From the IMG/VR virus record IMGVR_UViG_3300027712_001108, positions 1 to 64,000 of that record: DNA of 64,000 nucleotides; one strand, 5' to 3'. The notes below the pieces were generated by a model that saw only the letters and a program-made list of their open reading frames with translations, searched no databases and had not been told where the DNA came from. Positions 1-64,000 of the stretch are shown piece after piece. Source of the stretch: a virus. Every line of letters starts with the position of its first letter. The first letter of the stretch is position 1. A program made the position numbers and the translations under genes.

Positions 1-1053
1 TATAACTCCTTTAACACCACCAGCAGCACTGGTAAATGTTAAATTATTAAAAGTATTTGTGCCGCTTATAGTTGGAAAATTGTTTGCACCGGTTGAGGTA
101 AAACTCACATTATAGAACGTTAATCCACCACCGTTGAATGTTGTGTTAGCAGTACTGCTAACCAACGTGCTGGTACCTGCGTTGAATGTCAATCCGGTTG
201 TAACAGTAAAATTAACAAACGTAGCAGTATTAGTAGATGTGATAGTAGACGACCCAAAATTTATAGTTCTTGTTGTGGTACTAGAACTATAAAGCGCACC
301 CTGTGTCAGCGTCATATTAAAGTTGCCGGTGTCAAAAGTACCCCTGACAACTCTGAATGAGTCAGTACTGTTTATAGCACTAGTCCATGCACTACCCAGC
401 GTCCATCCGCCGCCGGTACCATCTAATGCTATATAACTAGTGGTTGTACCTAAAATAGTCACACCATTTGTAGTAATGGTTTTACCAGTTGCAGTAGCAC
501 AGAATACTATTATTGGTGTTGCAGTCCACGTCAAGTTAGCGGCAGGCAGTGTCATACTACCGTAGATGCTCCAACAAGTCAATGCTGCGCCTGCTAATGT
601 AACTGCACCACTTGCTGGTCCAGCAATATTCACGTCAAGACAACTAGGTCCTGAATAAATCGTGATACTGGTAACTGTTTGTGATATGCTAAGGTTATAG
701 GTACCAAGTCCGCCAGACCCTGTACCAAAGCTAGTAATATACGTGCCGCCAGCCACGTAGGTTGTAGCAGTTGGTCCGGTAGCTGTGCCAGCATAAATGC
801 TGTTTCCAACTGCTAATGCGCCGCTGGTAACTACAGTAATGGTTAGCACTGTACCTGCAATAGTACCTGTACCAACAAAGCCGTTGGCCATTGTTACTGT
901 ATAAAGTGTTGCGTTGGATGCACTGTCAAATATCACACTGTCTGCATAGGTTGGTGCAGCAGCAAGTGTGGTTCTACCTGCATCGCTATACCAGTTTGTG
1001 GCAGTGTTAGAATCCCAGGTGCCTGATCCGCCGCCCCAATATCGTGTGGCCAT
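1..1053 (-). CDS. Virion fibre / adhesin-like protein, N-terminal part (runs off window edge)
   Basis: Open frame from ATG at 1053 (MATRYWGGGSGTWDSNTATNW...) to base 1 with no stop; Thr/Gly/Ser/Asn-rich beta-rich sequence; absent from the ORF track because it is incomplete. Confidence 0.75.
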   Translation of the reverse strand, partial: MATRYWGGGSGTWDSNTATNWYSDAGRTTLAAAPTYADSVIFDSASNATLYTVTMANGFVGTGTIAGTVLTITVVTSGALAVGNSIYAGTATGPTATTYVAGGTYITSFGTGSGGLGTYNLSISQTVTSITIYSGPSCLDVNIAGPASGAVTLAGAALTCWSIYGSMTLPAANLTWTATPIIVFCATATGKTITTNGVTILGTTTSYIALDGTGGGWTLGSAWTSAINSTDSFRVVRGTFDTGNFNMTLTQGALYSSSTTTRTINFGSSTITSTNTATFVNFTVTTGLTFNAGTSTLVSSTANTTFNGGGLTFYNVSFTSTGANNFPTISGTNTFNNLTFTSAAGGVKGVI

Positions 1054-1059
1054 GAGTTG

Positions 1060-1254
1060 TTACTCCTCTACCGGAGTGATAGCAGCGATCCATGCTGCAA
1101 AACGCTGTTGCTGCATTTCAGTTATTGCAGCATCTGTGATGTTGATATAATCAATGGGACTTAGTACTATAGAGTCTTTGAATGACTGACCATTGTAGTC
1201 AAATTCAAAACCTATACTCCACCATCCGTCTGGTCGTTGTGTTGCCGAACCCAT
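1060..1254 (-). CDS. Hypothetical protein, probably a small virion/fibre-associated protein
   Basis: 64-aa ORF directly upstream of the fibre gene; TAAATA motif at 1279-1284 (- strand). Confidence 0.55.
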   Translation of the reverse strand: MGSATQRPDGWWSIGFEFDYNGQSFKDSIVLSPIDYINITDAAITEMQQQRFAAWIAAITPVEE

Positions 1255-1304
1255 GTTTGTAGAATCCCAAATACAGGGTATTTATCTGGAATTCTACTAG
1301 ATTT

Positions 1305-1763
1305 TTACACAATGATGATACGGTCGAAGCCTTCGTCCGCAGTGGGCATTTCCAACTGCGATACCATGCCCATGACAATGTTGGCAGGAATGGTTTTTCC
1401 AGGACGATTGGCCAGTCGTCGCTGCAATTCTGCTTCAGGCGGAGTATTAAAGTACACAGCAATTTTTTCGTAATGCGCAGGCACACGATTCAATTTCTTG
1501 CCACGAGTCTTGGCAGTTACATTGGTCTGATCCCAGATTACATCGTGTCCTGCTGCAAACGCAGCCACAGCATCTGCATGCATTTGCCGTTCAGCTTCAC
1601 CAATCACAGACTTGAACATGTCATTGTAGGTTTTGCCTGCGGCTTCCGCAGCAGCTTCGATTTTGTCATCTGTGCTGAGAATAACCGCATCGATGCCGCA
1701 ATTTTTGATCCACGTGCTTTTACCAGAACCGGGTACGCCAATCAAGATGTAAAGTTTTTGCAT
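1305..1763 (-). CDS. P-loop kinase, AAA_33 / polynucleotide-kinase-like
   Basis: Walker A GVPGSGKST, ILSTDD, VIWDQTN, lid RRLANR; GGAG Shine-Dalgarno. Confidence 0.85.
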   Translation of the reverse strand: MQKLYILIGVPGSGKSTWIKNCGIDAVILSTDDKIEAAAEAAGKTYNDMFKSVIGEAERQMHADAVAAFAAGHDVIWDQTNVTAKTRGKKLNRVPAHYEKIAVYFNTPPEAELQRRLANRPGKTIPANIVMGMVSQLEMPTADEGFDRIIIV

Positions 1764-1788
1764 GTGCTATCTCCTTGTTATGCGATGT

Positions 1789-2004
1789 TTATACGGTATC
1801 CACACTGTTGTCAACAGTGTCTGGACCTTTCATAAACTTGAGAAAGTGAAGATTGCCTTCCAGTTCTTCTTCACTGATACCACAACTCCACGCATGTAGG
1901 CAATGTTCACTGTTGACTTTGCAGATAGGACACTCCCAGCCGTGACTGTGTTTGAATTCATATAGTACCCAACACTTTTCACAAACGGGAGGTCCAAGGC
2001 CCAT
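1789..2004 (-). CDS. Small Zn-ribbon protein
   Basis: CEKC ... CPIC motifs in 71 aa; packed in the operon. Confidence 0.55.
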   Translation of the reverse strand: MGLGPPVCEKCWVLYEFKHSHGWECPICKVNSEHCLHAWSCGISEEELEGNLHFLKFMKGPDTVDNSVDTV

Positions 2005-2005
2005 T

Positions 2006-2353
2006 TTACTCTATCCCTAATATAAGTTTTGCGTCATCGCTCATGAGTTCCGGACCCCATGTTGGATCAAATACCACATTAACGGTTACATTGTCGATGC
2101 CTTTAACTGCCAACGTTGCAAATCTAACATCGTTGACAATATCATCTGCACTAGGGCAAAATGCACTGGTTAGACTCATGATTATATCACATGTGTTATC
2201 TATAATGTTGACATTATATATAAGACCCAGATCATAGACATTGACGCTAATCTCTGGGTCATATACTTCTTTTAAATTTTCAACAATTAGATCATGACGG
2301 TTGTCTGGGTCAACAGTTTGATTGTTGGCATATATTACTGCCGTTGTATCCAT
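2006..2353 (-). CDS. DUF59 / SufT / MIP18-family Fe-S cluster assembly protein
   Basis: LKEVYDPEISVNVYDLGLIY and SLTSAFCP signatures; C-terminal WGPELMSDDAKLILG. Confidence 0.9.
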   Translation of the reverse strand: MDTTAVIYANNQTVDPDNRHDLIVENLKEVYDPEISVNVYDLGLIYNVNIIDNTCDIIMSLTSAFCPSADDIVNDVRFATLAVKGIDNVTVNVVFDPTWGPELMSDDAKLILGIE

Positions 2354-2376
2354 AATTTTACCCAATGTTTCTATAA

Positions 2377-2979
2377 TCAGTCAGACATCTTACGCTTGTC
2401 GATGACCACATCTGCCAGGCCATAGGCCACAGATTCAGCAGCAGTCATAAACGTATCGCGGTCCATGTCGCGCTCAAACTCTTCATAAGTCTTGCCCACG
2501 CTGTTGTGATCCACATAGATCTGTGTGAGTTCAACTTTCATGCGTTCAATCTCACGTAGTGTAATAGCCATGTCGCTGACCATACCCTGTGCCCCACCTG
2601 AGGGCTGATGGATCATATGACGTGCATGCTTCATAATATAGCGATGCCCAGGTGCACCTGCTTGTGCTAACAGTGACCCCATGCTTGCAGCTTGTCCCAT
2701 GACAAATGTGTACACAGGGCATTGAATAAATTGCATTGTATCGAAAATACTCATACCAGCAGTGACTGATCCGCCTGGTGAATTAATATAGAAATTGATT
2801 GGCGACTTGGCATTTTCGCTTTCAAGAAACAGCAATTGTGCAACCAACAAGCTGGCACTGTGATTGTTAACATCAGTATCGAGTATAATCACTCGGTCGC
2901 GAAGTAATCTGCTGTATATATCGTAGCTGCGTTCGCCATTGGCGCTTTTTTCTACAACGATTGGCACTAGATTGGGCAT
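2377..2979 (-). CDS. clpP: ATP-dependent Clp protease proteolytic subunit
   Basis: [40 protein letters not shown] (Ser), MIHQP (His), DRD (Asp); start reset to ATG at 2979. Confidence 0.97.
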
Positions 2980-3013
2980 GGTATTTCCTTTGTATGTTAT
3001 ATTAAGTATAGTA

Positions 3014-3172
3014 TCAGTGACAGATTTTCTCAATCTCGTCAGCAGTGCGGTCGCTCATTGCAAAGCCGGCAATGCAATTGTTCCTGTTGTAATCATTGAC
3101 AGCTAACGAGCATGACATAGCAACAACTATACCCACTATCATAATTACAAACCATTTTAGTTCCATTTCCAT
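3014..3172 (-). CDS. Small membrane protein
   Basis: [21 protein letters not shown] has a single TM segment; GGAG upstream. Confidence 0.55.
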
Positions 3173-3203
3173 TTGCGTTGCTCCGTGTGTTACGCAGTTT
3201 ATG

Positions 3204-3617
3204 TTATAGCCAATGCATCTTAAACAGCACAGCATCTGCATCGTAAGCAAACCAAAATCTGCCAGCTGTAGTAACAAATGATCCTGGCTTCAAATTCTGC
3301 TCGCACCATGCAAACGCAGGCTTGTAACTGCTTCGGATTTTCACTGACTGATATCCAAAGTTATCTAATGTAGACGTTTTTTGAAAACGTCTACGATTGT
3401 ACAGACGTAGAAAATGTTGATAGTGTACTTTGTCCATTTTAAGATGCGCTCCGTCCTTTAACCAACCAGGTATAATATCGTCTGCCCAAATCACAGCATT
3501 CATATATGATTTTCCTGTCTGTCTAGCTTTTAAAAAAGTTATAGTTTGTGTTGCAGTTGCGGCAATGGCATCAGCTTTCTTACCCGCAGTTATAGCATCA
3601 TAAAATTTATAATGCAT
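3204..3617 (-). CDS. Hypothetical protein (small phage WC...F-x-F...D-A family)
   Basis: 137-aa ORF in the operon; C-terminal AFAWCEQNL...FWFAYDADAVLFKMHWL. Confidence 0.6.
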   Translation of the reverse strand: MHYKFYDAITAGKKADAIAATATQTITFLKARQTGKSYMNAVIWADDIIPGWLKDGAHLKMDKVHYQHFLRLYNRRRFQKTSTLDNFGYQSVKIRSSYKPAFAWCEQNLKPGSFVTTAGRFWFAYDADAVLFKMHWL

Positions 3618-3620
3618 GAG

Positions 3621-4445
3621 TTATTCCCATTCTTTCAAAGCACTGGCACTCACTGCTGCAACAATGGCATCCACATCTGACTGATACAAGCCACTGCTGG
3701 CAAAACTATTGAATTCTCCAATTCTAGCACCGCGTTCTTCGCAGAGGAAGATGTCCACAGTGTAACAGGTATCCAACTGCCAGTCTGCTGTGGCAACACG
3801 TTCTGCCATGGCAACACAGTCTGGATGCAAGTCGATGCGTGTCATCAACCTGTCATCCCAGCGGTATTGCGATCCAGTGACTATCTTGCGATCACATATC
3901 ACAAAACGATTCTCACACTTGATAGGACGAGCTCGGGCAATCAAACACTGTTCATGGTCAAAGGGTCTGCTGGTCTGTTTGAGTGCAGACAATTCATAGT
4001 CCAGCTTGTCCATGGTCACATCAAAGCCAGTGAAGCTTTTGAAGCCGCTGTCTGGCCGCATGAAGATGTGATCGCCAAACAGATCGCGAATCATAGACTT
4101 GCTGCGGGCAATCATGCCCACTGGCATGTAGACACAGTGTTCATTGAAGTACCAGTCACCGGGCAACTGCGTCATGTAAAAGCTGGTGTCAGTGTCTTTT
4201 TTGAAACCATATGCGCCGGGTGTATAGCCACGGTTTTTGGTGCGTATGAACTTGATAGGACCATACATGACCACGCATTCATCTTGTCCATAGGGAATGT
4301 CTGCATACTCGCGAGTATTGGGATCAAAGTCACTTTGAAAGTATTCGATGCCTGCACGTTGCAATGCAGAGTCAATCTGTGGCGATCCGGGCCTACGAAA
4401 GATTTCAGTACTGATTGCCCATTTAACTGTGGAAGGTGTGCGCAT
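3621..4445 (-). CDS. ATP-grasp domain protein (DUF4343 / R2K-like)
   Basis: IFMRPDSGFKSFTG, ENRF, YTVDIF, IGEFNSFASSGLY. Confidence 0.8.
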   Translation of the reverse strand: MRTPSTVKWAISTEIFRRPGSPQIDSALQRAGIEYFQSDFDPNTREYADIPYGQDECVVMYGPIKFIRTKNRGYTPGAYGFKKDTDTSFYMTQLPGDWYFNEHCVYMPVGMIARSKSMIRDLFGDHIFMRPDSGFKSFTGFDVTMDKLDYELSALKQTSRPFDHEQCLIARARPIKCENRFVICDRKIVTGSQYRWDDRLMTRIDLHPDCVAMAERVATADWQLDTCYTVDIFLCEERGARIGEFNSFASSGLYQSDVDAIVAAVSASALKEWE

Positions 4446-4996
4446 TATGGTCCTGCTTCAATCATGTCTTTTGCAAAGTTTAGTGCCACCATGCAGTGTT
4501 GTACACCTACAATCTGAGTGTGACAATCGATCAGAGCATTGTGTTGGCCTTCGGGATTGTTATCACGTAGATCATCCCATACTGCAAACAGTGTACGGCT
4601 ATCGAGAACTCTGCTATAACGCCACGGCGCACTCATGCCATACTGTTGATAGAGATTTTCAAGAATGACCAAATCAAACTGCGGCCCTTGCGCCCATACA
4701 CTTTTACTGCCTTTGACAAATGCACTGAGTTCTTTAAGAGCTGTGGCTATGTCAATGCGGTTGTCAGGATCAAATGCTTCTGTGCGTACTGCATCATCTT
4801 GTTTAAGCCACCAGTCTATGGTGTCAGCTTCACTGCAACGGTTGATCTTCTCTTGTTCATCAATGCTCAACCGCATATAGAAGTTGTCAATGGGCTCACT
4901 CAGCGTATTTGGATTAAATTTAGCTGCACCCACTGTGAGGACAATGCAGTTGGCAGATACGCCCAGCGTTTCGATATCAATCATTACATCATGCAT
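4445..4996 (-). CDS. DEDDh 3'-5' exoribonuclease (Rv2179c/DUF5051-like)
   Basis: VMIDIETLG, WAQGPQFD, DSRT, HNALID. Confidence 0.88.
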   Translation of the reverse strand: MHDVMIDIETLGVSANCIVLTVGAAKFNPNTLSEPIDNFYMRLSIDEQEKINRCSEADTIDWWLKQDDAVRTEAFDPDNRIDIATALKELSAFVKGSKSVWAQGPQFDLVILENLYQQYGMSAPWRYSRVLDSRTLFAVWDDLRDNNPEGQHNALIDCHTQIVGVQHCMVALNFAKDMIEAGP

Positions 4997-5061
4997 TCGT
5001 CACTCCGTTGTCAATTGTAGACACACTAACAGTATATGGTAAAACAGTCAATGACATTCGC

Positions 5062-5067
5062 TAAATA
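5062..5067 (+). promoter_or_regulatory. Putative late promoter TAAATA, 5 nt before the kinase ATG
   Basis: gcTAAATAttcacATG; the same motif and spacing recur before many genes in the window. Confidence 0.55.
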
Positions 5068-5072
5068 TTCAC

Positions 5073-5681
5073 ATGCGCATCAATGAACTCACTGGTTACC
5101 GTTCCCATCCTGCTTATAAACAAGCAAGATCCACGTTTGACGATACCACAGACAAATGGGCCATGCAGACTCGTCGCAAAGACAAACTGGAACAGTTTAG
5201 AACGTTTCTAGAAAAAAATGGCTTCAAGTTTATAGACAAGGGATCGTTTGGCGCAGTATTTGAACGTCCTGGATATCCATGGGTATTTAAAATATTCAAC
5301 AGGGATCCTGCATACTTACACTTCGTAAAGTATGCCATGGCACATCAGGATAATCCACACTTGCCACGGATCAAAGGCATCATAAAAATCAACGACGATA
5401 CCTATGCAGTGCGTATGGAACGCTTGAGTCCAATACCGCTTGGCACAGAGCCTGCAATGTCACTGATACGTAAAATAGTCGGCATTGACAGCTATGGCGA
5501 TCTCAGCGATGCAGATGTGGCATGGATAGACAAAAAGTTTCCAGGCATTTCTGCGTTTTTCAAAAGCTTTCCGTTGGGTGAGTTTGAATACGATCTACAC
5601 TTACAAAACTTCATGCAGCGTGGCAAGACCATGGTTATAGTAGACCCCATATATGATTATAGAGAAATGCAGGGCAACTGA
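5073..5681 (+). CDS. Protein-kinase-like enzyme (T7 gp0.7-like), paralog 1
   Basis: Gly loop DKGSFGAV, VFK lysine, catalytic DLHLQN, metal-binding IVDP. Confidence 0.8.
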   Translation: MRINELTGYRSHPAYKQARSTFDDTTDKWAMQTRRKDKLEQFRTFLEKNGFKFIDKGSFGAVFERPGYPWVFKIFNRDPAYLHFVKYAMAHQDNPHLPRIKGIIKINDDTYAVRMERLSPIPLGTEPAMSLIRKIVGIDSYGDLSDADVAWIDKKFPGISAFFKSFPLGEFEYDLHLQNFMQRGKTMVIVDPIYDYREMQGN

Positions 5682-6283
5682 TGCAGCTACGTGATTTATT
5701 CGAACGTCACTATAAAAGCTTGCCAGCGTATCAGCAGGCTCACAGTGATTTCTCTGACACCAGTACGCATGGTGCAGCCATGCACGGCATGCTGAAATTT
5801 GATAAATTCATGCGTGAAAATGGATTTGAACTGCTGGGATCGGGCGGATTTGCCAACGTTTATGAACGACCAGGATATCCTTGGGTATTCAAAATCTTCA
5901 CTGGTGATACAGCATACCTGTCATGGTTGGAATATGTCACTGCCAATCAAGGCAACGAACATGTGCCTAAACTACGAGGTAAACCATTTAAAATCAACAA
6001 CGGTACCTATGCCATACGCATGGAAAAATTAACACCATTGCCCGGCAATTTCACGGATGATCCATTGCTTGATGCTGTTATGTATGGCGGGCTTCCACTT
6101 ACACGCAAGTCTGAAAGCACTATTACAGATCTAGGGCATCCGGATTTATTGGCTGTTTTAAAAGCGATAATGAAAATTGCATATTCTAATAAAAATTACA
6201 ACACAGATTTACATAGATATAATCTAATGATGCGCGGTAACACACCTGTTATAACAGACCCGCTTGCAGATTCCAGGGTATAA
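5681..6283 (+). CDS. Protein-kinase-like enzyme (T7 gp0.7-like), paralog 2
   Basis: LGSGGFANV, VFK, DLHRYN, ITDP; TGATG overlap with paralog 1. Confidence 0.8.
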   Translation: MQLRDLFERHYKSLPAYQQAHSDFSDTSTHGAAMHGMLKFDKFMRENGFELLGSGGFANVYERPGYPWVFKIFTGDTAYLSWLEYVTANQGNEHVPKLRGKPFKINNGTYAIRMEKLTPLPGNFTDDPLLDAVMYGGLPLTRKSESTITDLGHPDLLAVLKAIMKIAYSNKNYNTDLHRYNLMMRGNTPVITDPLADSRV

Positions 6284-6286
6284 AAC

Positions 6287-7006
6287 ATGCGCTTACAACA
6301 ACTATTCCTCAACGAAAACACAGTGCTTGATGAACTCACACACTACAAAAACTTGCCTGCGTACAAAACTGCGCAAGATACATTTGCAGGTGTTGGACGT
6401 GGTGGTCATTACAGTGCCATGAAAAAGTTCAACGAGTTCATGAATGAACACGGCTTTAGGAAAATGGGCGAAGGTGCATTTGGTGCTGTGTATGAAAAGG
6501 AAGGATATCCATGGGTATTCAAAGTATTTCATGGAGATCCTGCATACTTGGATTTCTTACGCTATGCCATTGCACATCAAAATAACCCACATGTGCCAAA
6601 GTTCAAAGGCAAACCCTTCAAAATAGATGATAAAACCTATGCCATACGCATGGAAAAACTATATGAATGGACCAGTTACTTTGATCTTATGGGACATACC
6701 AAATCATTGATGTATGCTGTATCTTCGTGGAGACCGCCTGTGTCACCAGACCAAGAAGCAGTGTTTAAGTCACGCGGTGCCGCAGGATTAATACCAGTAC
6801 TCAACAATCTTGCTCAATTGTGTGGTAGTAAAAATTACAGACTAGACCTACACCATGGTAATATTATGAGACGTGGCAATACCATAGTAATAGTAGATCC
6901 TCTGGTAGACGATGCGAGTTTGCAAAGAAGTGAACCAAATATGGCGCCGCCTGATGAATCGCAACAGTCCACTCAACCGGGCAGATTTGAACCCAGTTCA
7001 AAGTGA
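6287..7006 (+). CDS. Protein-kinase-like enzyme (T7 gp0.7-like), paralog 3
   Basis: MGEGAFGAV, VFK, DLHHGN, IVDP. Confidence 0.8.
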   Translation: MRLQQLFLNENTVLDELTHYKNLPAYKTAQDTFAGVGRGGHYSAMKKFNEFMNEHGFRKMGEGAFGAVYEKEGYPWVFKVFHGDPAYLDFLRYAIAHQNNPHVPKFKGKPFKIDDKTYAIRMEKLYEWTSYFDLMGHTKSLMYAVSSWRPPVSPDQEAVFKSRGAAGLIPVLNNLAQLCGSKNYRLDLHHGNIMRRGNTIVIVDPLVDDASLQRSEPNMAPPDESQQSTQPGRFEPSSK

Positions 7007-7221
7007 TCTTCAATAAAGCCGCCAACTGGACAAAATCCTTTGTTGTAATTGTTGTTTGCAATTTCTGCACATTCGCGAACAATCAGTTCAGCAAACTTTT
7101 CCAGTGATCCAGGGTTGTTCAGAGACTCTTGCCAAATGCGCACCCGTTCTGTGTCAGCATCTGCCCATTTGGTTTGTACAAGCCCTGCTTGTTTGGCCAG
7201 TTCTTTGATACGTGGATTCAT
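6973..7221 (-). CDS. Phage hypothetical protein
   Basis: MNPRIKELAKQAG...LEKFAELIVRECA, a pattern typical of small environmental-phage proteins; ATGA overlap with upstream gene. Confidence 0.65.
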   Translation of the reverse strand: MNPRIKELAKQAGLVQTKWADADTERVRIWQESLNNPGSLEKFAELIVRECAEIANNNYNKGFCPVGGFIEDHFELGSNLPG

Positions 7222-7442
7222 GCTGCGTCCTCATAAACTATGTTATAACCTGTGGGCATTTTTCTGCGCGGTATGTCACGGTTACGTTCCCGCTGCATCC
7301 AGTCCCACACTTGCTGTGCCAACGGATCCTTATATACTCGTCGTGTTACAGGACCAAATCGTTCACCTTTGGGACCTACTAACCACATATCTTTGCGATA
7401 CTCATATTCATAAGTCATGGTTTCAATCCATATTTTCTGCAC
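7218..7442 (-). CDS. Hypothetical protein
   Basis: ORF packed in the minus-strand operon; true start may be internal (MTYEYEY). Confidence 0.5.
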   Translation of the reverse strand: MQKIWIETMTYEYEYRKDMWLVGPKGERFGPVTRRVYKDPLAQQVWDWMQRERNRDIPRRKMPTGYNIVYEDAA

Positions 7443-7645
7443 AGTGCAGCATGACCTGCCACTGCTTCATCCAGTGTTTGATAGCGATCAACGACTTCAC
7501 TGCCGTTTTCTGAGAACAAGCAAGACTCATACTTGTAACCAAAATCCATGCCCGGTATAGTGGGCATTTCCACAGTGCTCAAGCGGATTGTTTCAAGACT
7601 AAACAATCCGCCATCGCTTGATACCTTTTGCCAACGCGGCGCCAT
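7415..7645 (-). CDS. Hypothetical protein
   Basis: 76 aa, abuts the RNA ligase stop; STV...YESCLF...RYQTLDEAVAGH. Confidence 0.6.
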   Translation of the reverse strand: MAPRWQKVSSDGGLFSLETIRLSTVEMPTIPGMDFGYKYESCLFSENGSEVVDRYQTLDEAVAGHAALCRKYGLKP

Positions 7646-8844
7646 CAGTTGTCTCCATCAAAGTGATAAGTCCATTTGATATCCTTCCACAGATGCCGCA
7701 CGGAATCAATGGTAGTCTGAGTGCCAGTGTGCTTGCGGATATGCGCAACCAGCATTGCACGAGTATCTTTGCCGTCAAATTTGCCAAACACAATCATGGG
7801 AGCCACAGGGTCGTTCTTCTTGATAGTGGGCATCCACTCAGTGGCATAACGCTTGCGGTCCAAGCCAGATGCCACCACACCGTTGTAATAACGGTCGTAG
7901 CTGTCAACACTTGCAGCAATGCCTTCCCAAAAGTCATTTTCAAACTGGTCAACTCGATGACGGTCATCATCCAACATAAACGCTTTGCTGTCATCCAGCT
8001 TGTCCGTGACAATCAACTTGATCAAGTTCTTTTCCAAGTTCAAGTTGTCTTTGGTCTTATGGATACGACAGTACCACTCGCCTTTGATTTTGTGCATTTC
8101 GCCATCGTCAAAACGAATGATCCAACCTTCCATGCCTTCAACATCATGGGTCTCAGACAACAGTCGTTCCATGTTGGCAGCAGTGCCGTCGTAAGCACGA
8201 ACAACATCAATATTGTAAGAACCTCCCCATTCTAGCAAGTCGGCATAGCCGACATATTCACCAGAGACATTGTGACGAATAGCCAGCAATACCAAACGGT
8301 CCTCTGGATAGTCAATGACAATGCGTTGCTTACGGCTGCACCATTCAAAGATGGGAGTCATACCGCGAGTGATGCATTCGCGTGCCATAGATTCATAACC
8401 ATGAGTACCAAGAGTAGCAATGAACAGTTCTGCACCCATGCCAACATCAGTGATACCCATCTTGGTACCCCAACGGATACCCGCATCAGTGATCACAGGC
8501 GTAATCATAGAACCATCCAGCTTTTCCAAGATCACATGCGGACGATTCAAATCAATGCAGTGCATTTGAGTTTCGTCACGTTCGTTGACGTTGAAGAACT
8601 TGTGCAAACGGCGTGCCATGATTTTACCGTCGTTATGGAAAAGTATACCACGGCATTCTCGACGAATGGCAGCATGCAGATCGTATTCATTGTTCAACAT
8701 CACAGGAGGGAACGTATCAATCATGTTGACCATGTAGTTGACAACGTAGCCCCAATCGCGTTCAACAATTTTAAATTCATCGCGACCTGCAATGGCAGCA
8801 CGAACATCGTCGATATGATTGATGTTAGGAAATTGGTAGCCCAT
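7645..8844 (-). CDS. T4 Rnl1-like RNA ligase
   Basis: RECRGI, HKFFN, motif I EKLDGS, IFEW, EGWII, KIKGEWY; start reset to MGYQFP. Confidence 0.92.
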   Translation of the reverse strand: MGYQFPNINHIDDVRAAIAGRDEFKIVERDWGYVVNYMVNMIDTFPPVMLNNEYDLHAAIRRECRGILFHNDGKIMARRLHKFFNVNERDETQMHCIDLNRPHVILEKLDGSMITPVITDAGIRWGTKMGITDVGMGAELFIATLGTHGYESMARECITRGMTPIFEWCSRKQRIVIDYPEDRLVLLAIRHNVSGEYVGYADLLEWGGSYNIDVVRAYDGTAANMERLLSETHDVEGMEGWIIRFDDGEMHKIKGEWYCRIHKTKDNLNLEKNLIKLIVTDKLDDSKAFMLDDDRHRVDQFENDFWEGIAASVDSYDRYYNGVVASGLDRKRYATEWMPTIKKNDPVAPMIVFGKFDGKDTRAMLVAHIRKHTGTQTTIDSVRHLWKDIKWTYHFDGDN

Positions 8845-8920
8845 GTCGTTCAACCCTGTATGAATAACTGTGTATGGTTGACAATAACACATAGCAAATT
8901 ACTGTCAACCATATTTTTAT

Positions 8921-9409
8921 TTAAAGATGTAAAAACGAACGTTTTTTGTCTGCAACGATTGCAGGGATCGCTGCCATAACTCGTCTACAATAGGCACTGG
9001 GTTTTTTGCCTAATTTTGCATATGTACCACGGTTATAGAGAGTAGCTGCTTTACACCAATCGCCCTTTGCACGATCTAGCGCCTCTTTGAGGTATAGCAT
9101 ACTCCAGGTCAGGTTCGTTTCTGGGTCAAACAACAACTTGCAGTTGCCTTTGAATCCCAGACCTTTGGCAGTGGCACATCTGATCTGACCTAGACCATAG
9201 TTGCCACTGTTATAAGCTCGCACATCGAAAGTACTTTCGACCTTTATGATAGCGTATGCCAGCGAGAATGGCACCTGTCGTTCTGCGGTCTTGTCAGCGA
9301 TTAACTGAACCAATGGAGGAAGGCTATCAACATTCACAACATCGGCACCCCATGCTTTGCAGCTAACGCATGCTAACACTAGGGCTACGACCATGATTTT
9401 TAACTTCAT
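8921..9409 (-). CDS. Secreted lytic transglycosylase (SLT domain)
   Basis: Signal peptide; AIIKVES (catalytic Glu), GLGQI, LFDPETN, YNRG. Confidence 0.9.
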   Translation of the reverse strand: MKLKIMVVALVLACVSCKAWGADVVNVDSLPPLVQLIADKTAERQVPFSLAYAIIKVESTFDVRAYNSGNYGLGQIRCATAKGLGFKGNCKLLFDPETNLTWSMLYLKEALDRAKGDWCKAATLYNRGTYAKLGKKPSAYCRRVMAAIPAIVADKKRSFLHL

Positions 9410-9544
9410 AGTAATTTATTTAACTACCAAAACCGCATAATTGTCAAGCCAGTTAACTGTTGACTGCGCCAAGTACCAGATAGTAAGCGGAATATTGCTT
9501 CTTTGCACCGTCAACACACTGTTAAAGTATGCTATAATATTGAA

Positions 9545-9577
9545 AAATACTGCGTTAACTCAGTCAACGCAGTATTT
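9545..9577 (-). terminator. Rho-independent terminator downstream of the Pth2-like gene
   Basis: 12-bp inverted repeat aaatactgcgtt / aacgcagtattt ending in a T-run on the - strand. Confidence 0.6.
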
Positions 9578-9607
9578 AATTTTAGATTATTACGTTGGTT
9601 TTGCAGT

Positions 9608-18380: not shown

Positions 18381-18864
18381 CGTATATCCTCATGGTCCAA
18401 TCAAATGCCGCATTGGCTTCGTCGTAGTGTATATCAGTAAGATTTGCTCTCACGTAAGCAATACAGCCCTTGAGGTCTTCAAATTTTAAATGTGCATGCG
18501 GTCCAGGCAACTGTTTGCCTATCATCTGTCCGCCATACATGTTTCCTAGATAATGCACGTAGACATGCGCCCAACGGTCATTGGCAGATAACCCACTGAG
18601 ATACTTTACGTAATTTTTTACATTTGGTGCTATTACGCAAGGCTCGTAGTCCATATCTGCAATGTCTTGCAATATGATTTTGTTACGCAGCACTTCTGGT
18701 TTGATAATCATACCGTCCCGTTCTAGCTCTGCATAGATTGGTTGCATGTTTTCGATAAATGCAGCATAGGTGTCGGTTCGCATGCCACCTGTGATCATCA
18801 GTTTACTTAATTCAGTTTGCTCTGCACGTTTATGACTGTCGCGCACTGCTTCGCGTAGATCCAT
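18355..18864 (-). CDS. hemO: Heme oxygenase
   Basis: LREAVRDSHKRAE (proximal His), AHVYVHYLGNMYGGQMI, EANAAF. Confidence 0.9.
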   Translation of the reverse strand: MDLREAVRDSHKRAEQTELSKLMITGGMRTDTYAAFIENMQPIYAELERDGMIIKPEVLRNKIILQDIADMDYEPCVIAPNVKNYVKYLSGLSANDRWAHVYVHYLGNMYGGQMIGKQLPGPHAHLKFEDLKGCIAYVRANLTDIHYDEANAAFDWTMRIYDELYQLFG

Positions 18865-18868
18865 TTGT

Positions 18869-19444
18869 TTACCTCTGTGATATTTTGAGGTTCATACCCT
18901 CTAATACTTTAAGCAGTGTAGCAAATCTTTCGCGGTCTTGCACTCTAAATTCTTCAGAAAGATTATCCCAAGGCTGAAGCATAGGATGTTTACGATTTTT
19001 TGGATCCATTTTGTGACCAAATGTCCAACCTTCGTCCATCTTGCGTTGGTGCCATTGGTTGTGATAGGTTTTAGCAGCAGACTCTGCAATACCTGCAAGC
19101 ATATCCTGTTGTACCTGTTGCAGTTTTGTTTCTCTGCCATCACGCTGGCTCCAGTTGATAACAAAGTCGCCGTCTGGATACTCTGCATTCCATGCTTCTG
19201 CAATAGCATCAGCTTCGGCTTCTTCCAAATCTCTACTGATAGGCACCACATAGTGATAACCATTCTCACCTTTTATACAGTAGAGTTTGGTGTTGACTAA
19301 TTCTCGGCCTTGTAACAGTCCTGTTTCGGCAATGATGCCATTAGGACCGCGGTCTCTAACTGTGCTAAACCATTTCGCAGGAATACCCTTGGGCAATGGT
19401 TTGGCAGTTTTAATTTCAATGTTGTGTTGTGATCTGTGCTGCAT
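18869..19444 (-). CDS. RyR-domain-containing protein
   Basis: AKTYHNQWHQRKMDEGWTFG...KHPMLQPWDNLSEEFRVQDR. Confidence 0.85.
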   Translation of the reverse strand: MQHRSQHNIEIKTAKPLPKGIPAKWFSTVRDRGPNGIIAETGLLQGRELVNTKLYCIKGENGYHYVVPISRDLEEAEADAIAEAWNAEYPDGDFVINWSQRDGRETKLQQVQQDMLAGIAESAAKTYHNQWHQRKMDEGWTFGHKMDPKNRKHPMLQPWDNLSEEFRVQDRERFATLLKVLEGMNLKISQR

Positions 19445-19471
19445 CAGATATTTAGCACTGTAATCACAATA

Positions 19472-20050
19472 TTACCATTCCCAAATCCATTGATACCCGC
19501 GATGCAGTTGACGTTTACCAACCATGCTCATCCATTGTGCTACAAATGTACCTTTGCCCACATGCGATCCGTCGGCGGCCATGAGGTTATCATCTACTGC
19601 AACCAGTGTACCAGGACGCAATACATTTTTAATAGCCAACAATTCGTAGATATGATGCTGTGCGCTGGGTTGCCAGTTGTTTAAGTCAAGGTCAAAACTA
19701 TCCAAGTACAGTACATCAATGTACCTGCCCATTTTACCAAAGTTGACTTCTGCTTCTTGCAACCATTTTACGCTGTCTCCGCAGAATACTTGATGACGTT
19801 GCCCTGTTAGGCTTTTTGCAAACTGACAGGCACGTGGATCGATGTCTACACTGTAAAGTGTACCTTCGTGCATGTCCGCCATGGTATTGAATACTTGACT
19901 GCTTTGTCCGTCGCCAAACCAATTGTCAGTTTGTCGTGTGCATCCAGTTTCTACAATAAGCGGGTATCGGCTATTTTGTACTTTGTTATACAGTATTTCA
20001 AACCCGCTGCGTCTTTTGTCTAGGCGGGCGAACATTTCATCTAATGTCAT
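19472..20050 (-). CDS. Class I SAM-dependent methyltransferase
   Basis: IVETG, YSVDID, GDSV, IDVLYLDS, VAVDD; start reset to MTLDEM. Confidence 0.8.
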   Translation of the reverse strand: MTLDEMFARLDKRRSGFEILYNKVQNSRYPLIVETGCTRQTDNWFGDGQSSQVFNTMADMHEGTLYSVDIDPRACQFAKSLTGQRHQVFCGDSVKWLQEAEVNFGKMGRYIDVLYLDSFDLDLNNWQPSAQHHIYELLAIKNVLRPGTLVAVDDNLMAADGSHVGKGTFVAQWMSMVGKRQLHRGYQWIWEW

Positions 20051-20111
20051 GTGTTTACTCCCAGACCATATTATATTGTCAACTGATGTGAAGAACACAA
20101 TTAAATACAGT

Positions 20112-20222
20112 ATGGAAGATAATGTAACAATCTTAGAATCCACTGTGGTGTTAGATGATGATACCGCAGCACGGGAAGAACAACAACGCATACTGCTGTT
20201 GTTGCTGGATGTAATGGAGTAA
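20112..20222 (+). CDS. Small acidic peptide (36 aa)
   Basis: TAAATAcagtATG then MEDNVTILESTVVLDDDTAAREEQQRILLLLLDVME*. Confidence 0.4.
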   Translation: MEDNVTILESTVVLDDDTAAREEQQRILLLLLDVME

Positions 20223-20230
20223 ATATCAAC

Positions 20231-20704
20231 ATGAATATAACTGGAATCTTTGCAGTGGTATTGATAGTAGTAGGTGGTATGTTCTACTGGTACTTTGACC
20301 ACAGCCAAAAAATCATACATCAACTGGAAGCCGATCGTGCCAAGTTGGAAATATCGGTACAATCACAACGAGATGCTATATCTGCATTGCAAATGCATGC
20401 AAAAGATCAAGCAGTGCAAGTAACGGAACTGCAAACCAATTTAAATACTGCTAACAGCTATAGAGATACACTAGAAAAGAAACTACGTGATCACGATTTA
20501 ACAATGTTGGCTCGTGCTAAACCCAAGCTGATAGAAGATCGTATGAATGCTGCTACCGCAGCAGTATGGAATGACCTTGAAACTATTACAGGTGGTAAAC
20601 CCGCCAATACTGCTGTGCCTGCTGCAAAAACAACTGCACCATCAACAAGCAGCACCGGCCATTATAAGAGTTTAAATGATGTCAATGCACAACCCTTACA
20701 GTAA
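20231..20704 (+). CDS. Inner-membrane spanin (Rz-like)
   Basis: N-terminal TM helix followed by a long coiled coil; overlaps a lipoprotein gene. Confidence 0.7.
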   Translation: MNITGIFAVVLIVVGGMFYWYFDHSQKIIHQLEADRAKLEISVQSQRDAISALQMHAKDQAVQVTELQTNLNTANSYRDTLEKKLRDHDLTMLARAKPKLIEDRMNAATAAVWNDLETITGGKPANTAVPAAKTTAPSTSSTGHYKSLNDVNAQPLQ

Positions 20705-21056
20705 CACATACCCAACCGTTGCATTGCTTGCTGCAACATTATCAATCGCAGGCTGTGCAAGTACTACTCAGCCTATTCAAATAGATACAAAACCAGTTCA
20801 ACTAGAAATTATACAGCCTGCACCTCCTGCACCTGTATCGCTGTCAGAAGTGAACGTATCTGTTGTAACAGCAGCGACACTTGATGCATTCATAAAACAA
20901 GCCAAAACAGAACAAGGTACTGATAATCCTGTATTTGTTGTATTAAGTGTAAAAGGTTATGAAAATCTCAGCTTGAATATTGCAGAACTCAAACGTTACA
21001 TACTACAACAACAGCAAATTATAGCATATTACCGCAAAGCTACTTCACAAAAATAA
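20676..21056 (+). CDS. Outer-membrane spanin lipoprotein (Rz1-like)
   Basis: Lipobox LSIAGC, Pro-rich linker, C-terminal YENLSLNIAELKRYILQQQQIIAYY. Confidence 0.75.
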   Translation: MMSMHNPYSNTYPTVALLAATLSIAGCASTTQPIQIDTKPVQLEIIQPAPPAPVSLSEVNVSVVTAATLDAFIKQAKTEQGTDNPVFVVLSVKGYENLSLNIAELKRYILQQQQIIAYYRKATSQK

Positions 21057-21066
21057 AGAAATTAAA

Positions 21067-21204
21067 ATGAACAGATTAAAGAAAATACTTCAATCAAAAT
21101 GGTTTAAACGAGGCGGCTTGGCAGTTTTGTGTTTTTACCTGCTCAAAAGCACATTATGGACCATACTGTTTGTTGCCATGTACATGGGGTGGGTACACTT
21201 GTAA
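21067..21204 (+). CDS. Small basic membrane protein (45 aa) in the lysis region
   Basis: MNRLKKILQSKWFKRGGLAVLCFYLLKSTLWTILFVAMYMGWVHL*. Confidence 0.45.
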   Translation: MNRLKKILQSKWFKRGGLAVLCFYLLKSTLWTILFVAMYMGWVHL

Positions 21205-21266
21205 CACCGCACTGAAAACACTGTGTTAAACTAAATATTGCTACTCAGCAATAAGGCAGTGTTGTT

Positions 21267-21998
21267 ATGATAAAACGATTAAACCCCGCAACCGAACCCA
21301 GCGATAAACCAAAAGTTATAAAGACACTAGATGGTGTTTCTAGTTCAGACGATGATACATTTTATCAAGGTACCGGACAAAGCGTGGCACCTGCAACACC
21401 AACACCACCGGCACCTGCTGTTACTACACCTGCTGTAGCAACTACAATGACCAGTGCGCCGCCGCCGGTTGTGCAGCAAAATACCACCGCCTCTGTAGTT
21501 ACAACACCTAGTACACAGTATGCCAGTACCATTACAGCGGGTAATATTACCAGTAATGTAGATGCAGTTCCCAATTCAGACGCAGCAATTGTACATCGTA
21601 AAATGAGTCTTGAAGAAGCCAAGTTTAGACTTGAAGAAGAAAAGACTCGTCATGCAATATACATGGAAATACGCAAAGAGGATTTTAGACAGTCTGAATT
21701 AAAAGTAGAACAAGATATCAACAGTAAAAAAGAGCACGAACATTGGATGAAGTCCTATTGGCGTCCTGCAATGGGATGGCTCTATATGATAATTTGTGCG
21801 TTTGATTTTATTGTAGGACCTATGTTAACTATGGCCATGCCTATATTTCTCAAAGGTCTTGGTGCAGCCAGTGTTACCTACACACAATGGTCAAGTTTAA
21901 CATTGAGTAACGGCGGGTTAATACATTTGGCATTTGGCGCAATACTGGGTATTACTGCTTGGACTAGAGGACAAGAAAAAATCAGCAAGATGGGTTAA
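21267..21998 (+). CDS. Holin-like membrane protein with a Pro/Thr-rich N-terminal extension
   Basis: WMKSYWRPAMGWLYMIICAFDF...GGLIHLAFGAILGITAWTRGQEK; next to the spanins. Confidence 0.65.
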   Translation: MIKRLNPATEPSDKPKVIKTLDGVSSSDDDTFYQGTGQSVAPATPTPPAPAVTTPAVATTMTSAPPPVVQQNTTASVVTTPSTQYASTITAGNITSNVDAVPNSDAAIVHRKMSLEEAKFRLEEEKTRHAIYMEIRKEDFRQSELKVEQDINSKKEHEHWMKSYWRPAMGWLYMIICAFDFIVGPMLTMAMPIFLKGLGAASVTYTQWSSLTLSNGGLIHLAFGAILGITAWTRGQEKISKMG

Positions 21999-22004
21999 TA
22001 CAAT

Positions 22005-22916
22005 TTACTTCAAAATTGATTTCCAGTGATATATGGTTCTATCTATACCTTCGCTGTATGAAATTGCAGGCTTCCATCCGGTTAGTTTCGTAAGTTTTTC
22101 ATTTCCGCTGTTTAACCACCATATTTCGCCATGACGTGGATCTTTTGTATTCCAATTTATAGTGCCATTCCAGTTAAGCTGCTCTGCTATATAATTTGCG
22201 CAGTCTTTTATTTTTCTTGGATCATTAGGACCTATTGTGAATATATTTTTTGCACATTTTTCTCTGTTTTCAATAACAGTCATCCATGCGTCTAACAAGT
22301 CATCTATGTAGATAAAATTTCTATAAGGTTCTGCATATCCTAAATTACACACATTACCAGTTATCATCTGGCTTATAATATGCTCTGTAACAAAAAAGTC
22401 ATTGTCTTTTCTTCCGTATGCATTTGTCTGCCTAATAGCAGCCCATTCTAATCCATATGCTCGTCCAGCATATTCAAGATATTTTTCGCAACCATATTTT
22501 GCAACTGCATACGGCGCATTTGGGTTAGGTTGTGTTTCTTCAGTGAAAATAACAGGTATTTTAAATGTGTTGGTTTGTTCAATTTCGTCTGATATTGGTT
22601 GCCATCCATACACTTCCATAGTGGATGCAAAAACAAAATATGGCATATTCTGTAATTTACTACATGCTTCAATTAGATTTACAGTTCCTATATAATTTAC
22701 TTCGCTGAAGCTTACTTGTTCATAGAAACTTTTTTGAACTTCTGTTCTTGCTGCCAAATGTATAACAATATCTGGTGCTGTTTCTTTTATTTCGATGTTA
22801 ACAGCTTTGTGATCTGTTAAATCACTTTTGAGAGATACAACTGATCCAATTTTTTGTAATCTGGCTATAAGATGTTGTCCTATAAATCCGCTGGAACCTG
22901 TTAATAAAATTTTCAT
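22005..22916 (-). CDS. NAD-dependent nucleotide-sugar epimerase/dehydratase
   Basis: TGSSGFIG, HLAA, YAVAK (YxxxK), RNFIYIDD. Confidence 0.93.
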   Translation of the reverse strand: MKILLTGSSGFIGQHLIARLQKIGSVVSLKSDLTDHKAVNIEIKETAPDIVIHLAARTEVQKSFYEQVSFSEVNYIGTVNLIEACSKLQNMPYFVFASTMEVYGWQPISDEIEQTNTFKIPVIFTEETQPNPNAPYAVAKYGCEKYLEYAGRAYGLEWAAIRQTNAYGRKDNDFFVTEHIISQMITGNVCNLGYAEPYRNFIYIDDLLDAWMTVIENREKCAKNIFTIGPNDPRKIKDCANYIAEQLNWNGTINWNTKDPRHGEIWWLNSGNEKLTKLTGWKPAISYSEGIDRTIYHWKSILK

Positions 22917-22943
22917 TGCTAATTTCTTACTGCTAATATTGTG

Positions 22944-24428
22944 TTATGATCTAGTATATATTTTAATATTGTATTCGTTTTCAAATGCAGCAGCATCAGC
23001 TTCGTTGTTTACCATAGGTTGTCCTTTGATGTTGAGACTTGTGTTAACTAACATAGGGCATCCGGTCTCGCTATACCATCTGCGCAGTGTTTGATATAAT
23101 CCCATGTGCTGTTTGACATTTACAGTCTGTACCCTACTGGTACCATCTATATGTACTATACCGGGAAACCGAGTAGGTTCGCGACATTTGACAGTATATT
23201 GCATGTATGCATGATTATAATCTGTCATATCGAAGTATTGATTTGCATGTTCTTCTAGTATTACAGGTGCAAATGGTCTAAATGCATCTCGTCTTTTAAC
23301 AACATTTAAACGTTCTTGAATATTAGCTATGCGAGGATCTGCTAGCAAGCTGCGATTACCCAATGCTCGCGGCCCAAACTCTGCACAGCCATTGGCAACA
23401 CCTACAACTCCGCTCTTGTGTAATTCGCTTATCAGTTTACCTAATGGATATAACCCATCTATACAATGTCCCAAGTATGGGCCTTCCCAGTTGACATGTT
23501 GTTTTAGATATGCCAGTGCAGCACCAAGACTGTTGCCTGCATCTCCTGGATTTGGCATTATCCAAATGTTTTCCCATATACCTTGTGCTGCAATTGCGGC
23601 ATTTGCTACACAGTTCAATGCACAACCACCACTTAGTACAAGATTATCTGAGTTTGCTGTGGACTTTAAACATGTACTGATGCGTAATACAATATCCGTG
23701 AATATTGCTTGAGCACCAGCAGCTAAATTATGTACATCGGTAATATAAGGTTGCCAATTTAAAATACCTCTATGCATGTTGACTTTACAACGATAAAACG
23801 GCCAGCGGTTGGTTATTTCTATCAGTTCATCTAATATTACTTGCTTATATTTGTCGGGGTCGCCAAATGCAGCCATACCCATTACAATGTATTCTTCTTC
23901 GTTGGGTTTGAATCCACAGCGTTGCGTAATTGCTGTATAAAATAAACCAAGACTGTTTGGGTAGTGTGCAGCAGCAATCTTTTTAAGACTTATACCATGG
24001 CCATACCATGCAGTTGTGGTATCCCATTCTCCAATGGCGTCTATTACCAATATAGCAGCAGTATCAAACCCACTGGTATAGTAGCCACCTGCTGCATGAC
24101 TACGATGATGACTGACAGTATGCATTATTGTGTCTGACATCTGTAGTCTGTTTAAATTAGTACGTGGACCAGTCAAGGTGATATCTGACCATTGACCCGC
24201 CCATATTTCACGTGTTAATTTCAACAAGGGTTTTTCGTGCCATATCAATGCACTGGGTGTACCATAAACCAGTGCAGCATTTATCAAATCTTCAGTTATT
24301 CTGTCGTCGTTTTTTATTTTACTGTATCGTTCACTATGTGCAGCCCATACAATTTTATTGTCGTTGATTATTGAAATTGCTGCATCGTGTCCACCGCCAG
24401 ATATACCCCAAACATTGATATTTTTCAT
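22944..24428 (-). CDS. Carbamoyltransferase (NodU/CmcH/TobZ family)
   Basis: HDAA, ERYS, HHRSHAA, DAIGE, SLGLFY, GGCALNC, EFGPRALGNRSLLADP, FRPFAP, NTSLN; start reset to MKNINVW. Confidence 0.95.
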   Translation of the reverse strand: MKNINVWGISGGGHDAAISIINDNKIVWAAHSERYSKIKNDDRITEDLINAALVYGTPSALIWHEKPLLKLTREIWAGQWSDITLTGPRTNLNRLQMSDTIMHTVSHHRSHAAGGYYTSGFDTAAILVIDAIGEWDTTTAWYGHGISLKKIAAAHYPNSLGLFYTAITQRCGFKPNEEEYIVMGMAAFGDPDKYKQVILDELIEITNRWPFYRCKVNMHRGILNWQPYITDVHNLAAGAQAIFTDIVLRISTCLKSTANSDNLVLSGGCALNCVANAAIAAQGIWENIWIMPNPGDAGNSLGAALAYLKQHVNWEGPYLGHCIDGLYPLGKLISELHKSGVVGVANGCAEFGPRALGNRSLLADPRIANIQERLNVVKRRDAFRPFAPVILEEHANQYFDMTDYNHAYMQYTVKCREPTRFPGIVHIDGTSRVQTVNVKQHMGLYQTLRRWYSETGCPMLVNTSLNIKGQPMVNNEADAAAFENEYNIKIYTRS

Positions 24429-24508
24429 AAGTGCACCTTTTAAATTTCTGGAATAACACAGCTTTACTATACATATATAGTATAATAACAGTAAGATAAG
24501 AATTAAAA

Positions 24509-25741
24509 ATGACAATTTATATATTGTACCACAATGTTAGATCTGACACAATACCGCAATGGAATTATATACCAGATGTCTCAGTACTGTTAAAAAACTG
24601 GCCAACCAATGTAGAACAGTTTGATTTGCGATTAGACAGCATGCCCAATACAGATGTTGCATATGCAAAAATAGAAGATGTGCCTGAGCGTAGCAATTGG
24701 TTATATTCATTGAACAATCTGTATAATCATGATTTATATAGACGCTCAGATTTAACCATACTTGATTATTTTAAGTCTGTGCCTCGTCTTATGTCAGATC
24801 TTATAGCAGGGTATGGTAGAATAATGTATGACGATAGACGCGAAGGATATCTATATCCCAACTATGTAAAGGCGGAAATAGAGGGATTTTTCAAACTATA
24901 CGGTATACCACTAGACAGAGTGGTATTTGCAACTGGTACTGCTAACAGTGCCGACATATTCAGTCGTAATGGTTATACTATGCAGCCATTATACCTACAA
25001 CAATTTGAATTGGAATCAAGTTGTGCTGTACAAAATTGGCCAACTACACCACCGCAACGTCACATAGACCGGCGATTTTTATGCTTTAACCGTTCATATC
25101 AATATAGAGTACATCGATTACAATTGCTAGCTAAAATGTATAGAAGGAATTTATTAGATCAATTCTATTACAGTATGTTAGATGGTGTGGACAGGACAGA
25201 CGTAGTAACATCTGCTATGCGAGTTATGGGAGTAGAACCTAACAGTTATGATACAGCGGGTGCTATGCGTGAACTAAAGTCGCGCATGCCAATGTTATTA
25301 GACACAGATGATTTACAAACCAATCTGGCATGGGTTCACACAGAGTCTGTGGAATCATACTACAATCGCACGGGTATTAGCGTAGTAACAGAAACACTGT
25401 TTCATGACAATGAAATATTTTTCAGTGAAAAGACATGGCATCCAATGCGTATGCAGCAACCATTTATATTGGTAAATGGACCTGGGTCGCTACAGCATTT
25501 GCGAGATCTGGGGTACATGACATTTGACCATTGGTGGGACGAAAGTTATGATACAATAGTCAATTCCTATGAGCGACTGGATGCCATAGAACAATTGATA
25601 ACGGATATTGCAGCATGGCCAGACAGTAAATTTATACAGTTTGTAAAGGAATCTCAAATTGTTTGTCAACATAACTTGGCTCATTTGGCAACCGCACACA
25701 CTCGCATCGATTATAACCAACGACTTATTGCACTGTTTTAG
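24509..25741 (+). CDS. Putative glycosyltransferase-like protein
   Basis: FLCFNR...HR, ISVVTET, FFSEKTWHP, QPFI, LRDLGYMTF, WDESYD; paralog at 42121-43380. Confidence 0.55.
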   Translation: MTIYILYHNVRSDTIPQWNYIPDVSVLLKNWPTNVEQFDLRLDSMPNTDVAYAKIEDVPERSNWLYSLNNLYNHDLYRRSDLTILDYFKSVPRLMSDLIAGYGRIMYDDRREGYLYPNYVKAEIEGFFKLYGIPLDRVVFATGTANSADIFSRNGYTMQPLYLQQFELESSCAVQNWPTTPPQRHIDRRFLCFNRSYQYRVHRLQLLAKMYRRNLLDQFYYSMLDGVDRTDVVTSAMRVMGVEPNSYDTAGAMRELKSRMPMLLDTDDLQTNLAWVHTESVESYYNRTGISVVTETLFHDNEIFFSEKTWHPMRMQQPFILVNGPGSLQHLRDLGYMTFDHWWDESYDTIVNSYERLDAIEQLITDIAAWPDSKFIQFVKESQIVCQHNLAHLATAHTRIDYNQRLIALF

Positions 25742-26375
25742 CAGCTCGTTTGGCCTCGGGTGTTAATATGCTTTTAACATGATCATCTAACCAATATGGA
25801 TCAGCTGCATGTATATATTTTGTATTGGCATCTAGTTTGAGTATATCGTCTATTTGCGGATCATCCCAGCTTAATGGGAAGTTCAACCAATGTGACAGAC
25901 TTTTGATGTATTGTCTACGATACAAGTACAACAATTCCTGGCCAATGTAAAATGGCGGCACAGACATCCATTGCAACAGTTGCGGCATATTACCCCATGT
26001 TGGCCCGCCGCGCAAACGAGTCTGTTGGTATGTGAGTATGTTTTGATCTCGGCCTATGACCACAGGCTGTACATCAATGCCAAGACTTTCTACTTTTGAC
26101 ATAAAATCAAAAATAGGAGGCACTTTAGGCAACCAATTTTCTATGTAGGGATTTGATATACTGGTCACTGCATACTTTTTACCACCCATTATATCAAGAT
26201 CGATCTTGTCTATGTTGTTCCAATAGTAGTTGAACGGTTCTTGATAATGTGGAATAAAATATCCATCTGGCCTGAGAGCATCTTTCCATCCATGCACATC
26301 TGTATGCATGCTGAATATTTTGCCAAACAAATGATTACCAGACCCTTGCGGACCGAATAGAACAATCATTTTCAT
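25725..26375 (-). CDS. Sulfotransferase-like / P-loop protein
   Basis: N-terminal VLFGPQGSGNH, VIGRD. Confidence 0.5.
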   Translation of the reverse strand: MKMIVLFGPQGSGNHLFGKIFSMHTDVHGWKDALRPDGYFIPHYQEPFNYYWNNIDKIDLDIMGGKKYAVTSISNPYIENWLPKVPPIFDFMSKVESLGIDVQPVVIGRDQNILTYQQTRLRGGPTWGNMPQLLQWMSVPPFYIGQELLYLYRRQYIKSLSHWLNFPLSWDDPQIDDILKLDANTKYIHAADPYWLDDHVKSILTPEAKRAAKTVQ

Positions 26376-27001
26376 ACAGTCATTACCTTTATGCCGCTGG
26401 TCTTATAATCTTGCAAATATTCTCGTGGCGGCAATGCAATATGCAATGCATTGGCCAATTGGTGATTGTTGGTAATATCCAATCTTGCACTATGTCGTGC
26501 GGCAAAATCTATAATATCTGCATTTTGTTGATCTATATGCATGGCCATCATTTCTAAATTGCTGTAGTATTGATAGTTGGGATAGGTTATGTTGAACTGC
26601 CCACAGCGTACCCACCATCCAAGGCATGCGTCATTGGGACGATGTACAAGAACTATCGTACAGTCCGGCCACGTTTCTCGTATATAATCTAGATGATGGC
26701 AAAATACATGACTTTTGATAATGCGTACACCCTCTCCTGAGAATGGTCTATCGAATTCTGCTTCTGCTGTGTGCTTGGCCAGTTGTGGTAACTGCATAAA
26801 CTGTTTGCCGAACTCCATACCAGGATCGAAGTATGCACCAAGATGCATGAGATCTGGCTGTCCCCATGCAGAATGATAATATGTTCTATTGCTGCTGTAG
26901 TCAGACCTGTCAATGTCTATACTGTAGTAAATGTTTTTGCACACCGAGCTCCATTTGGAACCCGGTGCACCTGCCATAAAAATATATTTTGGCAATGTCA
27001 T
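26372..27001 (-). CDS. Sulfotransferase-like / P-loop protein
   Basis: IFMAGAPGSKWS, IIKSH, IVLVHR. Confidence 0.55.
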   Translation of the reverse strand: MTLPKYIFMAGAPGSKWSSVCKNIYYSIDIDRSDYSSNRTYYHSAWGQPDLMHLGAYFDPGMEFGKQFMQLPQLAKHTAEAEFDRPFSGEGVRIIKSHVFCHHLDYIRETWPDCTIVLVHRPNDACLGWWVRCGQFNITYPNYQYYSNLEMMAMHIDQQNADIIDFAARHSARLDITNNHQLANALHIALPPREYLQDYKTSGIKVMTV

Positions 27002-27004
27002 TGT

Positions 27005-28462
27005 CTAGTCTTTGACTGCGGTCAATTTGGTAATGCCCAATGCAAGTGCACCAGATCCAAACACAGCAAGACAAGTGCCAAGCACTGCAATGTTAGGGCC
27101 GCCGCCGAAGTTTTGACCGTATACATAAGTCGAGAACCCAACTAGGTACGCAATCAAAACACCCCAGAACATACCAGCTTCGTTGACTAACTTTTGATTT
27201 AGTAGACTAAACATCAGTGGGAACCAAACTGTTGCACGCAAAATACCAAAGAACAGGAAGATGGTAATCAATGTCATACCCGGCCAGTTGGCAAGTGTAA
27301 GACCTGCTGCAATCAACAGAACCATGCCTATACGACCATATGCAATGCTGGACTCGTCGCCTGCATCTGGCTTGGCCATGTTTTTGACATCATGCCCAAA
27401 TATATTGGACACAGAGCTAAGTTGCGAATCCAGCACAGACACCAGTCCTGCGAACAACATAAACAGATACATTATAGCAGCCCATGCAGGCAGCAAACTG
27501 CCAACTGTGATGATGTTCACATACCCCAACAGTTCTTTTGGAATCTCATAATGCATGCCAGCAGCAGTGAATCCCAGTAGACCAGTCAGCAAGGGTGTGA
27601 TGACAAAGATAAATGCACCGCCTACAAATGACTTGATAACTGCACCTTTGCGCACTGCAAATGCACGTTGATAGAACGCATTATCGCCCCATGGTGCACC
27701 CATGTGGCCTATGGCAGTTGAGAAGCCAAATCCCATGAACACGCCCAGTGCAAAATCAGTGCCAATGATACTGCGACCATTGCCAGTGATGCCGCCCAGT
27801 CCTAGATCTACTATATCCCAGCCGCCTGCTGTGCCAATTGCCCATGGAACAATTACAGCCAGGCCCAATACCAACACGGTCAATTTGAAAATTTCAGTGA
27901 CAACTGATGCTTTCAATCCGCCACGTATGGTATAAGTCAATGCAATTGCTGCAAGTATAAAGCTAACAGTATGATAGCTCATGCCTGTCAGCACTTCAAC
28001 AGACTTGGATCCTGCCAGTACGTTGATGGCAAAAGAACAGATTGCCAACATGCCAAGTTCTATCATAAACAGACCTTGTACTCGTTTGCCGAACTGTTCT
28101 TTGAGATAACCTGAAATGGTAAATCCATCTGGCTTCTTGTTGCGCAGTCTATTGGCAAACCAAGAAAAGAATATCAGCGACAAAAAGTTGCCTATACAAA
28201 ACCAAAACAGTCCCACAAGGCCATTTTGGTAAGCTTGCTGTGCTGATATGAACATACCAGGTGCCCACATCCATGCTGCACCTGTGCTCATTGCACCTTG
28301 TAAAGGACTGAGTTTGCGTTTTGCAACAAAGAATCCTTCCTTGCTAGTGGCGTATCCGCTAGCAAATACCCATGTCAATCCAAACACAATTGCAGCATAC
28401 ATTGCAAGAACAATGCCACCTGTGCCGGGAGTAAACAAGGGGAATAATGTAGTAAAATCCAT
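27005..28462 (-). CDS. Sodium:solute symporter (SSS family)
   Basis: About 13 hydrophobic segments; FFVAKR, AAWMWA, GGLKASVVTE, YQRAFA; start MDFTTL after GGAG. Confidence 0.9.
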   Translation of the reverse strand: MDFTTLFPLFTPGTGGIVLAMYAAIVFGLTWVFASGYATSKEGFFVAKRKLSPLQGAMSTGAAWMWAPGMFISAQQAYQNGLVGLFWFCIGNFLSLIFFSWFANRLRNKKPDGFTISGYLKEQFGKRVQGLFMIELGMLAICSFAINVLAGSKSVEVLTGMSYHTVSFILAAIALTYTIRGGLKASVVTEIFKLTVLVLGLAVIVPWAIGTAGGWDIVDLGLGGITGNGRSIIGTDFALGVFMGFGFSTAIGHMGAPWGDNAFYQRAFAVRKGAVIKSFVGGAFIFVITPLLTGLLGFTAAGMHYEIPKELLGYVNIITVGSLLPAWAAIMYLFMLFAGLVSVLDSQLSSVSNIFGHDVKNMAKPDAGDESSIAYGRIGMVLLIAAGLTLANWPGMTLITIFLFFGILRATVWFPLMFSLLNQKLVNEAGMFWGVLIAYLVGFSTYVYGQNFGGGPNIAVLGTCLAVFGSGALALGITKLTAVKD

Positions 28463-28463
28463 C

Positions 28464-29195
28464 TTATTCTCCATGTAGATGTTTGTGAATCGCCAGTTCA
28501 ACAGGACTCGGTTCTGTCTTACTGGATAGTGTGAGTAATGCATCTGTATAAGGCTGCTGTAACAGTTGCATCTGTTGTAGTGTAGATGTAAACAACTGGC
28601 TGTCAATCATTGCCCATCCAAGATGCGCTGCAATTTTTGTATATAGCACAGTGGGATCTGCTGTTAATATTTCTGTCATGCCCAAGCGCATAAAGCGTGT
28701 ATCTTCGATTGTGCGCACGGTTGTGTTAGCCATGTCAAATTGCAAACGATCATATAGTTGAGAGTCGTTGCTGATCTCCATCATACCGTACCAACGGTCT
28801 TTGTCCATTTGACGTTCATTGCGCAAGTATCTAACATAGTGTTCGCTGTCATCCACACATTCTATCAGTATCGCACGATCTGTGGGTCTCATCCATTCTA
28901 CGGTCTTTGCCACCGCAACATTGATATCTTCGCCTACACCTGCGGGCCAACCTGCATATATTGAATAGCCCCATGGGTTATCGTGGTCGCGAGAATCCGC
29001 CAATGCTTGCATAAAATCTGTGTTGCGTTTGATTTTACAAAAGCTGGCATATGCATGACTGGACCCATTGGGTTTCAATGGATTGTCAAGTATTGCAGGT
29101 TCGTGCTTGCTGCGTTCTAGAGAAAATCTGTCAACCATCCAACTGACAAAGCTGCCAAATGATCCGGGCTGATACAGTATGCAAACAGTGGTCAC
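28464..29195 (-). CDS. Sulfotransferase-like hypothetical protein
   Basis: GTG start in a GTGA overlap; ILYQPGSFGSFVSW, GSSH. Confidence 0.5.
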   Translation of the reverse strand: MTTVCILYQPGSFGSFVSWMVDRFSLERSKHEPAILDNPLKPNGSSHAYASFCKIKRNTDFMQALADSRDHDNPWGYSIYAGWPAGVGEDINVAVAKTVEWMRPTDRAILIECVDDSEHYVRYLRNERQMDKDRWYGMMEISNDSQLYDRLQFDMANTTVRTIEDTRFMRLGMTEILTADPTVLYTKIAAHLGWAMIDSQLFTSTLQQMQLLQQPYTDALLTLSSKTEPSPVELAIHKHLHGE

Positions 29196-29938
29196 AGCTT
29201 GACCACTCGCATTGGCAGATGCACAGCAGCCTGTGCTGCTGCTACAATCTCTAAAGTCCTTGCAGTTTGTTTGCCAGTGATTTGGAGTAGTGGACGAGAT
29301 TTCCAACCTGCATTGACAGTGGCATGCGGCATGTCCTGCCATTCCCATGTAATACAAGTGCCTGCGGTCCATTGATGGTATAGGGCATTGCCAAACATCC
29401 ACGCTTGGCCCATTTCCCAATCGGCTAGCATTACTGCGAATCTGCGCATGATAGCAGGATTTTTATCCATGTCAGTTACTTTGAAACTGTTCTCACGCTC
29501 AGGTCGTGCTGCAAAATTGTCAATGTGAAAATGCAGCATTTGACCAGTGGTTTGATTATGAAATTTAATCATGGGATCTTCTAGTCCAAGATAATCTGCA
29601 ATTTGGTGAAATACTGCAATATCTTCTGCGGCAGTTCTTGAAAACACTTCTGCATGCGGACTTGCGCCCGCATTGATAAGGTCTTGTTCTTCTGCGTTGG
29701 CAGTGTACAATCCTTGTTCTGCAATGGTTTTATTGAAATTGTTTCTTGTGCCCCAGGTGCTGACCTGTGTGCGTGGCATACATTCTGATATGGCATCTGT
29801 AAAATCTGTATCGAAAATGCAAACAGGGGTGTAACTGTCTTTGCCCAACTGTGGTGCACGAGTGTTATCAAAATGCCAACTGCTCTTAGATGTGGTATAT
29901 TCCCATCTACTACCGTTCCAATCTTCGTATTCTGACAT
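29192..29938 (-). CDS. 2OG-Fe(II) oxygenase / cupin-like protein
   Basis: HFHID (HxD), distal PHATVN, RPLLQITG. Confidence 0.7.
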   Translation of the reverse strand: MSEYEDWNGSRWEYTTSKSSWHFDNTRAPQLGKDSYTPVCIFDTDFTDAISECMPRTQVSTWGTRNNFNKTIAEQGLYTANAEEQDLINAGASPHAEVFSRTAAEDIAVFHQIADYLGLEDPMIKFHNQTTGQMLHFHIDNFAARPERENSFKVTDMDKNPAIMRRFAVMLADWEMGQAWMFGNALYHQWTAGTCITWEWQDMPHATVNAGWKSRPLLQITGKQTARTLEIVAAAQAAVHLPMRVVKL

Positions 29939-30067
29939 TTTTATACCCATTCTTTCAAATATATTACAGTATATATCATTTTTATTGGTTCTATAAAAAA
30001 AATGTGTAAAATTTAGAATAAATTATACGATGCGTATTTTACAATCTGCCATACATGGAAAATTGCA

Positions 30068-30802
30068 ATGAATAAACGAATACTGACATATCTGCTAGAA
30101 AATCTAGCTGACAGTTTTAAATTGGAAAGATGGTCTGATATTAGAGCAGCGTTAAATGCCAATACAATCATTGATCAGTTGCCATGGACACCCAAGCGAC
30201 TAGAAAAATTTGTAGAAGATATAGATAACACATTTGATGTTGTCATAGAACCAGTGGGTACTGTTGCTGTATTGGCAGACAAGATTGATTATGCATATGC
30301 CAGTAAGTTTTGGGGTGGCGGCATATGGAAACCTAAAACAGATGGATACCAATACACAGGTTGGGGCATTGTTGAGGAGATCAACAAACGTAATCCGCGA
30401 GCAGTGTTGGATGTGGGATGTGGTTACAATCAATTCAAGCCCCGCATACCCAACCTTGTTGGCATTGACAAGTTCAACAACAGTGCAGACTTTATGGTAG
30501 ACATACTAGAGTACAATGTGGAACCAGAAACCTATGATGCAGTCATTGTATTTGGCAGTATTAATTTTGGTGATTACAGCGAAGTATCTGCCAAATTCAA
30601 AAAAGTATTTGAACTTACTGCACCCGGTGGTAGAATTTATGTAAGAGCTAACCCGGGCGAAATTCATAAAAATGGACCATGGATTGAAATATTTCCGTGG
30701 ACATTCGAAGCTGCTCATAAAATTGCAAAAGAGCACGATGTTGAATTAGTTACATTTAAACAAGACAACAGTAATAGATTGTTCTTTATGTACGAAAAAT
30801 AA
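30068..30802 (+). CDS. Class I SAM methyltransferase with an N-terminal carrier-protein-like domain
   Basis: VLDVGCG, GID, YDAVIVFGSINF, TAPGGRIY. Confidence 0.8.
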   Translation: MNKRILTYLLENLADSFKLERWSDIRAALNANTIIDQLPWTPKRLEKFVEDIDNTFDVVIEPVGTVAVLADKIDYAYASKFWGGGIWKPKTDGYQYTGWGIVEEINKRNPRAVLDVGCGYNQFKPRIPNLVGIDKFNNSADFMVDILEYNVEPETYDAVIVFGSINFGDYSEVSAKFKKVFELTAPGGRIYVRANPGEIHKNGPWIEIFPWTFEAAHKIAKEHDVELVTFKQDNSNRLFFMYEK

Positions 30803-30814
30803 TGAACCGATATT

Positions 30815-31891
30815 TTATTGGTTCATTTTACCTATAGTATTAATTATGTTGTATTTGTTGTTACACTTACCGCACAATTCATAACAACATACATTAGGTG
30901 AACTTGTTAAACTATTCATAAGATTTGATTTGTAAAAATCATGTTCTAAAATTTCAGCTAATGTATGTTGATTTATATCATTCCATCCTGTGTTAATATC
31001 AGGTGTATATAATATATTTGCACTAAGGTATTCGGGTGATGGGCTATACTGTAGCCCACCATACCAACAACATGGCCAGATGTGACCGTTCCAGTCAATG
31101 TGTATACTGCGTTCATTCTTTGTATAGCAATCTATACTGTCTATTTTTGCCAGTCTATCTATTATTGTATTTCTTGACGTTACAGGATCTAACGTTTGAT
31201 AATCTAATTTTGTAATAACTGTATCTCGCCAATGTGCTACATTATCCCACTCTGTTTTGTGATTATTGTATGCATTCCAAAACTTGTCGCTGCTACGTAA
31301 ATCATTGTTGGGCGTAACTATAAAACTTTTAAACCCAACCATATTACTAATTGCTCTAGCTGCTTCTATCTGATGTTTGTTCCATGAAAATTCTATAAAT
31401 TTCCATTCGGCATTTGCACCAGCTTTAATTACAGTGTTAACATTTTCCCAAACTTTATTCCATTTTACAAATCTTCTATAGATATGATTGGTATCTGACA
31501 ACCCATCTATACTACATTGTATTAACACATTGTTTGGTCTAATAGTTGCAACTTTTTTCCAAAAGTCAATACTGTTAATACCCATATTACTTACAACAAT
31601 AATTTTTGCGTCGGGGTTTACAGATGCTGCATAGTCTATAAAATCAGGCAATTCTTTTGTTGCACCCGCGTCGCCGTAATTACCACAAAATGTTATTTGT
31701 TTCAGACGGTTACCAAGTTCGTTGATTATTTTTTTCCAAACATCAAAACTCATATGTTTGTTAAATGGTACAGTTTGATTTTTAAACAAATTGTCAATTT
31801 GTCTAGCACAGCCGGGGCATGCTGCATTACAGCTTGAATTGATATCTACATTTAACATTTCAATATCATTAACAGTTAAGTATCTATTCAT
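30815..31891 (-). CDS. Radical SAM protein with C-terminal SPASM/twitch domain
   Basis: CNAACPGC, SIDG, IDWNGHIWPCC. Confidence 0.9.
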   Translation of the reverse strand: MNRYLTVNDIEMLNVDINSSCNAACPGCARQIDNLFKNQTVPFNKHMSFDVWKKIINELGNRLKQITFCGNYGDAGATKELPDFIDYAASVNPDAKIIVVSNMGINSIDFWKKVATIRPNNVLIQCSIDGLSDTNHIYRRFVKWNKVWENVNTVIKAGANAEWKFIEFSWNKHQIEAARAISNMVGFKSFIVTPNNDLRSSDKFWNAYNNHKTEWDNVAHWRDTVITKLDYQTLDPVTSRNTIIDRLAKIDSIDCYTKNERSIHIDWNGHIWPCCWYGGLQYSPSPEYLSANILYTPDINTGWNDINQHTLAEILEHDFYKSNLMNSLTSSPNVCCYELCGKCNNKYNIINTIGKMNQ

Positions 31892-31894
31892 TGA

Positions 31895-32647
31895 TTAATC
31901 AATACTTGTCCATACTATTATTGCTTTTTTACTTGTTATACCGTGATTTAAATAGTTGTCGCTGCAATGATAACGATATCTATCTGCTGAAAAACAACTG
32001 CCTTTTTTCCATTTATACACACTTTCTACGGTGAGATACTGGAATACTTCGTATCCGGTTAATGGATAAAAATCTCTTTTATAAGTGTCGTCGTCTATTG
32101 AATACAATTCATTTGGTTTAATATCATTCGCACGTATCCAACTCCACGGATCTTTATGCCCACTGCGTTCATTAAATACATAAGTTTGGCTGTCGTAATC
32201 TTCGAACGGAATTATGAGTGTCCACGCAGGATTAGGTGCTATTACCATGTTAGGTTGTTCGGCGTCATTATGTAAACCATATGGAAATCTGCTATCTAAC
32301 ACATGTATATGACTTGCTTTTACACCGCTGCCAAATGTAGCTTCTAGTTTTGGTTGCAGAATATCAACCAATGGTTTCCACTCTGGTTTGTTGTAAAAGT
32401 TATCAAATACATAATAATGTGCAGTAGTATGATTGGTGTCTCCCATAAATTTTAATGCAAGAGGTGCCATACATGTGTCATGTCCATACAAGACTTTATC
32501 AGATGCAGCAGCTTTTTCAAACTCATGTAATTCTGAATCCGACAAAAAATTATCAATTATCTTACTATCAAATATAGAATTTTTATAATAATCTGAATAG
32601 ATATATTTTTCTAAATACTCTTTATCTTCTAATCTTTCAAATGACAT
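31895..32647 (-). CDS. Putative 2OG-Fe(II) oxygenase
   Basis: IIDNFLS, LHND (HxD), LIIP, WKKGS...YHCS. Confidence 0.6.
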   Translation of the reverse strand: MSFERLEDKEYLEKYIYSDYYKNSIFDSKIIDNFLSDSELHEFEKAAASDKVLYGHDTCMAPLALKFMGDTNHTTAHYYVFDNFYNKPEWKPLVDILQPKLEATFGSGVKASHIHVLDSRFPYGLHNDAEQPNMVIAPNPAWTLIIPFEDYDSQTYVFNERSGHKDPWSWIRANDIKPNELYSIDDDTYKRDFYPLTGYEVFQYLTVESVYKWKKGSCFSADRYRYHCSDNYLNHGITSKKAIIVWTSID

Positions 32648-32671
32648 AATTATTCCTTAAATTTTACGTAT

Positions 32672-34765
32672 TTATATTGTTTTATTACCATCAAATTTAT
32701 TTATATTGCACTCTAGATTGAATTCCTCCCAGTCAAAGCTCATGTTTTGTTTAACACATTCTTGATATTTAACTCGGTCGTCACTTCTTGTAGTTTCGTG
32801 TGTAAATTTATGCTTTAGTTTGAAACTTAAATTGCCAATATTATCAACACTGCAATTGAATTCGCTATGGTATGGACTTGCAATAAATCCACCAAATTCT
32901 GGCACATCTAGCTCTGGGTTACTAATCATATTAAAATCAAACGCACCGTATATTTTATAAAATATCCACGGTATTACTAGATATTCATTTGCTATGCTTG
33001 TGCTTAGTTTATTTTTATCAGTATTGAGTTTAGAATATTCATCATAATATGGTGTAAAATAATCAAAGTTTTGATTGGATTCTTGCGGTATATACTCAAC
33101 AGGTTGAATTGTGGTGTTGTAATTAAATTTATAAAAATCGTTTATGTTTTTACGATTCTGACCATTCATTAATGTAGCACCTGCATGATCTTGCATTATT
33201 CTTAGCCATATATTCATAAACTTCAATCTTATAAATCTATGAATAATGGTGTTTTTGTAATCAGCAGTATACCAATTGCTCATAAATGTATTATCCCATG
33301 GAGTGTCAATCCATTGTAAATTATATTTTTTCCAATTGACATTCAAATCACTGAATGCTGCATCTCCGCAAGTCATTCCAGGGCTAATAGCATATATCCA
33401 TTTACGAGTATTATGTAATACATGCAAACTGTGTAACCACTCACTAGGACCTTCGCTTGGAAATCCAACCACCCAATTCACATGACTACTTACTCCTGCG
33501 GCCGCAGCATCTCGCAGATTATTTTCAATTTCCCATACTTTGATATTTTTCTTCATATCATTTAGAACTTTTTCGCTGCCACTTTCTACACCAAAGCTTA
33601 GACTAATGCAACCACTTTTTACAATATCATTGAACATTACGGCGTCCATACGACCGTCGCAGCGTGCATAGCTATTCCATCTGACATCTAACTTACGTGC
33701 GATTATTTCTGCAATCAAATTCTTGAATTCTTTTAAATTACCATTTGCAAGGCTATCAACAAACCAAAATCTGTTAATTCCGTATTTTTTAACTTGATAT
33801 TCCATTTCGTCTGCTACGCGATTGCTTTCACGCCATCTGTATCTCCAAAAATGTGTTTCTGCACAAAATGTACACTTAGCAACACATCCTCTACTGGTTT
33901 CTATACTTACACCGTCGGAGTGTTGGTAGTCATTTAGTGTATAATCATCATAATCAGGAAACGGAAGCGTGTTCAAATCTAAACTGCTTTTTAATCCGCC
34001 TAATACTATCATATCGTCCGATTTTGGCAACACATTGTAATTTTCAAGTAATGTAAGTAATTCTTGTTCGCCTTCGCCTTTTATACAAAAATTAATCAAT
34101 CCGCGTGGAAACTTATGTGTTTCATATATTAAACTTTCGAACCAGGTATTAAAAGCCTCGGGACCGCCAACCATAATGACTTTTTCGGGCGATAATTCTT
34201 TAATACGTCTAATCATATATAAACTTGGCAATAAATTTGTCAAGTAAAGACTAAATCCAATAAAATTACTGTTGTCTGCCAGTATTTTGTGTATATATTC
34301 ATCTAATAGAGATTTGAGGATAGGATGTACTTCTTGATCATATACAGGTTGTTCCCATTTATAATAATTTTTACTTTCCCAATAATCTACTTTATATTCT
34401 TCTATTAGATACTTGTATGCATTTACATTAATGTCATGTACGGTTACATTATAGCCATAATATCGTAATAGTCCCGTTAATCTTGCAATGTTATACGGTG
34501 GAAAAATAACACCCCATGCAGGTGCCATAACCAAGCTAACAGTATCATTATTCAAGAGACTTGCTTTATACTCTGACCAATATGTATAACCTCTCTTATT
34601 TTTTTTACGATTATCAGACCAATAATTTACTAATCTGGGTTTAACAGCTAAATCGCCAAGATGACTATTAGCATGATTAATAGCCTTTCTGTCTTTTTCT
34701 ATGATATGAAGTAAAACTTGATCTCTGTCTTCACTTTGCAATTCGTTGTTGTCAGTTATTGCCAT
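32672..34765 (-). CDS. Cobalamin-binding radical SAM enzyme (class B methyltransferase-like)
   Basis: B12-binding domain (PPYNIARL, IGFSLY, MVGGPE, GEGE, LPFPDY), ETSRGCVAKCTFC, FGVESGS, VGFPSE. Confidence 0.92.
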   Translation of the reverse strand: MAITDNNELQSEDRDQVLLHIIEKDRKAINHANSHLGDLAVKPRLVNYWSDNRKKNKRGYTYWSEYKASLLNNDTVSLVMAPAWGVIFPPYNIARLTGLLRYYGYNVTVHDINVNAYKYLIEEYKVDYWESKNYYKWEQPVYDQEVHPILKSLLDEYIHKILADNSNFIGFSLYLTNLLPSLYMIRRIKELSPEKVIMVGGPEAFNTWFESLIYETHKFPRGLINFCIKGEGEQELLTLLENYNVLPKSDDMIVLGGLKSSLDLNTLPFPDYDDYTLNDYQHSDGVSIETSRGCVAKCTFCAETHFWRYRWRESNRVADEMEYQVKKYGINRFWFVDSLANGNLKEFKNLIAEIIARKLDVRWNSYARCDGRMDAVMFNDIVKSGCISLSFGVESGSEKVLNDMKKNIKVWEIENNLRDAAAAGVSSHVNWVVGFPSEGPSEWLHSLHVLHNTRKWIYAISPGMTCGDAAFSDLNVNWKKYNLQWIDTPWDNTFMSNWYTADYKNTIIHRFIRLKFMNIWLRIMQDHAGATLMNGQNRKNINDFYKFNYNTTIQPVEYIPQESNQNFDYFTPYYDEYSKLNTDKNKLSTSIANEYLVIPWIFYKIYGAFDFNMISNPELDVPEFGGFIASPYHSEFNCSVDNIGNLSFKLKHKFTHETTRSDDRVKYQECVKQNMSFDWEEFNLECNINKFDGNKTI

Positions 34766-35985
34766 TCTGTTACCAATTGTGCCAAAGTTGGATGTACATC
34801 GTTGATACTCTGATTTCGTAGTTTATCATATGCAACGGTTCTAATTGCAAACTTTTTTTGTAACTCTTTAATATTAGATAACGTATTAGTATTGCGTAAT
34901 CTGTGAATAGTAGCGTTTATTCTAAAAGCATCGAGCTGGTCTGGTGTAAAATCAGCTGATGCGAGTTCTATTTTATTAGCTATATTCAACCGCTCTTCTA
35001 ATGGCAATATATCAATTTGCAGATCAGCAGGACTGTCTACAAAGTTAAAAATTAAATTACCGTTTTTACCGTTGTCTTTCCAATAATTTATAATGTTAAC
35101 TAAGTCATATGCATTATACGCTTGCACAGTTGCTAATAAATGAGTCTTAACTGACATACCCAGATACTTTTTGTATGCAGCAGAAAGTTTTGTCCAGTCT
35201 GCGCCATATCTAATGTAGTCATTAGTATATCCGACACCATCTATACTAAATTGAATGTCTACATTTTTAAACTGCTCTAACCATTTTAATACCTTGCCTT
35301 GCATTCTGGTGCCATTTGTAGTGATATCTAAATGCAAATGCGTATTGTTGGTATCTATGCAATATTTTAATAACTTGATAACACCTGTCATAAAGAACGG
35401 TTCACCGCCTGCTAATTTAAGTGTTTTTAAATGTGGTAACCATTCTGTTATTTCACTAAACAGTTTGTCATTTTCAATCCAGTCGTTGACTTCGAACCAA
35501 GTTTCGCCTGTGATATTTTTTAAAAATGGGTTATCTTTATGTTCGTTTGCAATAGTACTGCTGACACCAACAAAACACATCCTGCAACCAAGATTACAGA
35601 ACCTGCCTGGGCGCCAGTCTACCCAATGAGGAGTCTTGTTGCTATTGCCGTATTTTACATCAATATCCCAATCTGCTGCGGCATTAAACCATCCATTATG
35701 TATCATCCTATCGCTACCGCCGCCCGAGTCTTCCTCTAATTGGTAGCACTTATTACATTGTTTAACAGGTTTACCATCCAACATATCTTTACGAATTTGT
35801 TGGTATACATCTCCGGTCCATACCGCATTCATACTGGTTTTAGTAATATCCTCTGACACAGGATATTTCCAGTCTCCGACGCAGCATACATTTGCATGAC
35901 CGTTAGTTGATATGTGCATGTGATTAAATGGTAGTATGCAAAAATACTTGTTGTTTTTAATATGATCTTTCCAACTATCTGTCAT
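34756..35985 (-). CDS. Radical SAM protein with N-terminal twitch domain
   Basis: CILPF...CC, CNKC, CNLGCRMC, GGEP, TTNG, SIDG. Confidence 0.92.
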   Translation of the reverse strand: MTDSWKDHIKNNKYFCILPFNHMHISTNGHANVCCVGDWKYPVSEDITKTSMNAVWTGDVYQQIRKDMLDGKPVKQCNKCYQLEEDSGGGSDRMIHNGWFNAAADWDIDVKYGNSNKTPHWVDWRPGRFCNLGCRMCFVGVSSTIANEHKDNPFLKNITGETWFEVNDWIENDKLFSEITEWLPHLKTLKLAGGEPFFMTGVIKLLKYCIDTNNTHLHLDITTNGTRMQGKVLKWLEQFKNVDIQFSIDGVGYTNDYIRYGADWTKLSAAYKKYLGMSVKTHLLATVQAYNAYDLVNIINYWKDNGKNGNLIFNFVDSPADLQIDILPLEERLNIANKIELASADFTPDQLDAFRINATIHRLRNTNTLSNIKELQKKFAIRTVAYDKLRNQSINDVHPTLAQLVTEWQ

Positions 35986-37646
35986 TTTTGTTTACCTGTT
36001 TTATCTAGTTTGACTTTTTTACTTCTTGCAGAAACATCTAAGTGATATTGAATTATATCGCTTATACCAGACAAACTTTGTCTCCAGTTTTCATTTCTAA
36101 TTTTATCAAGTGCATCTTGTCTGGTAAAATATCCTTTGAACTGTGTGTCATCTGGACTTACTTCATTCATGTGTGTTAGTACACTACGTAAAGTTTTTTC
36201 TGTTTTTGTACACCACGCAATATCATTGTTCCATCTGCGATATATTTCATCTATGAAATTCTCATATAAATTGTCAATCATAACTTTAATACCGACTGGC
36301 AAATTTTGAATATTGTAAAATTTTGGCCAATATAAATTGTGTACTACAACATTAGGATTAATACGGTTAAATTTCTGTTCTTTAATCCACCATATCATAT
36401 CTAATAAATGTACTACATTCATTACACTTAATGTAAGCGTGAAACTAGCAGTTGTGTTTTTTAAACGAGTATCTGTGTCAACTTTTCTAATATTGCGTTC
36501 AACAGTGTCCCATTTTGCAGGATGCCTTATATACTCGAAGTGCTCAAATATGCCATCTATACTCATACCCAAATGTACTTCTTTGAAAACATGCCATTTT
36601 TCAAAAATATTGTTGGGAATTCCTGCCATGTTTGTATTGTATTCAACTGTTACATTAGCAGCAACTTGCTTCTCAATCATAAAATCTAATAATTCTCTGT
36701 GTTTTATGTTAACGGTTGGCTCTCCACCTGTAAAATAAAACCGATCGATTGTGTCAATGTTACGTTGTATTTCCTCAAATAGTGGACTGCTGTCTACCCA
36801 ATCGAATATTTTTGCAACTTTGGGCCTGCCATTTATTACATCTATAGTAATAGGATTGCCGCTCTTAGTAGGGAATGTATTACCGAGTCCTAGTGCGATC
36901 CAGTCGCTATACCACTGATCGCTGTCTGATGGGCCGCATGTTCTACATTTTATGTTGCATTTATTACCAAATCTCAAATCCCAATATTTGATTGGCATCG
37001 TAGTATTGTTTATAGTACCATCTAACGATGTATCATTTATTATAGTTTCAATATTAGAATTGAATATTGCATTATGTTGTTGTCTTTTACTTTCTATACC
37101 ATTTTGTTCTTCATCCCAACACAGTTTACATACATTATGACGTTTACCTTCTAACATTCGCTGCCTAATAATTTTCCAATTTGGTGCATTGCGATTTGCA
37201 CCTATATCGTCTGCCATTGTTAGTAGTTCGCCGTCATCTTTTCGTATCTCACCAAACGGTAATTCAGAATCATCATATATCATTTGACAACACATACGTA
37301 CACTACCATCACTATTAGTAGCAGCATGTACCCAAGGCAATACACAAAAACTATCTTTGAATTTAGGGTCTGTTTGAATAGACCATGATTTTCTTGCTTT
37401 TATTAATTCGTCTCGTGTTCTACCTAATCGTCTCATGACAATTTCAAACACATCATCTGTTGCAACTTTATTAAATATGCATGCCTCTATCACTGCATCG
37501 TCTGTGTCGTACATTGCAATTATTTTTAGATTTTCGACTGGACATTCGGGATCTGTGACCATTTGAATACGTTCTTGCATACTTCTAAAAATACTAGGAT
37601 CCAAATTGAACCTATCCTGTTTATGTTCTACATCATTTGTATTCAT
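35982..37646 (-). CDS. Radical SAM protein with twitch domain and ~95-aa N-terminal extension
   Basis: CVLPW...CC, CKLC, CNIKCRTC, GGEP, SIDG. Confidence 0.92.
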   Translation of the reverse strand: MNTNDVEHKQDRFNLDPSIFRSMQERIQMVTDPECPVENLKIIAMYDTDDAVIEACIFNKVATDDVFEIVMRRLGRTRDELIKARKSWSIQTDPKFKDSFCVLPWVHAATNSDGSVRMCCQMIYDDSELPFGEIRKDDGELLTMADDIGANRNAPNWKIIRQRMLEGKRHNVCKLCWDEEQNGIESKRQQHNAIFNSNIETIINDTSLDGTINNTTMPIKYWDLRFGNKCNIKCRTCGPSDSDQWYSDWIALGLGNTFPTKSGNPITIDVINGRPKVAKIFDWVDSSPLFEEIQRNIDTIDRFYFTGGEPTVNIKHRELLDFMIEKQVAANVTVEYNTNMAGIPNNIFEKWHVFKEVHLGMSIDGIFEHFEYIRHPAKWDTVERNIRKVDTDTRLKNTTASFTLTLSVMNVVHLLDMIWWIKEQKFNRINPNVVVHNLYWPKFYNIQNLPVGIKVMIDNLYENFIDEIYRRWNNDIAWCTKTEKTLRSVLTHMNEVSPDDTQFKGYFTRQDALDKIRNENWRQSLSGISDIIQYHLDVSARSKKVKLDKTGKQK

Positions 37647-38484
37647 TTAAAAACCGTCTTTCCATAATAGAAGTGTTATTTTCTATCCATTTATTAGTAT
37701 TGCGTATGCAGTGTTTAATGTCTAAATTATTAATATATGGCAATATTGTATTCCAAAATTCTGTACTATCTGTTACAAGACAGTCTACTGGTATAGTTTG
37801 GTAATTGTCGTATATCATAGAAAGATATTTAGGTAGCACATTACTTTCGTAAGCAATTGCATCACCTTGTGTGGTTACATAATGATATATGTCGTCATTA
37901 TGCGTAATTGTTACAGGTTGGCGTGATTTGTATTGTGTATTAACAATATGTAACTCGTGTTCCCATATCCACGTATATTTTTCAGCCCAGTTTTTAATAG
38001 TATTAAGTGTATTTGAATCATTTGTGTTGTTTACTGTGCGTTTTATGTACTCAAATGTTACATCTTGTACGTTAACACGGTTTAATAGTTTTGCAAATGT
38101 TAATTTTGCAAAATACGAATACTCTTGCTTAACAACTAAATGTAGCACTTTGAGATTGGGTAAGAATTTCCAATAGTATTTTGCAAAATATAAACTTGGG
38201 TGATCTTTGATAATGTAACTACCATTGCCTATTAATTGTGTATATTGATCTGACATTAATTTACATTGCCATGTTGATGAATTGTCTGGATCGCTCCACA
38301 TAGTTGCATAGTCTATTATACATGTAGTATTGGTTAGGTTTCTTTCTGTATTAGTTTCGCTTAATACTGGATTAATACTATTGCTATTAGCAGCAATGAT
38401 GTTTGTTAAAAACTCGCCGCCTGTACCGCTACTGTACAAAATTAAAATAGGATTGGATTCATTTATATCAGAAATAGTTAACAT
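37633..38484 (-). CDS. Sulfotransferase-like hypothetical protein
   Basis: ILYSSGTGGEFL, IIKDHP. Confidence 0.45.
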   Translation of the reverse strand: MLTISDINESNPILILYSSGTGGEFLTNIIAANSNSINPVLSETNTERNLTNTTCIIDYATMWSDPDNSSTWQCKLMSDQYTQLIGNGSYIIKDHPSLYFAKYYWKFLPNLKVLHLVVKQEYSYFAKLTFAKLLNRVNVQDVTFEYIKRTVNNTNDSNTLNTIKNWAEKYTWIWEHELHIVNTQYKSRQPVTITHNDDIYHYVTTQGDAIAYESNVLPKYLSMIYDNYQTIPVDCLVTDSTEFWNTILPYINNLDIKHCIRNTNKWIENNTSIMERRFLNEYK

Positions 38485-38502
38485 GCAAAATTAATCCTAA
38501 CT

Positions 38503-39762
38503 TTATTGATTTCTGAAAAATTCTATTTCGTTATCGCTATATTTAACCAGTGAACTGCTGTCTTTGATATCGCGTATGGGCACAAGACTCAGCATGCCTT
38601 TCATACGATTATTAGCACCCGGTTTGTGCAGTAGATCCAGTGCTAGAATTTTATCACGCAGTTGTTGCGCACGATCTAGATAACCAGGAGGTGTCATTAA
38701 TTTGATTTCAAGCCAATGGTCGCCGTCTACACGATCTTGATGCTGCATCATTATTTTGCAGTTCTCAATAAACCTGTCCTCGTTGCCCTTGTACAAATCC
38801 ATACTGGCAAAATGTGCGCTCATATTGATGCTGTTTACATACTGTACAGCTTCTGTCCAAAATTTAGTACTTCTGCTGCCGTTTGTAGTGATTAATACCC
38901 ATTGGTTACGGCTTTTCAAATGTCGAAGTATATCTACAAAACGTGGATGCATTGTGGGTTCACCGCCACCAAAGTTCCAACGTATGGATGCACCTTTGCT
39001 CCATTGGTCTATAGTCATATCTATAGTACGTATAATAACTTCATAGCTGGGAAACTCTTCTTTGTTGTTATGTACACTGGGCCAGCAATATGCACAATCA
39101 TAATTACAACGTCTGCTTATGTCCCATAACACCTGATATGGTATTTCAAAATTCATTTCTACAGCAGAAATGTTGTCGCCGATGGTATTGACAAAGTTAC
39201 CTACCCTGCTAGTACCAGCATAGCCGTTTTGTGTGACATCTAGGTATTTTAGATAGTCGTCGGATTTGGCTTTGCTGAGAATAACATCTGCACCACAGCC
39301 GCAGTGGTCAAATTTACAAGTAGCATATTCTTTAGGTACTTCGAACCCTTCAAATATATTGCCTATATAGCCCCATTGCTTGCCAATGCCTTCTTCCAAT
39401 GTCAAGTGACTACGGAAACCGTTGCCGCTCATAGCAAACTCTTTTTTAAGCTGCTCTTCCTTTTCAATAAACAGCTCAGGGCTTAAATCACCATGGTCGA
39501 AGTGAAACTTCTTATTGAATTCTTTCCATCCTGGCCTATTAAAACGATCCAATTTGGTACTGGCACAATTTGCAATCCAAATATTGCCATCGTAGTCAAA
39601 ATACAATCCGCGAACACCTGCACTGCATTTCCACCCGTTCCAACTGTTGTAGCCTCGTGCAATAGCTTCATCTACACTTACTCGTAGAAATTTGCCATGC
39701 TCGTCATACATACGAAGCTGCTTGTTATCTAGCGGAATATCTGGATTATTGGTAATTGGCAT
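38503..39762 (-). CDS. Radical SAM protein with the auxiliary-cluster domain moved to the N-terminus
   Basis: N-terminal WKCSAG...IANC...CKFDHCGC; core CNYDCAYC, GGEPT, TNGSR, SAH. Confidence 0.9.
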   Translation of the reverse strand: MPITNNPDIPLDNKQLRMYDEHGKFLRVSVDEAIARGYNSWNGWKCSAGVRGLYFDYDGNIWIANCASTKLDRFNRPGWKEFNKKFHFDHGDLSPELFIEKEEQLKKEFAMSGNGFRSHLTLEEGIGKQWGYIGNIFEGFEVPKEYATCKFDHCGCGADVILSKAKSDDYLKYLDVTQNGYAGTSRVGNFVNTIGDNISAVEMNFEIPYQVLWDISRRCNYDCAYCWPSVHNNKEEFPSYEVIIRTIDMTIDQWSKGASIRWNFGGGEPTMHPRFVDILRHLKSRNQWVLITTNGSRSTKFWTEAVQYVNSINMSAHFASMDLYKGNEDRFIENCKIMMQHQDRVDGDHWLEIKLMTPPGYLDRAQQLRDKILALDLLHKPGANNRMKGMLSLVPIRDIKDSSSLVKYSDNEIEFFRNQ

Positions 39763-40766
39763 TATTCGTCCTCTACAACTGCATAACTATCTGTCGGTAA
39801 TATTTTCTTGCACATTATATCAAAATTGCAATGACACATGTTTTTGTTACATCTAATAGGACCAGTTGGCCAGCGTATACTATCCGGTGTTTTAATATTG
39901 CCAAACACTCCGCCTACTCTACACCAACCTCGCATAATAGAGCCGTCAAAGTCTACGACAAACTGTTCTACCCCTGCCCAGCAATCCCAGCCTTCCCAAT
40001 TATTAGATTTGTCATTGATAAATCTGTGCGCACTGCGATTTTGCACAAGTTCGTTGATATCATCTATCATATCCATGCTGCCGCGATAGACTTTCCAGTG
40101 CTTGTCGTATTGAATCTTGCTGCTTAAATTATCCCATTGACGATCTATATATGCAGTTTGTTCATCTGTATATGTGTATAGTGTATCGCCGAAATCTATT
40201 ATTAATGGTTGCAGTGCAAGACTTATATTGCTAACATTAACAAGTTCTTCTGCTACAGCTACACATTTTTTCCATATCTCGGGATCCCAGTGCATCATAA
40301 TATTACAGTGTGTTCTGCAATATTGACTCATAAGTTTAACCACTTCGACAAAATGCACAGCATCTCCCTGTTCAGGATGAAAACTCAAACATATATGATC
40401 AAACAGTGTTTTGTTTTTCTCCCACCATCTGATAGTTCTACTGCTGTTACTGATAAAACCTATGTCGTGTCCTATGTGCTTTATATACTCTGCACACTTT
40501 ACAAAGTCCTTCCATAACGTAACTTCGCCGCCGGTGAATTCAAAATATATTTTACGAGGTGTATAATGTTCTACTACATTGTCAATGAATCGTTTTACAA
40601 CGTCGTAGTCGTTCCAACCAAAACTACCGTCATTTAAGCTGCTGGGACAATAGCTGCATTTGAAATTGCACATATTGCCAAGATTCCAGTTAACTACTAC
40701 CCAGTCTTCACAGCCATCGTGATGGTGAGCTAATCTATTGTAAAAATTTTGTGGACCAAGTGGCAT
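39762..40766 (-). CDS. Radical SAM protein with C-terminal auxiliary-cluster domain
   Basis: CNFKCSYC, GGEVT, SFH, WDCWAG...GWC...CNKNMCHC; start reset to MPLGPQ. Confidence 0.92.
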   Translation of the reverse strand: MPLGPQNFYNRLAHHHDGCEDWVVVNWNLGNMCNFKCSYCPSSLNDGSFGWNDYDVVKRFIDNVVEHYTPRKIYFEFTGGEVTLWKDFVKCAEYIKHIGHDIGFISNSSRTIRWWEKNKTLFDHICLSFHPEQGDAVHFVEVVKLMSQYCRTHCNIMMHWDPEIWKKCVAVAEELVNVSNISLALQPLIIDFGDTLYTYTDEQTAYIDRQWDNLSSKIQYDKHWKVYRGSMDMIDDINELVQNRSAHRFINDKSNNWEGWDCWAGVEQFVVDFDGSIMRGWCRVGGVFGNIKTPDSIRWPTGPIRCNKNMCHCNFDIMCKKILPTDSYAVVEDE

Positions 40767-40788
40767 GATAATCTTTCTGTTTAAATTA

Positions 40789-41970
40789 TTATATATCGAG
40801 TACAGTTCTGTTTCTCGTATCACCATAATGTACAACAGTTATACCATTCTGTGCATTCGCTGTTCGCCAAGGATCTATTACAACACTACCTGGTGCCATC
40901 ATGTTTAGTATGTTGGTATAATCTCTCTGGTGTCCCAACAAGTATGTAGACGGGTTTTCTCTATCTACATTGTCATAGCTAATATCAGCACCTAACTGAA
41001 CACAGTAGTGTCCCACCAACATGCCATAACTACCATCTGTGTAAGGCACACCGGGTTTAAAGCTTTTGCCTAGTATGTGTACAGGTAATCCGTACTTGAC
41101 CAATGCGTGTGCTAGATTTTCTGCCTGTACTTCCCTTGCACGCATAATAGAATCGAACAGATCGTAACCAAGATTTAATTCTTCTGCAAGCCATCGCAGT
41201 GCAATATTATCACGAGGATGACAGGGTCCGCCATCACCCATACCGGGTTTCATATATGCAGGGCCCATGATACGATATGTGCTGTCTGCCAATGCTTTTG
41301 CAACTACATCTACATTCATATGCCCTATGCGTTCTGCTACATCTTGTATCATGTTTACTAGACTAAGTTTGGCAGAAATAAAAGTATTGTAGAATATTTT
41401 AGTGCTTTCCATTTCTTCCCACGTACCTGTCACAGTTCGTGCAGTTCTACCTGATACGTGTTCGTAGAATGTTAGCAGCGAGTTTACAGTATCGGTATAT
41501 TCACCATCTGCTGTGCCAACCATAATCATTTCGGGATCGCAGAAATCTTCTGCTACTGTACCCATTGCTATAAGATAAGGATTGTATATCAACTGTGCAT
41601 TGGGTATAACAGGTGCCAATAGTCTTCGTACTGTACCAGGCAACACTGTGCTGATTAATACAACTGTATTGTTTGAATCCACATACTGATTAATTTCGGT
41701 CAATACTGAAATTACATACGAGTAATCAAAGTCTTTGTTTTCAAGATGGCTGGTTGGTTTGCTGCCATCGTAATTGGGATCATGGGGTGTTGGCACAGCA
41801 ATAAAAATCAATTTACTATTTGATACTAGGTATTTGAGATCATTTGTTATATTGACAACATTGCTTGTAAACGGTTGGATATCATATCCAATAACAGAAT
41901 GTTTGGATGCCATTGCTTCTGCAACAGGCATGCCTAGCTTGCCTAAACCTATAAATCCAACAGTTGCCAT
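40789..41970 (-). CDS. UDP-glucose/GDP-mannose dehydrogenase family protein
   Basis: GLGKLG, AVPTP, STVLPGT, catalytic K (TKIFYN), GGPCHPRD, GKSFKP. Confidence 0.93.
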   Translation of the reverse strand: MATVGFIGLGKLGMPVAEAMASKHSVIGYDIQPFTSNVVNITNDLKYLVSNSKLIFIAVPTPHDPNYDGSKPTSHLENKDFDYSYVISVLTEINQYVDSNNTVVLISTVLPGTVRRLLAPVIPNAQLIYNPYLIAMGTVAEDFCDPEMIMVGTADGEYTDTVNSLLTFYEHVSGRTARTVTGTWEEMESTKIFYNTFISAKLSLVNMIQDVAERIGHMNVDVVAKALADSTYRIMGPAYMKPGMGDGGPCHPRDNIALRWLAEELNLGYDLFDSIMRAREVQAENLAHALVKYGLPVHILGKSFKPGVPYTDGSYGMLVGHYCVQLGADISYDNVDRENPSTYLLGHQRDYTNILNMMAPGSVVIDPWRTANAQNGITVVHYGDTRNRTVLDI

Positions 41971-42014
41971 TATATTACCCCGTGTACAGTACTACAGTAT
42001 AATGCAATAACTCG

Positions 42015-42119
42015 TTATCTGTATATAAATGGATCGCGTTTACGCAATTCTTCTATGCGTTTTTTAAAGGCTTTTTTATCTTTGTAACGTTTAATAAGAC
42101 GTTTAATCCAGTTGAACAT
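42015..42119 (-). CDS. 34-aa basic peptide ending DPFIYR
   Basis: MFNWIKRLIKRYKDKKAFKKRIEELRKRDPFIYR*; AAGGA upstream; below the ORF-track cutoff. Confidence 0.6.
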   Translation of the reverse strand: MFNWIKRLIKRYKDKKAFKKRIEELRKRDPFIYR

Positions 42120-42120
42120 G

Positions 42121-43380
42121 TTATAATCCTTTGTTGTAAATTGACATAAATTTATCGTATGCAGGCGTAGTAAACCAGTTCCTGCTAAGGAACCATTGCT
42201 GATTGTGATGACAGATTTCTTTCACTTGCTCTAGCCAACTCCATTTGTCTTTCACATAACTGATGTTTTGTAAATTGCGTACAATAGCAGAAACTCTATC
42301 TGCAAATGGTGCATCGTCGTAGCTTTCATCCCATAGTGTGTCAAATGTTTCAAACCCCCACGACTTTAATTTAGCCAAAGTTCCAGGGTGTGCCAACAAC
42401 ATAAATGGTTGCTGCGCCCATAACGGCTTCCATAATTTTTCACTAATAAACAAGTTATGCGGTTCATCAAATGCATGTGTTTCTGTTACCACACTTGCCC
42501 AACTGTTGAGATAGATACTGGGATTAATCTGCATGGCTTTGTTGTTGTCAAAATCTGCATCATCCACTACCAAAGGCAGCACAGCATTGGCTTTGTCTAT
42601 TACACTTTGTGGCACATCATGCCGTGTCCAAAAATCATATACCAGCTTGTTGTGGCTTATCATTCCCTGTAAATGCAAATCCTGCTCTATTAAACGCATT
42701 GCCATAACTTCTCTGTGATTGCGACTAACACGATTCAAACAGTTAAACAGTTTTACTGTATGTGGCCGTTGTTTGGCTTGTCTGTGATCATCCCATGTCA
42801 CTGCTGTGCTACGACGCAAATTCAATTGCTGCATATACATCAAATGTGGAAACCCAATGACGCCAATGCGTTCTCGTATACTGTGACTATCGCACCACTC
42901 TGCATAGCCGCGTTCTTCTAAATCATTGCCACTTAAAAACAGCATACTTGCGGCGGGTATTGCATTATCGTTACATAGTTTATGTAGGTATGCATATAGT
43001 TTGGTATCATAGAACCCTTCGTTTAGATTGTCTACAACCAACAATGCACGACCTGCACGAGCATCGTCTAACACCACACTTGGTACAAAATTAATAAATG
43101 GTTCGTATCCAAATTCATTACCAGGCCACCCTGTCCAGTAACCAGCATCGTTCCATGTGCCTATATTATATGCATATCTCTCGGGTCTGTTATCCAATCC
43201 ACTATGATGCCAATGATGATCGGGTCTATCCCACCAGTTTAATCGCCAATAGTGAAACATATTAGCTACAGGAAAACGACCCGACTTTAATTCCCATCTG
43301 GGCCCGTGTGTGGTATGCGGGCATGCTGTCATAGTCCTAAAGCGTGCAGGGTCGTCAAATACCCAATGTACTGCTGTCAT
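42121..43380 (-). CDS. Putative glycosyltransferase-like protein (paralog of 24509-25741)
   Basis: FNCLNR...HR, SVVTET, FISEKLWKP, QPFM, GFETF, WDESYD. Confidence 0.55.
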   Translation of the reverse strand: MTAVHWVFDDPARFRTMTACPHTTHGPRWELKSGRFPVANMFHYWRLNWWDRPDHHWHHSGLDNRPERYAYNIGTWNDAGYWTGWPGNEFGYEPFINFVPSVVLDDARAGRALLVVDNLNEGFYDTKLYAYLHKLCNDNAIPAASMLFLSGNDLEERGYAEWCDSHSIRERIGVIGFPHLMYMQQLNLRRSTAVTWDDHRQAKQRPHTVKLFNCLNRVSRNHREVMAMRLIEQDLHLQGMISHNKLVYDFWTRHDVPQSVIDKANAVLPLVVDDADFDNNKAMQINPSIYLNSWASVVTETHAFDEPHNLFISEKLWKPLWAQQPFMLLAHPGTLAKLKSWGFETFDTLWDESYDDAPFADRVSAIVRNLQNISYVKDKWSWLEQVKEICHHNQQWFLSRNWFTTPAYDKFMSIYNKGL

Positions 43381-44621
43381 GGTCTTAACTGTGCCAATCT
43401 AGGCAAATAATCCTGCATTTTACGTGATTTTAATTGGTCAAGTAGATCAGCATCGTGCCAAAACTGCTCCCATGAATCTTCAGGCCAGTCTTTGAAATTG
43501 TATATTACCATGTCTGTTGCAGCCGTATCCATGTAATTGAGCGCACCTTGCCAACTGCTATAGTTACGTTGAGTTTCGTGTCCCAACAGCGACTGTTCTA
43601 CTTCTGCACGTATTTCCCGTTTGGCATGTCTGGGTAATAATCGTACATCTTGATATGTGGGTTGATAGACAATGTTCACAAACGGCAAGCCTGCAAAACA
43701 CTGTTGCTGGGTAGTCCATTCAATAAGTTCTGCAACGTTGAAACAATTGTAAATTCCAAACGTGGTATGCAGTTCCAACTTGATATTAGGTGCTTGCAAT
43801 TCTGCAATCCGCTGTAGGTTATGACTGATAATACGCCAATCGCTGTTCTGTCGTATATAATCATTGGCAATACCCACAGCTTCTACGCTGACATTGATGT
43901 TTACCCATTGGAATGATTGCCACATTTTTAACAGCTTTGCAGGTACATGTGTGAGATTGGTATTGTAACTGATCTGTTGAAACTGTGCCAATCCCTGATC
44001 GATGCAGGACTGTAATATATCCATATGCTGTTTGACAATCAGTGGTTCGCCACCTAAGAAATTCATATGCGTAACAGAAGGTAAACTGCGATTTATCAAC
44101 TCTATTGCACCTGGGTCTTCGAACCATATTTGATGCGCACTGCGAGGATCTGCTTCAACTGATTCCCACCTGCCCAGTTTGGCCAGATCATTTTGCCACA
44201 AATGACTGTTCATCCAGTTACACATCCTGCAAACCAAATTGCATTTATTACCAAATGTAATATCCAAATATTGTATTTCGGCACCTGTTAGCAGTGTGCC
44301 ATCTGCTGCAATTGGTTTGGCCGTAGGCAGTATTCCATCTTTGGTATATACATCGTTCCATATTTGCCTAAAGCTAACACCGCCGTTATCTTCTATTTTC
44401 CAACATTTGCTGCAAGTTGGATGACGTTCACCTGCTTGTATAGACAATCTAACTGCTTTGTGTAGTTGACTGTTTAGTACATCCAATGGATCTGCACAAT
44501 CGTTGACAAATGGTTGACTGTAATCTTCCCAATGTCCGTGATTGTTGCAGCAGAGTCTAGGACGGCCAGGGCCATCCAAACTCAAACTGTTGTAAGGTAA
44601 TACACAAAATACATCTGTCAT
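43377..44621 (-). CDS. Radical SAM protein with N-terminal twitch domain
   Basis: CVLPY...CC, CSKC, CNLVCRMC, GGEP. Confidence 0.92.
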   Translation of the reverse strand: MTDVFCVLPYNSLSLDGPGRPRLCCNNHGHWEDYSQPFVNDCADPLDVLNSQLHKAVRLSIQAGERHPTCSKCWKIEDNGGVSFRQIWNDVYTKDGILPTAKPIAADGTLLTGAEIQYLDITFGNKCNLVCRMCNWMNSHLWQNDLAKLGRWESVEADPRSAHQIWFEDPGAIELINRSLPSVTHMNFLGGEPLIVKQHMDILQSCIDQGLAQFQQISYNTNLTHVPAKLLKMWQSFQWVNINVSVEAVGIANDYIRQNSDWRIISHNLQRIAELQAPNIKLELHTTFGIYNCFNVAELIEWTTQQQCFAGLPFVNIVYQPTYQDVRLLPRHAKREIRAEVEQSLLGHETQRNYSSWQGALNYMDTAATDMVIYNFKDWPEDSWEQFWHDADLLDQLKSRKMQDYLPRLAQLRP

Positions 44622-45601
44622 GCTCGCTGCCTTTTGGGTATACTCATGTCAGTTCCGCAATGACAATGTGTACGTGGACAAACAACTGTACTGTATAAAT
44701 GATTCAAATTCAATGGTGTGTTCATATTGCCAATAACACCCGATACTCCGCAACTACCCATTGTAATATCACCATTTATTGCTATGTTAATGCTAGTACC
44801 AATATCACATTGCCAACCCAAAAAGAAATTGCGTCGTTCGGCAGTAAGACGATTGCTGTTCACAGGCCGTACCGTGCCGTCTGCATAGTGTTCTACTACT
44901 AAACTGTGTCCTGCACGGTTATCTGGTGTAGGCAATGACTGCTTGCTACGGTTGCTGTTCTTCATTAACCATTCGACTTTTGCAGGATCGTCATATGCAT
45001 ATGGATCGGCAGCAGTACTCATTTCATCTAGTATAGGTACATATTCCATTGTGACATTTTGCATAGTTGCCCATATCTCATCTGCACGTTCCAACATGTG
45101 ATCCCAATGTGATTCTGCCATCATCATACGAACAGCAAGATAGTTTACTTTGTCTTGTAGAAACTGTGCAGTTTCCAAAAATCTATCATGCTTTACCCAG
45201 CCAGGGTGGTAACTGGCAACCACATCATCGAACCTATGATAGTTACGTTCCCACCATACCAGAGGCTTTGACAAATTGGTATTGATTGCCAATGTGACTT
45301 TGTCTGGCAATATATTAGACAAATAATCGCATATAGGTAATAGAGCAGGCCAGTGGGTGGGTTCGCCGCCGCTAAAGAATACTTTTACTTTGCTGTATTG
45401 TTTGCCTGCTAATCCGTGAATCAGTGTATCCAAATTGCTAAGGTAAACTTCAACATTTAAGTTGGGTGTGTCTCCGCCCCAATTACCAGGATTGCAATAA
45501 CCACATCGAAAATTGCAAGTGTTACTGGTTTGCCATGTAATATTGAGTGTGAGTCCGTCTTGTGCTTCTATGGCAACTAATGCATTGTTTTCTAATATCA
45601 T
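44618..45601 (-). CDS. Radical SAM protein with C-terminal auxiliary-cluster domain
   Basis: CNFRCGYC, GGEPT, SYH, WQCDIG...GSC...CPRTHCHC. Confidence 0.92.
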   Translation of the reverse strand: MILENNALVAIEAQDGLTLNITWQTSNTCNFRCGYCNPGNWGGDTPNLNVEVYLSNLDTLIHGLAGKQYSKVKVFFSGGEPTHWPALLPICDYLSNILPDKVTLAINTNLSKPLVWWERNYHRFDDVVASYHPGWVKHDRFLETAQFLQDKVNYLAVRMMMAESHWDHMLERADEIWATMQNVTMEYVPILDEMSTAADPYAYDDPAKVEWLMKNSNRSKQSLPTPDNRAGHSLVVEHYADGTVRPVNSNRLTAERRNFFLGWQCDIGTSINIAINGDITMGSCGVSGVIGNMNTPLNLNHLYSTVVCPRTHCHCGTDMSIPKRQRA

Positions 45602-46866
45602 TTGTTAGTATTAATACCATTTTTTAATTGATCAATCAAGTCTGGCCACAATACAGAATGGTCCATACTGTGCATGCTGTCGTTAACCGCCAACCAGTCA
45701 ATCAGCCGTTGTTGTGCTACGGTAGTAGCAGTTGTTTGTGACAACAACGTGGTACTCATATAATCTAAACCGTCGTGAAAATTACAATGACCGCCTCTGA
45801 CTATGGGTCGCAATGCAGTACGTAATTTGGTAATCGCTGCTGTACGATACTCTATTGGTATAACTTTGGCACTGAGATGATGCGGAAAGTCCAACATAAT
45901 AGGATACCATATGATATTTTTATCGTAGTCTTCTGCCATGTATATCAGCCACTGAATCAATGGTTCTATACTGTTGTAATTAAGGGCACCTACTACTGTG
46001 TACACTTTGAGTGTTTTTGCCACGTCATGCTTTAGATATTTTTCAAAATTACGAACTTTTTCTGTCCATACTGTGGGATAACGTATGTATTCGTCTATTT
46101 TATTCAAACCGTCTATGCTGATTTGAACTTCTGTGTTTTCGAATTTTGCAAGCCTGTCTAACAGTTTGTAATTCCACACTGTGCAATTGGTAGTAAAGCT
46201 GATATGGCATGTGGTATTGCCTGCATCCAACAGTATATCAAGGTACTGATAGATATTTGCATCCATAGTTGGTTCGCCGCCTGTTATATACAGACGTTTA
46301 AGAGTGGGTGCCATTTTGCGAAAATTTAGTTTGCTTTGTTCTGTGTTTATATAGCCATTATCTGCATACTCCACAGTTGTTTCACTGCGCCATTGGTTGT
46401 CTAACCATTCCGGCAATGCTGTATTTTCTATGGCATGTTTACGTTCTTCAGCTATTTTGCTACTGCTTCCACTCCAGCATGTAACGCATTGCAAATTACA
46501 AACAGTACCCAAACGTAATTCCAAACTGTCTGGCATGTCTGTGGCAACTGTGCGCAAGTCTTGCGCCAGTGTTGCAGCATAGTCACGGTTGGCGTGTGTA
46601 CGAGGACTGGGATTGCCAGCTGCTTCTATATTGTTACAGACTTTACAGTCTTTAACTCGTTCTCCTGCTAACATGCGTTCTCGTACTGCCTGCATATATG
46701 CGCCGTTCCATATATCATCCAGTGACTGGGTATTCCATTTTGCAGTGGTATAATCCTGATTGCGAATAACAATGTTGTCACTGATGTTGCAACAGAGTTT
46801 GCATTCTCCCTGAGGGGTCGTGTTGATATTACGCCACGCCAATGCACACAGGCTATCAGATTGCAT
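45598..46866 (-). CDS. Radical SAM protein with N-terminal twitch domain
   Basis: CALAW...CC, CKVC, CNLQCVTC, GGEP, SIDG. Confidence 0.92.
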   Translation of the reverse strand: MQSDSLCALAWRNINTTPQGECKLCCNISDNIVIRNQDYTTAKWNTQSLDDIWNGAYMQAVRERMLAGERVKDCKVCNNIEAAGNPSPRTHANRDYAATLAQDLRTVATDMPDSLELRLGTVCNLQCVTCWSGSSSKIAEERKHAIENTALPEWLDNQWRSETTVEYADNGYINTEQSKLNFRKMAPTLKRLYITGGEPTMDANIYQYLDILLDAGNTTCHISFTTNCTVWNYKLLDRLAKFENTEVQISIDGLNKIDEYIRYPTVWTEKVRNFEKYLKHDVAKTLKVYTVVGALNYNSIEPLIQWLIYMAEDYDKNIIWYPIMLDFPHHLSAKVIPIEYRTAAITKLRTALRPIVRGGHCNFHDGLDYMSTTLLSQTTATTVAQQRLIDWLAVNDSMHSMDHSVLWPDLIDQLKNGINTNK

Positions 46867-48064
46867 GGTCAATGCCCCTTAATTCTGGAAAGATATCTCG
46901 CCAACTTTCGTGACGAATTTTGTCTAATTTTGCAGTTTGATGTGCCCACAGATGCAGCAATTCGCTGTCATCTTGCTCATTCATAAATGATATTATACCA
47001 GTGAACGCAGCTATGGTTTTATCTGCTGCTCCATTAGTTGACAACCAATCACAATGTCGATTTATTTTATCAGTTACACGTTGCTTTATCTGTTCGGGTA
47101 GTACTCGTGTGCTAAAATATCGCGGACTTGTCAGTTGATTAATGCGTATATTATCAATGCCAACCAGTTCATGCTGCACCCAATCTTTGTGAAAATCACT
47201 AAGGTGTTTGACATTTAACAAACTAACAGTGGGAGTTATTTCAAAATATACATGGGGTAATTCTTGTAACATGCGTTTGCGATTGGCAACAACATCTTTC
47301 CATATCATGTTCTTACGTATATACTCGCCGCGTTCTCCACTACCATCAAGACTTGCAGCCACTTGTAAATTAGGGAATTGTCTCCATAATTCAAACAAGT
47401 CGCGTTGTTTGTAATCCAGTTTGGTGAAATTGGTAGTATAGTTGAGTTTTACATCTGTTTTACCTATGCTGATCCAATGATCCAGTATACGATAGTGTTC
47501 TTCAGTCATAAGACTTTCACCACCTGCAAAGTACACTTCTTCAGTTGTAGACAAATGTGGTAACAGTTGCTCCCAAAAATCATCGCCTTGGTTTATATTC
47601 AATATTCGCGGTGCGGTATGGGTATGATCCAGTGTAACTGCATCGTCGTACCATGCACTACTCAACTGCGGGCCGCATGTTCTACAACGTAGATTACATA
47701 TATTGCTAAATCGCACATCAAAGTATGCAAGATTTACTTTTTCAACAGAGCCATCTTCTGCTGTGCTGTCTACCACAGGTTGATGATGTGCATATGCTTG
47801 ATTGCTGTTGTTACGCAGTGTAAATGTGCCGTGACGTTCCACATCATAACAACGATTACATGATGCAGATTCTTTACCTGCCAACATGTTTAATCGCAGT
47901 TCTCGCATGCGTTCACTATTCCATATGTCTTTGATAGTAGAGTCATTGGTATTGCCAATGGTCCAGTTTGTATCGCTCATGCAGCAGGGGAATACATCTC
48001 CATTAGGCCACATATGCATATGCACCCAGGGCATCATACAAAACACCTTATTGTCGGTAGTCAT
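46856..48064 (-). CDS. Radical SAM protein with N-terminal twitch domain
   Basis: CMMPW...PCC, CNRC, CNLRCRTC, GGES, SLDG. Confidence 0.92.
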   Translation of the reverse strand: MTTDNKVFCMMPWVHMHMWPNGDVFPCCMSDTNWTIGNTNDSTIKDIWNSERMRELRLNMLAGKESASCNRCYDVERHGTFTLRNNSNQAYAHHQPVVDSTAEDGSVEKVNLAYFDVRFSNICNLRCRTCGPQLSSAWYDDAVTLDHTHTAPRILNINQGDDFWEQLLPHLSTTEEVYFAGGESLMTEEHYRILDHWISIGKTDVKLNYTTNFTKLDYKQRDLFELWRQFPNLQVAASLDGSGERGEYIRKNMIWKDVVANRKRMLQELPHVYFEITPTVSLLNVKHLSDFHKDWVQHELVGIDNIRINQLTSPRYFSTRVLPEQIKQRVTDKINRHCDWLSTNGAADKTIAAFTGIISFMNEQDDSELLHLWAHQTAKLDKIRHESWRDIFPELRGIDHAI

Positions 48065-49440
48065 TCAATTTTTCCACATTCGTTATAGAAATCAACCAGT
48101 TCCGGAAATGTATCTACAAACTTGGTATTTCTGCGTTTATCATGCTCAGTGAACCATGCATAAAAATCTCTGCGACCTGTATACAGTTTGTCACTGCTAT
48201 AATTAGTCGTCTCCATATACCGTACCACACGACGAAATTTATCTACTTCTAAACTGCCAAATAGATTCTTATCCATGTCATCTTCGTTGGCTTCCATAAA
48301 TGCAAGACATTCATGCAAGTATGGCAAGAATTCTGCTTTGGGTAGCAGGTTGATATCGTACTGCAACGGTTCTCTTAGATATGGAGTATCAAAGCGTACA
48401 TTGCGCATGGTTCTACGCTGTTCTGTCGGCGGCGGCGCATACTGCGTTCTCCATTCCAACATTTTAGACAACAGCAATTTAAAACGCGGTACACTGAGTA
48501 TATTGTAAGTCATCATCATACTAACTGCTTGACCAGACAGTGTCATGTATGTGTTTAAGTTCTGTTCCCACTGTGTTATATCAAGTCCTGTGCGTATATA
48601 CTCTGCTTGCGTTCCCCATGTATCAATACTGGTAAACAGTGTAAAGTCTTTGATACACTTGCGGTCTATTAGATCTTTGATTTTGTTAGCAAGACGTGTA
48701 ACCAGTATGGGTTTTACACCCAGGTTGCTGTTTATGTTGAGTTCTAACTTGGGCATTGGGTTGTTAGACAAATCCTCTAGCAGTGTCCATGTGCTTTTGT
48801 GCAGCAAGGGTTCACCGCCTGTTATACGCAGAATATTAACACTGTTGCGCACACTGGGCCACCACTTCCACCATGCATCTACAAACGGATTAGATTCCTC
48901 TTCGAAGATGGTCATCCAATCTATATCGCAGCGATGATTGGTTACCATGTCGTATGGACCGTGATCGCGTATCTCATTATAGAACTTGCTGGATGCCTTG
49001 GGATGGCAGTAACCGCATTTGAAATTGCATTCGTTGCCAAAGCTGACTTCTATGTATTCTGGTGCAACAGGAAAGTCGGCACCTTTGGCTTTGATCTCGT
49101 CGTAGCGGTCCTGCCTAAAGATACTGCTGTTGCGTATGTGTCTATCGCTGATCAAATCCTTGTCAAGATTTTCAATGTTCCAGCAGTATTGGCATCCGGC
49201 TGGCTTGCGCCCGTTCAACAATGCTCTACGTTCTGCTTTCTTTTCTTCTGTATTGTGTAATGCACTGGGATCCCACCCTATTCTTTTCTCATCTATCTTG
49301 TGAGGTGCAGGATGATAGCAACTGTGTGTTTCACCTGTCTGCAAGTATATAGTGGTATGATGCCATTTGGCCATGCAGAATGTTGGACTGATGGCATCCA
49401 TCAGAGGTCTGAGTTCATCTATTCGTTTTCTATCTACCAT
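48061..49440 (-). CDS. Radical SAM protein
   Basis: CMAKW...SCYH, CQYC, CNFKCGYC, GGEPLL; start reset to MVDRKR. Confidence 0.92.
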   Translation of the reverse strand: MVDRKRIDELRPLMDAISPTFCMAKWHHTTIYLQTGETHSCYHPAPHKIDEKRIGWDPSALHNTEEKKAERRALLNGRKPAGCQYCWNIENLDKDLISDRHIRNSSIFRQDRYDEIKAKGADFPVAPEYIEVSFGNECNFKCGYCHPKASSKFYNEIRDHGPYDMVTNHRCDIDWMTIFEEESNPFVDAWWKWWPSVRNSVNILRITGGEPLLHKSTWTLLEDLSNNPMPKLELNINSNLGVKPILVTRLANKIKDLIDRKCIKDFTLFTSIDTWGTQAEYIRTGLDITQWEQNLNTYMTLSGQAVSMMMTYNILSVPRFKLLLSKMLEWRTQYAPPPTEQRRTMRNVRFDTPYLREPLQYDINLLPKAEFLPYLHECLAFMEANEDDMDKNLFGSLEVDKFRRVVRYMETTNYSSDKLYTGRRDFYAWFTEHDKRRNTKFVDTFPELVDFYNECGKIE

Positions 49441-49575
49441 AACCTTAGTATATAGGTTGGACCACAGATATGCTACCAACCCAACAATAATTTTTGTCAG
49501 CTCTTGTAAATATACCACTTATGTATATATATAATGTATTCAAATAAAGTTTATGTAACAAGATGACAAAATCAC

Positions 49576-49604
49576 TTGACAATTTTCATACAAACTGCTA
49601 CTGT
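49576..49604 (+). promoter_or_regulatory. Sigma70-type promoter for the phage rpoD-like gene
   Basis: TTGACA-N17-TACTGT preceded by TGC. Confidence 0.6.
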
Positions 49605-49655
49605 GACATCGGCTAACCGACACAATAAACATCAAAGCAACGGAGCAAAGTTCAT

Positions 49656-51119
49656 ATGGTAAAACCAAACAAATCTGCATCGACTAGTACTGCAAATGGC
49701 CCGCAGTTCAAAGAATTAGATCCAGTACGCATTTATTTGAAAGATGTAGGTAAAACTCCACTGCTGAATCATGCTAAAGAAATTGAACTTAGCAAAACTA
49801 TTGAAAGCAGCAAGCAGACTATTATGGATACGCTGTTTGCAATTCCCATGACTGTGCGCACTATTGATATATGGATTCAGGAAATACTAAACGGTGAACG
49901 ACCAGCAGACGAGATTTTTGATGTAGAACTGCAAGCGGACGGCACATTGTCACAAGAGCTAGTAGACAAGTTGACAGAAGTCAGAACAATGTGTGCAGAA
50001 TATCTCAGCAACACTGCTGGTAAAATTACCAAAGTTCAACTGCTTGACACGTTTAATGAATTGCATTTATTGCCATCCAGTATGACTACAATGATGACAA
50101 GTTTGCAAGACATCAACAAGAAATTACTCGAAGGCGACGGCGCAATTATGCGTATGGCAATTGACTGCGGAATTGATCGCACAGAGTTTATCAATTGCTA
50201 TGTGGGGCATGAAGACCTGCTGTGGTTAAGCGGCAAGCAAGGCAAAGGTTGGGATCGGCTTCATCGCAAACACAATGAATTAATGAACTATGTTGGCATG
50301 ATGCAAGAGCAAGCTGCTAATGCAGGGCTATCTGTGAATGAACTGCGCACCGCAGTGAGAGTACTGCGTAGTCAAGCCAAAATCAAAGATGAAGCAATCA
50401 GTCATATGGTAAATGCCAATTTGCGTTTAGTTGTAAGTGTTGCTAAAAAATACAATCAACAGGGCAATAGCCAACTGTTGGATCTGATTCAAGAAGGCAA
50501 TATTGGCCTAATCAAAGCAGTTGAAAAATTTAAATGGCAATTGGGTTATCGTTTCAGCACTTATGCAACTTGGTGGATCAGGCAGGCAATTATTAAAACT
50601 GCAACTGAAAGCAATCGTACTATTCGTATTCCCAGTCATGTTCTTGATACTATCAAAAAAATAAACTCTGCTACTAAGGAATATTTCTACAGCAATGGAC
50701 GCGATCCCAGTAATGCGGAGTTGGCAAAAATCCTCAACTGTGATGAGGACAAAATTGCACGTACCATGCGTGTTGCCAAAGATCCAATCAGTTTGGAAAC
50801 TCCAGTGGGCAATGAGGATGAAGGCAAGCTAGGCAATCTTATTGAAGATACTGAATCTGAAAATGCATTTGAACAAATTGCAAGAGCAGATTTCAATAAA
50901 GTAATTGGCGATGCACTGGAAGGTCTTAGTAGTAGAGAAGAACGTGTGCTGCGTATGCGATTTGGCATAGGTACAATGCGTGAATACACACTGGAAGAAA
51001 TTGGATTAAAGTTCAATGTTACACGTGAACGTGTGCGACAAATTGAAAACAAAGCACTAAGCAGACTTAAACATCCGCAGCGTGCCAAAGACTTACAAAA
51101 CGCAATTACAAATCAATAA
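49656..51119 (+). CDS. rpoD: RpoD-like group 1 sigma70 factor lacking region 1.1
   Basis: Region 1.2 DPVRIYLKDVG, non-conserved region, NLRLVVSVAKKY, DLIQEGNIGLIKAVEKF, STYATWWIRQAI, region 4 TLEEIGLKFNVTRERVRQIE. Confidence 0.93.
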   Translation: MVKPNKSASTSTANGPQFKELDPVRIYLKDVGKTPLLNHAKEIELSKTIESSKQTIMDTLFAIPMTVRTIDIWIQEILNGERPADEIFDVELQADGTLSQELVDKLTEVRTMCAEYLSNTAGKITKVQLLDTFNELHLLPSSMTTMMTSLQDINKKLLEGDGAIMRMAIDCGIDRTEFINCYVGHEDLLWLSGKQGKGWDRLHRKHNELMNYVGMMQEQAANAGLSVNELRTAVRVLRSQAKIKDEAISHMVNANLRLVVSVAKKYNQQGNSQLLDLIQEGNIGLIKAVEKFKWQLGYRFSTYATWWIRQAIIKTATESNRTIRIPSHVLDTIKKINSATKEYFYSNGRDPSNAELAKILNCDEDKIARTMRVAKDPISLETPVGNEDEGKLGNLIEDTESENAFEQIARADFNKVIGDALEGLSSREERVLRMRFGIGTMREYTLEEIGLKFNVTRERVRQIENKALSRLKHPQRAKDLQNAITNQ

Positions 51120-51120
51120 T

Positions 51121-51164
51121 AATAAAAACACCCTATGCATTGCTGCGTAGGGTGTTATTTTATT
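51121..51164. terminator. Bidirectional terminator between the convergent rpoD and HNH genes
   Basis: aacaccctatgca/tgcgtagggtgtt stem flanked by A- and T-runs. Confidence 0.75.
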
Positions 51165-51810
51165 GTCCTGACAGTCTCGGCCATCTGCATGCTTTACCAT
51201 TATTAACAAGTTTGGTAAGGGCAGCTTTTTGGTTTTTTGCGTTAATTTGTTCAGATGTCAATGCAAATATACCAGATTTATTTTCTTTAGCCCACTGCCC
51301 ACCTTTTTTGCCACCGATTTTACCTGCAAGCGCAGCATTGCCTGATTTAAATCCTGCGCCACGCTCTGCGGTTTTCTTACCACCTTGCGATGCTATCTTA
51401 ATTTTATCTTCTTTAGACAATCCATGTATACCAGACTTGGTGTTAACGGCATTACGACCGCTAATTTTTCCAGCAGCTGATCTGTGTAGTGCAGCCAATT
51501 CAGGATTGTTTTTAATCCAATTTAGTAGTCCGATGCCATTGTTTATGTTATTGATAGCAGATTTGCGGCCATTTTCTTTAGCCATCTGTATCCAGTCATC
51601 TGGCGGTATTTTCATTCTAGCTGCAATCATAACACATGCATAATAATCACATTGTAATTTATGTATGTCATAATGTTCTTGCAAGGTTACAGCTTGCAAG
51701 TTAGCAGGGTTGTTATTATGATGGTTGCCGTCTATGTGATGAATATCAATACCAGCTAGCAGTGAAACGCTATGAAAGTCTTCGTATATTTTTCTATAGT
51801 TTTTTGACAT
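51160..51810 (-). CDS. HNH endonuclease (free-standing homing-endonuclease-like) with GGK/GK repeats
   Basis: IHHIDGNHHNNNPANLQAVTLQEHYDIH; C-terminal AGKISG/QGGKK/IGGKKGG repeats. Confidence 0.8.
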   Translation of the reverse strand: MSKNYRKIYEDFHSVSLLAGIDIHHIDGNHHNNNPANLQAVTLQEHYDIHKLQCDYYACVMIAARMKIPPDDWIQMAKENGRKSAINNINNGIGLLNWIKNNPELAALHRSAAGKISGRNAVNTKSGIHGLSKEDKIKIASQGGKKTAERGAGFKSGNAALAGKIGGKKGGQWAKENKSGIFALTSEQINAKNQKAALTKLVNNGKACRWPRLSGQ

Positions 51811-51835
51811 AGTACTTGTGTGTTCCCACAAGTAT

Positions 51836-52369
51836 TTATGCTCCTAATCTATGATTAATAACATCCCAATCAATTATTTGCCAAATCTTTTTAAGATAAT
51901 CATCTTTATCCCATTTATAATCGTAGAATGCGTGTTCCCACATGTCTATGGGCAGCAACACATCTTTTACTATTTTATGATTCTTAATGGTTTTTATAGT
52001 ACCGTTTTTAGCCAAGTATACCCAGCCAGATCCCTGTATGGTTTTGGCTGCGGCAGTCATAGCACGTTTGAAATCTGGAAAATCGTTGTGTACACTTTCT
52101 ATCAATTCCAAACTAGCACCACGTGGCTTGTTGTTGCTTCGGGGTGCAGCGAATTGTGACCAATATATACCGTGTAAGAACGCACCTGCTTCGTTAAACG
52201 CAGGATCTCCTTCACTTTTGTTAAATCTATCAACATACCCTTTGGTAAGATGATCGTAATGATAGATTACAGCTTCTTTACTTAGAACGGGTTCTAATGC
52301 ATCGCGTGCATACGGCAACGGTTCCAGTGTTAGCTTTTTAGCAGCTTCTGATAATTGTGCAAGTTTCAT
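51836..52369 (-). CDS. sod: Fe/Mn superoxide dismutase
   Basis: LPYARDALEP, FLHGIYW, QGSGW, DMWEHAFY; perfect TATAAATA 5 nt upstream. Confidence 0.93.
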   Translation of the reverse strand: MKLAQLSEAAKKLTLEPLPYARDALEPVLSKEAVIYHYDHLTKGYVDRFNKSEGDPAFNEAGAFLHGIYWSQFAAPRSNNKPRGASLELIESVHNDFPDFKRAMTAAAKTIQGSGWVYLAKNGTIKTIKNHKIVKDVLLPIDMWEHAFYDYKWDKDDYLKKIWQIIDWDVINHRLGA

Positions 52370-52460
52370 GCTGATATTTATAACAATTGTGCATTGTAAT
52401 TTGGCATTATATTATAATGTGTAACATAATGATTTTAATATAACAATTTGGAGCAACGTT

Positions 52461-52676
52461 GTGACGAAGCCAACTACTAAAAATCGTGTCTACATTGAAT
52501 GCAGTGAGACTGAAAAGAAAGTTAAAGGTCGCATTATTAGAAAAGAAGATGCTGTTATGGAAGTGGAATCTCCAACAGGTCATATATTGTTAATGCATCG
52601 TAAAAACAAACGCAGTCCATTTATCACACGCATGGGACAATTGGAATTTTACAGCGACGGTAAAGAAATCAACTAG
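52461..52676 (+). CDS. Hypothetical protein
   Basis: GGAG plus GTG start; 71 aa. Confidence 0.55.
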   Translation: MTKPTTKNRVYIECSETEKKVKGRIIRKEDAVMEVESPTGHILLMHRKNKRSPFITRMGQLEFYSDGKEIN

Positions 52677-53034
52677 CGTCGTAGGTTGTACCAGTGAATA
52701 TAAAACTGCACTGACCTTTTAGGCTTTCTACGATTACAGTTTCGCCAGCTGATATACACAGTTCTTGCCATTGCGCCATATGGTTCGGTGGCATCACTGT
52801 GTCAAACGACACATAACTGGCGATACCGGAACCGCCCACTTGACCAAGCGCAATTTTTACAAAATCACAATCTCTACCGTAATCTGCTGTAAGGTCGCCG
52901 GCATTTACCATAGCATTGCCCTGATTAACAACCAACAATTGTCCACGCACACCCAGGTTAGATACAGAGCCCGTATACATCACAGTAGGCGATCTTGCGG
53001 TTGGTTTGTTTTCTGCTACGATTTGCTGTGTCAT
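52669..53034 (-). CDS. Hypothetical protein (probably late/virion)
   Basis: TAAATA and GAGG upstream; 121 aa. Confidence 0.6.
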   Translation of the reverse strand: MTQQIVAENKPTARSPTVMYTGSVSNLGVRGQLLVVNQGNAMVNAGDLTADYGRDCDFVKIALGQVGGSGIASYVSFDTVMPPNHMAQWQELCISAGETVIVESLKGQCSFIFTGTTYDAS

Positions 53035-53060
53035 GTGTACCTCTCTAGTATTTAATCCAG

Positions 53061-53726
53061 TTAGACGAGGCCTGGGCGCACCAAGTTGTGTGTAAATGCA
53101 AATGTACCAAGATGTACCAATTTGTCGCTAAACGTTTGATCAATCCATACAGTATGGCCCAATGCACGAGCCTGTTGACAAAAGTAAAAATCTTCACCCA
53201 TGTGATCATTGGATTTTTCAACCCAAACAGTTTGAAATCGAGGCAATGTCATCTGCTTAACAACGTCAGTTTTAACCAGCATACACCCCATACCCACTGC
53301 ATCAACTGCAACTAGCTCATCGTTGGCAGGATCATTGATCAAATAGCTGTGCCAATTATGCATTTCTGTATAAGCAACTGTTTTGTGTGGGTATTGCCGT
53401 GTAACGTAATTGCCTGCGACAATGTCTACATCATGTGATAACAGACGTTCTACTGTATCTGGTGGGAACATCATATCACTGTCAAGCCACAGTATATGAG
53501 TACTACCTGCATCTAGTGCCATATTGACCAGTTGATCACGCTGATTGACAATCAGTGTACCCATGCAAAAATGATGCAGCACATCTATACCAGTTGCTTG
53601 GCAATACTGAATCATTTTTGCTAGATCAAATGCAAATGCACTGTGCAACATATCTCTACAAGGTACGCAGATACTGACTTGTGCTGGTTTGGTTTTGGCT
53701 GTAGCCTGTCGTAACATGCTGCTCAT
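53061..53726 (-). CDS. GT-A fold (GT2-like) glycosyltransferase
   Basis: ICVP, LWLDSD (DxD), GMGCMLV, GED, HLG. Confidence 0.85.
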   Translation of the reverse strand: MSSMLRQATAKTKPAQVSICVPCRDMLHSAFAFDLAKMIQYCQATGIDVLHHFCMGTLIVNQRDQLVNMALDAGSTHILWLDSDMMFPPDTVERLLSHDVDIVAGNYVTRQYPHKTVAYTEMHNWHSYLINDPANDELVAVDAVGMGCMLVKTDVVKQMTLPRFQTVWVEKSNDHMGEDFYFCQQARALGHTVWIDQTFSDKLVHLGTFAFTHNLVRPGLV

Positions 53727-53782
53727 ATATTGCCTCGTTGCAGATATGTTAAATTATAATGGCATATTGTACTACGTCAATG

Positions 53783-53992
53783 TTATACGTAGTTGAACGG
53801 ACCCTGACGTCCACCAAAAGTGGCACTGAGCGGGGTTATTTGTCCAGCTGTTCTCAATCCGCTTTTAGTAACACCCAATACACTATTCAAGCTGACACCT
53901 GTAGCCGCAGCAGGTAATACGCCCGCTGTATAAGCTGCCCAGACACCGCCCATGTTAATAATAGTGCCTGTTGCTGGTATAGCTGTTACCAT
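53783..53992 (-). CDS. Small hypothetical (virion-associated?) protein
   Basis: GAGG Shine-Dalgarno; 69-aa Gly/Thr/Ala-rich. Confidence 0.55.
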   Translation of the reverse strand: MVTAIPATGTIINMGGVWAAYTAGVLPAAATGVSLNSVLGVTKSGLRTAGQITPLSATFGGRQGPFNYV

Positions 53993-54055
53993 TGCGACCT
54001 CATGTCATACTATGCTTAGCATACTTATTTGCACAGCATTTGTCTATATCTGCTA

Positions 54056-54457
54056 TTACCAAGTAGATAGCGGTGCTCGTTTCCATGTATTTGCACTTAT
54101 GCATACGTATACATAGTTGCTGTCGTATCCAATCTGTCCAGGTGTTCCTGCACTAGATGCAGTTAACGGTGCGTTGCCTACTGCAACACCCGTTGGACCA
54201 GTTGCACCTCTGGATCCGGTTGCACCAGTATTGGTTGCTGTGCCAGCTACACCAGTTGAACCTCTTGCACCCGTGGGTCCAGTTGCACCAGTATTAGCTG
54301 CTGTACCTGCTGCACCGGTTAATCCTGCGGGGCCAGTGGGTCCAGTTATCGTACTATTTGCACCTGTTGCTCCCGTTGGTCCACCAGCTGGGCCAGTAGG
54401 CCCGCTTGGTCCAGTTGCACCTTGCACATCTATCAAAGGATAGGTATATACACTCAT
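54056..54457 (-). CDS. Short collagen-like fibre protein
   Basis: (GPT/GAT)n repeats; C-terminal [24 protein letters not shown]. Confidence 0.8.
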
Positions 54458-54486
54458 TAGTTGCCTGCCAGTTCTTAATGTATGGA

Positions 54487-54502
54487 TATTTATCAATAAA
54501 TA
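54487..54502. promoter_or_regulatory. Back-to-back TAAATA motifs driving divergent genes
   Basis: TATTTA at 54487-54492 and TAAATA at 54497-54502. Confidence 0.55.
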
Positions 54503-54506
54503 TGGT

Positions 54507-54995
54507 ATGGCACTTTACAACAATCTCATCACTCCACCTGGTGTAAACATACGTACTGATTACAGTACCACCTTTAACTATGCAATTCCGCTAATGCAGA
54601 CGGATTGCTGGCCTGTTCAACTGACACCTCCGCACATACAACCGTGGCAACAGGTGGTGATAATCAGTCAACAAAATACATTTTGGTCACAACAGCAGGG
54701 CACGATGCGTGCATGGCTAAGTTTAAATCCCAACGGTATCAATGTAATACCCAGTGTTATACGAAATCGTACAGTACACTTGCAAGGCATAGGATCCAGT
54801 TGGTGTTTCTATGCAGATACATTGCCCGTGGATCAAGTAAATACTGCACAAATACAATTTGCAGTGCCGCCAAATCCGCAAGGCGATGGTGGCAATATGG
54901 GATATTTCTTCAACATTCAAAACTTAGACGGACAAGAAAACGCCTACTATCTACGTTTTGAATTTTCAGGACACGGCGGCACATATCTAACTTAA
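54507..54995 (+). CDS. Hypothetical protein (probably late)
   Basis: 162 aa; TAAATA 4 nt upstream. Confidence 0.6.
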
Positions 54996-55035
54996 TTGTG
55001 CTTGACGCAGCAACGACGTTACGCTACAGTCATGT

Positions 55036-55851
55036 ATGAGCAACATTTCGAACTTCCTCCAATCTGTTACTGTGCTTGACACAGAAACCACACATCTTTT
55101 GCCCGAACAGGCAGAAGTTGTAGAAGTAGCAGGTGCCGTGTTTGATGGACAGTCTTGGGCTGCAACAAACCTCCTGCTCAACGCAAAAAACGGTATCCCG
55201 CCTGAAGCCAGTGCCAAGAACAACATTGGGCCGCGGGATATCAAAGATCAGCCGTATTGGGATCAAAGCGAAAGCAAAATCAAAGACTTGCTACACTGGG
55301 ATCATAGTACGTACTTCGTAGCACACAATGCTGCATATGACCGTACTGTTATCAAAACAGCATGGGCAGCTATGGGTAATGCTCAAGATGTGGCAGTATG
55401 CGAGGATCAATCTCGTTGGATCTGTACGCTGCGACTGAGCAAGCAAATATTGGACCATAATTTTCCCAACATACAATACAGTCTCAACTATTTGAGATTC
55501 TTGTTGGATCTTGATCTGCCGCAGTTCCATAATGTACACCGTGCAGATGCAGATGCAGTTACCTGTGCAATGCTGTTACAGGCCTTGGTTGGGTATGCAA
55601 TCGAATTGGGATTGGTCACTGATGCGCCGGATCTAGGCGAACAGCTTGCCAAACTGTGTTGGGGACCTATTGCTGTTAAGACATGGCCGTTTGGTAAACA
55701 TCGTGGTGCATTGCTAGCAGACATTCCCAATGACTACTATGTGTGGGCGTTGAAAAATGTCAACAGTCTGCAAGCCGGGAACAGTGATTACGACCCCGAT
55801 CTTGCAGAAAGTGTCAAGCAATTGCTAGAGCAGAGACGCCGAAAGTCTTGA
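55036..55851 (+). CDS. DEDDh 3'-5' exonuclease (ExoX-like) with C-terminal PFGKH domain
   Basis: LDTETT, VAHNAAYD, WICTLRL, HRADAD, WPFGKHRG; TTGACG-N17-TACAGT upstream. Confidence 0.88.
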   Translation: MSNISNFLQSVTVLDTETTHLLPEQAEVVEVAGAVFDGQSWAATNLLLNAKNGIPPEASAKNNIGPRDIKDQPYWDQSESKIKDLLHWDHSTYFVAHNAAYDRTVIKTAWAAMGNAQDVAVCEDQSRWICTLRLSKQILDHNFPNIQYSLNYLRFLLDLDLPQFHNVHRADADAVTCAMLLQALVGYAIELGLVTDAPDLGEQLAKLCWGPIAVKTWPFGKHRGALLADIPNDYYVWALKNVNSLQAGNSDYDPDLAESVKQLLEQRRRKS

Positions 55852-56323
55852 TTGGTATGGGGCGACGTGACAATGTTTTACACATGTGTACTCGTTCGCC
55901 CCATCCATATTCTTCACGATGGGTTTCTTTAAATCCCCATTCACTGTATATTTTTAGATTGCGTGTCATCAAGCTGTTGGTGTAGAGCTTTATGCGATAA
56001 AGTTTTAACAGCTTTGCATAATGTTCTGCAAACTTCAATGTCTTACGTCCAAGACCCTGTCCTTGCTGACCGGGATCTACACACAATGCCTGTATCATAA
56101 CGTGATCGGCACAGGGTGTTAGAACTACCATTGCAGGTGGTTCATCACCATCATCCAATAGCCAAAGATTACCTTTGGCAACATGACTATCAAAATCTTC
56201 TAAAAATGTAGGCGGTGTTCTACCTAGCAGCGGAATGTATGCGCTGTAGGCATGGTAGACAATTCGCCATATGTGTGGCATATCGTCGAAGGTTGCTTGG
56301 CGAAATAAAGGCGAGTTGTACAC
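55814..56323 (-). CDS. GNAT acetyltransferase
   Basis: VDPGQQGQGLGR, LYTNSLMTRNLKIYSEWGF. Confidence 0.88.
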   Translation of the reverse strand: MYNSPLFRQATFDDMPHIWRIVYHAYSAYIPLLGRTPPTFLEDFDSHVAKGNLWLLDDGDEPPAMVVLTPCADHVMIQALCVDPGQQGQGLGRKTLKFAEHYAKLLKLYRIKLYTNSLMTRNLKIYSEWGFKETHREEYGWGERVHMCKTLSRRPIPIKTFGVSALAIA

Positions 56324-56438
56324 GGCATGCTTAACCCCTTTTCCTGAATCACTTGTATACCCAGGTCCTATAAAGTGATGTATTTATTATTTTTATCACT
56401 GTGACGTTATAATACATACTACCTGGGAGATAATCAAG

Positions 56439-57104
56439 ATGTCTGAAAGAAAAGTCAAAGTTGCTGTGTTGTTCAGAGGACCTGTGCGTCCTGATATTGC
56501 AAGTGTGTCATCGCGTTGCAATGAATTTATGTCACAGTTTGCCAATGTGCAAAATGTAGAGTTTGTCACATATCTTGCAACATGGCGCCAATGGCGAGAT
56601 CATCGTGCAAGTGACTTGATACATCTTGATCAATTTGACAACGTAATCATGCAGACCGAACCCACAGATGCACAAATTGCTCGTGCAACTGGTATTAAAA
56701 ACTTGCCCAATGGTGCAGAGATACGTCCAGTGTTCAACATGTATTATCAAAGTAAAACAGCATTAGATGTTATACATGCAGCAGATGATTATGATTACAT
56801 TGTCCACAGCCGTACAGACATGCGAATGGTAATGGGCGAAACAATGGCAGAATGGTTTGATAATGCTGCATATACTGCACCACATGTGCATCCTCATCCT
56901 TGGATGTGCGATCAGTTTGGCGTTGCTCCTGCTGCTATGATGTATGCAGCATGGAATTATGGTAGTATTGCACAGTTGGGCAAAGACATAGAAGCTGCTG
57001 ATATTCCCGAACGAGTCTTACAAAATAGAATAGATGCGCTGGGTATACCTGTTAAAGCACCCAAGTATCTGCTGTGGGATCTGGATCCGCGCCGCAATCA
57101 GTAA
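56439..57104 (+). CDS. Hypothetical protein, glycan-related enzyme-like
   Basis: KVAVLFRGPVR, YLATW, YDYIVHSRTD, DQF, PERVL. Confidence 0.5.
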   Translation: MSERKVKVAVLFRGPVRPDIASVSSRCNEFMSQFANVQNVEFVTYLATWRQWRDHRASDLIHLDQFDNVIMQTEPTDAQIARATGIKNLPNGAEIRPVFNMYYQSKTALDVIHAADDYDYIVHSRTDMRMVMGETMAEWFDNAAYTAPHVHPHPWMCDQFGVAPAAMMYAAWNYGSIAQLGKDIEAADIPERVLQNRIDALGIPVKAPKYLLWDLDPRRNQ

Positions 57105-57198
57105 CTGTGCTTCTTTGTATTTTCATCTGTATGATAATCATAGTCTGGCCTAAACTTGCTCATTTCAGTTACAACTAAATTGGGTTTGATAAGTTTAA

Positions 57199-57393
57199 AC
57201 ATGGTCATATTCGTTTATAGTAGTTGACTCAATACTTACAACGTATTACAATGCATGGTACGAGGAACAACGCATATTGAAAGAATATGCAAATTTCAAG
57301 TATAAGCCTACAAAACGATTCGGTGGATGGGGAGAGTGCTTGCGATATCCTGTGAACATCCGTAACAGCAAGATACAAAAGCCTTTGGAATAA
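57199..57393 (+). pseudogene. Possible C-terminal remnant of a GIY-YIG/T5orf172-like endonuclease
   Basis: Frame without an ATG start: ...YNAWYEEQRILKEYANFKYKPTKRFGGWGECL... Confidence 0.35.
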
Positions 57394-57418
57394 GGTATCA
57401 AGGAGGAAATAGCAGACG

Positions 57419-57768
57419 ATGGCATACGTAGTTACTGATAATTGTATTAAATGCAAATATACAGATTGTGTCGCAGTCTGCCCGTAGCGGTAGATTGTTT
57501 TTACGAAGGCGAAAACATGCTGGTAATCAATCCCATTGAATGCATAGATTGCGGTGTTTGTGAACCTGAATGCCCTGCCGGTGCAATTAAAATGTATACA
57601 GAAGCCACACCAGAACTTAAACCGTGGTTGAATCTCAATACCAAATACAGTGCATTATGGCCTAATATTGCAACTATGCGCAGACATGAAGAAGGTGCCG
57701 AAGATTATGACGGTGAGCCGGGTAAACTCAACAAATACTTTTCGCCCAAGCCGGGAACTGGAGTTTAA
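57419..57768 (+). pseudogene. fdxA: 7Fe ferredoxin (FdxA-type) interrupted by a 5-nt insertion
   Basis: AGGAGG, then [25 protein letters not shown]; resumes 2 nt later as [29 protein letters not shown]. Confidence 0.88.
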
Positions 57769-60700
57769 CTCCAGTTACCGATAGTTACGTTGCTGCCCAG
57801 TGTACTAGTATTGCCAACTGGGTAAATTCGCATCCATGAGCCGGGTGCTACTGCATAAGCAGTAGGTGTGCCGCTGTCCAATGTAATTTGTGGAGTTAGC
57901 GTACCGCCAGTACCTATGCCCACCATACCGGTGATCTGTATCAAGAAGTTTTGGCTACCATTGGCAGGCGCAGCCGTGATTGTAGTCATAGTGCTGAAGT
58001 TGGTTCTAAGGTTTGAATTCATCATACTGCTTGCAGCAATAGTTACGTTGCTAGCACCAAGCTTACTGATAACAGCATAATCGTGCTCTACTGGCACGGC
58101 AGTACCACCCAAACTGTATTGCAATACAGAACCGTTTGCACCCGCTTTACCGATGCTGGCCACAATCTCATACCAGTAACGAGTACCGCCAGTTACTGCA
58201 ACACTTTGTCCAAACAAGCTATTAGTTACAGGCTGTGCTGCCAGTGGTAATGCACGTAATGCACCAAGTTGGAAATACTGTGCAGTAGTTATAACACCTC
58301 GCTGTGTACCACTGGGTGTTGCATACATGCTGTAGCCATCGTATTCAATCGCACCTGCTACAGCAGCAGCCTTAACAGGGCCGCTGTTTAGATTAATAGG
58401 TGCAGCCGCGGTAGATCCGGCCGACACTGTTAGATTGCCCACATAGACATTGCCAGCTATGCCAGCACCGCCGTTCACTACCAACGCACCTGTGCCAGTG
58501 CTGGTGCTGGGTGTGGCATTGCCCACAGTTAAATTACCAACCAGTACAGGGCCAGTTAGATAACTGGCCACATTGGTATTACTGTATGGTGCTGCTAAAC
58601 CTGTCAAGCTGCTACCATCTCCGTAAAACTTAGTAGCATATACACTGGTGTTGGCATTGACACTGCCAATAACCAAATTGCCAGCGCCTTGTATAGCAGC
58701 ATTGCTGACAATGCTTGCAGCTTGTAATGTGCTTGAAAGATTAAGCGTTTGAGCTGCTATGGCAGTGTTGCTGACCAGTGCATTGACAGTTGCAGTGCCA
58801 ACGCTTTGTATTGTAGTGTTACTGCTGATGCTAGCAACTTGTGCTGCACCTGACAAGTTAAACGTTTGTCCTGCTATAGCACTGTTGCTGACAATGCTCT
58901 GTGCTGTCATTATTGTAGCAGCAGTTATAGTAGTATTGCTGAGTATCTGTTGTCCACGTAATACAGTGCTTGCATTTATATTAGGCGATGTTACTGATGT
59001 GTTACCAGTTATTGCTGGTGCGCTGACACTTGTACCTGCTTGTATAGTTGTGTTGCTATAGATAGCTGCAAGCTGTGCCAAGCCCGATGTGTTTAGTGTG
59101 CTGCTGAAGATATTGGTATTGCTGATTAAACTGCTAACCTGTGCAACACTGGTGCTATTAAATGTAGCAGTGGTCATGTTAACATTGTTGATCAAGCTAT
59201 TGGTTACAGCAGTACCAACAACGTTGAAGGTGTTGGTAATAGTCTGTAGATTGACTGTTAAACTGTTGACCTGCGCTGCTGCTATCACGTTGAGAGTGTT
59301 GGTCTGTATGCCAGTGTTATTGACCAAGCTGTTGGTTATTACTGTATCACCCACGTTCAGCGTGTTGGTAGTAGTCAATAAATTGGTAGTAAGACTATTA
59401 ACCTGTGCAGCACCTGTTACATTAAGTGTGGCACTTTGTATACCAGTGTTGTTGACTATGGACTGGGATGTTAATGTGCCAATGCTTTGTATAGCAGTGT
59501 TGGCTATCAAACGATCTACTCTAACAGTACCAGTGCTTGTAATTGTACCTGTAGTCACTGATAAGTTGCTAATAAACTGATTTACCTGCGCTGCGCCTGC
59601 CACTGTTAGTGTTTGTGCAAATGCACTGGCATTGGTCACAGTGTTTTGAATATAAGCAGTACCGCCTATATTCAAACTATCCGCAAAACCTGCGCCGCCT
59701 AGCACACTGAGATTGCTAAGCACACCAACCTGTGTGATACCCAGTTGTGATGCTTGTATGACCTGCCCTACTATGGTATTGGCAGTGATGCTGCCAGTGG
59801 CTGAAATATTGCCTACACTTATATTACCTATGAATGCGCTGGTGCCGGATACTTGCAGTTTGTTTATACCATCGTCTACTGAGCCAAGTACCCAACGGCC
59901 GTTGCTGATCAATCCAGCTACGTTGGCAGATTGTATACCGCCAGTGGTGAATACAATTTGCTTGCCAGGCTTGGCAGTGCTTATTACCAAATTGCTGTCA
60001 CTGCTGTAAAGATAACCATCCAGTGCCTTTTGTGCGCTGTATTGTACAGAATTATAGGTACTGTTGTTGATACCCAGGTCCACATAGTTGATGCTATCTG
60101 TGCCAGTATCTGCTGTAGCTATAAAATCGCTGCTGGCAGCAGGATCTGCCAATATGTTTTGCACAGTTACTTGAACTGTGCCTGCTGACGTACCAGTTAC
60201 CTGTAAGTTGGCATTGGCAAAGTCTGCCAAGGGTTCTATACCAATCTGTAAATTGCCAGTGATATACGCTGTGTTGGCATGCAGATCACCGCCGACACCA
60301 TCACCTATATAGACATTGCCCTGTGCATAGAGATCAGTGTTGAAGTTCCAGCCGGGAGGGCTAGCACTATACAGCATGCTCACAGCAATTTGACTGTTGC
60401 CTAACACAAATCCGCCTTGATCAATCAAGTTGGTAGTTGTGGCACCATTGCCTGCATAGATAACTCTGTTGGTAACCTGTAGATCTGTAGACTGTGTTGC
60501 GCTGATGTTGCCAGTGACAGTGAGGTTGCCCACAGTGAGGTCATTGAAGAATGGATTGCTGTTGGTATTGAGATTCTGTGGCAAGCTCAGCGTGACGTTG
60601 CCGCCTAGTCTATTAACATATACTTGATCTTCTGTGCCTGCTATGTCCAGTACGGCGCTGGTAGTGAGGTTAATACCGTTGTTGACTGCTGCGGTGACTG

Positions 60701-61688
60701 ACAGACCAGTGCCGGGATTTACATAGCTGACACCTGCCGTGGTGACATTGCTGCCATCACTGAACACGATGCCTTTGAGTGCAGTGACATTGCCTGCAAA
60801 TGTAGTGCTGCCGTTTATCTGACTGCTGCCACCGCTGATGCTGAGACCGTTGCTGGTTATGCTACCATAGCTGACGACATTGCCGTAGGTGACCACATTG
60901 CCATATGTGGTGTTAGTACCGTAACTGATGCTGTTGCCTGTGACAGTGAGATCTGTACCAACCAGCACGTTGCTAACAAGTTGGATACCAGCACTGTCAA
61001 ATGTGGCTATTTTAGCAATGACGTTGCTGCCCACTGCTGTGGTCCAGATTTGAACATTGGTGCCTTTGGCCAATTCAGTTTGAGCTTCGGTCGCAACCAA
61101 GTCAACACGAGCAGTGCTGATACTGGCAAATCCGTTGCTACTGTAAGGGTTGGCACCCAATCGTGATATGATATCACCGGCTAGAGTTTGTAATGGTACC
61201 GCAGCGGTACCGCGTGCTCGTCGTCCTATAAATGCTGAATAGGCATTACTACCATATGAATCATTGTATACTCGTGACGGGCTCGTATCCAATCCTGTCA
61301 ATTGCAGCATTACACCAGTATTTCGAGGTTGGCTCTGGTCGCCGGTAATGTTGCCTATGATCTGCACAGCAGCAGTCAGTGGGTTTATGCTAACGTTGCT
61401 GCGCACAGTCATGACGCCTGTTGGGTCCACGTACAGTGTGTTGTAAAGCTGGCTTTCGTTCTGTATCTTTAATCCGCCACGACTGAATGTAATCGCATTG
61501 CCTGTATTTTCAATTCGTATTGGTGGTACAGATGGATCCGGGTCGCTTACTACTATGCTGCTAGCACCAACATATAGATTGCCAAATGTCTGGACAGGCG
61601 AGCCCAGCGATAACACGTTGCTGCTAGATGGCAACAAACTGCCAGTTATAGAAGTATTACCGATCAGCTTATTAGTGATATAGCTCAT
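57765..61688 (-). CDS. Long tail-fibre / virion fibre protein
   Basis: 1307 aa, Thr/Ser/Asn/Gly-rich; [13 protein letters not shown] repeats; [24 protein letters not shown] fibre motif. Confidence 0.8.
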
Positions 61689-61689
61689 G

Positions 61690-63756
<2,067 letters not shown>

Positions 63757-63796
63757 TTATATATAACTACCTGTATAAACACTGATAAATATCCAC

Positions 63797-64000
63797 ATGC
63801 TATTGATAACAAGTGGATGTAGTTTCAGCGAATGCCTAAGTGATTATATCGACACTTGGCCTCGGCATCTCGCTAAAGCATTGAGGTCTATACATATATC
63901 ATGTGGATTAGGATCACAAGGTAACGGGCTTATCAGCAGGAAATTACTGTACCAAGTATATACTGCATTGAAATCACACAGTGCTGACGATATTTTAGTA
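63797..64000 (+). CDS. SGNH/GDSL-like protein, partial (runs off window edge)
   Basis: MLLITSGCSFS...TWPRHLA...GLGSQGNGLISR; TAAATA 5 nt upstream. Confidence 0.65.
   Translation, partial: MLLITSGCSFSECLSDYIDTWPRHLAKALRSIHISCGLGSQGNGLISRKLLYQVYTALKSHSADDILV

Follow-up and report, generated by a model that had tools for sequence, protein, structure and literature searches.

What kind of enzyme is encoded by three adjacent kinase-like genes of a very large, uncultured T4-like phage, when in infection would these enzymes be made, and in which cell would they act? The genes, K1, K2 and K3 (table 1), lie in a window of 64,000 nucleotides (positions 1 to 64,000 of IMG/VR virus record IMGVR_UViG_3300027712_001108), and the 158-kb record is a fragment, about 30%, of the genome of a T4-like phage of about 0.5 Mb. 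As the original prediction had it, three adjacent paralogs form a plus-strand island that begins 5 nt after TAAATA: the open reading frames are present and are 41–47% identical in pairwise comparisons, the called genes on both flanks (630 to 4996 and approximately 6973 to 10636) are all on the minus strand, and the hexamer is followed by a TTCAC spacer and the ATG at 5073. The K1 stop codon and the K2 ATG overlap (TGATG), and 3 nt lie between the K2 stop and the K3 start. The neighbors of the trio are nucleic-acid enzymes, namely an exonuclease, an RNA ligase and a PNK-like ATPase, without structural genes, and a fourth paralog, K4, is encoded elsewhere in the record.

The explanation that we propose is that an operon of T7-type kinase paralogs is read late, that its products are packaged by means of a short leader, and that they are injected and act on distinct host targets. 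Taken as a whole, we give this explanation about equal chances of being right and wrong. In this account K1–K3 form one operon, and all three are old paralogs of a minimal T7-type Ser/Thr protein kinase. The interpretation given in the original prediction, an array of kinases with different targets that is perhaps injected with the DNA, is partly supported.

Table 1. Features of the kinase locus and the fourth paralog, in record coordinates; slashes follow the Glu of each (I/L)xE site
Feature	Coordinates	Strand	Description	Match or model
Kinase K1	5073..5681	+	202 aa; leader MRINE/L; Gly loop DKGSFG; Lys73; catalytic Asp174, Asn179; DP Asp191	phrog_15752, E 8e-12
Kinase K2	5681..6283	+	200 aa; N-terminus MQLRDLFE/R; GSGGFA; Lys71; Asp176; Asn181; Asp193	phrog_15752, E 4.5e-15; AF2 model
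Kinase K3	6287..7006	+	239 aa; N-terminus MRLQQLFLNE/NTVLDE/L; GEGAFG; Lys79; Asp187; Asn192; Asp204	
K1 paralog-specific helical segment	5427..5585	+	aa 119–171, between hinge RMERL and catalytic loop	
K2 paralog-specific segment	6032..6199	+	aa 118–173	model helices 122–126, 128–135, 142–150, 154–169
K3 paralog-specific segment	6662..6838	+	aa 126–184	
TAAATA late-promoter-like motif	5062..5067	+	context GCTAAATATTCAC-ATG; K1 start codon 5 nt downstream	
Kinase K4 (fourth paralog)	120205..120777		same 158-kb record	

Catalytic core and paralog-specific segments

K1–K3 are homologous to the kinase domain of T7 gp0.7 and keep its ATP-binding and catalytic residues. First, all three genes match phrog_15752 (E 1e-11 to 5e-15), and a profile of 91 family sequences aligns with T7 gp0.7 over 163 columns (hhalign 98.5%, E 3.9e-15; gp0.7 residues 53–219 of 359), pairing GxGxF, V[FI]K, D[LM]HxxN and ITDP between the two. 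The DMHSGN...ITDP layout that the original prediction noted for gp0.7 falls opposite the DLHxxN...ITDP of the family. Second, the motifs reported for the trio, GYPWVFK with its lysine, TYA[IV]RME, DLHxxN and DP, are invariant across K1, K2 and K3, and in the 91 homologs conservation of the catalytic Lys, the Asp/Asn pair and the DP Asp is complete or at least 90%. The prediction of an intact Gly loop in every copy was borne out for K2 and K3 but not for K1, in which the first Gly of GxGxxG is replaced. After DP, L or I takes the place of the T7-type V. Judging from the sequence and profile comparisons, we consider it highly probable that these are T7-type kinases. The precomputed family label on the homologs is PF27024, and the kinase family has more than 4000 members. 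Searches of the Pfam-A and NCBIfam profile libraries, which do not contain that label, gave no match for any of the four paralogs, PADLOC returned nothing meaningful, and in a sequence-profile search of the PDB only the N-lobe was matched, weakly, by EGFR and RIPK3 (best E 0.006). No GenBank phage matched the locus by megablast; tblastn recovered one or two kinase copies in each of seven cultured phages, all of them distant. Cultured relatives with this kinase family include Rhizobium phage RHph_I1_18 and Pseudomonas phage Milchi.

In each kinase the N-lobe is followed by a helical insert, then by the catalytic loop and the DP motif (equivalent to DFG), with nothing beyond. The chains end 10 (K1), 6 (K2) and 34 (K3) residues past DP, the K3 tail being rich in Pro, Ser and Gln. 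The C-terminal shutoff/DNA-binding (SO) domain is absent from all three, and the hhalign alignment to gp0.7 goes no further than residue 219.

The four paralogs were already distinct before this phage and a complete 518-kb relative (G001) parted, and the relative has the kinases in the same order. K1–K4 correspond one-to-one with the four kinases of this relative (support 94–100), and gene synteny surrounding the array is conserved. K1 is 58% identical to its ortholog and K3 65%, with the Pro-rich tail found in the K3 ortholog also. Divergence among the trio ahead of the catalytic loop, a feature of the original prediction, is pronounced: the segment from RME[KR]L to DLH is 8–22% identical between paralogs as against 54–62% for the N-lobe, whereas between orthologs the same segment is 29–52% identical. 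The K1 segment, for example, is 8–13% identical to those of the other paralogs and 52% identical to that of its ortholog. Each paralog's own helical segment beside the catalytic loop is thus conserved, and it is under purifying selection. Against L034, the one close pair available, the dN/dS of the segment is 0.08 for K1 and 0.13 for K2, and values across the paralog-maintenance comparisons are 0.08–0.155. Ongoing diversifying selection on the segment is rejected because of the values of 0.08–0.13 in that single close pair. We think it likely that K1–K4 are non-redundant. The paralog-specific insert would set substrate choice, in place of the DNA-binding domain of the T7 kinase (T7K) that is missing here, and the injected kinases would phosphorylate different sets of host proteins, probably defense and nucleic-acid-handling proteins, a substrate class that we infer solely by analogy with T7K.

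N-terminal leader, kinase chains and proposed delivery

In T4, a capsid-targeting sequence (CTS) of 10 residues is sufficient for head loading, and gp21 cleaves after Glu (PMC9026906, PMC5694885). We propose that the leader M-x-(I/L)-x-E may act like this capsid-targeting sequence and bring the kinases into the prohead core, that a gp21-type protease would cleave the leader after Glu, and that the mature kinases would be packed in heads and delivered along with the DNA to the next host, as happens with T4 Alt and IPI. Several observations are consistent with such a route. The leader M-[RKL]-I-x-E-[LI] begins 5 of the 194 called genes of the record, with about 0.1 expected; its carriers are K1, K4 and three non-kinase open reading frames, and a DUF4116 open reading frame of G001 has it also. 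K1 and K4 contain INE and IAE at residues 3–5, and K2 and K3 have looser versions, LFE at 6–8 in K2 and LNE at 8–10 and LDE at 14–16 in K3, so that all four kinases begin with a short leader ending in a gp21-type (I/L)-x-E site, a short motif that is weak evidence when taken alone. E5 and L6 each reach at least 90% conservation among the 91 homologs.

Furthermore, the kinases of some relatives are joined in chains. In one relative (G002) a single open reading frame of 1249 aa contains six kinase domains with (I/L)xE-L at every junction, and about 25 of the best 150 family representatives are multi-kinase fusions, mostly with the junction motif. The internal Met is missing at most junctions of the fused forms, and (I/L)xE is kept there. 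Some relatives would accordingly make a polyprotein of up to six kinases, and the presence of (I/L)xE at each junction fits release by a head protease. Read-through artefact under another genetic code was considered as a source of the fusions and rejected for the G002 frame because with table 11 it runs through 1249 codons without a stop. A Peptidase_S77 (gp21-type) protein is encoded in G001 (88.8 bits) and in a third relative, G003 (85.9 bits). A search of the 158-kb record found no gp21-type protease, and this absence is uninformative because the record is a fragment of about 30% of the genome. On these features of sequence, packaging and injection of the kinases is a serious possibility, though somewhat less likely than not.

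The same features could be read otherwise, namely that the kinases are made late but are cytoplasmic, are not packaged, and act in the cell that produces them, with the N-terminal motif as the first structural element of the domain. In that cell they might silence late-triggered abortive-infection or defense proteins, adjust the metabolism of the host or take phage proteins as substrates. The promoter evidence described below serves this reading as well as ours. Additionally, (I/L)xE-L continues directly into the conserved residues L-x-G-Y-K-x-x-P-x-Y, within a conserved N-terminal segment of about 45 residues that lies beyond the gp0.7 core, and therefore may be part of the domain's N-terminal structure instead of a site of cleavage; residues 11–46 of the AF2 model of K2 are confidently folded helices, and K2 and K3 have the loose leader versions only. 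However, the same six-residue leader is found on unrelated proteins, the fusions mostly lack a junction Met yet keep (I/L)xE, and the first 10 residues of the model lie outside the confident fold, as their pLDDT is about 60. We regard retention in the cytoplasm as unlikely, though it deserves to be taken seriously.

If packaging and injection, the reading that we prefer, is correct, then these would be the first virion-delivered protein kinases in phages and would stand beside T4 Alt and IPI as their kinase equivalent, the choice of substrate being encoded in a swappable helical insert. Protein phosphorylation would join the injected counter-defenses that act before gene expression, the fusions would represent natural polyprotein cargo processed by the head protease, and kinase scaffolds as small as about 190 residues, with differing specificities, would become available. 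In its most general form the proposal is that T4-like megaphages load a small set of diverged minimal kinases via a portable M-x-I-x-E leader, in some lineages making them first as chains, up to six kinases long, that the head protease cuts, and inject them to phosphorylate several host targets before phage gene expression; this we offer more tentatively than packaging at the present locus.

Promoter motif and expression timing

TAAATA is the most enriched upstream hexamer of the record (35 observed, 3.0 expected), and 31 of its 90 copies fall within 40 nt upstream of start codons, in 2.1% of positions. Copies stand upstream of a tail-fiber gene and of GH19, SLT, SOD and HNH genes, and the motif precedes the prohead-protease gene of G001, which encodes a gp55-type late sigma factor (phrog_12791, E 6e-84). 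It is also found before genes that are not obviously late, including the RNA ligase (7645–8892) and an open reading frame in the radical-SAM island. At the kinase locus, the homologous island of G001 has CTAAATATTCCCATG at its head, CTAAATATTCnCATG there being the same as in our record, and the TAAATA-N5-ATG arrangement has been kept there though protein identity is only about 55–65%. K1 of G001 itself has only AATAAATC and an SD sequence upstream. In G002, CTAAATAC lies 7 nt before the ATG, and no TAAATA was seen upstream of the G003 array. No gp55 homolog was found in the 158-kb record, an absence that, like that of gp21, is uninformative given the 30% coverage.

Based on this distribution, K1–K3 are probably transcribed late. 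The operon would be read from a T4-type TAAATA promoter by a gp55-type sigma factor. With T4 geometry, transcription would start at or adjoining the A of the ATG and would therefore yield a near-leaderless operon mRNA, from which K2 and K3 may be made by translational coupling.

An early or middle role in host takeover, in the style of T7 gp0.7, would require that TAAATA be fortuitous or not a late promoter and that the host RNA polymerase transcribe the genes soon after entry. T7K and its Autographiviridae homologs are indeed early genes (PMC13645617), the nucleic-acid enzymes that adjoin the trio are not structural, and a weak sigma-70-like site occurs within the array, though at a frequency not above that in shuffled sequence. 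Yet the 76-nt gap ahead of K1, searched on the plus strand, yielded no sigma-70-like promoter, and we consider early expression improbable given, in addition, the conservation of TAAATA-N5-ATG in G001 at such low protein identity and the marking of protease and tail-fiber genes by the same hexamer.

Structural neighbors and known systems

The AF2 model of K2 (pLDDT 92.8) has a protein-kinase-like fold that is nearest to the kinases of T7-like phages, which are its best structural matches in BFVD (TM 0.6–0.7). That K1–K4 are instead small-molecule kinases, of the aminoglycoside, choline or Kdo kinase kind, or catalytically altered pseudokinases is very improbable: the top Foldseek match in the PDB is APH(2'')-Ia (E 2.8e-5), the whole substrate-binding C-lobe after DFG is missing, the K1 Gly loop is degenerate and the genome is rich in small-molecule modification genes, but APH(2'') is among weak matches only (TMq 0.39, rmsd 15.6) and drops out of the top 50 after re-alignment, the re-ranked PDB top 50 are protein kinases without exception, the BFVD neighbors and the profile homology lead to T7K, an experimentally shown Ser/Thr kinase (PMC13645617), and the catalytic positions are invariant or nearly so in 91 homologs. 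Membership in the APH/ChoK family was rejected, there being no APH matches in Pfam or NCBIfam and no C-terminal subdomain at all.

T7 gp0.7 (PHROG 15752/2828) was recently demonstrated to be a broad, promiscuous anti-defense weapon that is aimed by its DNA-binding domain (PMC13645617). K1–K4 resemble it in the Gly loop, VxK, D[LM]HxxN and ITDP motifs, in the use of DP for DFG and in having no activation loop, and by analogy their presumed role is the phosphorylation of host proteins, defense proteins included. The differences are considerable. T7, a podovirus of 40 kb, has one such gene, transcribed early by the host RNA polymerase, and its product has a C-terminal shutoff/DNA-binding domain and V after DP; the phage studied here, of roughly 0.5 Mb, has four such genes, all old paralogs, of which three stand in tandem, apparently under a late-type promoter, with L or I after DP, an extra N-terminal segment and no such domain in K1–K3. 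The locus suggests that giant T4-like phages use the T7K catalytic core differently, as several old, non-redundant paralogs with their own inserts that would be made late and may ship in the particle.

Jumbophage homologs of T7K that lack the SO/DNA-binding domain have been reported, and their function is stated to be unknown (PMC13645617). Those of the Salmonella phage Munch and the Escherichia phage G17 are similar to ours in having T7K-type domains in very large phages, in the loss of the SO domain and in a weaker DPV valine, whereas tandem arrays, multi-kinase fusions, late promoters and head-targeting leaders do not figure in that report (PMC13645617). The relation is distant, as tblastn at E 1e-3 did not recover Munch and G17.

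With the T4 internal proteins IPI, IPII and IPIII and with Alt, the kinases share a short leader ending in (I/L)xE and would also share a probable late promoter of the TATAAATA type, a gp21-type (Peptidase_S77) protease, here encoded in relatives, and, by analogy, presumed action as soon as the next infection starts. In addition, Alt is an enzyme that modifies host proteins. The putative cargo differs, being a kinase in place of an ADP-ribosyltransferase or nuclease inhibitor, and the leader, a candidate for packaging and cleavage, is 5–10 residues long and of other sequence (MRINE vs. the T4 IP leader).

Finally, the kinases of phage "polyvalent proteins" that lack a C-lobe (Iyer et al. 2017, PMC5512222) are likewise truncated Ser/Thr/Tyr-type cores with catalytic residues kept, and they occur in multidomain polypeptides and are predicted to be delivered with the DNA to modify host proteins (PMC5512222). 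They form a separate monophyletic clade, with an insert between the catalytic His and Asp, in phages and prophages of Verrucomicrobia, Chlamydia and Bacteroidetes (PMC5512222), whereas the sequences described here have a compact DLHxxN loop, group with T7K and, when fused, form homo-oligomeric kinase chains in place of combinations of different domains.

The kinase array and its T7-type fold

As the original prediction had it, three adjacent kinase paralogs lie on the plus strand of the window (K1, K2 and K3; ORFs within 5073-7006, pairwise identity 41–47%). The IMG/VR record containing them, whose first 64 kb make up the window, is 157,923 bp long and ~30% complete (CheckV), implying a phage of ~0.5 Mb, and elsewhere encodes a fourth paralog, K4. 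The K1 TGA and the K2 ATG overlap and 3 nt separate the K2 stop from the K3 start; this tightly packed set is one operon, divergent from the exonuclease gene upstream and convergent with small minus-strand genes starting at 6973. All catalytic motifs were found in the three kinases, but the claim that each Gly loop is intact fails for K1, which reads DKGSFG and has lost the first Gly.

Kinase genes and neighboring or related features (window coordinates unless stated)
Feature	Position	Strand	Remark
K1	5073-5681	+	202 aa
K2	5681-6283	+	200 aa
K3	6287-7006	+	239 aa
K4	120205-120777 of record	-	190 aa, fourth paralog
PNK-like P-loop ATPase	1305-1763	-	flanks island
ClpP-type protease	2377-3033	-	flanks island; distinct from gp21-type head protease of relatives
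phrog_7313 ORF, own label ATP-grasp-like	3621-4445	-	flanks island
Exonuclease	4445-4996	-	upstream of K1
Small ORF	6973-7221	-	82 aa
Small ORF	7218-7442		coupled
Small ORF	7415-7645		coupled
T4 Rnl1-like RNA ligase	7645-8892	-	flanks island
Fe/Mn superoxide dismutase	51836-52369	-	N-terminus MKLAQLSE
Gene coupled to K4	G000:C1:120777-121400 (whole record) = L004:2070-2693	-	207 aa
K4 and 207-aa gene pair in G001	L009:5210-6459		
Three extra genes in G001	L005:3635-5393	+	between exonuclease and K1
Six-kinase ORF	L006:4072-7821, contig IMGVR_UViG_3300048042_000013	+	1249 aa

The kinases had no match in local Pfam and NCBIfam libraries; PHROG 15752, annotated as T7 gp0.7 kinase, matches K1, K2 and K3 (E 1e-11 to 5e-15). 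Searching 1.84 billion representative proteins with a profile returned 4256 relatives at E<=1e-3, of which 139 reached E<=1e-30. Among 91 aligned single-domain members, E115, D176, R185 and D193 are invariant, and K71, N181 and two glycines of the Gly loop reach at least 90% conservation. The profile of this alignment aligns with residues 53-219 of T7 gp0.7 (from NC_001604; probability 98.5%, E 3.9e-15), pairing GNGHF, VIKV, DMHSGNIM and ITDP of gp0.7 with GSGGF, VFKI, DLHRYNLM and ITDP, respectively. K2 was modelled with AF2 at high confidence (pLDDT 92.8, pTM 0.88): two N-terminal helices are followed by an N-lobe of five strands plus an alphaC-like helix, then by four helices (122-169), the catalytic loop and finally the DP strand, where the chain ends. 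The entries that match this model best in BFVD are annotated "protein kinase" and come from T7-like phages (TM 0.6-0.71). The predicted T7-type assignment is well supported.

Unlike T7 gp0.7, which carries a C-terminal shutoff/DNA-binding domain, the window kinases lack that domain. In the T7 kinase it directs the enzyme to nucleic-acid-binding proteins, and the same loss has already been described in jumbophage homologs, their function being left open (PMC13645617). Kinases without a C-lobe are likewise known from polyvalent proteins (PMC5512222). Tandem or fused arrays of this type combined with late promoters and head-targeting leaders were not found described in the literature searched.

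The PNK-like, ClpP-type, phrog_7313 and RNA ligase genes around the island may constitute an RNA-repair set. Leading from the RNA ligase gene, two coupled small ORFs are followed by the 82-aa ORF, which overlaps the 3' end of K3 convergently by 34 nt. K4 is translationally coupled to the conserved 207-aa gene, which has AATAAATAA upstream, and a NAMPT-like gene adjoins; the K4 pair is also kept in the relative G001.

Age and constraint of the paralogs

G001 (complete, 518,643 bp, direct terminal repeats) has the same layout of three tandem kinases and one solitary kinase, and the fragmentary relative G003 carries a tandem of three. A maximum-likelihood tree groups each of K1, K2, K3 and K4 with its positional counterpart in G001 (support 94/90, 100/96, 100/97 and 99/98; 52–65% identity), with K2 and K3 as sisters (94/90). 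The island flanks are syntenic as well (ATP-grasp-like, exonuclease, RNA ligase and transglycosylase genes). Paralogs share 54–62% identity in the N-lobe and only 8–22% in the stretch that links RME[KR]L to DLH, where orthologs share 29–52%. Nei–Gojobori dN/dS against a single close sequence, an 87%-identical metagenomic ortholog, was 0.155 for K2 (variable segment 0.13) and 0.08 for K1 (segment also 0.08). On these results, the divergence of the paralogs is old and their inserts are now constrained. This fits non-redundant functions, an idea that is well supported, and, on this one close comparison, speaks against ongoing diversification.

The three extra G001 genes are absent at the matching place in the window. 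The first starts MRVDEF and is placed after CTAAATATTCCCATG; the third (from 4785) starts MRINEI, matches DUF4116 and ends in a WPEL-type module.

A candidate late promoter motif

TAAATA occupies 5062-5067 and is followed, after 5 nt, by the K1 ATG. Within 60 nt upstream of the called genes of the record it is the most over-represented hexamer (35 genes versus 3.0 expected), its starts clustering at -10/-11 and -27 to -36. Of its 90 copies, 31 lie no further than 40 nt ahead of a gene start, a zone comprising 2.1% of positions, and 18 of these 31 are preceded by A, giving ATAAATA. Genes behind it include those for a collagen-like tail-fibre protein, a GH19 enzyme, a transglycosylase, Fe/Mn superoxide dismutase, six HNH endonucleases and large "cargo" ORFs. 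The homologous plus-strand island of G001 opens with CTAAATATTCCCATG, identical in motif and spacing but ahead of the three extra genes. ACTAAATATT lies 28 nt upstream of the G001 prohead-protease gene, and CTAAATAC lies 7 nt ahead of the ATG of a kinase array in another genome, G002. G001 also encodes a gp55-type late sigma factor (phrog_12791, E 6e-84; the match to T4 gp55 is weak). Against a late reading, TAAATA is found ahead of the RNA ligase gene and of one ORF in the radical-SAM island too, and none occurs near the G003 kinase array. Late expression, as originally predicted, is supported indirectly, by motif enrichment, its conservation in G001 and the sigma factor. In T4, late promoters have the sequence TATAAATA, whose end lies at -6; with this geometry, transcription would start at the A of the K1 ATG, and the mRNA would be leaderless.

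The superoxide dismutase gene stands directly behind TATAAATATCAGC-ATG and has a leader-like N-terminus (L-S-E); its product is possibly a further late or packaged enzyme. TAAATA occurs no more than 30 nt from the start of each of six genes resembling HNH or homing endonucleases (window 51160-51831, minus strand; G000:C1:71810, 87015, 90040, 97184 and 107129), a pattern like that of T4, where homing endonucleases are under late-promoter control. A second pair of words is enriched upstream of genes in the record (TTGACAAC, 6 observed versus 0.7 expected; TGGTATAA, 5 versus 0.9). The arrangement TTGACAAC-N4-TGGTATAAT, for example upstream of G000:C1:97184, resembles a -35/-10 pair, though its spacer is unusually short, and could represent a further class of promoter.

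N-terminal leaders and multi-kinase chains

For head loading in T4, an N-terminal capsid-targeting sequence of 10 residues suffices; gp21 removes it, cutting after Glu, and Alt and internal proteins are delivered in this way (PMC9026906, PMC5694885). A prohead protease of this type (Peptidase_S77) is encoded in G001 (88.8 bits) and G003 (85.9 bits; cut-off 27). K1 begins MRINE-L and K4 MLIAE-L, with looser versions in K2 and K3 (LFE, LNE, LDE). E5 and L6 of the leader are at least 90% conserved in 91 homologs; the (I/L)xE motif is short, continues into conserved mature residues and could be structural. The leader region falls outside the part of the profile aligned to T7 gp0.7, and the first 10 residues are the sole low-confidence block of the K2 model. 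M-[RKL]-I-x-E-[LI] also starts three non-kinase ORFs of the record (72346, 92548 and 135286) and the DUF4116 ORF immediately ahead of K1 in G001, and the ORFs sharing it diverge completely past residue 6. It occurs in five of the 194 called genes of the record, two of the five being paralogs, versus ~0.1 expected from residue frequencies. The virion packaging originally suggested is a reasonable hypothesis on these sequence features.

The G002 array is a single ORF of six kinase domains, open under table 11. Met is missing at four of its five internal junctions, and (I/L)xE-L[IT]GYK occurs at every one of the five. Chains of two to five kinases make up ~25 of the best 150 family representatives, most with (I/L)xE at the junctions. 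A head protease cutting after (I/L)xE would free single kinases from such chains. Four- and five-kinase chains are found in representatives P0024, P0025 and P0035. Domain 5 of the six-kinase ORF has DMSIPN; in domain 6 both the Gly loop and the catalytic loop are degenerate.

Follow-up and report, generated by a model that had tools for sequence, protein, structure and literature searches.

A 27-kb island of eleven radical SAM enzymes in an uncultured giant phage and its possible role in building and editing a sugar structure

What might a phage make with eleven radical SAM enzymes? In the DNA analysed here (the window, 64,000 nucleotides of IMG/VR record IMGVR_UViG_3300027712_001108), a 27-kb block at positions 22005-49440 holds eleven such enzymes amid sugar-activating, sugar-transferring and carbamoyl-adding genes. 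We give a probability of roughly one half to the reading that the phage encodes, in this island, an essentially cytoplasmic pathway for building a sugar structure and editing it chemically. What is observed directly, namely the gene families of the island, their residence in a phage, their conservation and their synteny, is described first. Genes are named by their lower coordinate and lie on the minus strand unless marked (+).

Phage residence, conservation and synteny

The source contig covers part of the genome of an uncultured giant phage, ~520 kb when whole. In line with the original prediction that the island is phage-encoded, the contig carries genes for a family-B DNA polymerase, DNA and RNA ligases, a tail fibre and a holin. 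Over 53-117 kb the contig, including the window, is collinear with the phage genome G001, which is complete at 518,643 bp and has terminal repeats. The island occupies the same site in both, with a holin-like gene on one side and a sigma-70 gene on the other; its two ends are kept, and the middle is swapped and lower in GC. Genes mostly abut or overlap, as had been noted, with 21 of the 23 junctions at most 27 nt or overlapping; one of the two larger gaps, of 150 nt, actually contains a conserved 34-aa ORF. The island end at 49440 is the likely ATG start of g48061, the first gene of the minus-strand block. Hydrophobic segments are confined to a single protein, a symporter, and every other island protein lacks them.

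Related cassettes with conserved gene order are found in 29 IMG/VR loci, which supports the conserved co-occurrence that the original prediction asked for. The order g46856-g45598-g44618-g43377 is common to cassettes of T4-like marine phages at 27-49% identity. Other cassettes additionally encode APS kinase and SGNH proteins; no APS kinase was found in the window contig or G001. A search of the literature found no viral pathway of this kind that has been characterised, as the original prediction had supposed, and a single passing mention of a comparable genome, a T4-like marine virus with 12 radical SAM genes (PMC5332604).

Cellular homologues also exist. Locus L091, on a Crocinitomicaceae chromosome, combines three N-terminal-twitch (N_Twi) radical SAM enzymes with an NDP-sugar dehydrogenase, an epimerase and a carbamoyltransferase, and further encodes a UbiA-GT4-GDSL fusion, a sulfotransferase, PhyH and WelO5 oxygenases, an ABC ATPase and a CysN-like protein; from this gene content it looks like a locus for an exported glycan or glycolipid. 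The genes around N_Twi genes at 18 cellular loci mainly encode further radical SAM (16/135) and SPASM (13/135) proteins, along with PhyH (6), GT2 (5), ABC (3) and PAPS_reduct (2) proteins.

Eleven radical SAM enzymes of four kinds

The CxxxCxxC motif is present in all eleven proteins in which it had been predicted, and each is identified as radical SAM by a match to Radical_SAM and/or SPASM (Pfam) or to an NCBIfam radical SAM model. PF04055 is matched above GA in 6/11; the remainder match it below GA, or match SPASM instead (g30815), and are matched by NF033640 or other NCBIfam radical SAM models. The eleven comprise six NF033640 (N_Twi_rSAM) proteins, three short STM4011/viperin-like proteins, one probably B12-dependent enzyme and one with a C-terminal SPASM domain.

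Six island proteins match NF033640 over the full model length, above its curated cut-off of 170 bits and with the same cysteine layout: g34756 (34756..35985, 306 bits), g35982 (35982..37646, 338 bits, with a ~95-aa N-terminal extension in the alignment), g43377 (43377..44621, 311 bits), g45598 (45598..46866, 276 bits), g46856 (46856..48064, 412 bits, the closest to the family consensus) and g48061 (48061..49440, 303 bits). The cut-off is not reached by g30815, g38503, g39762 or g44618. Contig-wide, nine proteins exceed it, and a phage genome carries 9-16 copies of this expanded family. An alignment of 17 paralogues shows C9, C28, C69 and C72 to be invariant, together with C123, C127 and C130; the four-cysteine motif of a predicted auxiliary cluster is thus N-terminal and is followed by CxxxCxxC. 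Membership in NF033640 tells nothing about the reaction, because the family is catalogued by sequence and no assayed member was found in the literature. Four paralogue groups were tested, and each is an orthogroup of its own with SH-aLRT support of 98-100 (98 for g43377, 99 for g45598 and 100 for g48061), which argues for distinct roles. These orthogroups are old and are conserved separately.

The AlphaFold model of g46856 (pLDDT 94), a protein with 1564 homologues at E<=1e-10, has as its nearest solved folds generic SPASM/twitch enzymes, mostly the peptide maturases SkfB, CteB, anSME and SuiB, at TM ~0.4, and therefore does not point to a sugar substrate. DesII and BlsE are also among the fold matches of the N_Twi model.

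The three short enzymes are mutually paralogous: g38503 (38503..39762; Radical_SAM 1.1e-13), with a ~200-aa N-terminal extension and a viperin/STM4011-like core, and the STM4011-like g39762 (39762..40826; Radical_SAM 1.2e-9, NF038073 2.9e-11, below cut-off) and g44618 (44618..45601; Radical_SAM 29.7 bits). Outside their own family they are most similar to prokaryotic viperins, with viperin models scoring 49-57 bits against a cut-off of 180. Orthologues of g44618 (35-39% identical) occur in 13 loci, and T4-like marine phages keep it at the same cassette position. The remaining two are g30815 (30815..31891), with CNAACPGC at residue 21, a C-terminal SPASM match of 21.7 bits (cut-off 21.5) and weak NCBIfam matches, and g32672 (32672..34765), a putative B12-binding (class B) enzyme (Radical_SAM 5.2e-15, 56.5 bits; B12-binding 7.6e-6, 26.2 bits against a GA of 32.1). 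The best NCBIfam models for g32672 are RiPP C-methyltransferase and PhpK families (TIGR03975, TIGR04479), all far below cut-off, and it is probably of the C- or P-methyltransferase type.

Sugar, carbamoyl and accessory genes

Among the other genes, HMM matches bear out the predicted carbamoyltransferase, epimerase, dehydrogenase and symporter, and leave the sulfotransferase, oxygenase and methyltransferase calls more tentative. The NAD-dependent NDP-sugar epimerase/dehydratase of the SDR type (g22005, 22005..22916) matches Pfam Epimerase (1.1e-39) and GDP_Man_Dehyd (4.7e-35), with all NCBIfam equivalogs below cut-off; no counterpart was found in the close relative G001. The nucleotide-sugar dehydrogenase of the UDP-Glc/GDP-Man family (g40789, 40789..41970; 67% identical to its G001 counterpart) matches UDPG_MGDP_dh_N (2.3e-18) and the central domain (6.4e-17), both above GA; it has no C-terminal UDPG_MGDP_dh domain match, and TIGR03026 scores 144.6 bits against a cut-off of 189.8 over residues 38-315 only.

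The two GT-like proteins are paralogous as predicted (30% identity, E 1e-22), and both have GT-B folds as models, an assignment at fold level only. The first, g24509 (24509..25741, +), has no Pfam or PHROG match and is kept in G001 at 55% identity. The second, g42121 (42121..43380; AlphaFold pLDDT 70, pTM 0.71), has no Pfam match and carries a 'TEK'-like motif (E314-K315); its top 50 Foldseek matches are nearly all GT-B enzymes, at a TM of only ~0.3 and a best E-value of 9e-4, and its Atlas neighbours are from viruses only, with GT10 a lead at 0.80 only.

The NodU/CmcH-type O-carbamoyltransferase (g22944, 22944..24428) has a Kae1-like N domain (Carbam_trans_N 4.2e-42, 145 bits) and a YrdC-like C domain (Carbam_trans_C 2.7e-50, 171 bits), both above Pfam GA. 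ATG 24428 is its likely start, and the longest ORF reaches 24515 from a TTG. Its relatives in the PDB are NovN, GdmN and TobZ (E 6e-58 to 6e-38), the last being the carbamoyltransferase of the tobramycin pathway; the NodU equivalog is not reached (135 against 1000 bits). The His/Asp metal motif residues H136, H137, H140 and D325 do not vary among 17 sequences, and the G001 counterpart is 72% identical.

The ORF in the 150-nt gap (42015..42119) encodes a basic 34-aa micro-protein that ends in RKRDPFIYR and begins 1 nt past the g42121 stop. It occurs in 17 loci with K27, D29, P30, F31 and Y33 invariant, and in 13 loci it precedes the carbamoyltransferase by 0-0.7 kb. It has no transmembrane segment and no Pfam match at E<=10. 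Complex prediction docks it on the carbamoyltransferase, of which it is likely a partner, as subunit or substrate. In the saxitoxin cluster, a NodU-type O-carbamoyltransferase likewise stands beside a very small ORF (SxtI-SxtJ-SxtK type; PMC2885083). Such triads occur in many bacterial loci, and unlike them the phage island has no detectable SxtJ-like membrane protein. In L091, two genes stand ahead of the carbamoyltransferase, one for an SxtJ-family protein and the other a 49-aa ORF with APFIYSLF at its end; this ORF and the phage micro-protein share their position, an N-terminal W/F-L-K start, a basic stretch and a C-terminal PFIY. The resemblance to SxtK is positional and motif-level only, and we rejected assignment to DUF5989/SxtK, given the missing Pfam match and an hhalign probability of 7%, not significant, against the L091 ORF.

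Of the four sulfotransferase-like proteins predicted, two retain family or structural leads: g26372 (26372..27001) has a sub-threshold Sulfotransfer_3 match (E 0.0024, 18.6 bits against a cut-off of 27) and belongs to a very abundant, unannotated metagenomic family (PF13469 on one of 4066 homologues), and g37633 (37633..38484), which has no HMM match, is a sulfotransferase-fold candidate from ESM Atlas matches to Sulfotransfer_1/3 clusters (TM 0.50-0.56 over ~200 residues). The other two were called on a glycine-rich N-terminal loop alone and have no Pfam, PHROG or NCBIfam match: the 216-aa g25725 (25725..26375; GPQGSGNH) and g28464 (28464..29195; QPGSFGSF), whose ORF extends to 29420 and whose GTG at 29195 removes a 229-nt overlap with the adjoining gene. 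One of the two predicted 2OG-Fe(II) oxygenases stands as putative: g29192 (29192..29950) has H142-x-D144 ... H209 invariant in a 7-sequence alignment. Its family has no HMM match and an hhalign probability of 0.1%, not significant, against PhyH-like proteins; it recurs in other cassettes, and in L018 and L019 it comes immediately behind the carbamoyltransferase. The second, the 250-aa g31895 (31895..32647), finds no match in Pfam, PHROGs or NCBIfam that would support the assignment. The predicted methyltransferase (g30068, 30068..30802, +) is a possible SAM-dependent enzyme with a weak Methyltransf_25 match (E 0.0029), below cut-off. The Na+/solute symporter (SSF; g27005, 27005..28462, with 28462 the likely start) is the sole membrane protein of the island, with ~12 hydrophobic segments (Pfam SSF 5.5e-22; TIGR00813 1.6e-34, below cut-off).

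A possible sugar-editing pathway and its alternatives

The sugar substrate, the acceptor and the reactions of all the radical SAM enzymes are inferred. The original prediction of a heavily modified glycan or small molecule as the product is the reading with the best support, which comes from the enzyme families and from the homologous cellular glycan-type locus rather than from any known activity of the radical SAM enzymes. The nucleotide-sugar dehydrogenase and the SDR epimerase/dehydratase would supply activated sugar acids or deoxy- or epimerised sugars, which the two GT-B-type transferases would place on an acceptor. The NodU/TobZ-type enzyme, with its tyrosine-tailed 34-aa micro-protein, would add carbamoyl groups, and the sulfotransferase-like, 2OG-oxygenase-like and methyltransferase-like proteins may add others. 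The eleven radical SAM enzymes would carry out C-H-activating steps on the sugar (oxidation, epimerisation, deoxygenation, C-methylation or C-C bond formation), with one role each for the six N-terminal-twitch paralogues.

Radical SAM enzymes such as BtrN, DesII, AprD4 and GenK tailor sugars in aminoglycoside and deoxysugar pathways. Like those predicted for the island, they couple a core to an auxiliary Fe-S (twitch) or B12 domain and have nucleotide-sugar and carbamoyl-transfer genes nearby. The twitch domain precedes the core in N_Twi enzymes, whereas it follows the core in the aminoglycoside type, and the island differs further in its phage setting, its many paralogues and its lack of aminocyclitol genes; the structural likeness (TM ~0.4) is at superfamily level. 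Glycan synthesis in chloroviruses and mimiviruses, like virion glycosylation in mycobacteriophages, relies on virus-encoded nucleotide-sugar enzymes and glycosyltransferases and is cytoplasmic and independent of host lipid carriers. The island likewise has its own nucleotide-sugar enzymes and predicted glycosyltransferases; to our knowledge, none of those viral systems includes radical SAM arrays or a carbamoyltransferase.

The original prediction favoured decoration of the virion, which lacks positional support here: the island lies between the holin-like gene and the sigma factor and does not adjoin structural genes in this genome. As a first guess we take the acceptor to be a phage protein, since all the enzymes are soluble and the phage encodes no lipid-carrier machinery of its own, although lipid-linked intermediates of the host would be just as open to soluble transferases. 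The same chemistry would then be directed at lipid-linked or surface polysaccharide of the host envelope during infection, possibly blocking superinfection or changing the receptor, as in seroconverting phages. We consider this unlikely, if the most serious of the alternatives. The closest cellular locus, L091, looks like one for an exported product (ABC ATPase, UbiA-GT fusion, CysN-like protein), the island does not adjoin virion genes here, and a search of four cassette-bearing phage genomes, complete or nearly so, found no WbaP- or WecA-type initiating transferase, as expected if host intermediates are borrowed. Yet the island has no flippase, polymerase, exporter or acyl/lipid-handling gene, and the known modules for seroconversion consist of one to three genes, against 25 here.

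Radical chemistry directed at a peptide or protein, as in RiPP maturation and with the sugar genes secondary, appears rather improbable. It would fit the nearest solved folds of g46856, the RiPP C-methyltransferase models closest to g32672 and the strictly conserved 34-aa peptide inside the island. However, the structural matches are all weak, as expected superfamily-wide; the peptide is linked to the carbamoyltransferase, where its docking is predicted, and not to any radical SAM enzyme, and type A cassettes, with five or six of these enzymes, do not encode it. Family scans found no RRE, leader peptidase or export gene, and we rejected the island as a RiPP biosynthetic cluster.

More doubtful still is a role in decorating phage DNA bases or making modified nucleotides. 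Phage DNA hypermodification does use glycosyl and radical SAM enzymes, viperins act on nucleotides, and two further N_Twi genes of G001 adjoin a thymidylate-synthase-family gene. But the viperin matches are far below cut-off, the genes of the thymidylate synthase family have the scores of an ordinary ThyA (345-365 bits), the island shows no DNA glycosyltransferase or base-hydroxymethylase signature, and the cellular homologues lie in glycan-type loci, not DNA-modification loci.

That a cellular polysaccharide locus was mis-joined to phage DNA, or the contig mis-binned, is scarcely credible despite the cellular homologues and a GC of 0.34 at 30-38 kb (0.41-0.44 in the rest of the island), since the flanks and both island ends are collinear with the independent G001 genome at 55-88% protein identity, and the low-GC genes are cassette-type genes present in other viral contigs too.

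Phage origin and gene content of the island

The window covers the opening 64 kb of one viral contig of 157,923 bp, which CheckV estimates to be ~30% complete. Genes on this contig specify a family-B DNA polymerase, whose nearest deposited relatives (in Sinorhizobium phage Phosso and Agrobacterium phage Atu_ph07) are ~50% identical, as well as ligases for DNA and for RNA, a tail fibre of collagen-like type, a holin-like protein, a sigma-70 factor and NAMPT. A protein-by-protein comparison revealed that 53–117 kb of IMGVR_UViG_3300017917_001342 (G001; 518,643 bp, direct terminal repeats, rated 100% complete) is collinear with the window, and that an island in G001 occupies the equivalent site, flanked by the holin-like gene and the sigma factor. 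With phage genes on the same contig and a collinear complete genome carrying the island at the equivalent site, the original prediction that the island is phage-encoded, with no cellular locus mis-joined to it, holds, and by these sequence comparisons the island is truly phage DNA. In this genome it is positioned away from the tail genes.

The island contains 24 ORFs of at least 200 aa between 22,005 and ~49,440, all except two on the minus strand, and 21 of its 23 gene junctions overlap or measure 27 nt or less. The eleven CxxxCxxC proteins proposed as radical SAM (rSAM) enzymes all carry the motif and all match radical SAM models. HMMs also bear out the NodU/TobZ-type carbamoyltransferase (g22944, named like other island genes by its lower coordinate; solved homologues NovN, GdmN and TobZ), the SDR NDP-sugar epimerase/dehydratase, the nucleotide-sugar dehydrogenase (under the NCBIfam subfamily cut-off) and the SSF symporter. 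The calls of four sulfotransferase-like proteins, two 2OG oxygenases and a methyltransferase stand only in part: Sulfotransfer_3 and methyltransferase models each give a single match below threshold, structural leads exist for one protein, an HxD...H triad is conserved in another, and g25725, g28464 and g31895 offer motifs only. The 209-aa protein encoded at 26372–27001 (−) has more than 4000 metagenomic homologues, many of them 60–80% identical and nearly all unnamed, with a Sulfotransfer_3 annotation on a single homologue; the family is conserved, very abundant and unannotated.

Two further proteins, g24509 and g42121, are paralogues in a GT-like family across which a TEK-like motif is kept. 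No Pfam family was found for either, and no PHROGs family for the GT-like, sulfotransferase-like or oxygenase-like island proteins. The AlphaFold model of g42121 (pLDDT 70) has structural matches that are nearly all GT-B glycosyltransferases, but weak. The sole match of the GT-like family profile among PDB sequences, to Integrator, was rejected as spurious.

The ends of the island are 55–88% identical to G001. At one conserved end are the carbamoyltransferase and one GT-like gene; at the other, g43377 to g48061 are accompanied by the dehydrogenase and the second GT-like gene. Gene content in the middle is not shared: the window has six rSAM genes, the symporter and the genes for sulfotransferase-like and oxygenase-like proteins there, and G001 instead has one B12-like rSAM and four other genes of the N-terminal-twitch rSAM family (N_Twi, NCBIfam NF033640). 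The GC content at 30–38 kb is 0.33–0.34, compared with 0.41–0.44 elsewhere in the island and 0.42–0.48 in the flanks. This low-GC stretch (30000–38000; methyltransferase-like, rSAM-SPASM, B12-rSAM and two N_Twi genes) has no G001 counterpart and has the appearance of a module acquired by recent exchange. Based on the conserved ends, the differing middle and the GC dip, we therefore describe the island as a conserved site with exchangeable modules.

Divergent to the island, at 49656–51119 (+), is the gene for a full-length sigma-70 factor (regions 1.2, 2, 3 and 4 and part of the non-essential region) that is 78% identical to its G001 counterpart. Scans for promoters (82 vs 84 expected) and terminators (12 vs 11.9) stayed at chance level, with no enrichment found for TATAAATA, and are uninformative on timing.

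Radical SAM enzymes and their distribution

Six of the eleven rSAM enzymes (g34756, g35982, g43377, g45598, g46856 and g48061) are N_Twi proteins, scoring 276–412 bits against a curated cut-off of 170. Three shorter paralogues (g38503, g39762 and g44618) have their best outside matches, far under cut-off, to STM4011-family and viperin models; g32672 is of the B12-binding class-B type, and g30815 has a C-terminal SPASM domain. The island paralogues are mutually only 21–29% identical, which excludes a recent duplication. Each of g43377, g45598, g46856 and g48061 falls into its own orthogroup with members across phage lineages (SH-aLRT 98–100) in a quick maximum-likelihood IQ-TREE phylogeny, in which the long branches g34756, g35982 and, from outside the window, G0_76766, G0_88809 and G0_95507 are unsurely placed. 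These four separate orthogroups suggest that the paralogues have separate, conserved roles. The predicted structure of g46856 is confident (pLDDT 94), and its matches to solved rSAM enzymes (SkfB, CteB, anSME, SuiB, BlsE, viperin and DesII; TM ~0.4) are at the superfamily level only, so the fold does not reveal the substrate.

Beyond the window, the contig encodes four more rSAM genes in loci L001 and L002 (72985–74463, 76766–77851, 88809–89978 and 95507–96685), three of them N_Twi above cut-off. The total is thus 15 rSAM genes on a 158-kb contig that is itself just ~30% of the genome; the complete relative G001 has 16 N_Twi genes above cut-off. Two further N_Twi genes of G001 are no more than 3 kb away from a gene of the thymidylate-synthase family (G001:C1:454543–459449), one of them the best-scoring N_Twi of that genome.

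Scanning IMG/VR with g46856 identified 29 loci, each with several island-type genes. Type A cassettes, on T4-like marine contigs, contain a GT-like gene, two N_Twi genes, often a B12-rSAM gene, and then homologues of g45598, g44618 and g43377, an order that matches the window. Type B cassettes, in 220–370-kb phages, contain two g48061-like genes, one g46856-like gene and further N_Twi genes, followed by SGNH proteins, the carbamoyltransferase and, in many cases, an APS kinase. The APS-kinase-domain protein directly follows the carbamoyltransferase block (L018:20297–21097, L022, L027, L032 and L043); APS kinase is absent from both this contig and G001.

None of the 1564 homologues of g46856 in the metagenomic protein database (E ≤ 1e−10) is informatively named. 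A megablast of 30–50 kb against 50,697 deposited phage genomes gave no match, and tblastn of g46856 against deposited phage genomes found only single genes, ~25% identical, in Vibrio (KVP40-like) and Ralstonia phages. Literature searches for radical SAM with cyanophage and carbamoyltransferase, jumbo phage or megaphage, or for 'DPFIY', found nothing on the cassette; the only trace is a passing remark on a T4-like marine viral genome with 12 radical SAM genes (PMC5332604).

A genome scan with a narrow N_Twi alignment revealed cellular proteins with 34–45% identity, chiefly in Bacteroidota and Bdellovibrionota. Part of these matches are probably mis-binned phage contigs; others sit on megabase chromosomes. 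In the MAG 'Elusimicrobia MJ-2014_bin-0981', 13 separate contigs each carry a g46856-like gene at ~40–42% identity (L048, L051, L054–L060, L065, L068, L075 and L078), and this bin probably holds phage contigs and no cellular expansion. A locus on a Crocinitomicaceae chromosome (L091) encodes three N_Twi proteins with a nucleotide-sugar dehydrogenase, an epimerase, a carbamoyltransferase, an SxtJ-family protein and a UbiA-GT4-GDSL fusion, as well as a sulfotransferase, PhyH and WelO5 oxygenases, an ABC ATPase and a CysN-like protein. Across 18 cellular loci, the N_Twi neighbours are mostly further rSAM/SPASM, PhyH, GT2, ABC and PAPS-reductase-family genes. L091 and these neighbour counts are the strongest evidence that the N_Twi family may act in a glycan or glycoconjugate setting, and they show that, judged by gene content, the phage island carries what appears to be the same toolkit.

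Proposed pathway and a predicted micro-protein partner of the carbamoyltransferase

A cytoplasmic pathway that builds and decorates sugars is the most likely reading of the island. Activated sugars would be made in the cytoplasm and transferred by the two GT-B-type proteins; the product would then be carbamoylated and possibly also sulfated, hydroxylated and methylated, with the rSAM enzymes acting on unactivated C–H positions. Except for the symporter, the island proteins have no hydrophobic segments, and no WbaP- or WecA-type initiating transferase was found in four phage genomes that bear cassettes and are complete or nearly so. With soluble enzymes and no initiating transferase, the starting point of the glycan would therefore be either a soluble acceptor or intermediates of the host. 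The rival explanations are a remodelling of the host envelope, a chemistry directed at peptides or proteins, a modification of nucleotides or DNA, and an artefact.

We give a probability of roughly one in five to a more specific reading: that the N_Twi paralogues are an undescribed radical sugar-editing set working on a glycan assembled cytoplasmically on a phage protein, that aquatic giant and T4-like phages coat part of the virion with this carbamoylated, radically rearranged glycan, and that a Tyr-tailed micro-protein is the obligatory adaptor or carbamoyl acceptor for the TobZ-like enzyme. If true, a large, widespread group of aquatic phages spends 15–30 kb on glycan editing around a never-assayed family. 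This would be new radical carbohydrate chemistry, would assign a role to a viral enzyme expansion that is among the largest still uncharacterised, and would suggest that virions or cell surfaces are modified in a way that matters for host recognition and phage defence.

The micro-protein is encoded by a 34-aa ORF at 42015–42119 (−), in the 150-nt gap after g42121, and starts 1 nt past the g42121 stop. The ORF was found in 17 loci (33–36 aa and one longer form) with K27, D29, P30, F31 and Y33 invariant. In 13 loci it is positioned 0–0.7 kb upstream of the carbamoyltransferase, either abutting it or separated by just one or two SGNH/DUF6071-like ORFs, and type A cassettes have neither the micro-protein nor the carbamoyltransferase. 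We set aside a role as a RiPP precursor because the ORF travels with the carbamoyltransferase.

When the carbamoyltransferase and the peptide were modelled as a complex, the ipSAE was 0.65 (runs 0.61–0.72) vs 0.19 for the best control, on a calibration whose mark is reached by 58/80 solved complexes and 2/110 mismatched pairs and which is rough here, own alignments having been supplied. Contact agreement over three runs was 100%, with a partner pLDDT of at least 73. The predicted contacts place the C-terminal RDPFIYR against Kae1-like domain residues 41–43, 160–161, 191–205 and 247–252, adjoining the invariant carbamoyltransferase residues H43, D44, D159, G162, E163, H248 and G250. The model supports binding of the micro-protein to the carbamoyltransferase, in which either its tyrosine could be a carbamoyl acceptor or the peptide could be a subunit. 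The pair also offers a testable way to approach the SxtJ/SxtK-type proteins that accompany bacterial carbamoyltransferases and are still unexplained.

At L091:6416–6565 (−) (OZ252050.1), a 49-aa ORF that has a single hydrophobic segment and ends in APFIYSLF is located directly upstream of the SxtJ-family gene and the carbamoyltransferase. This is the same arrangement as SxtI/J/K, in which the small partners are without known function (PMC2885083). The phage micro-protein is like the L091 ORF in position and motifs, although homology is not demonstrable, and by this analogy the DUF5989-like cellular ORF may serve as a concrete parallel for it.
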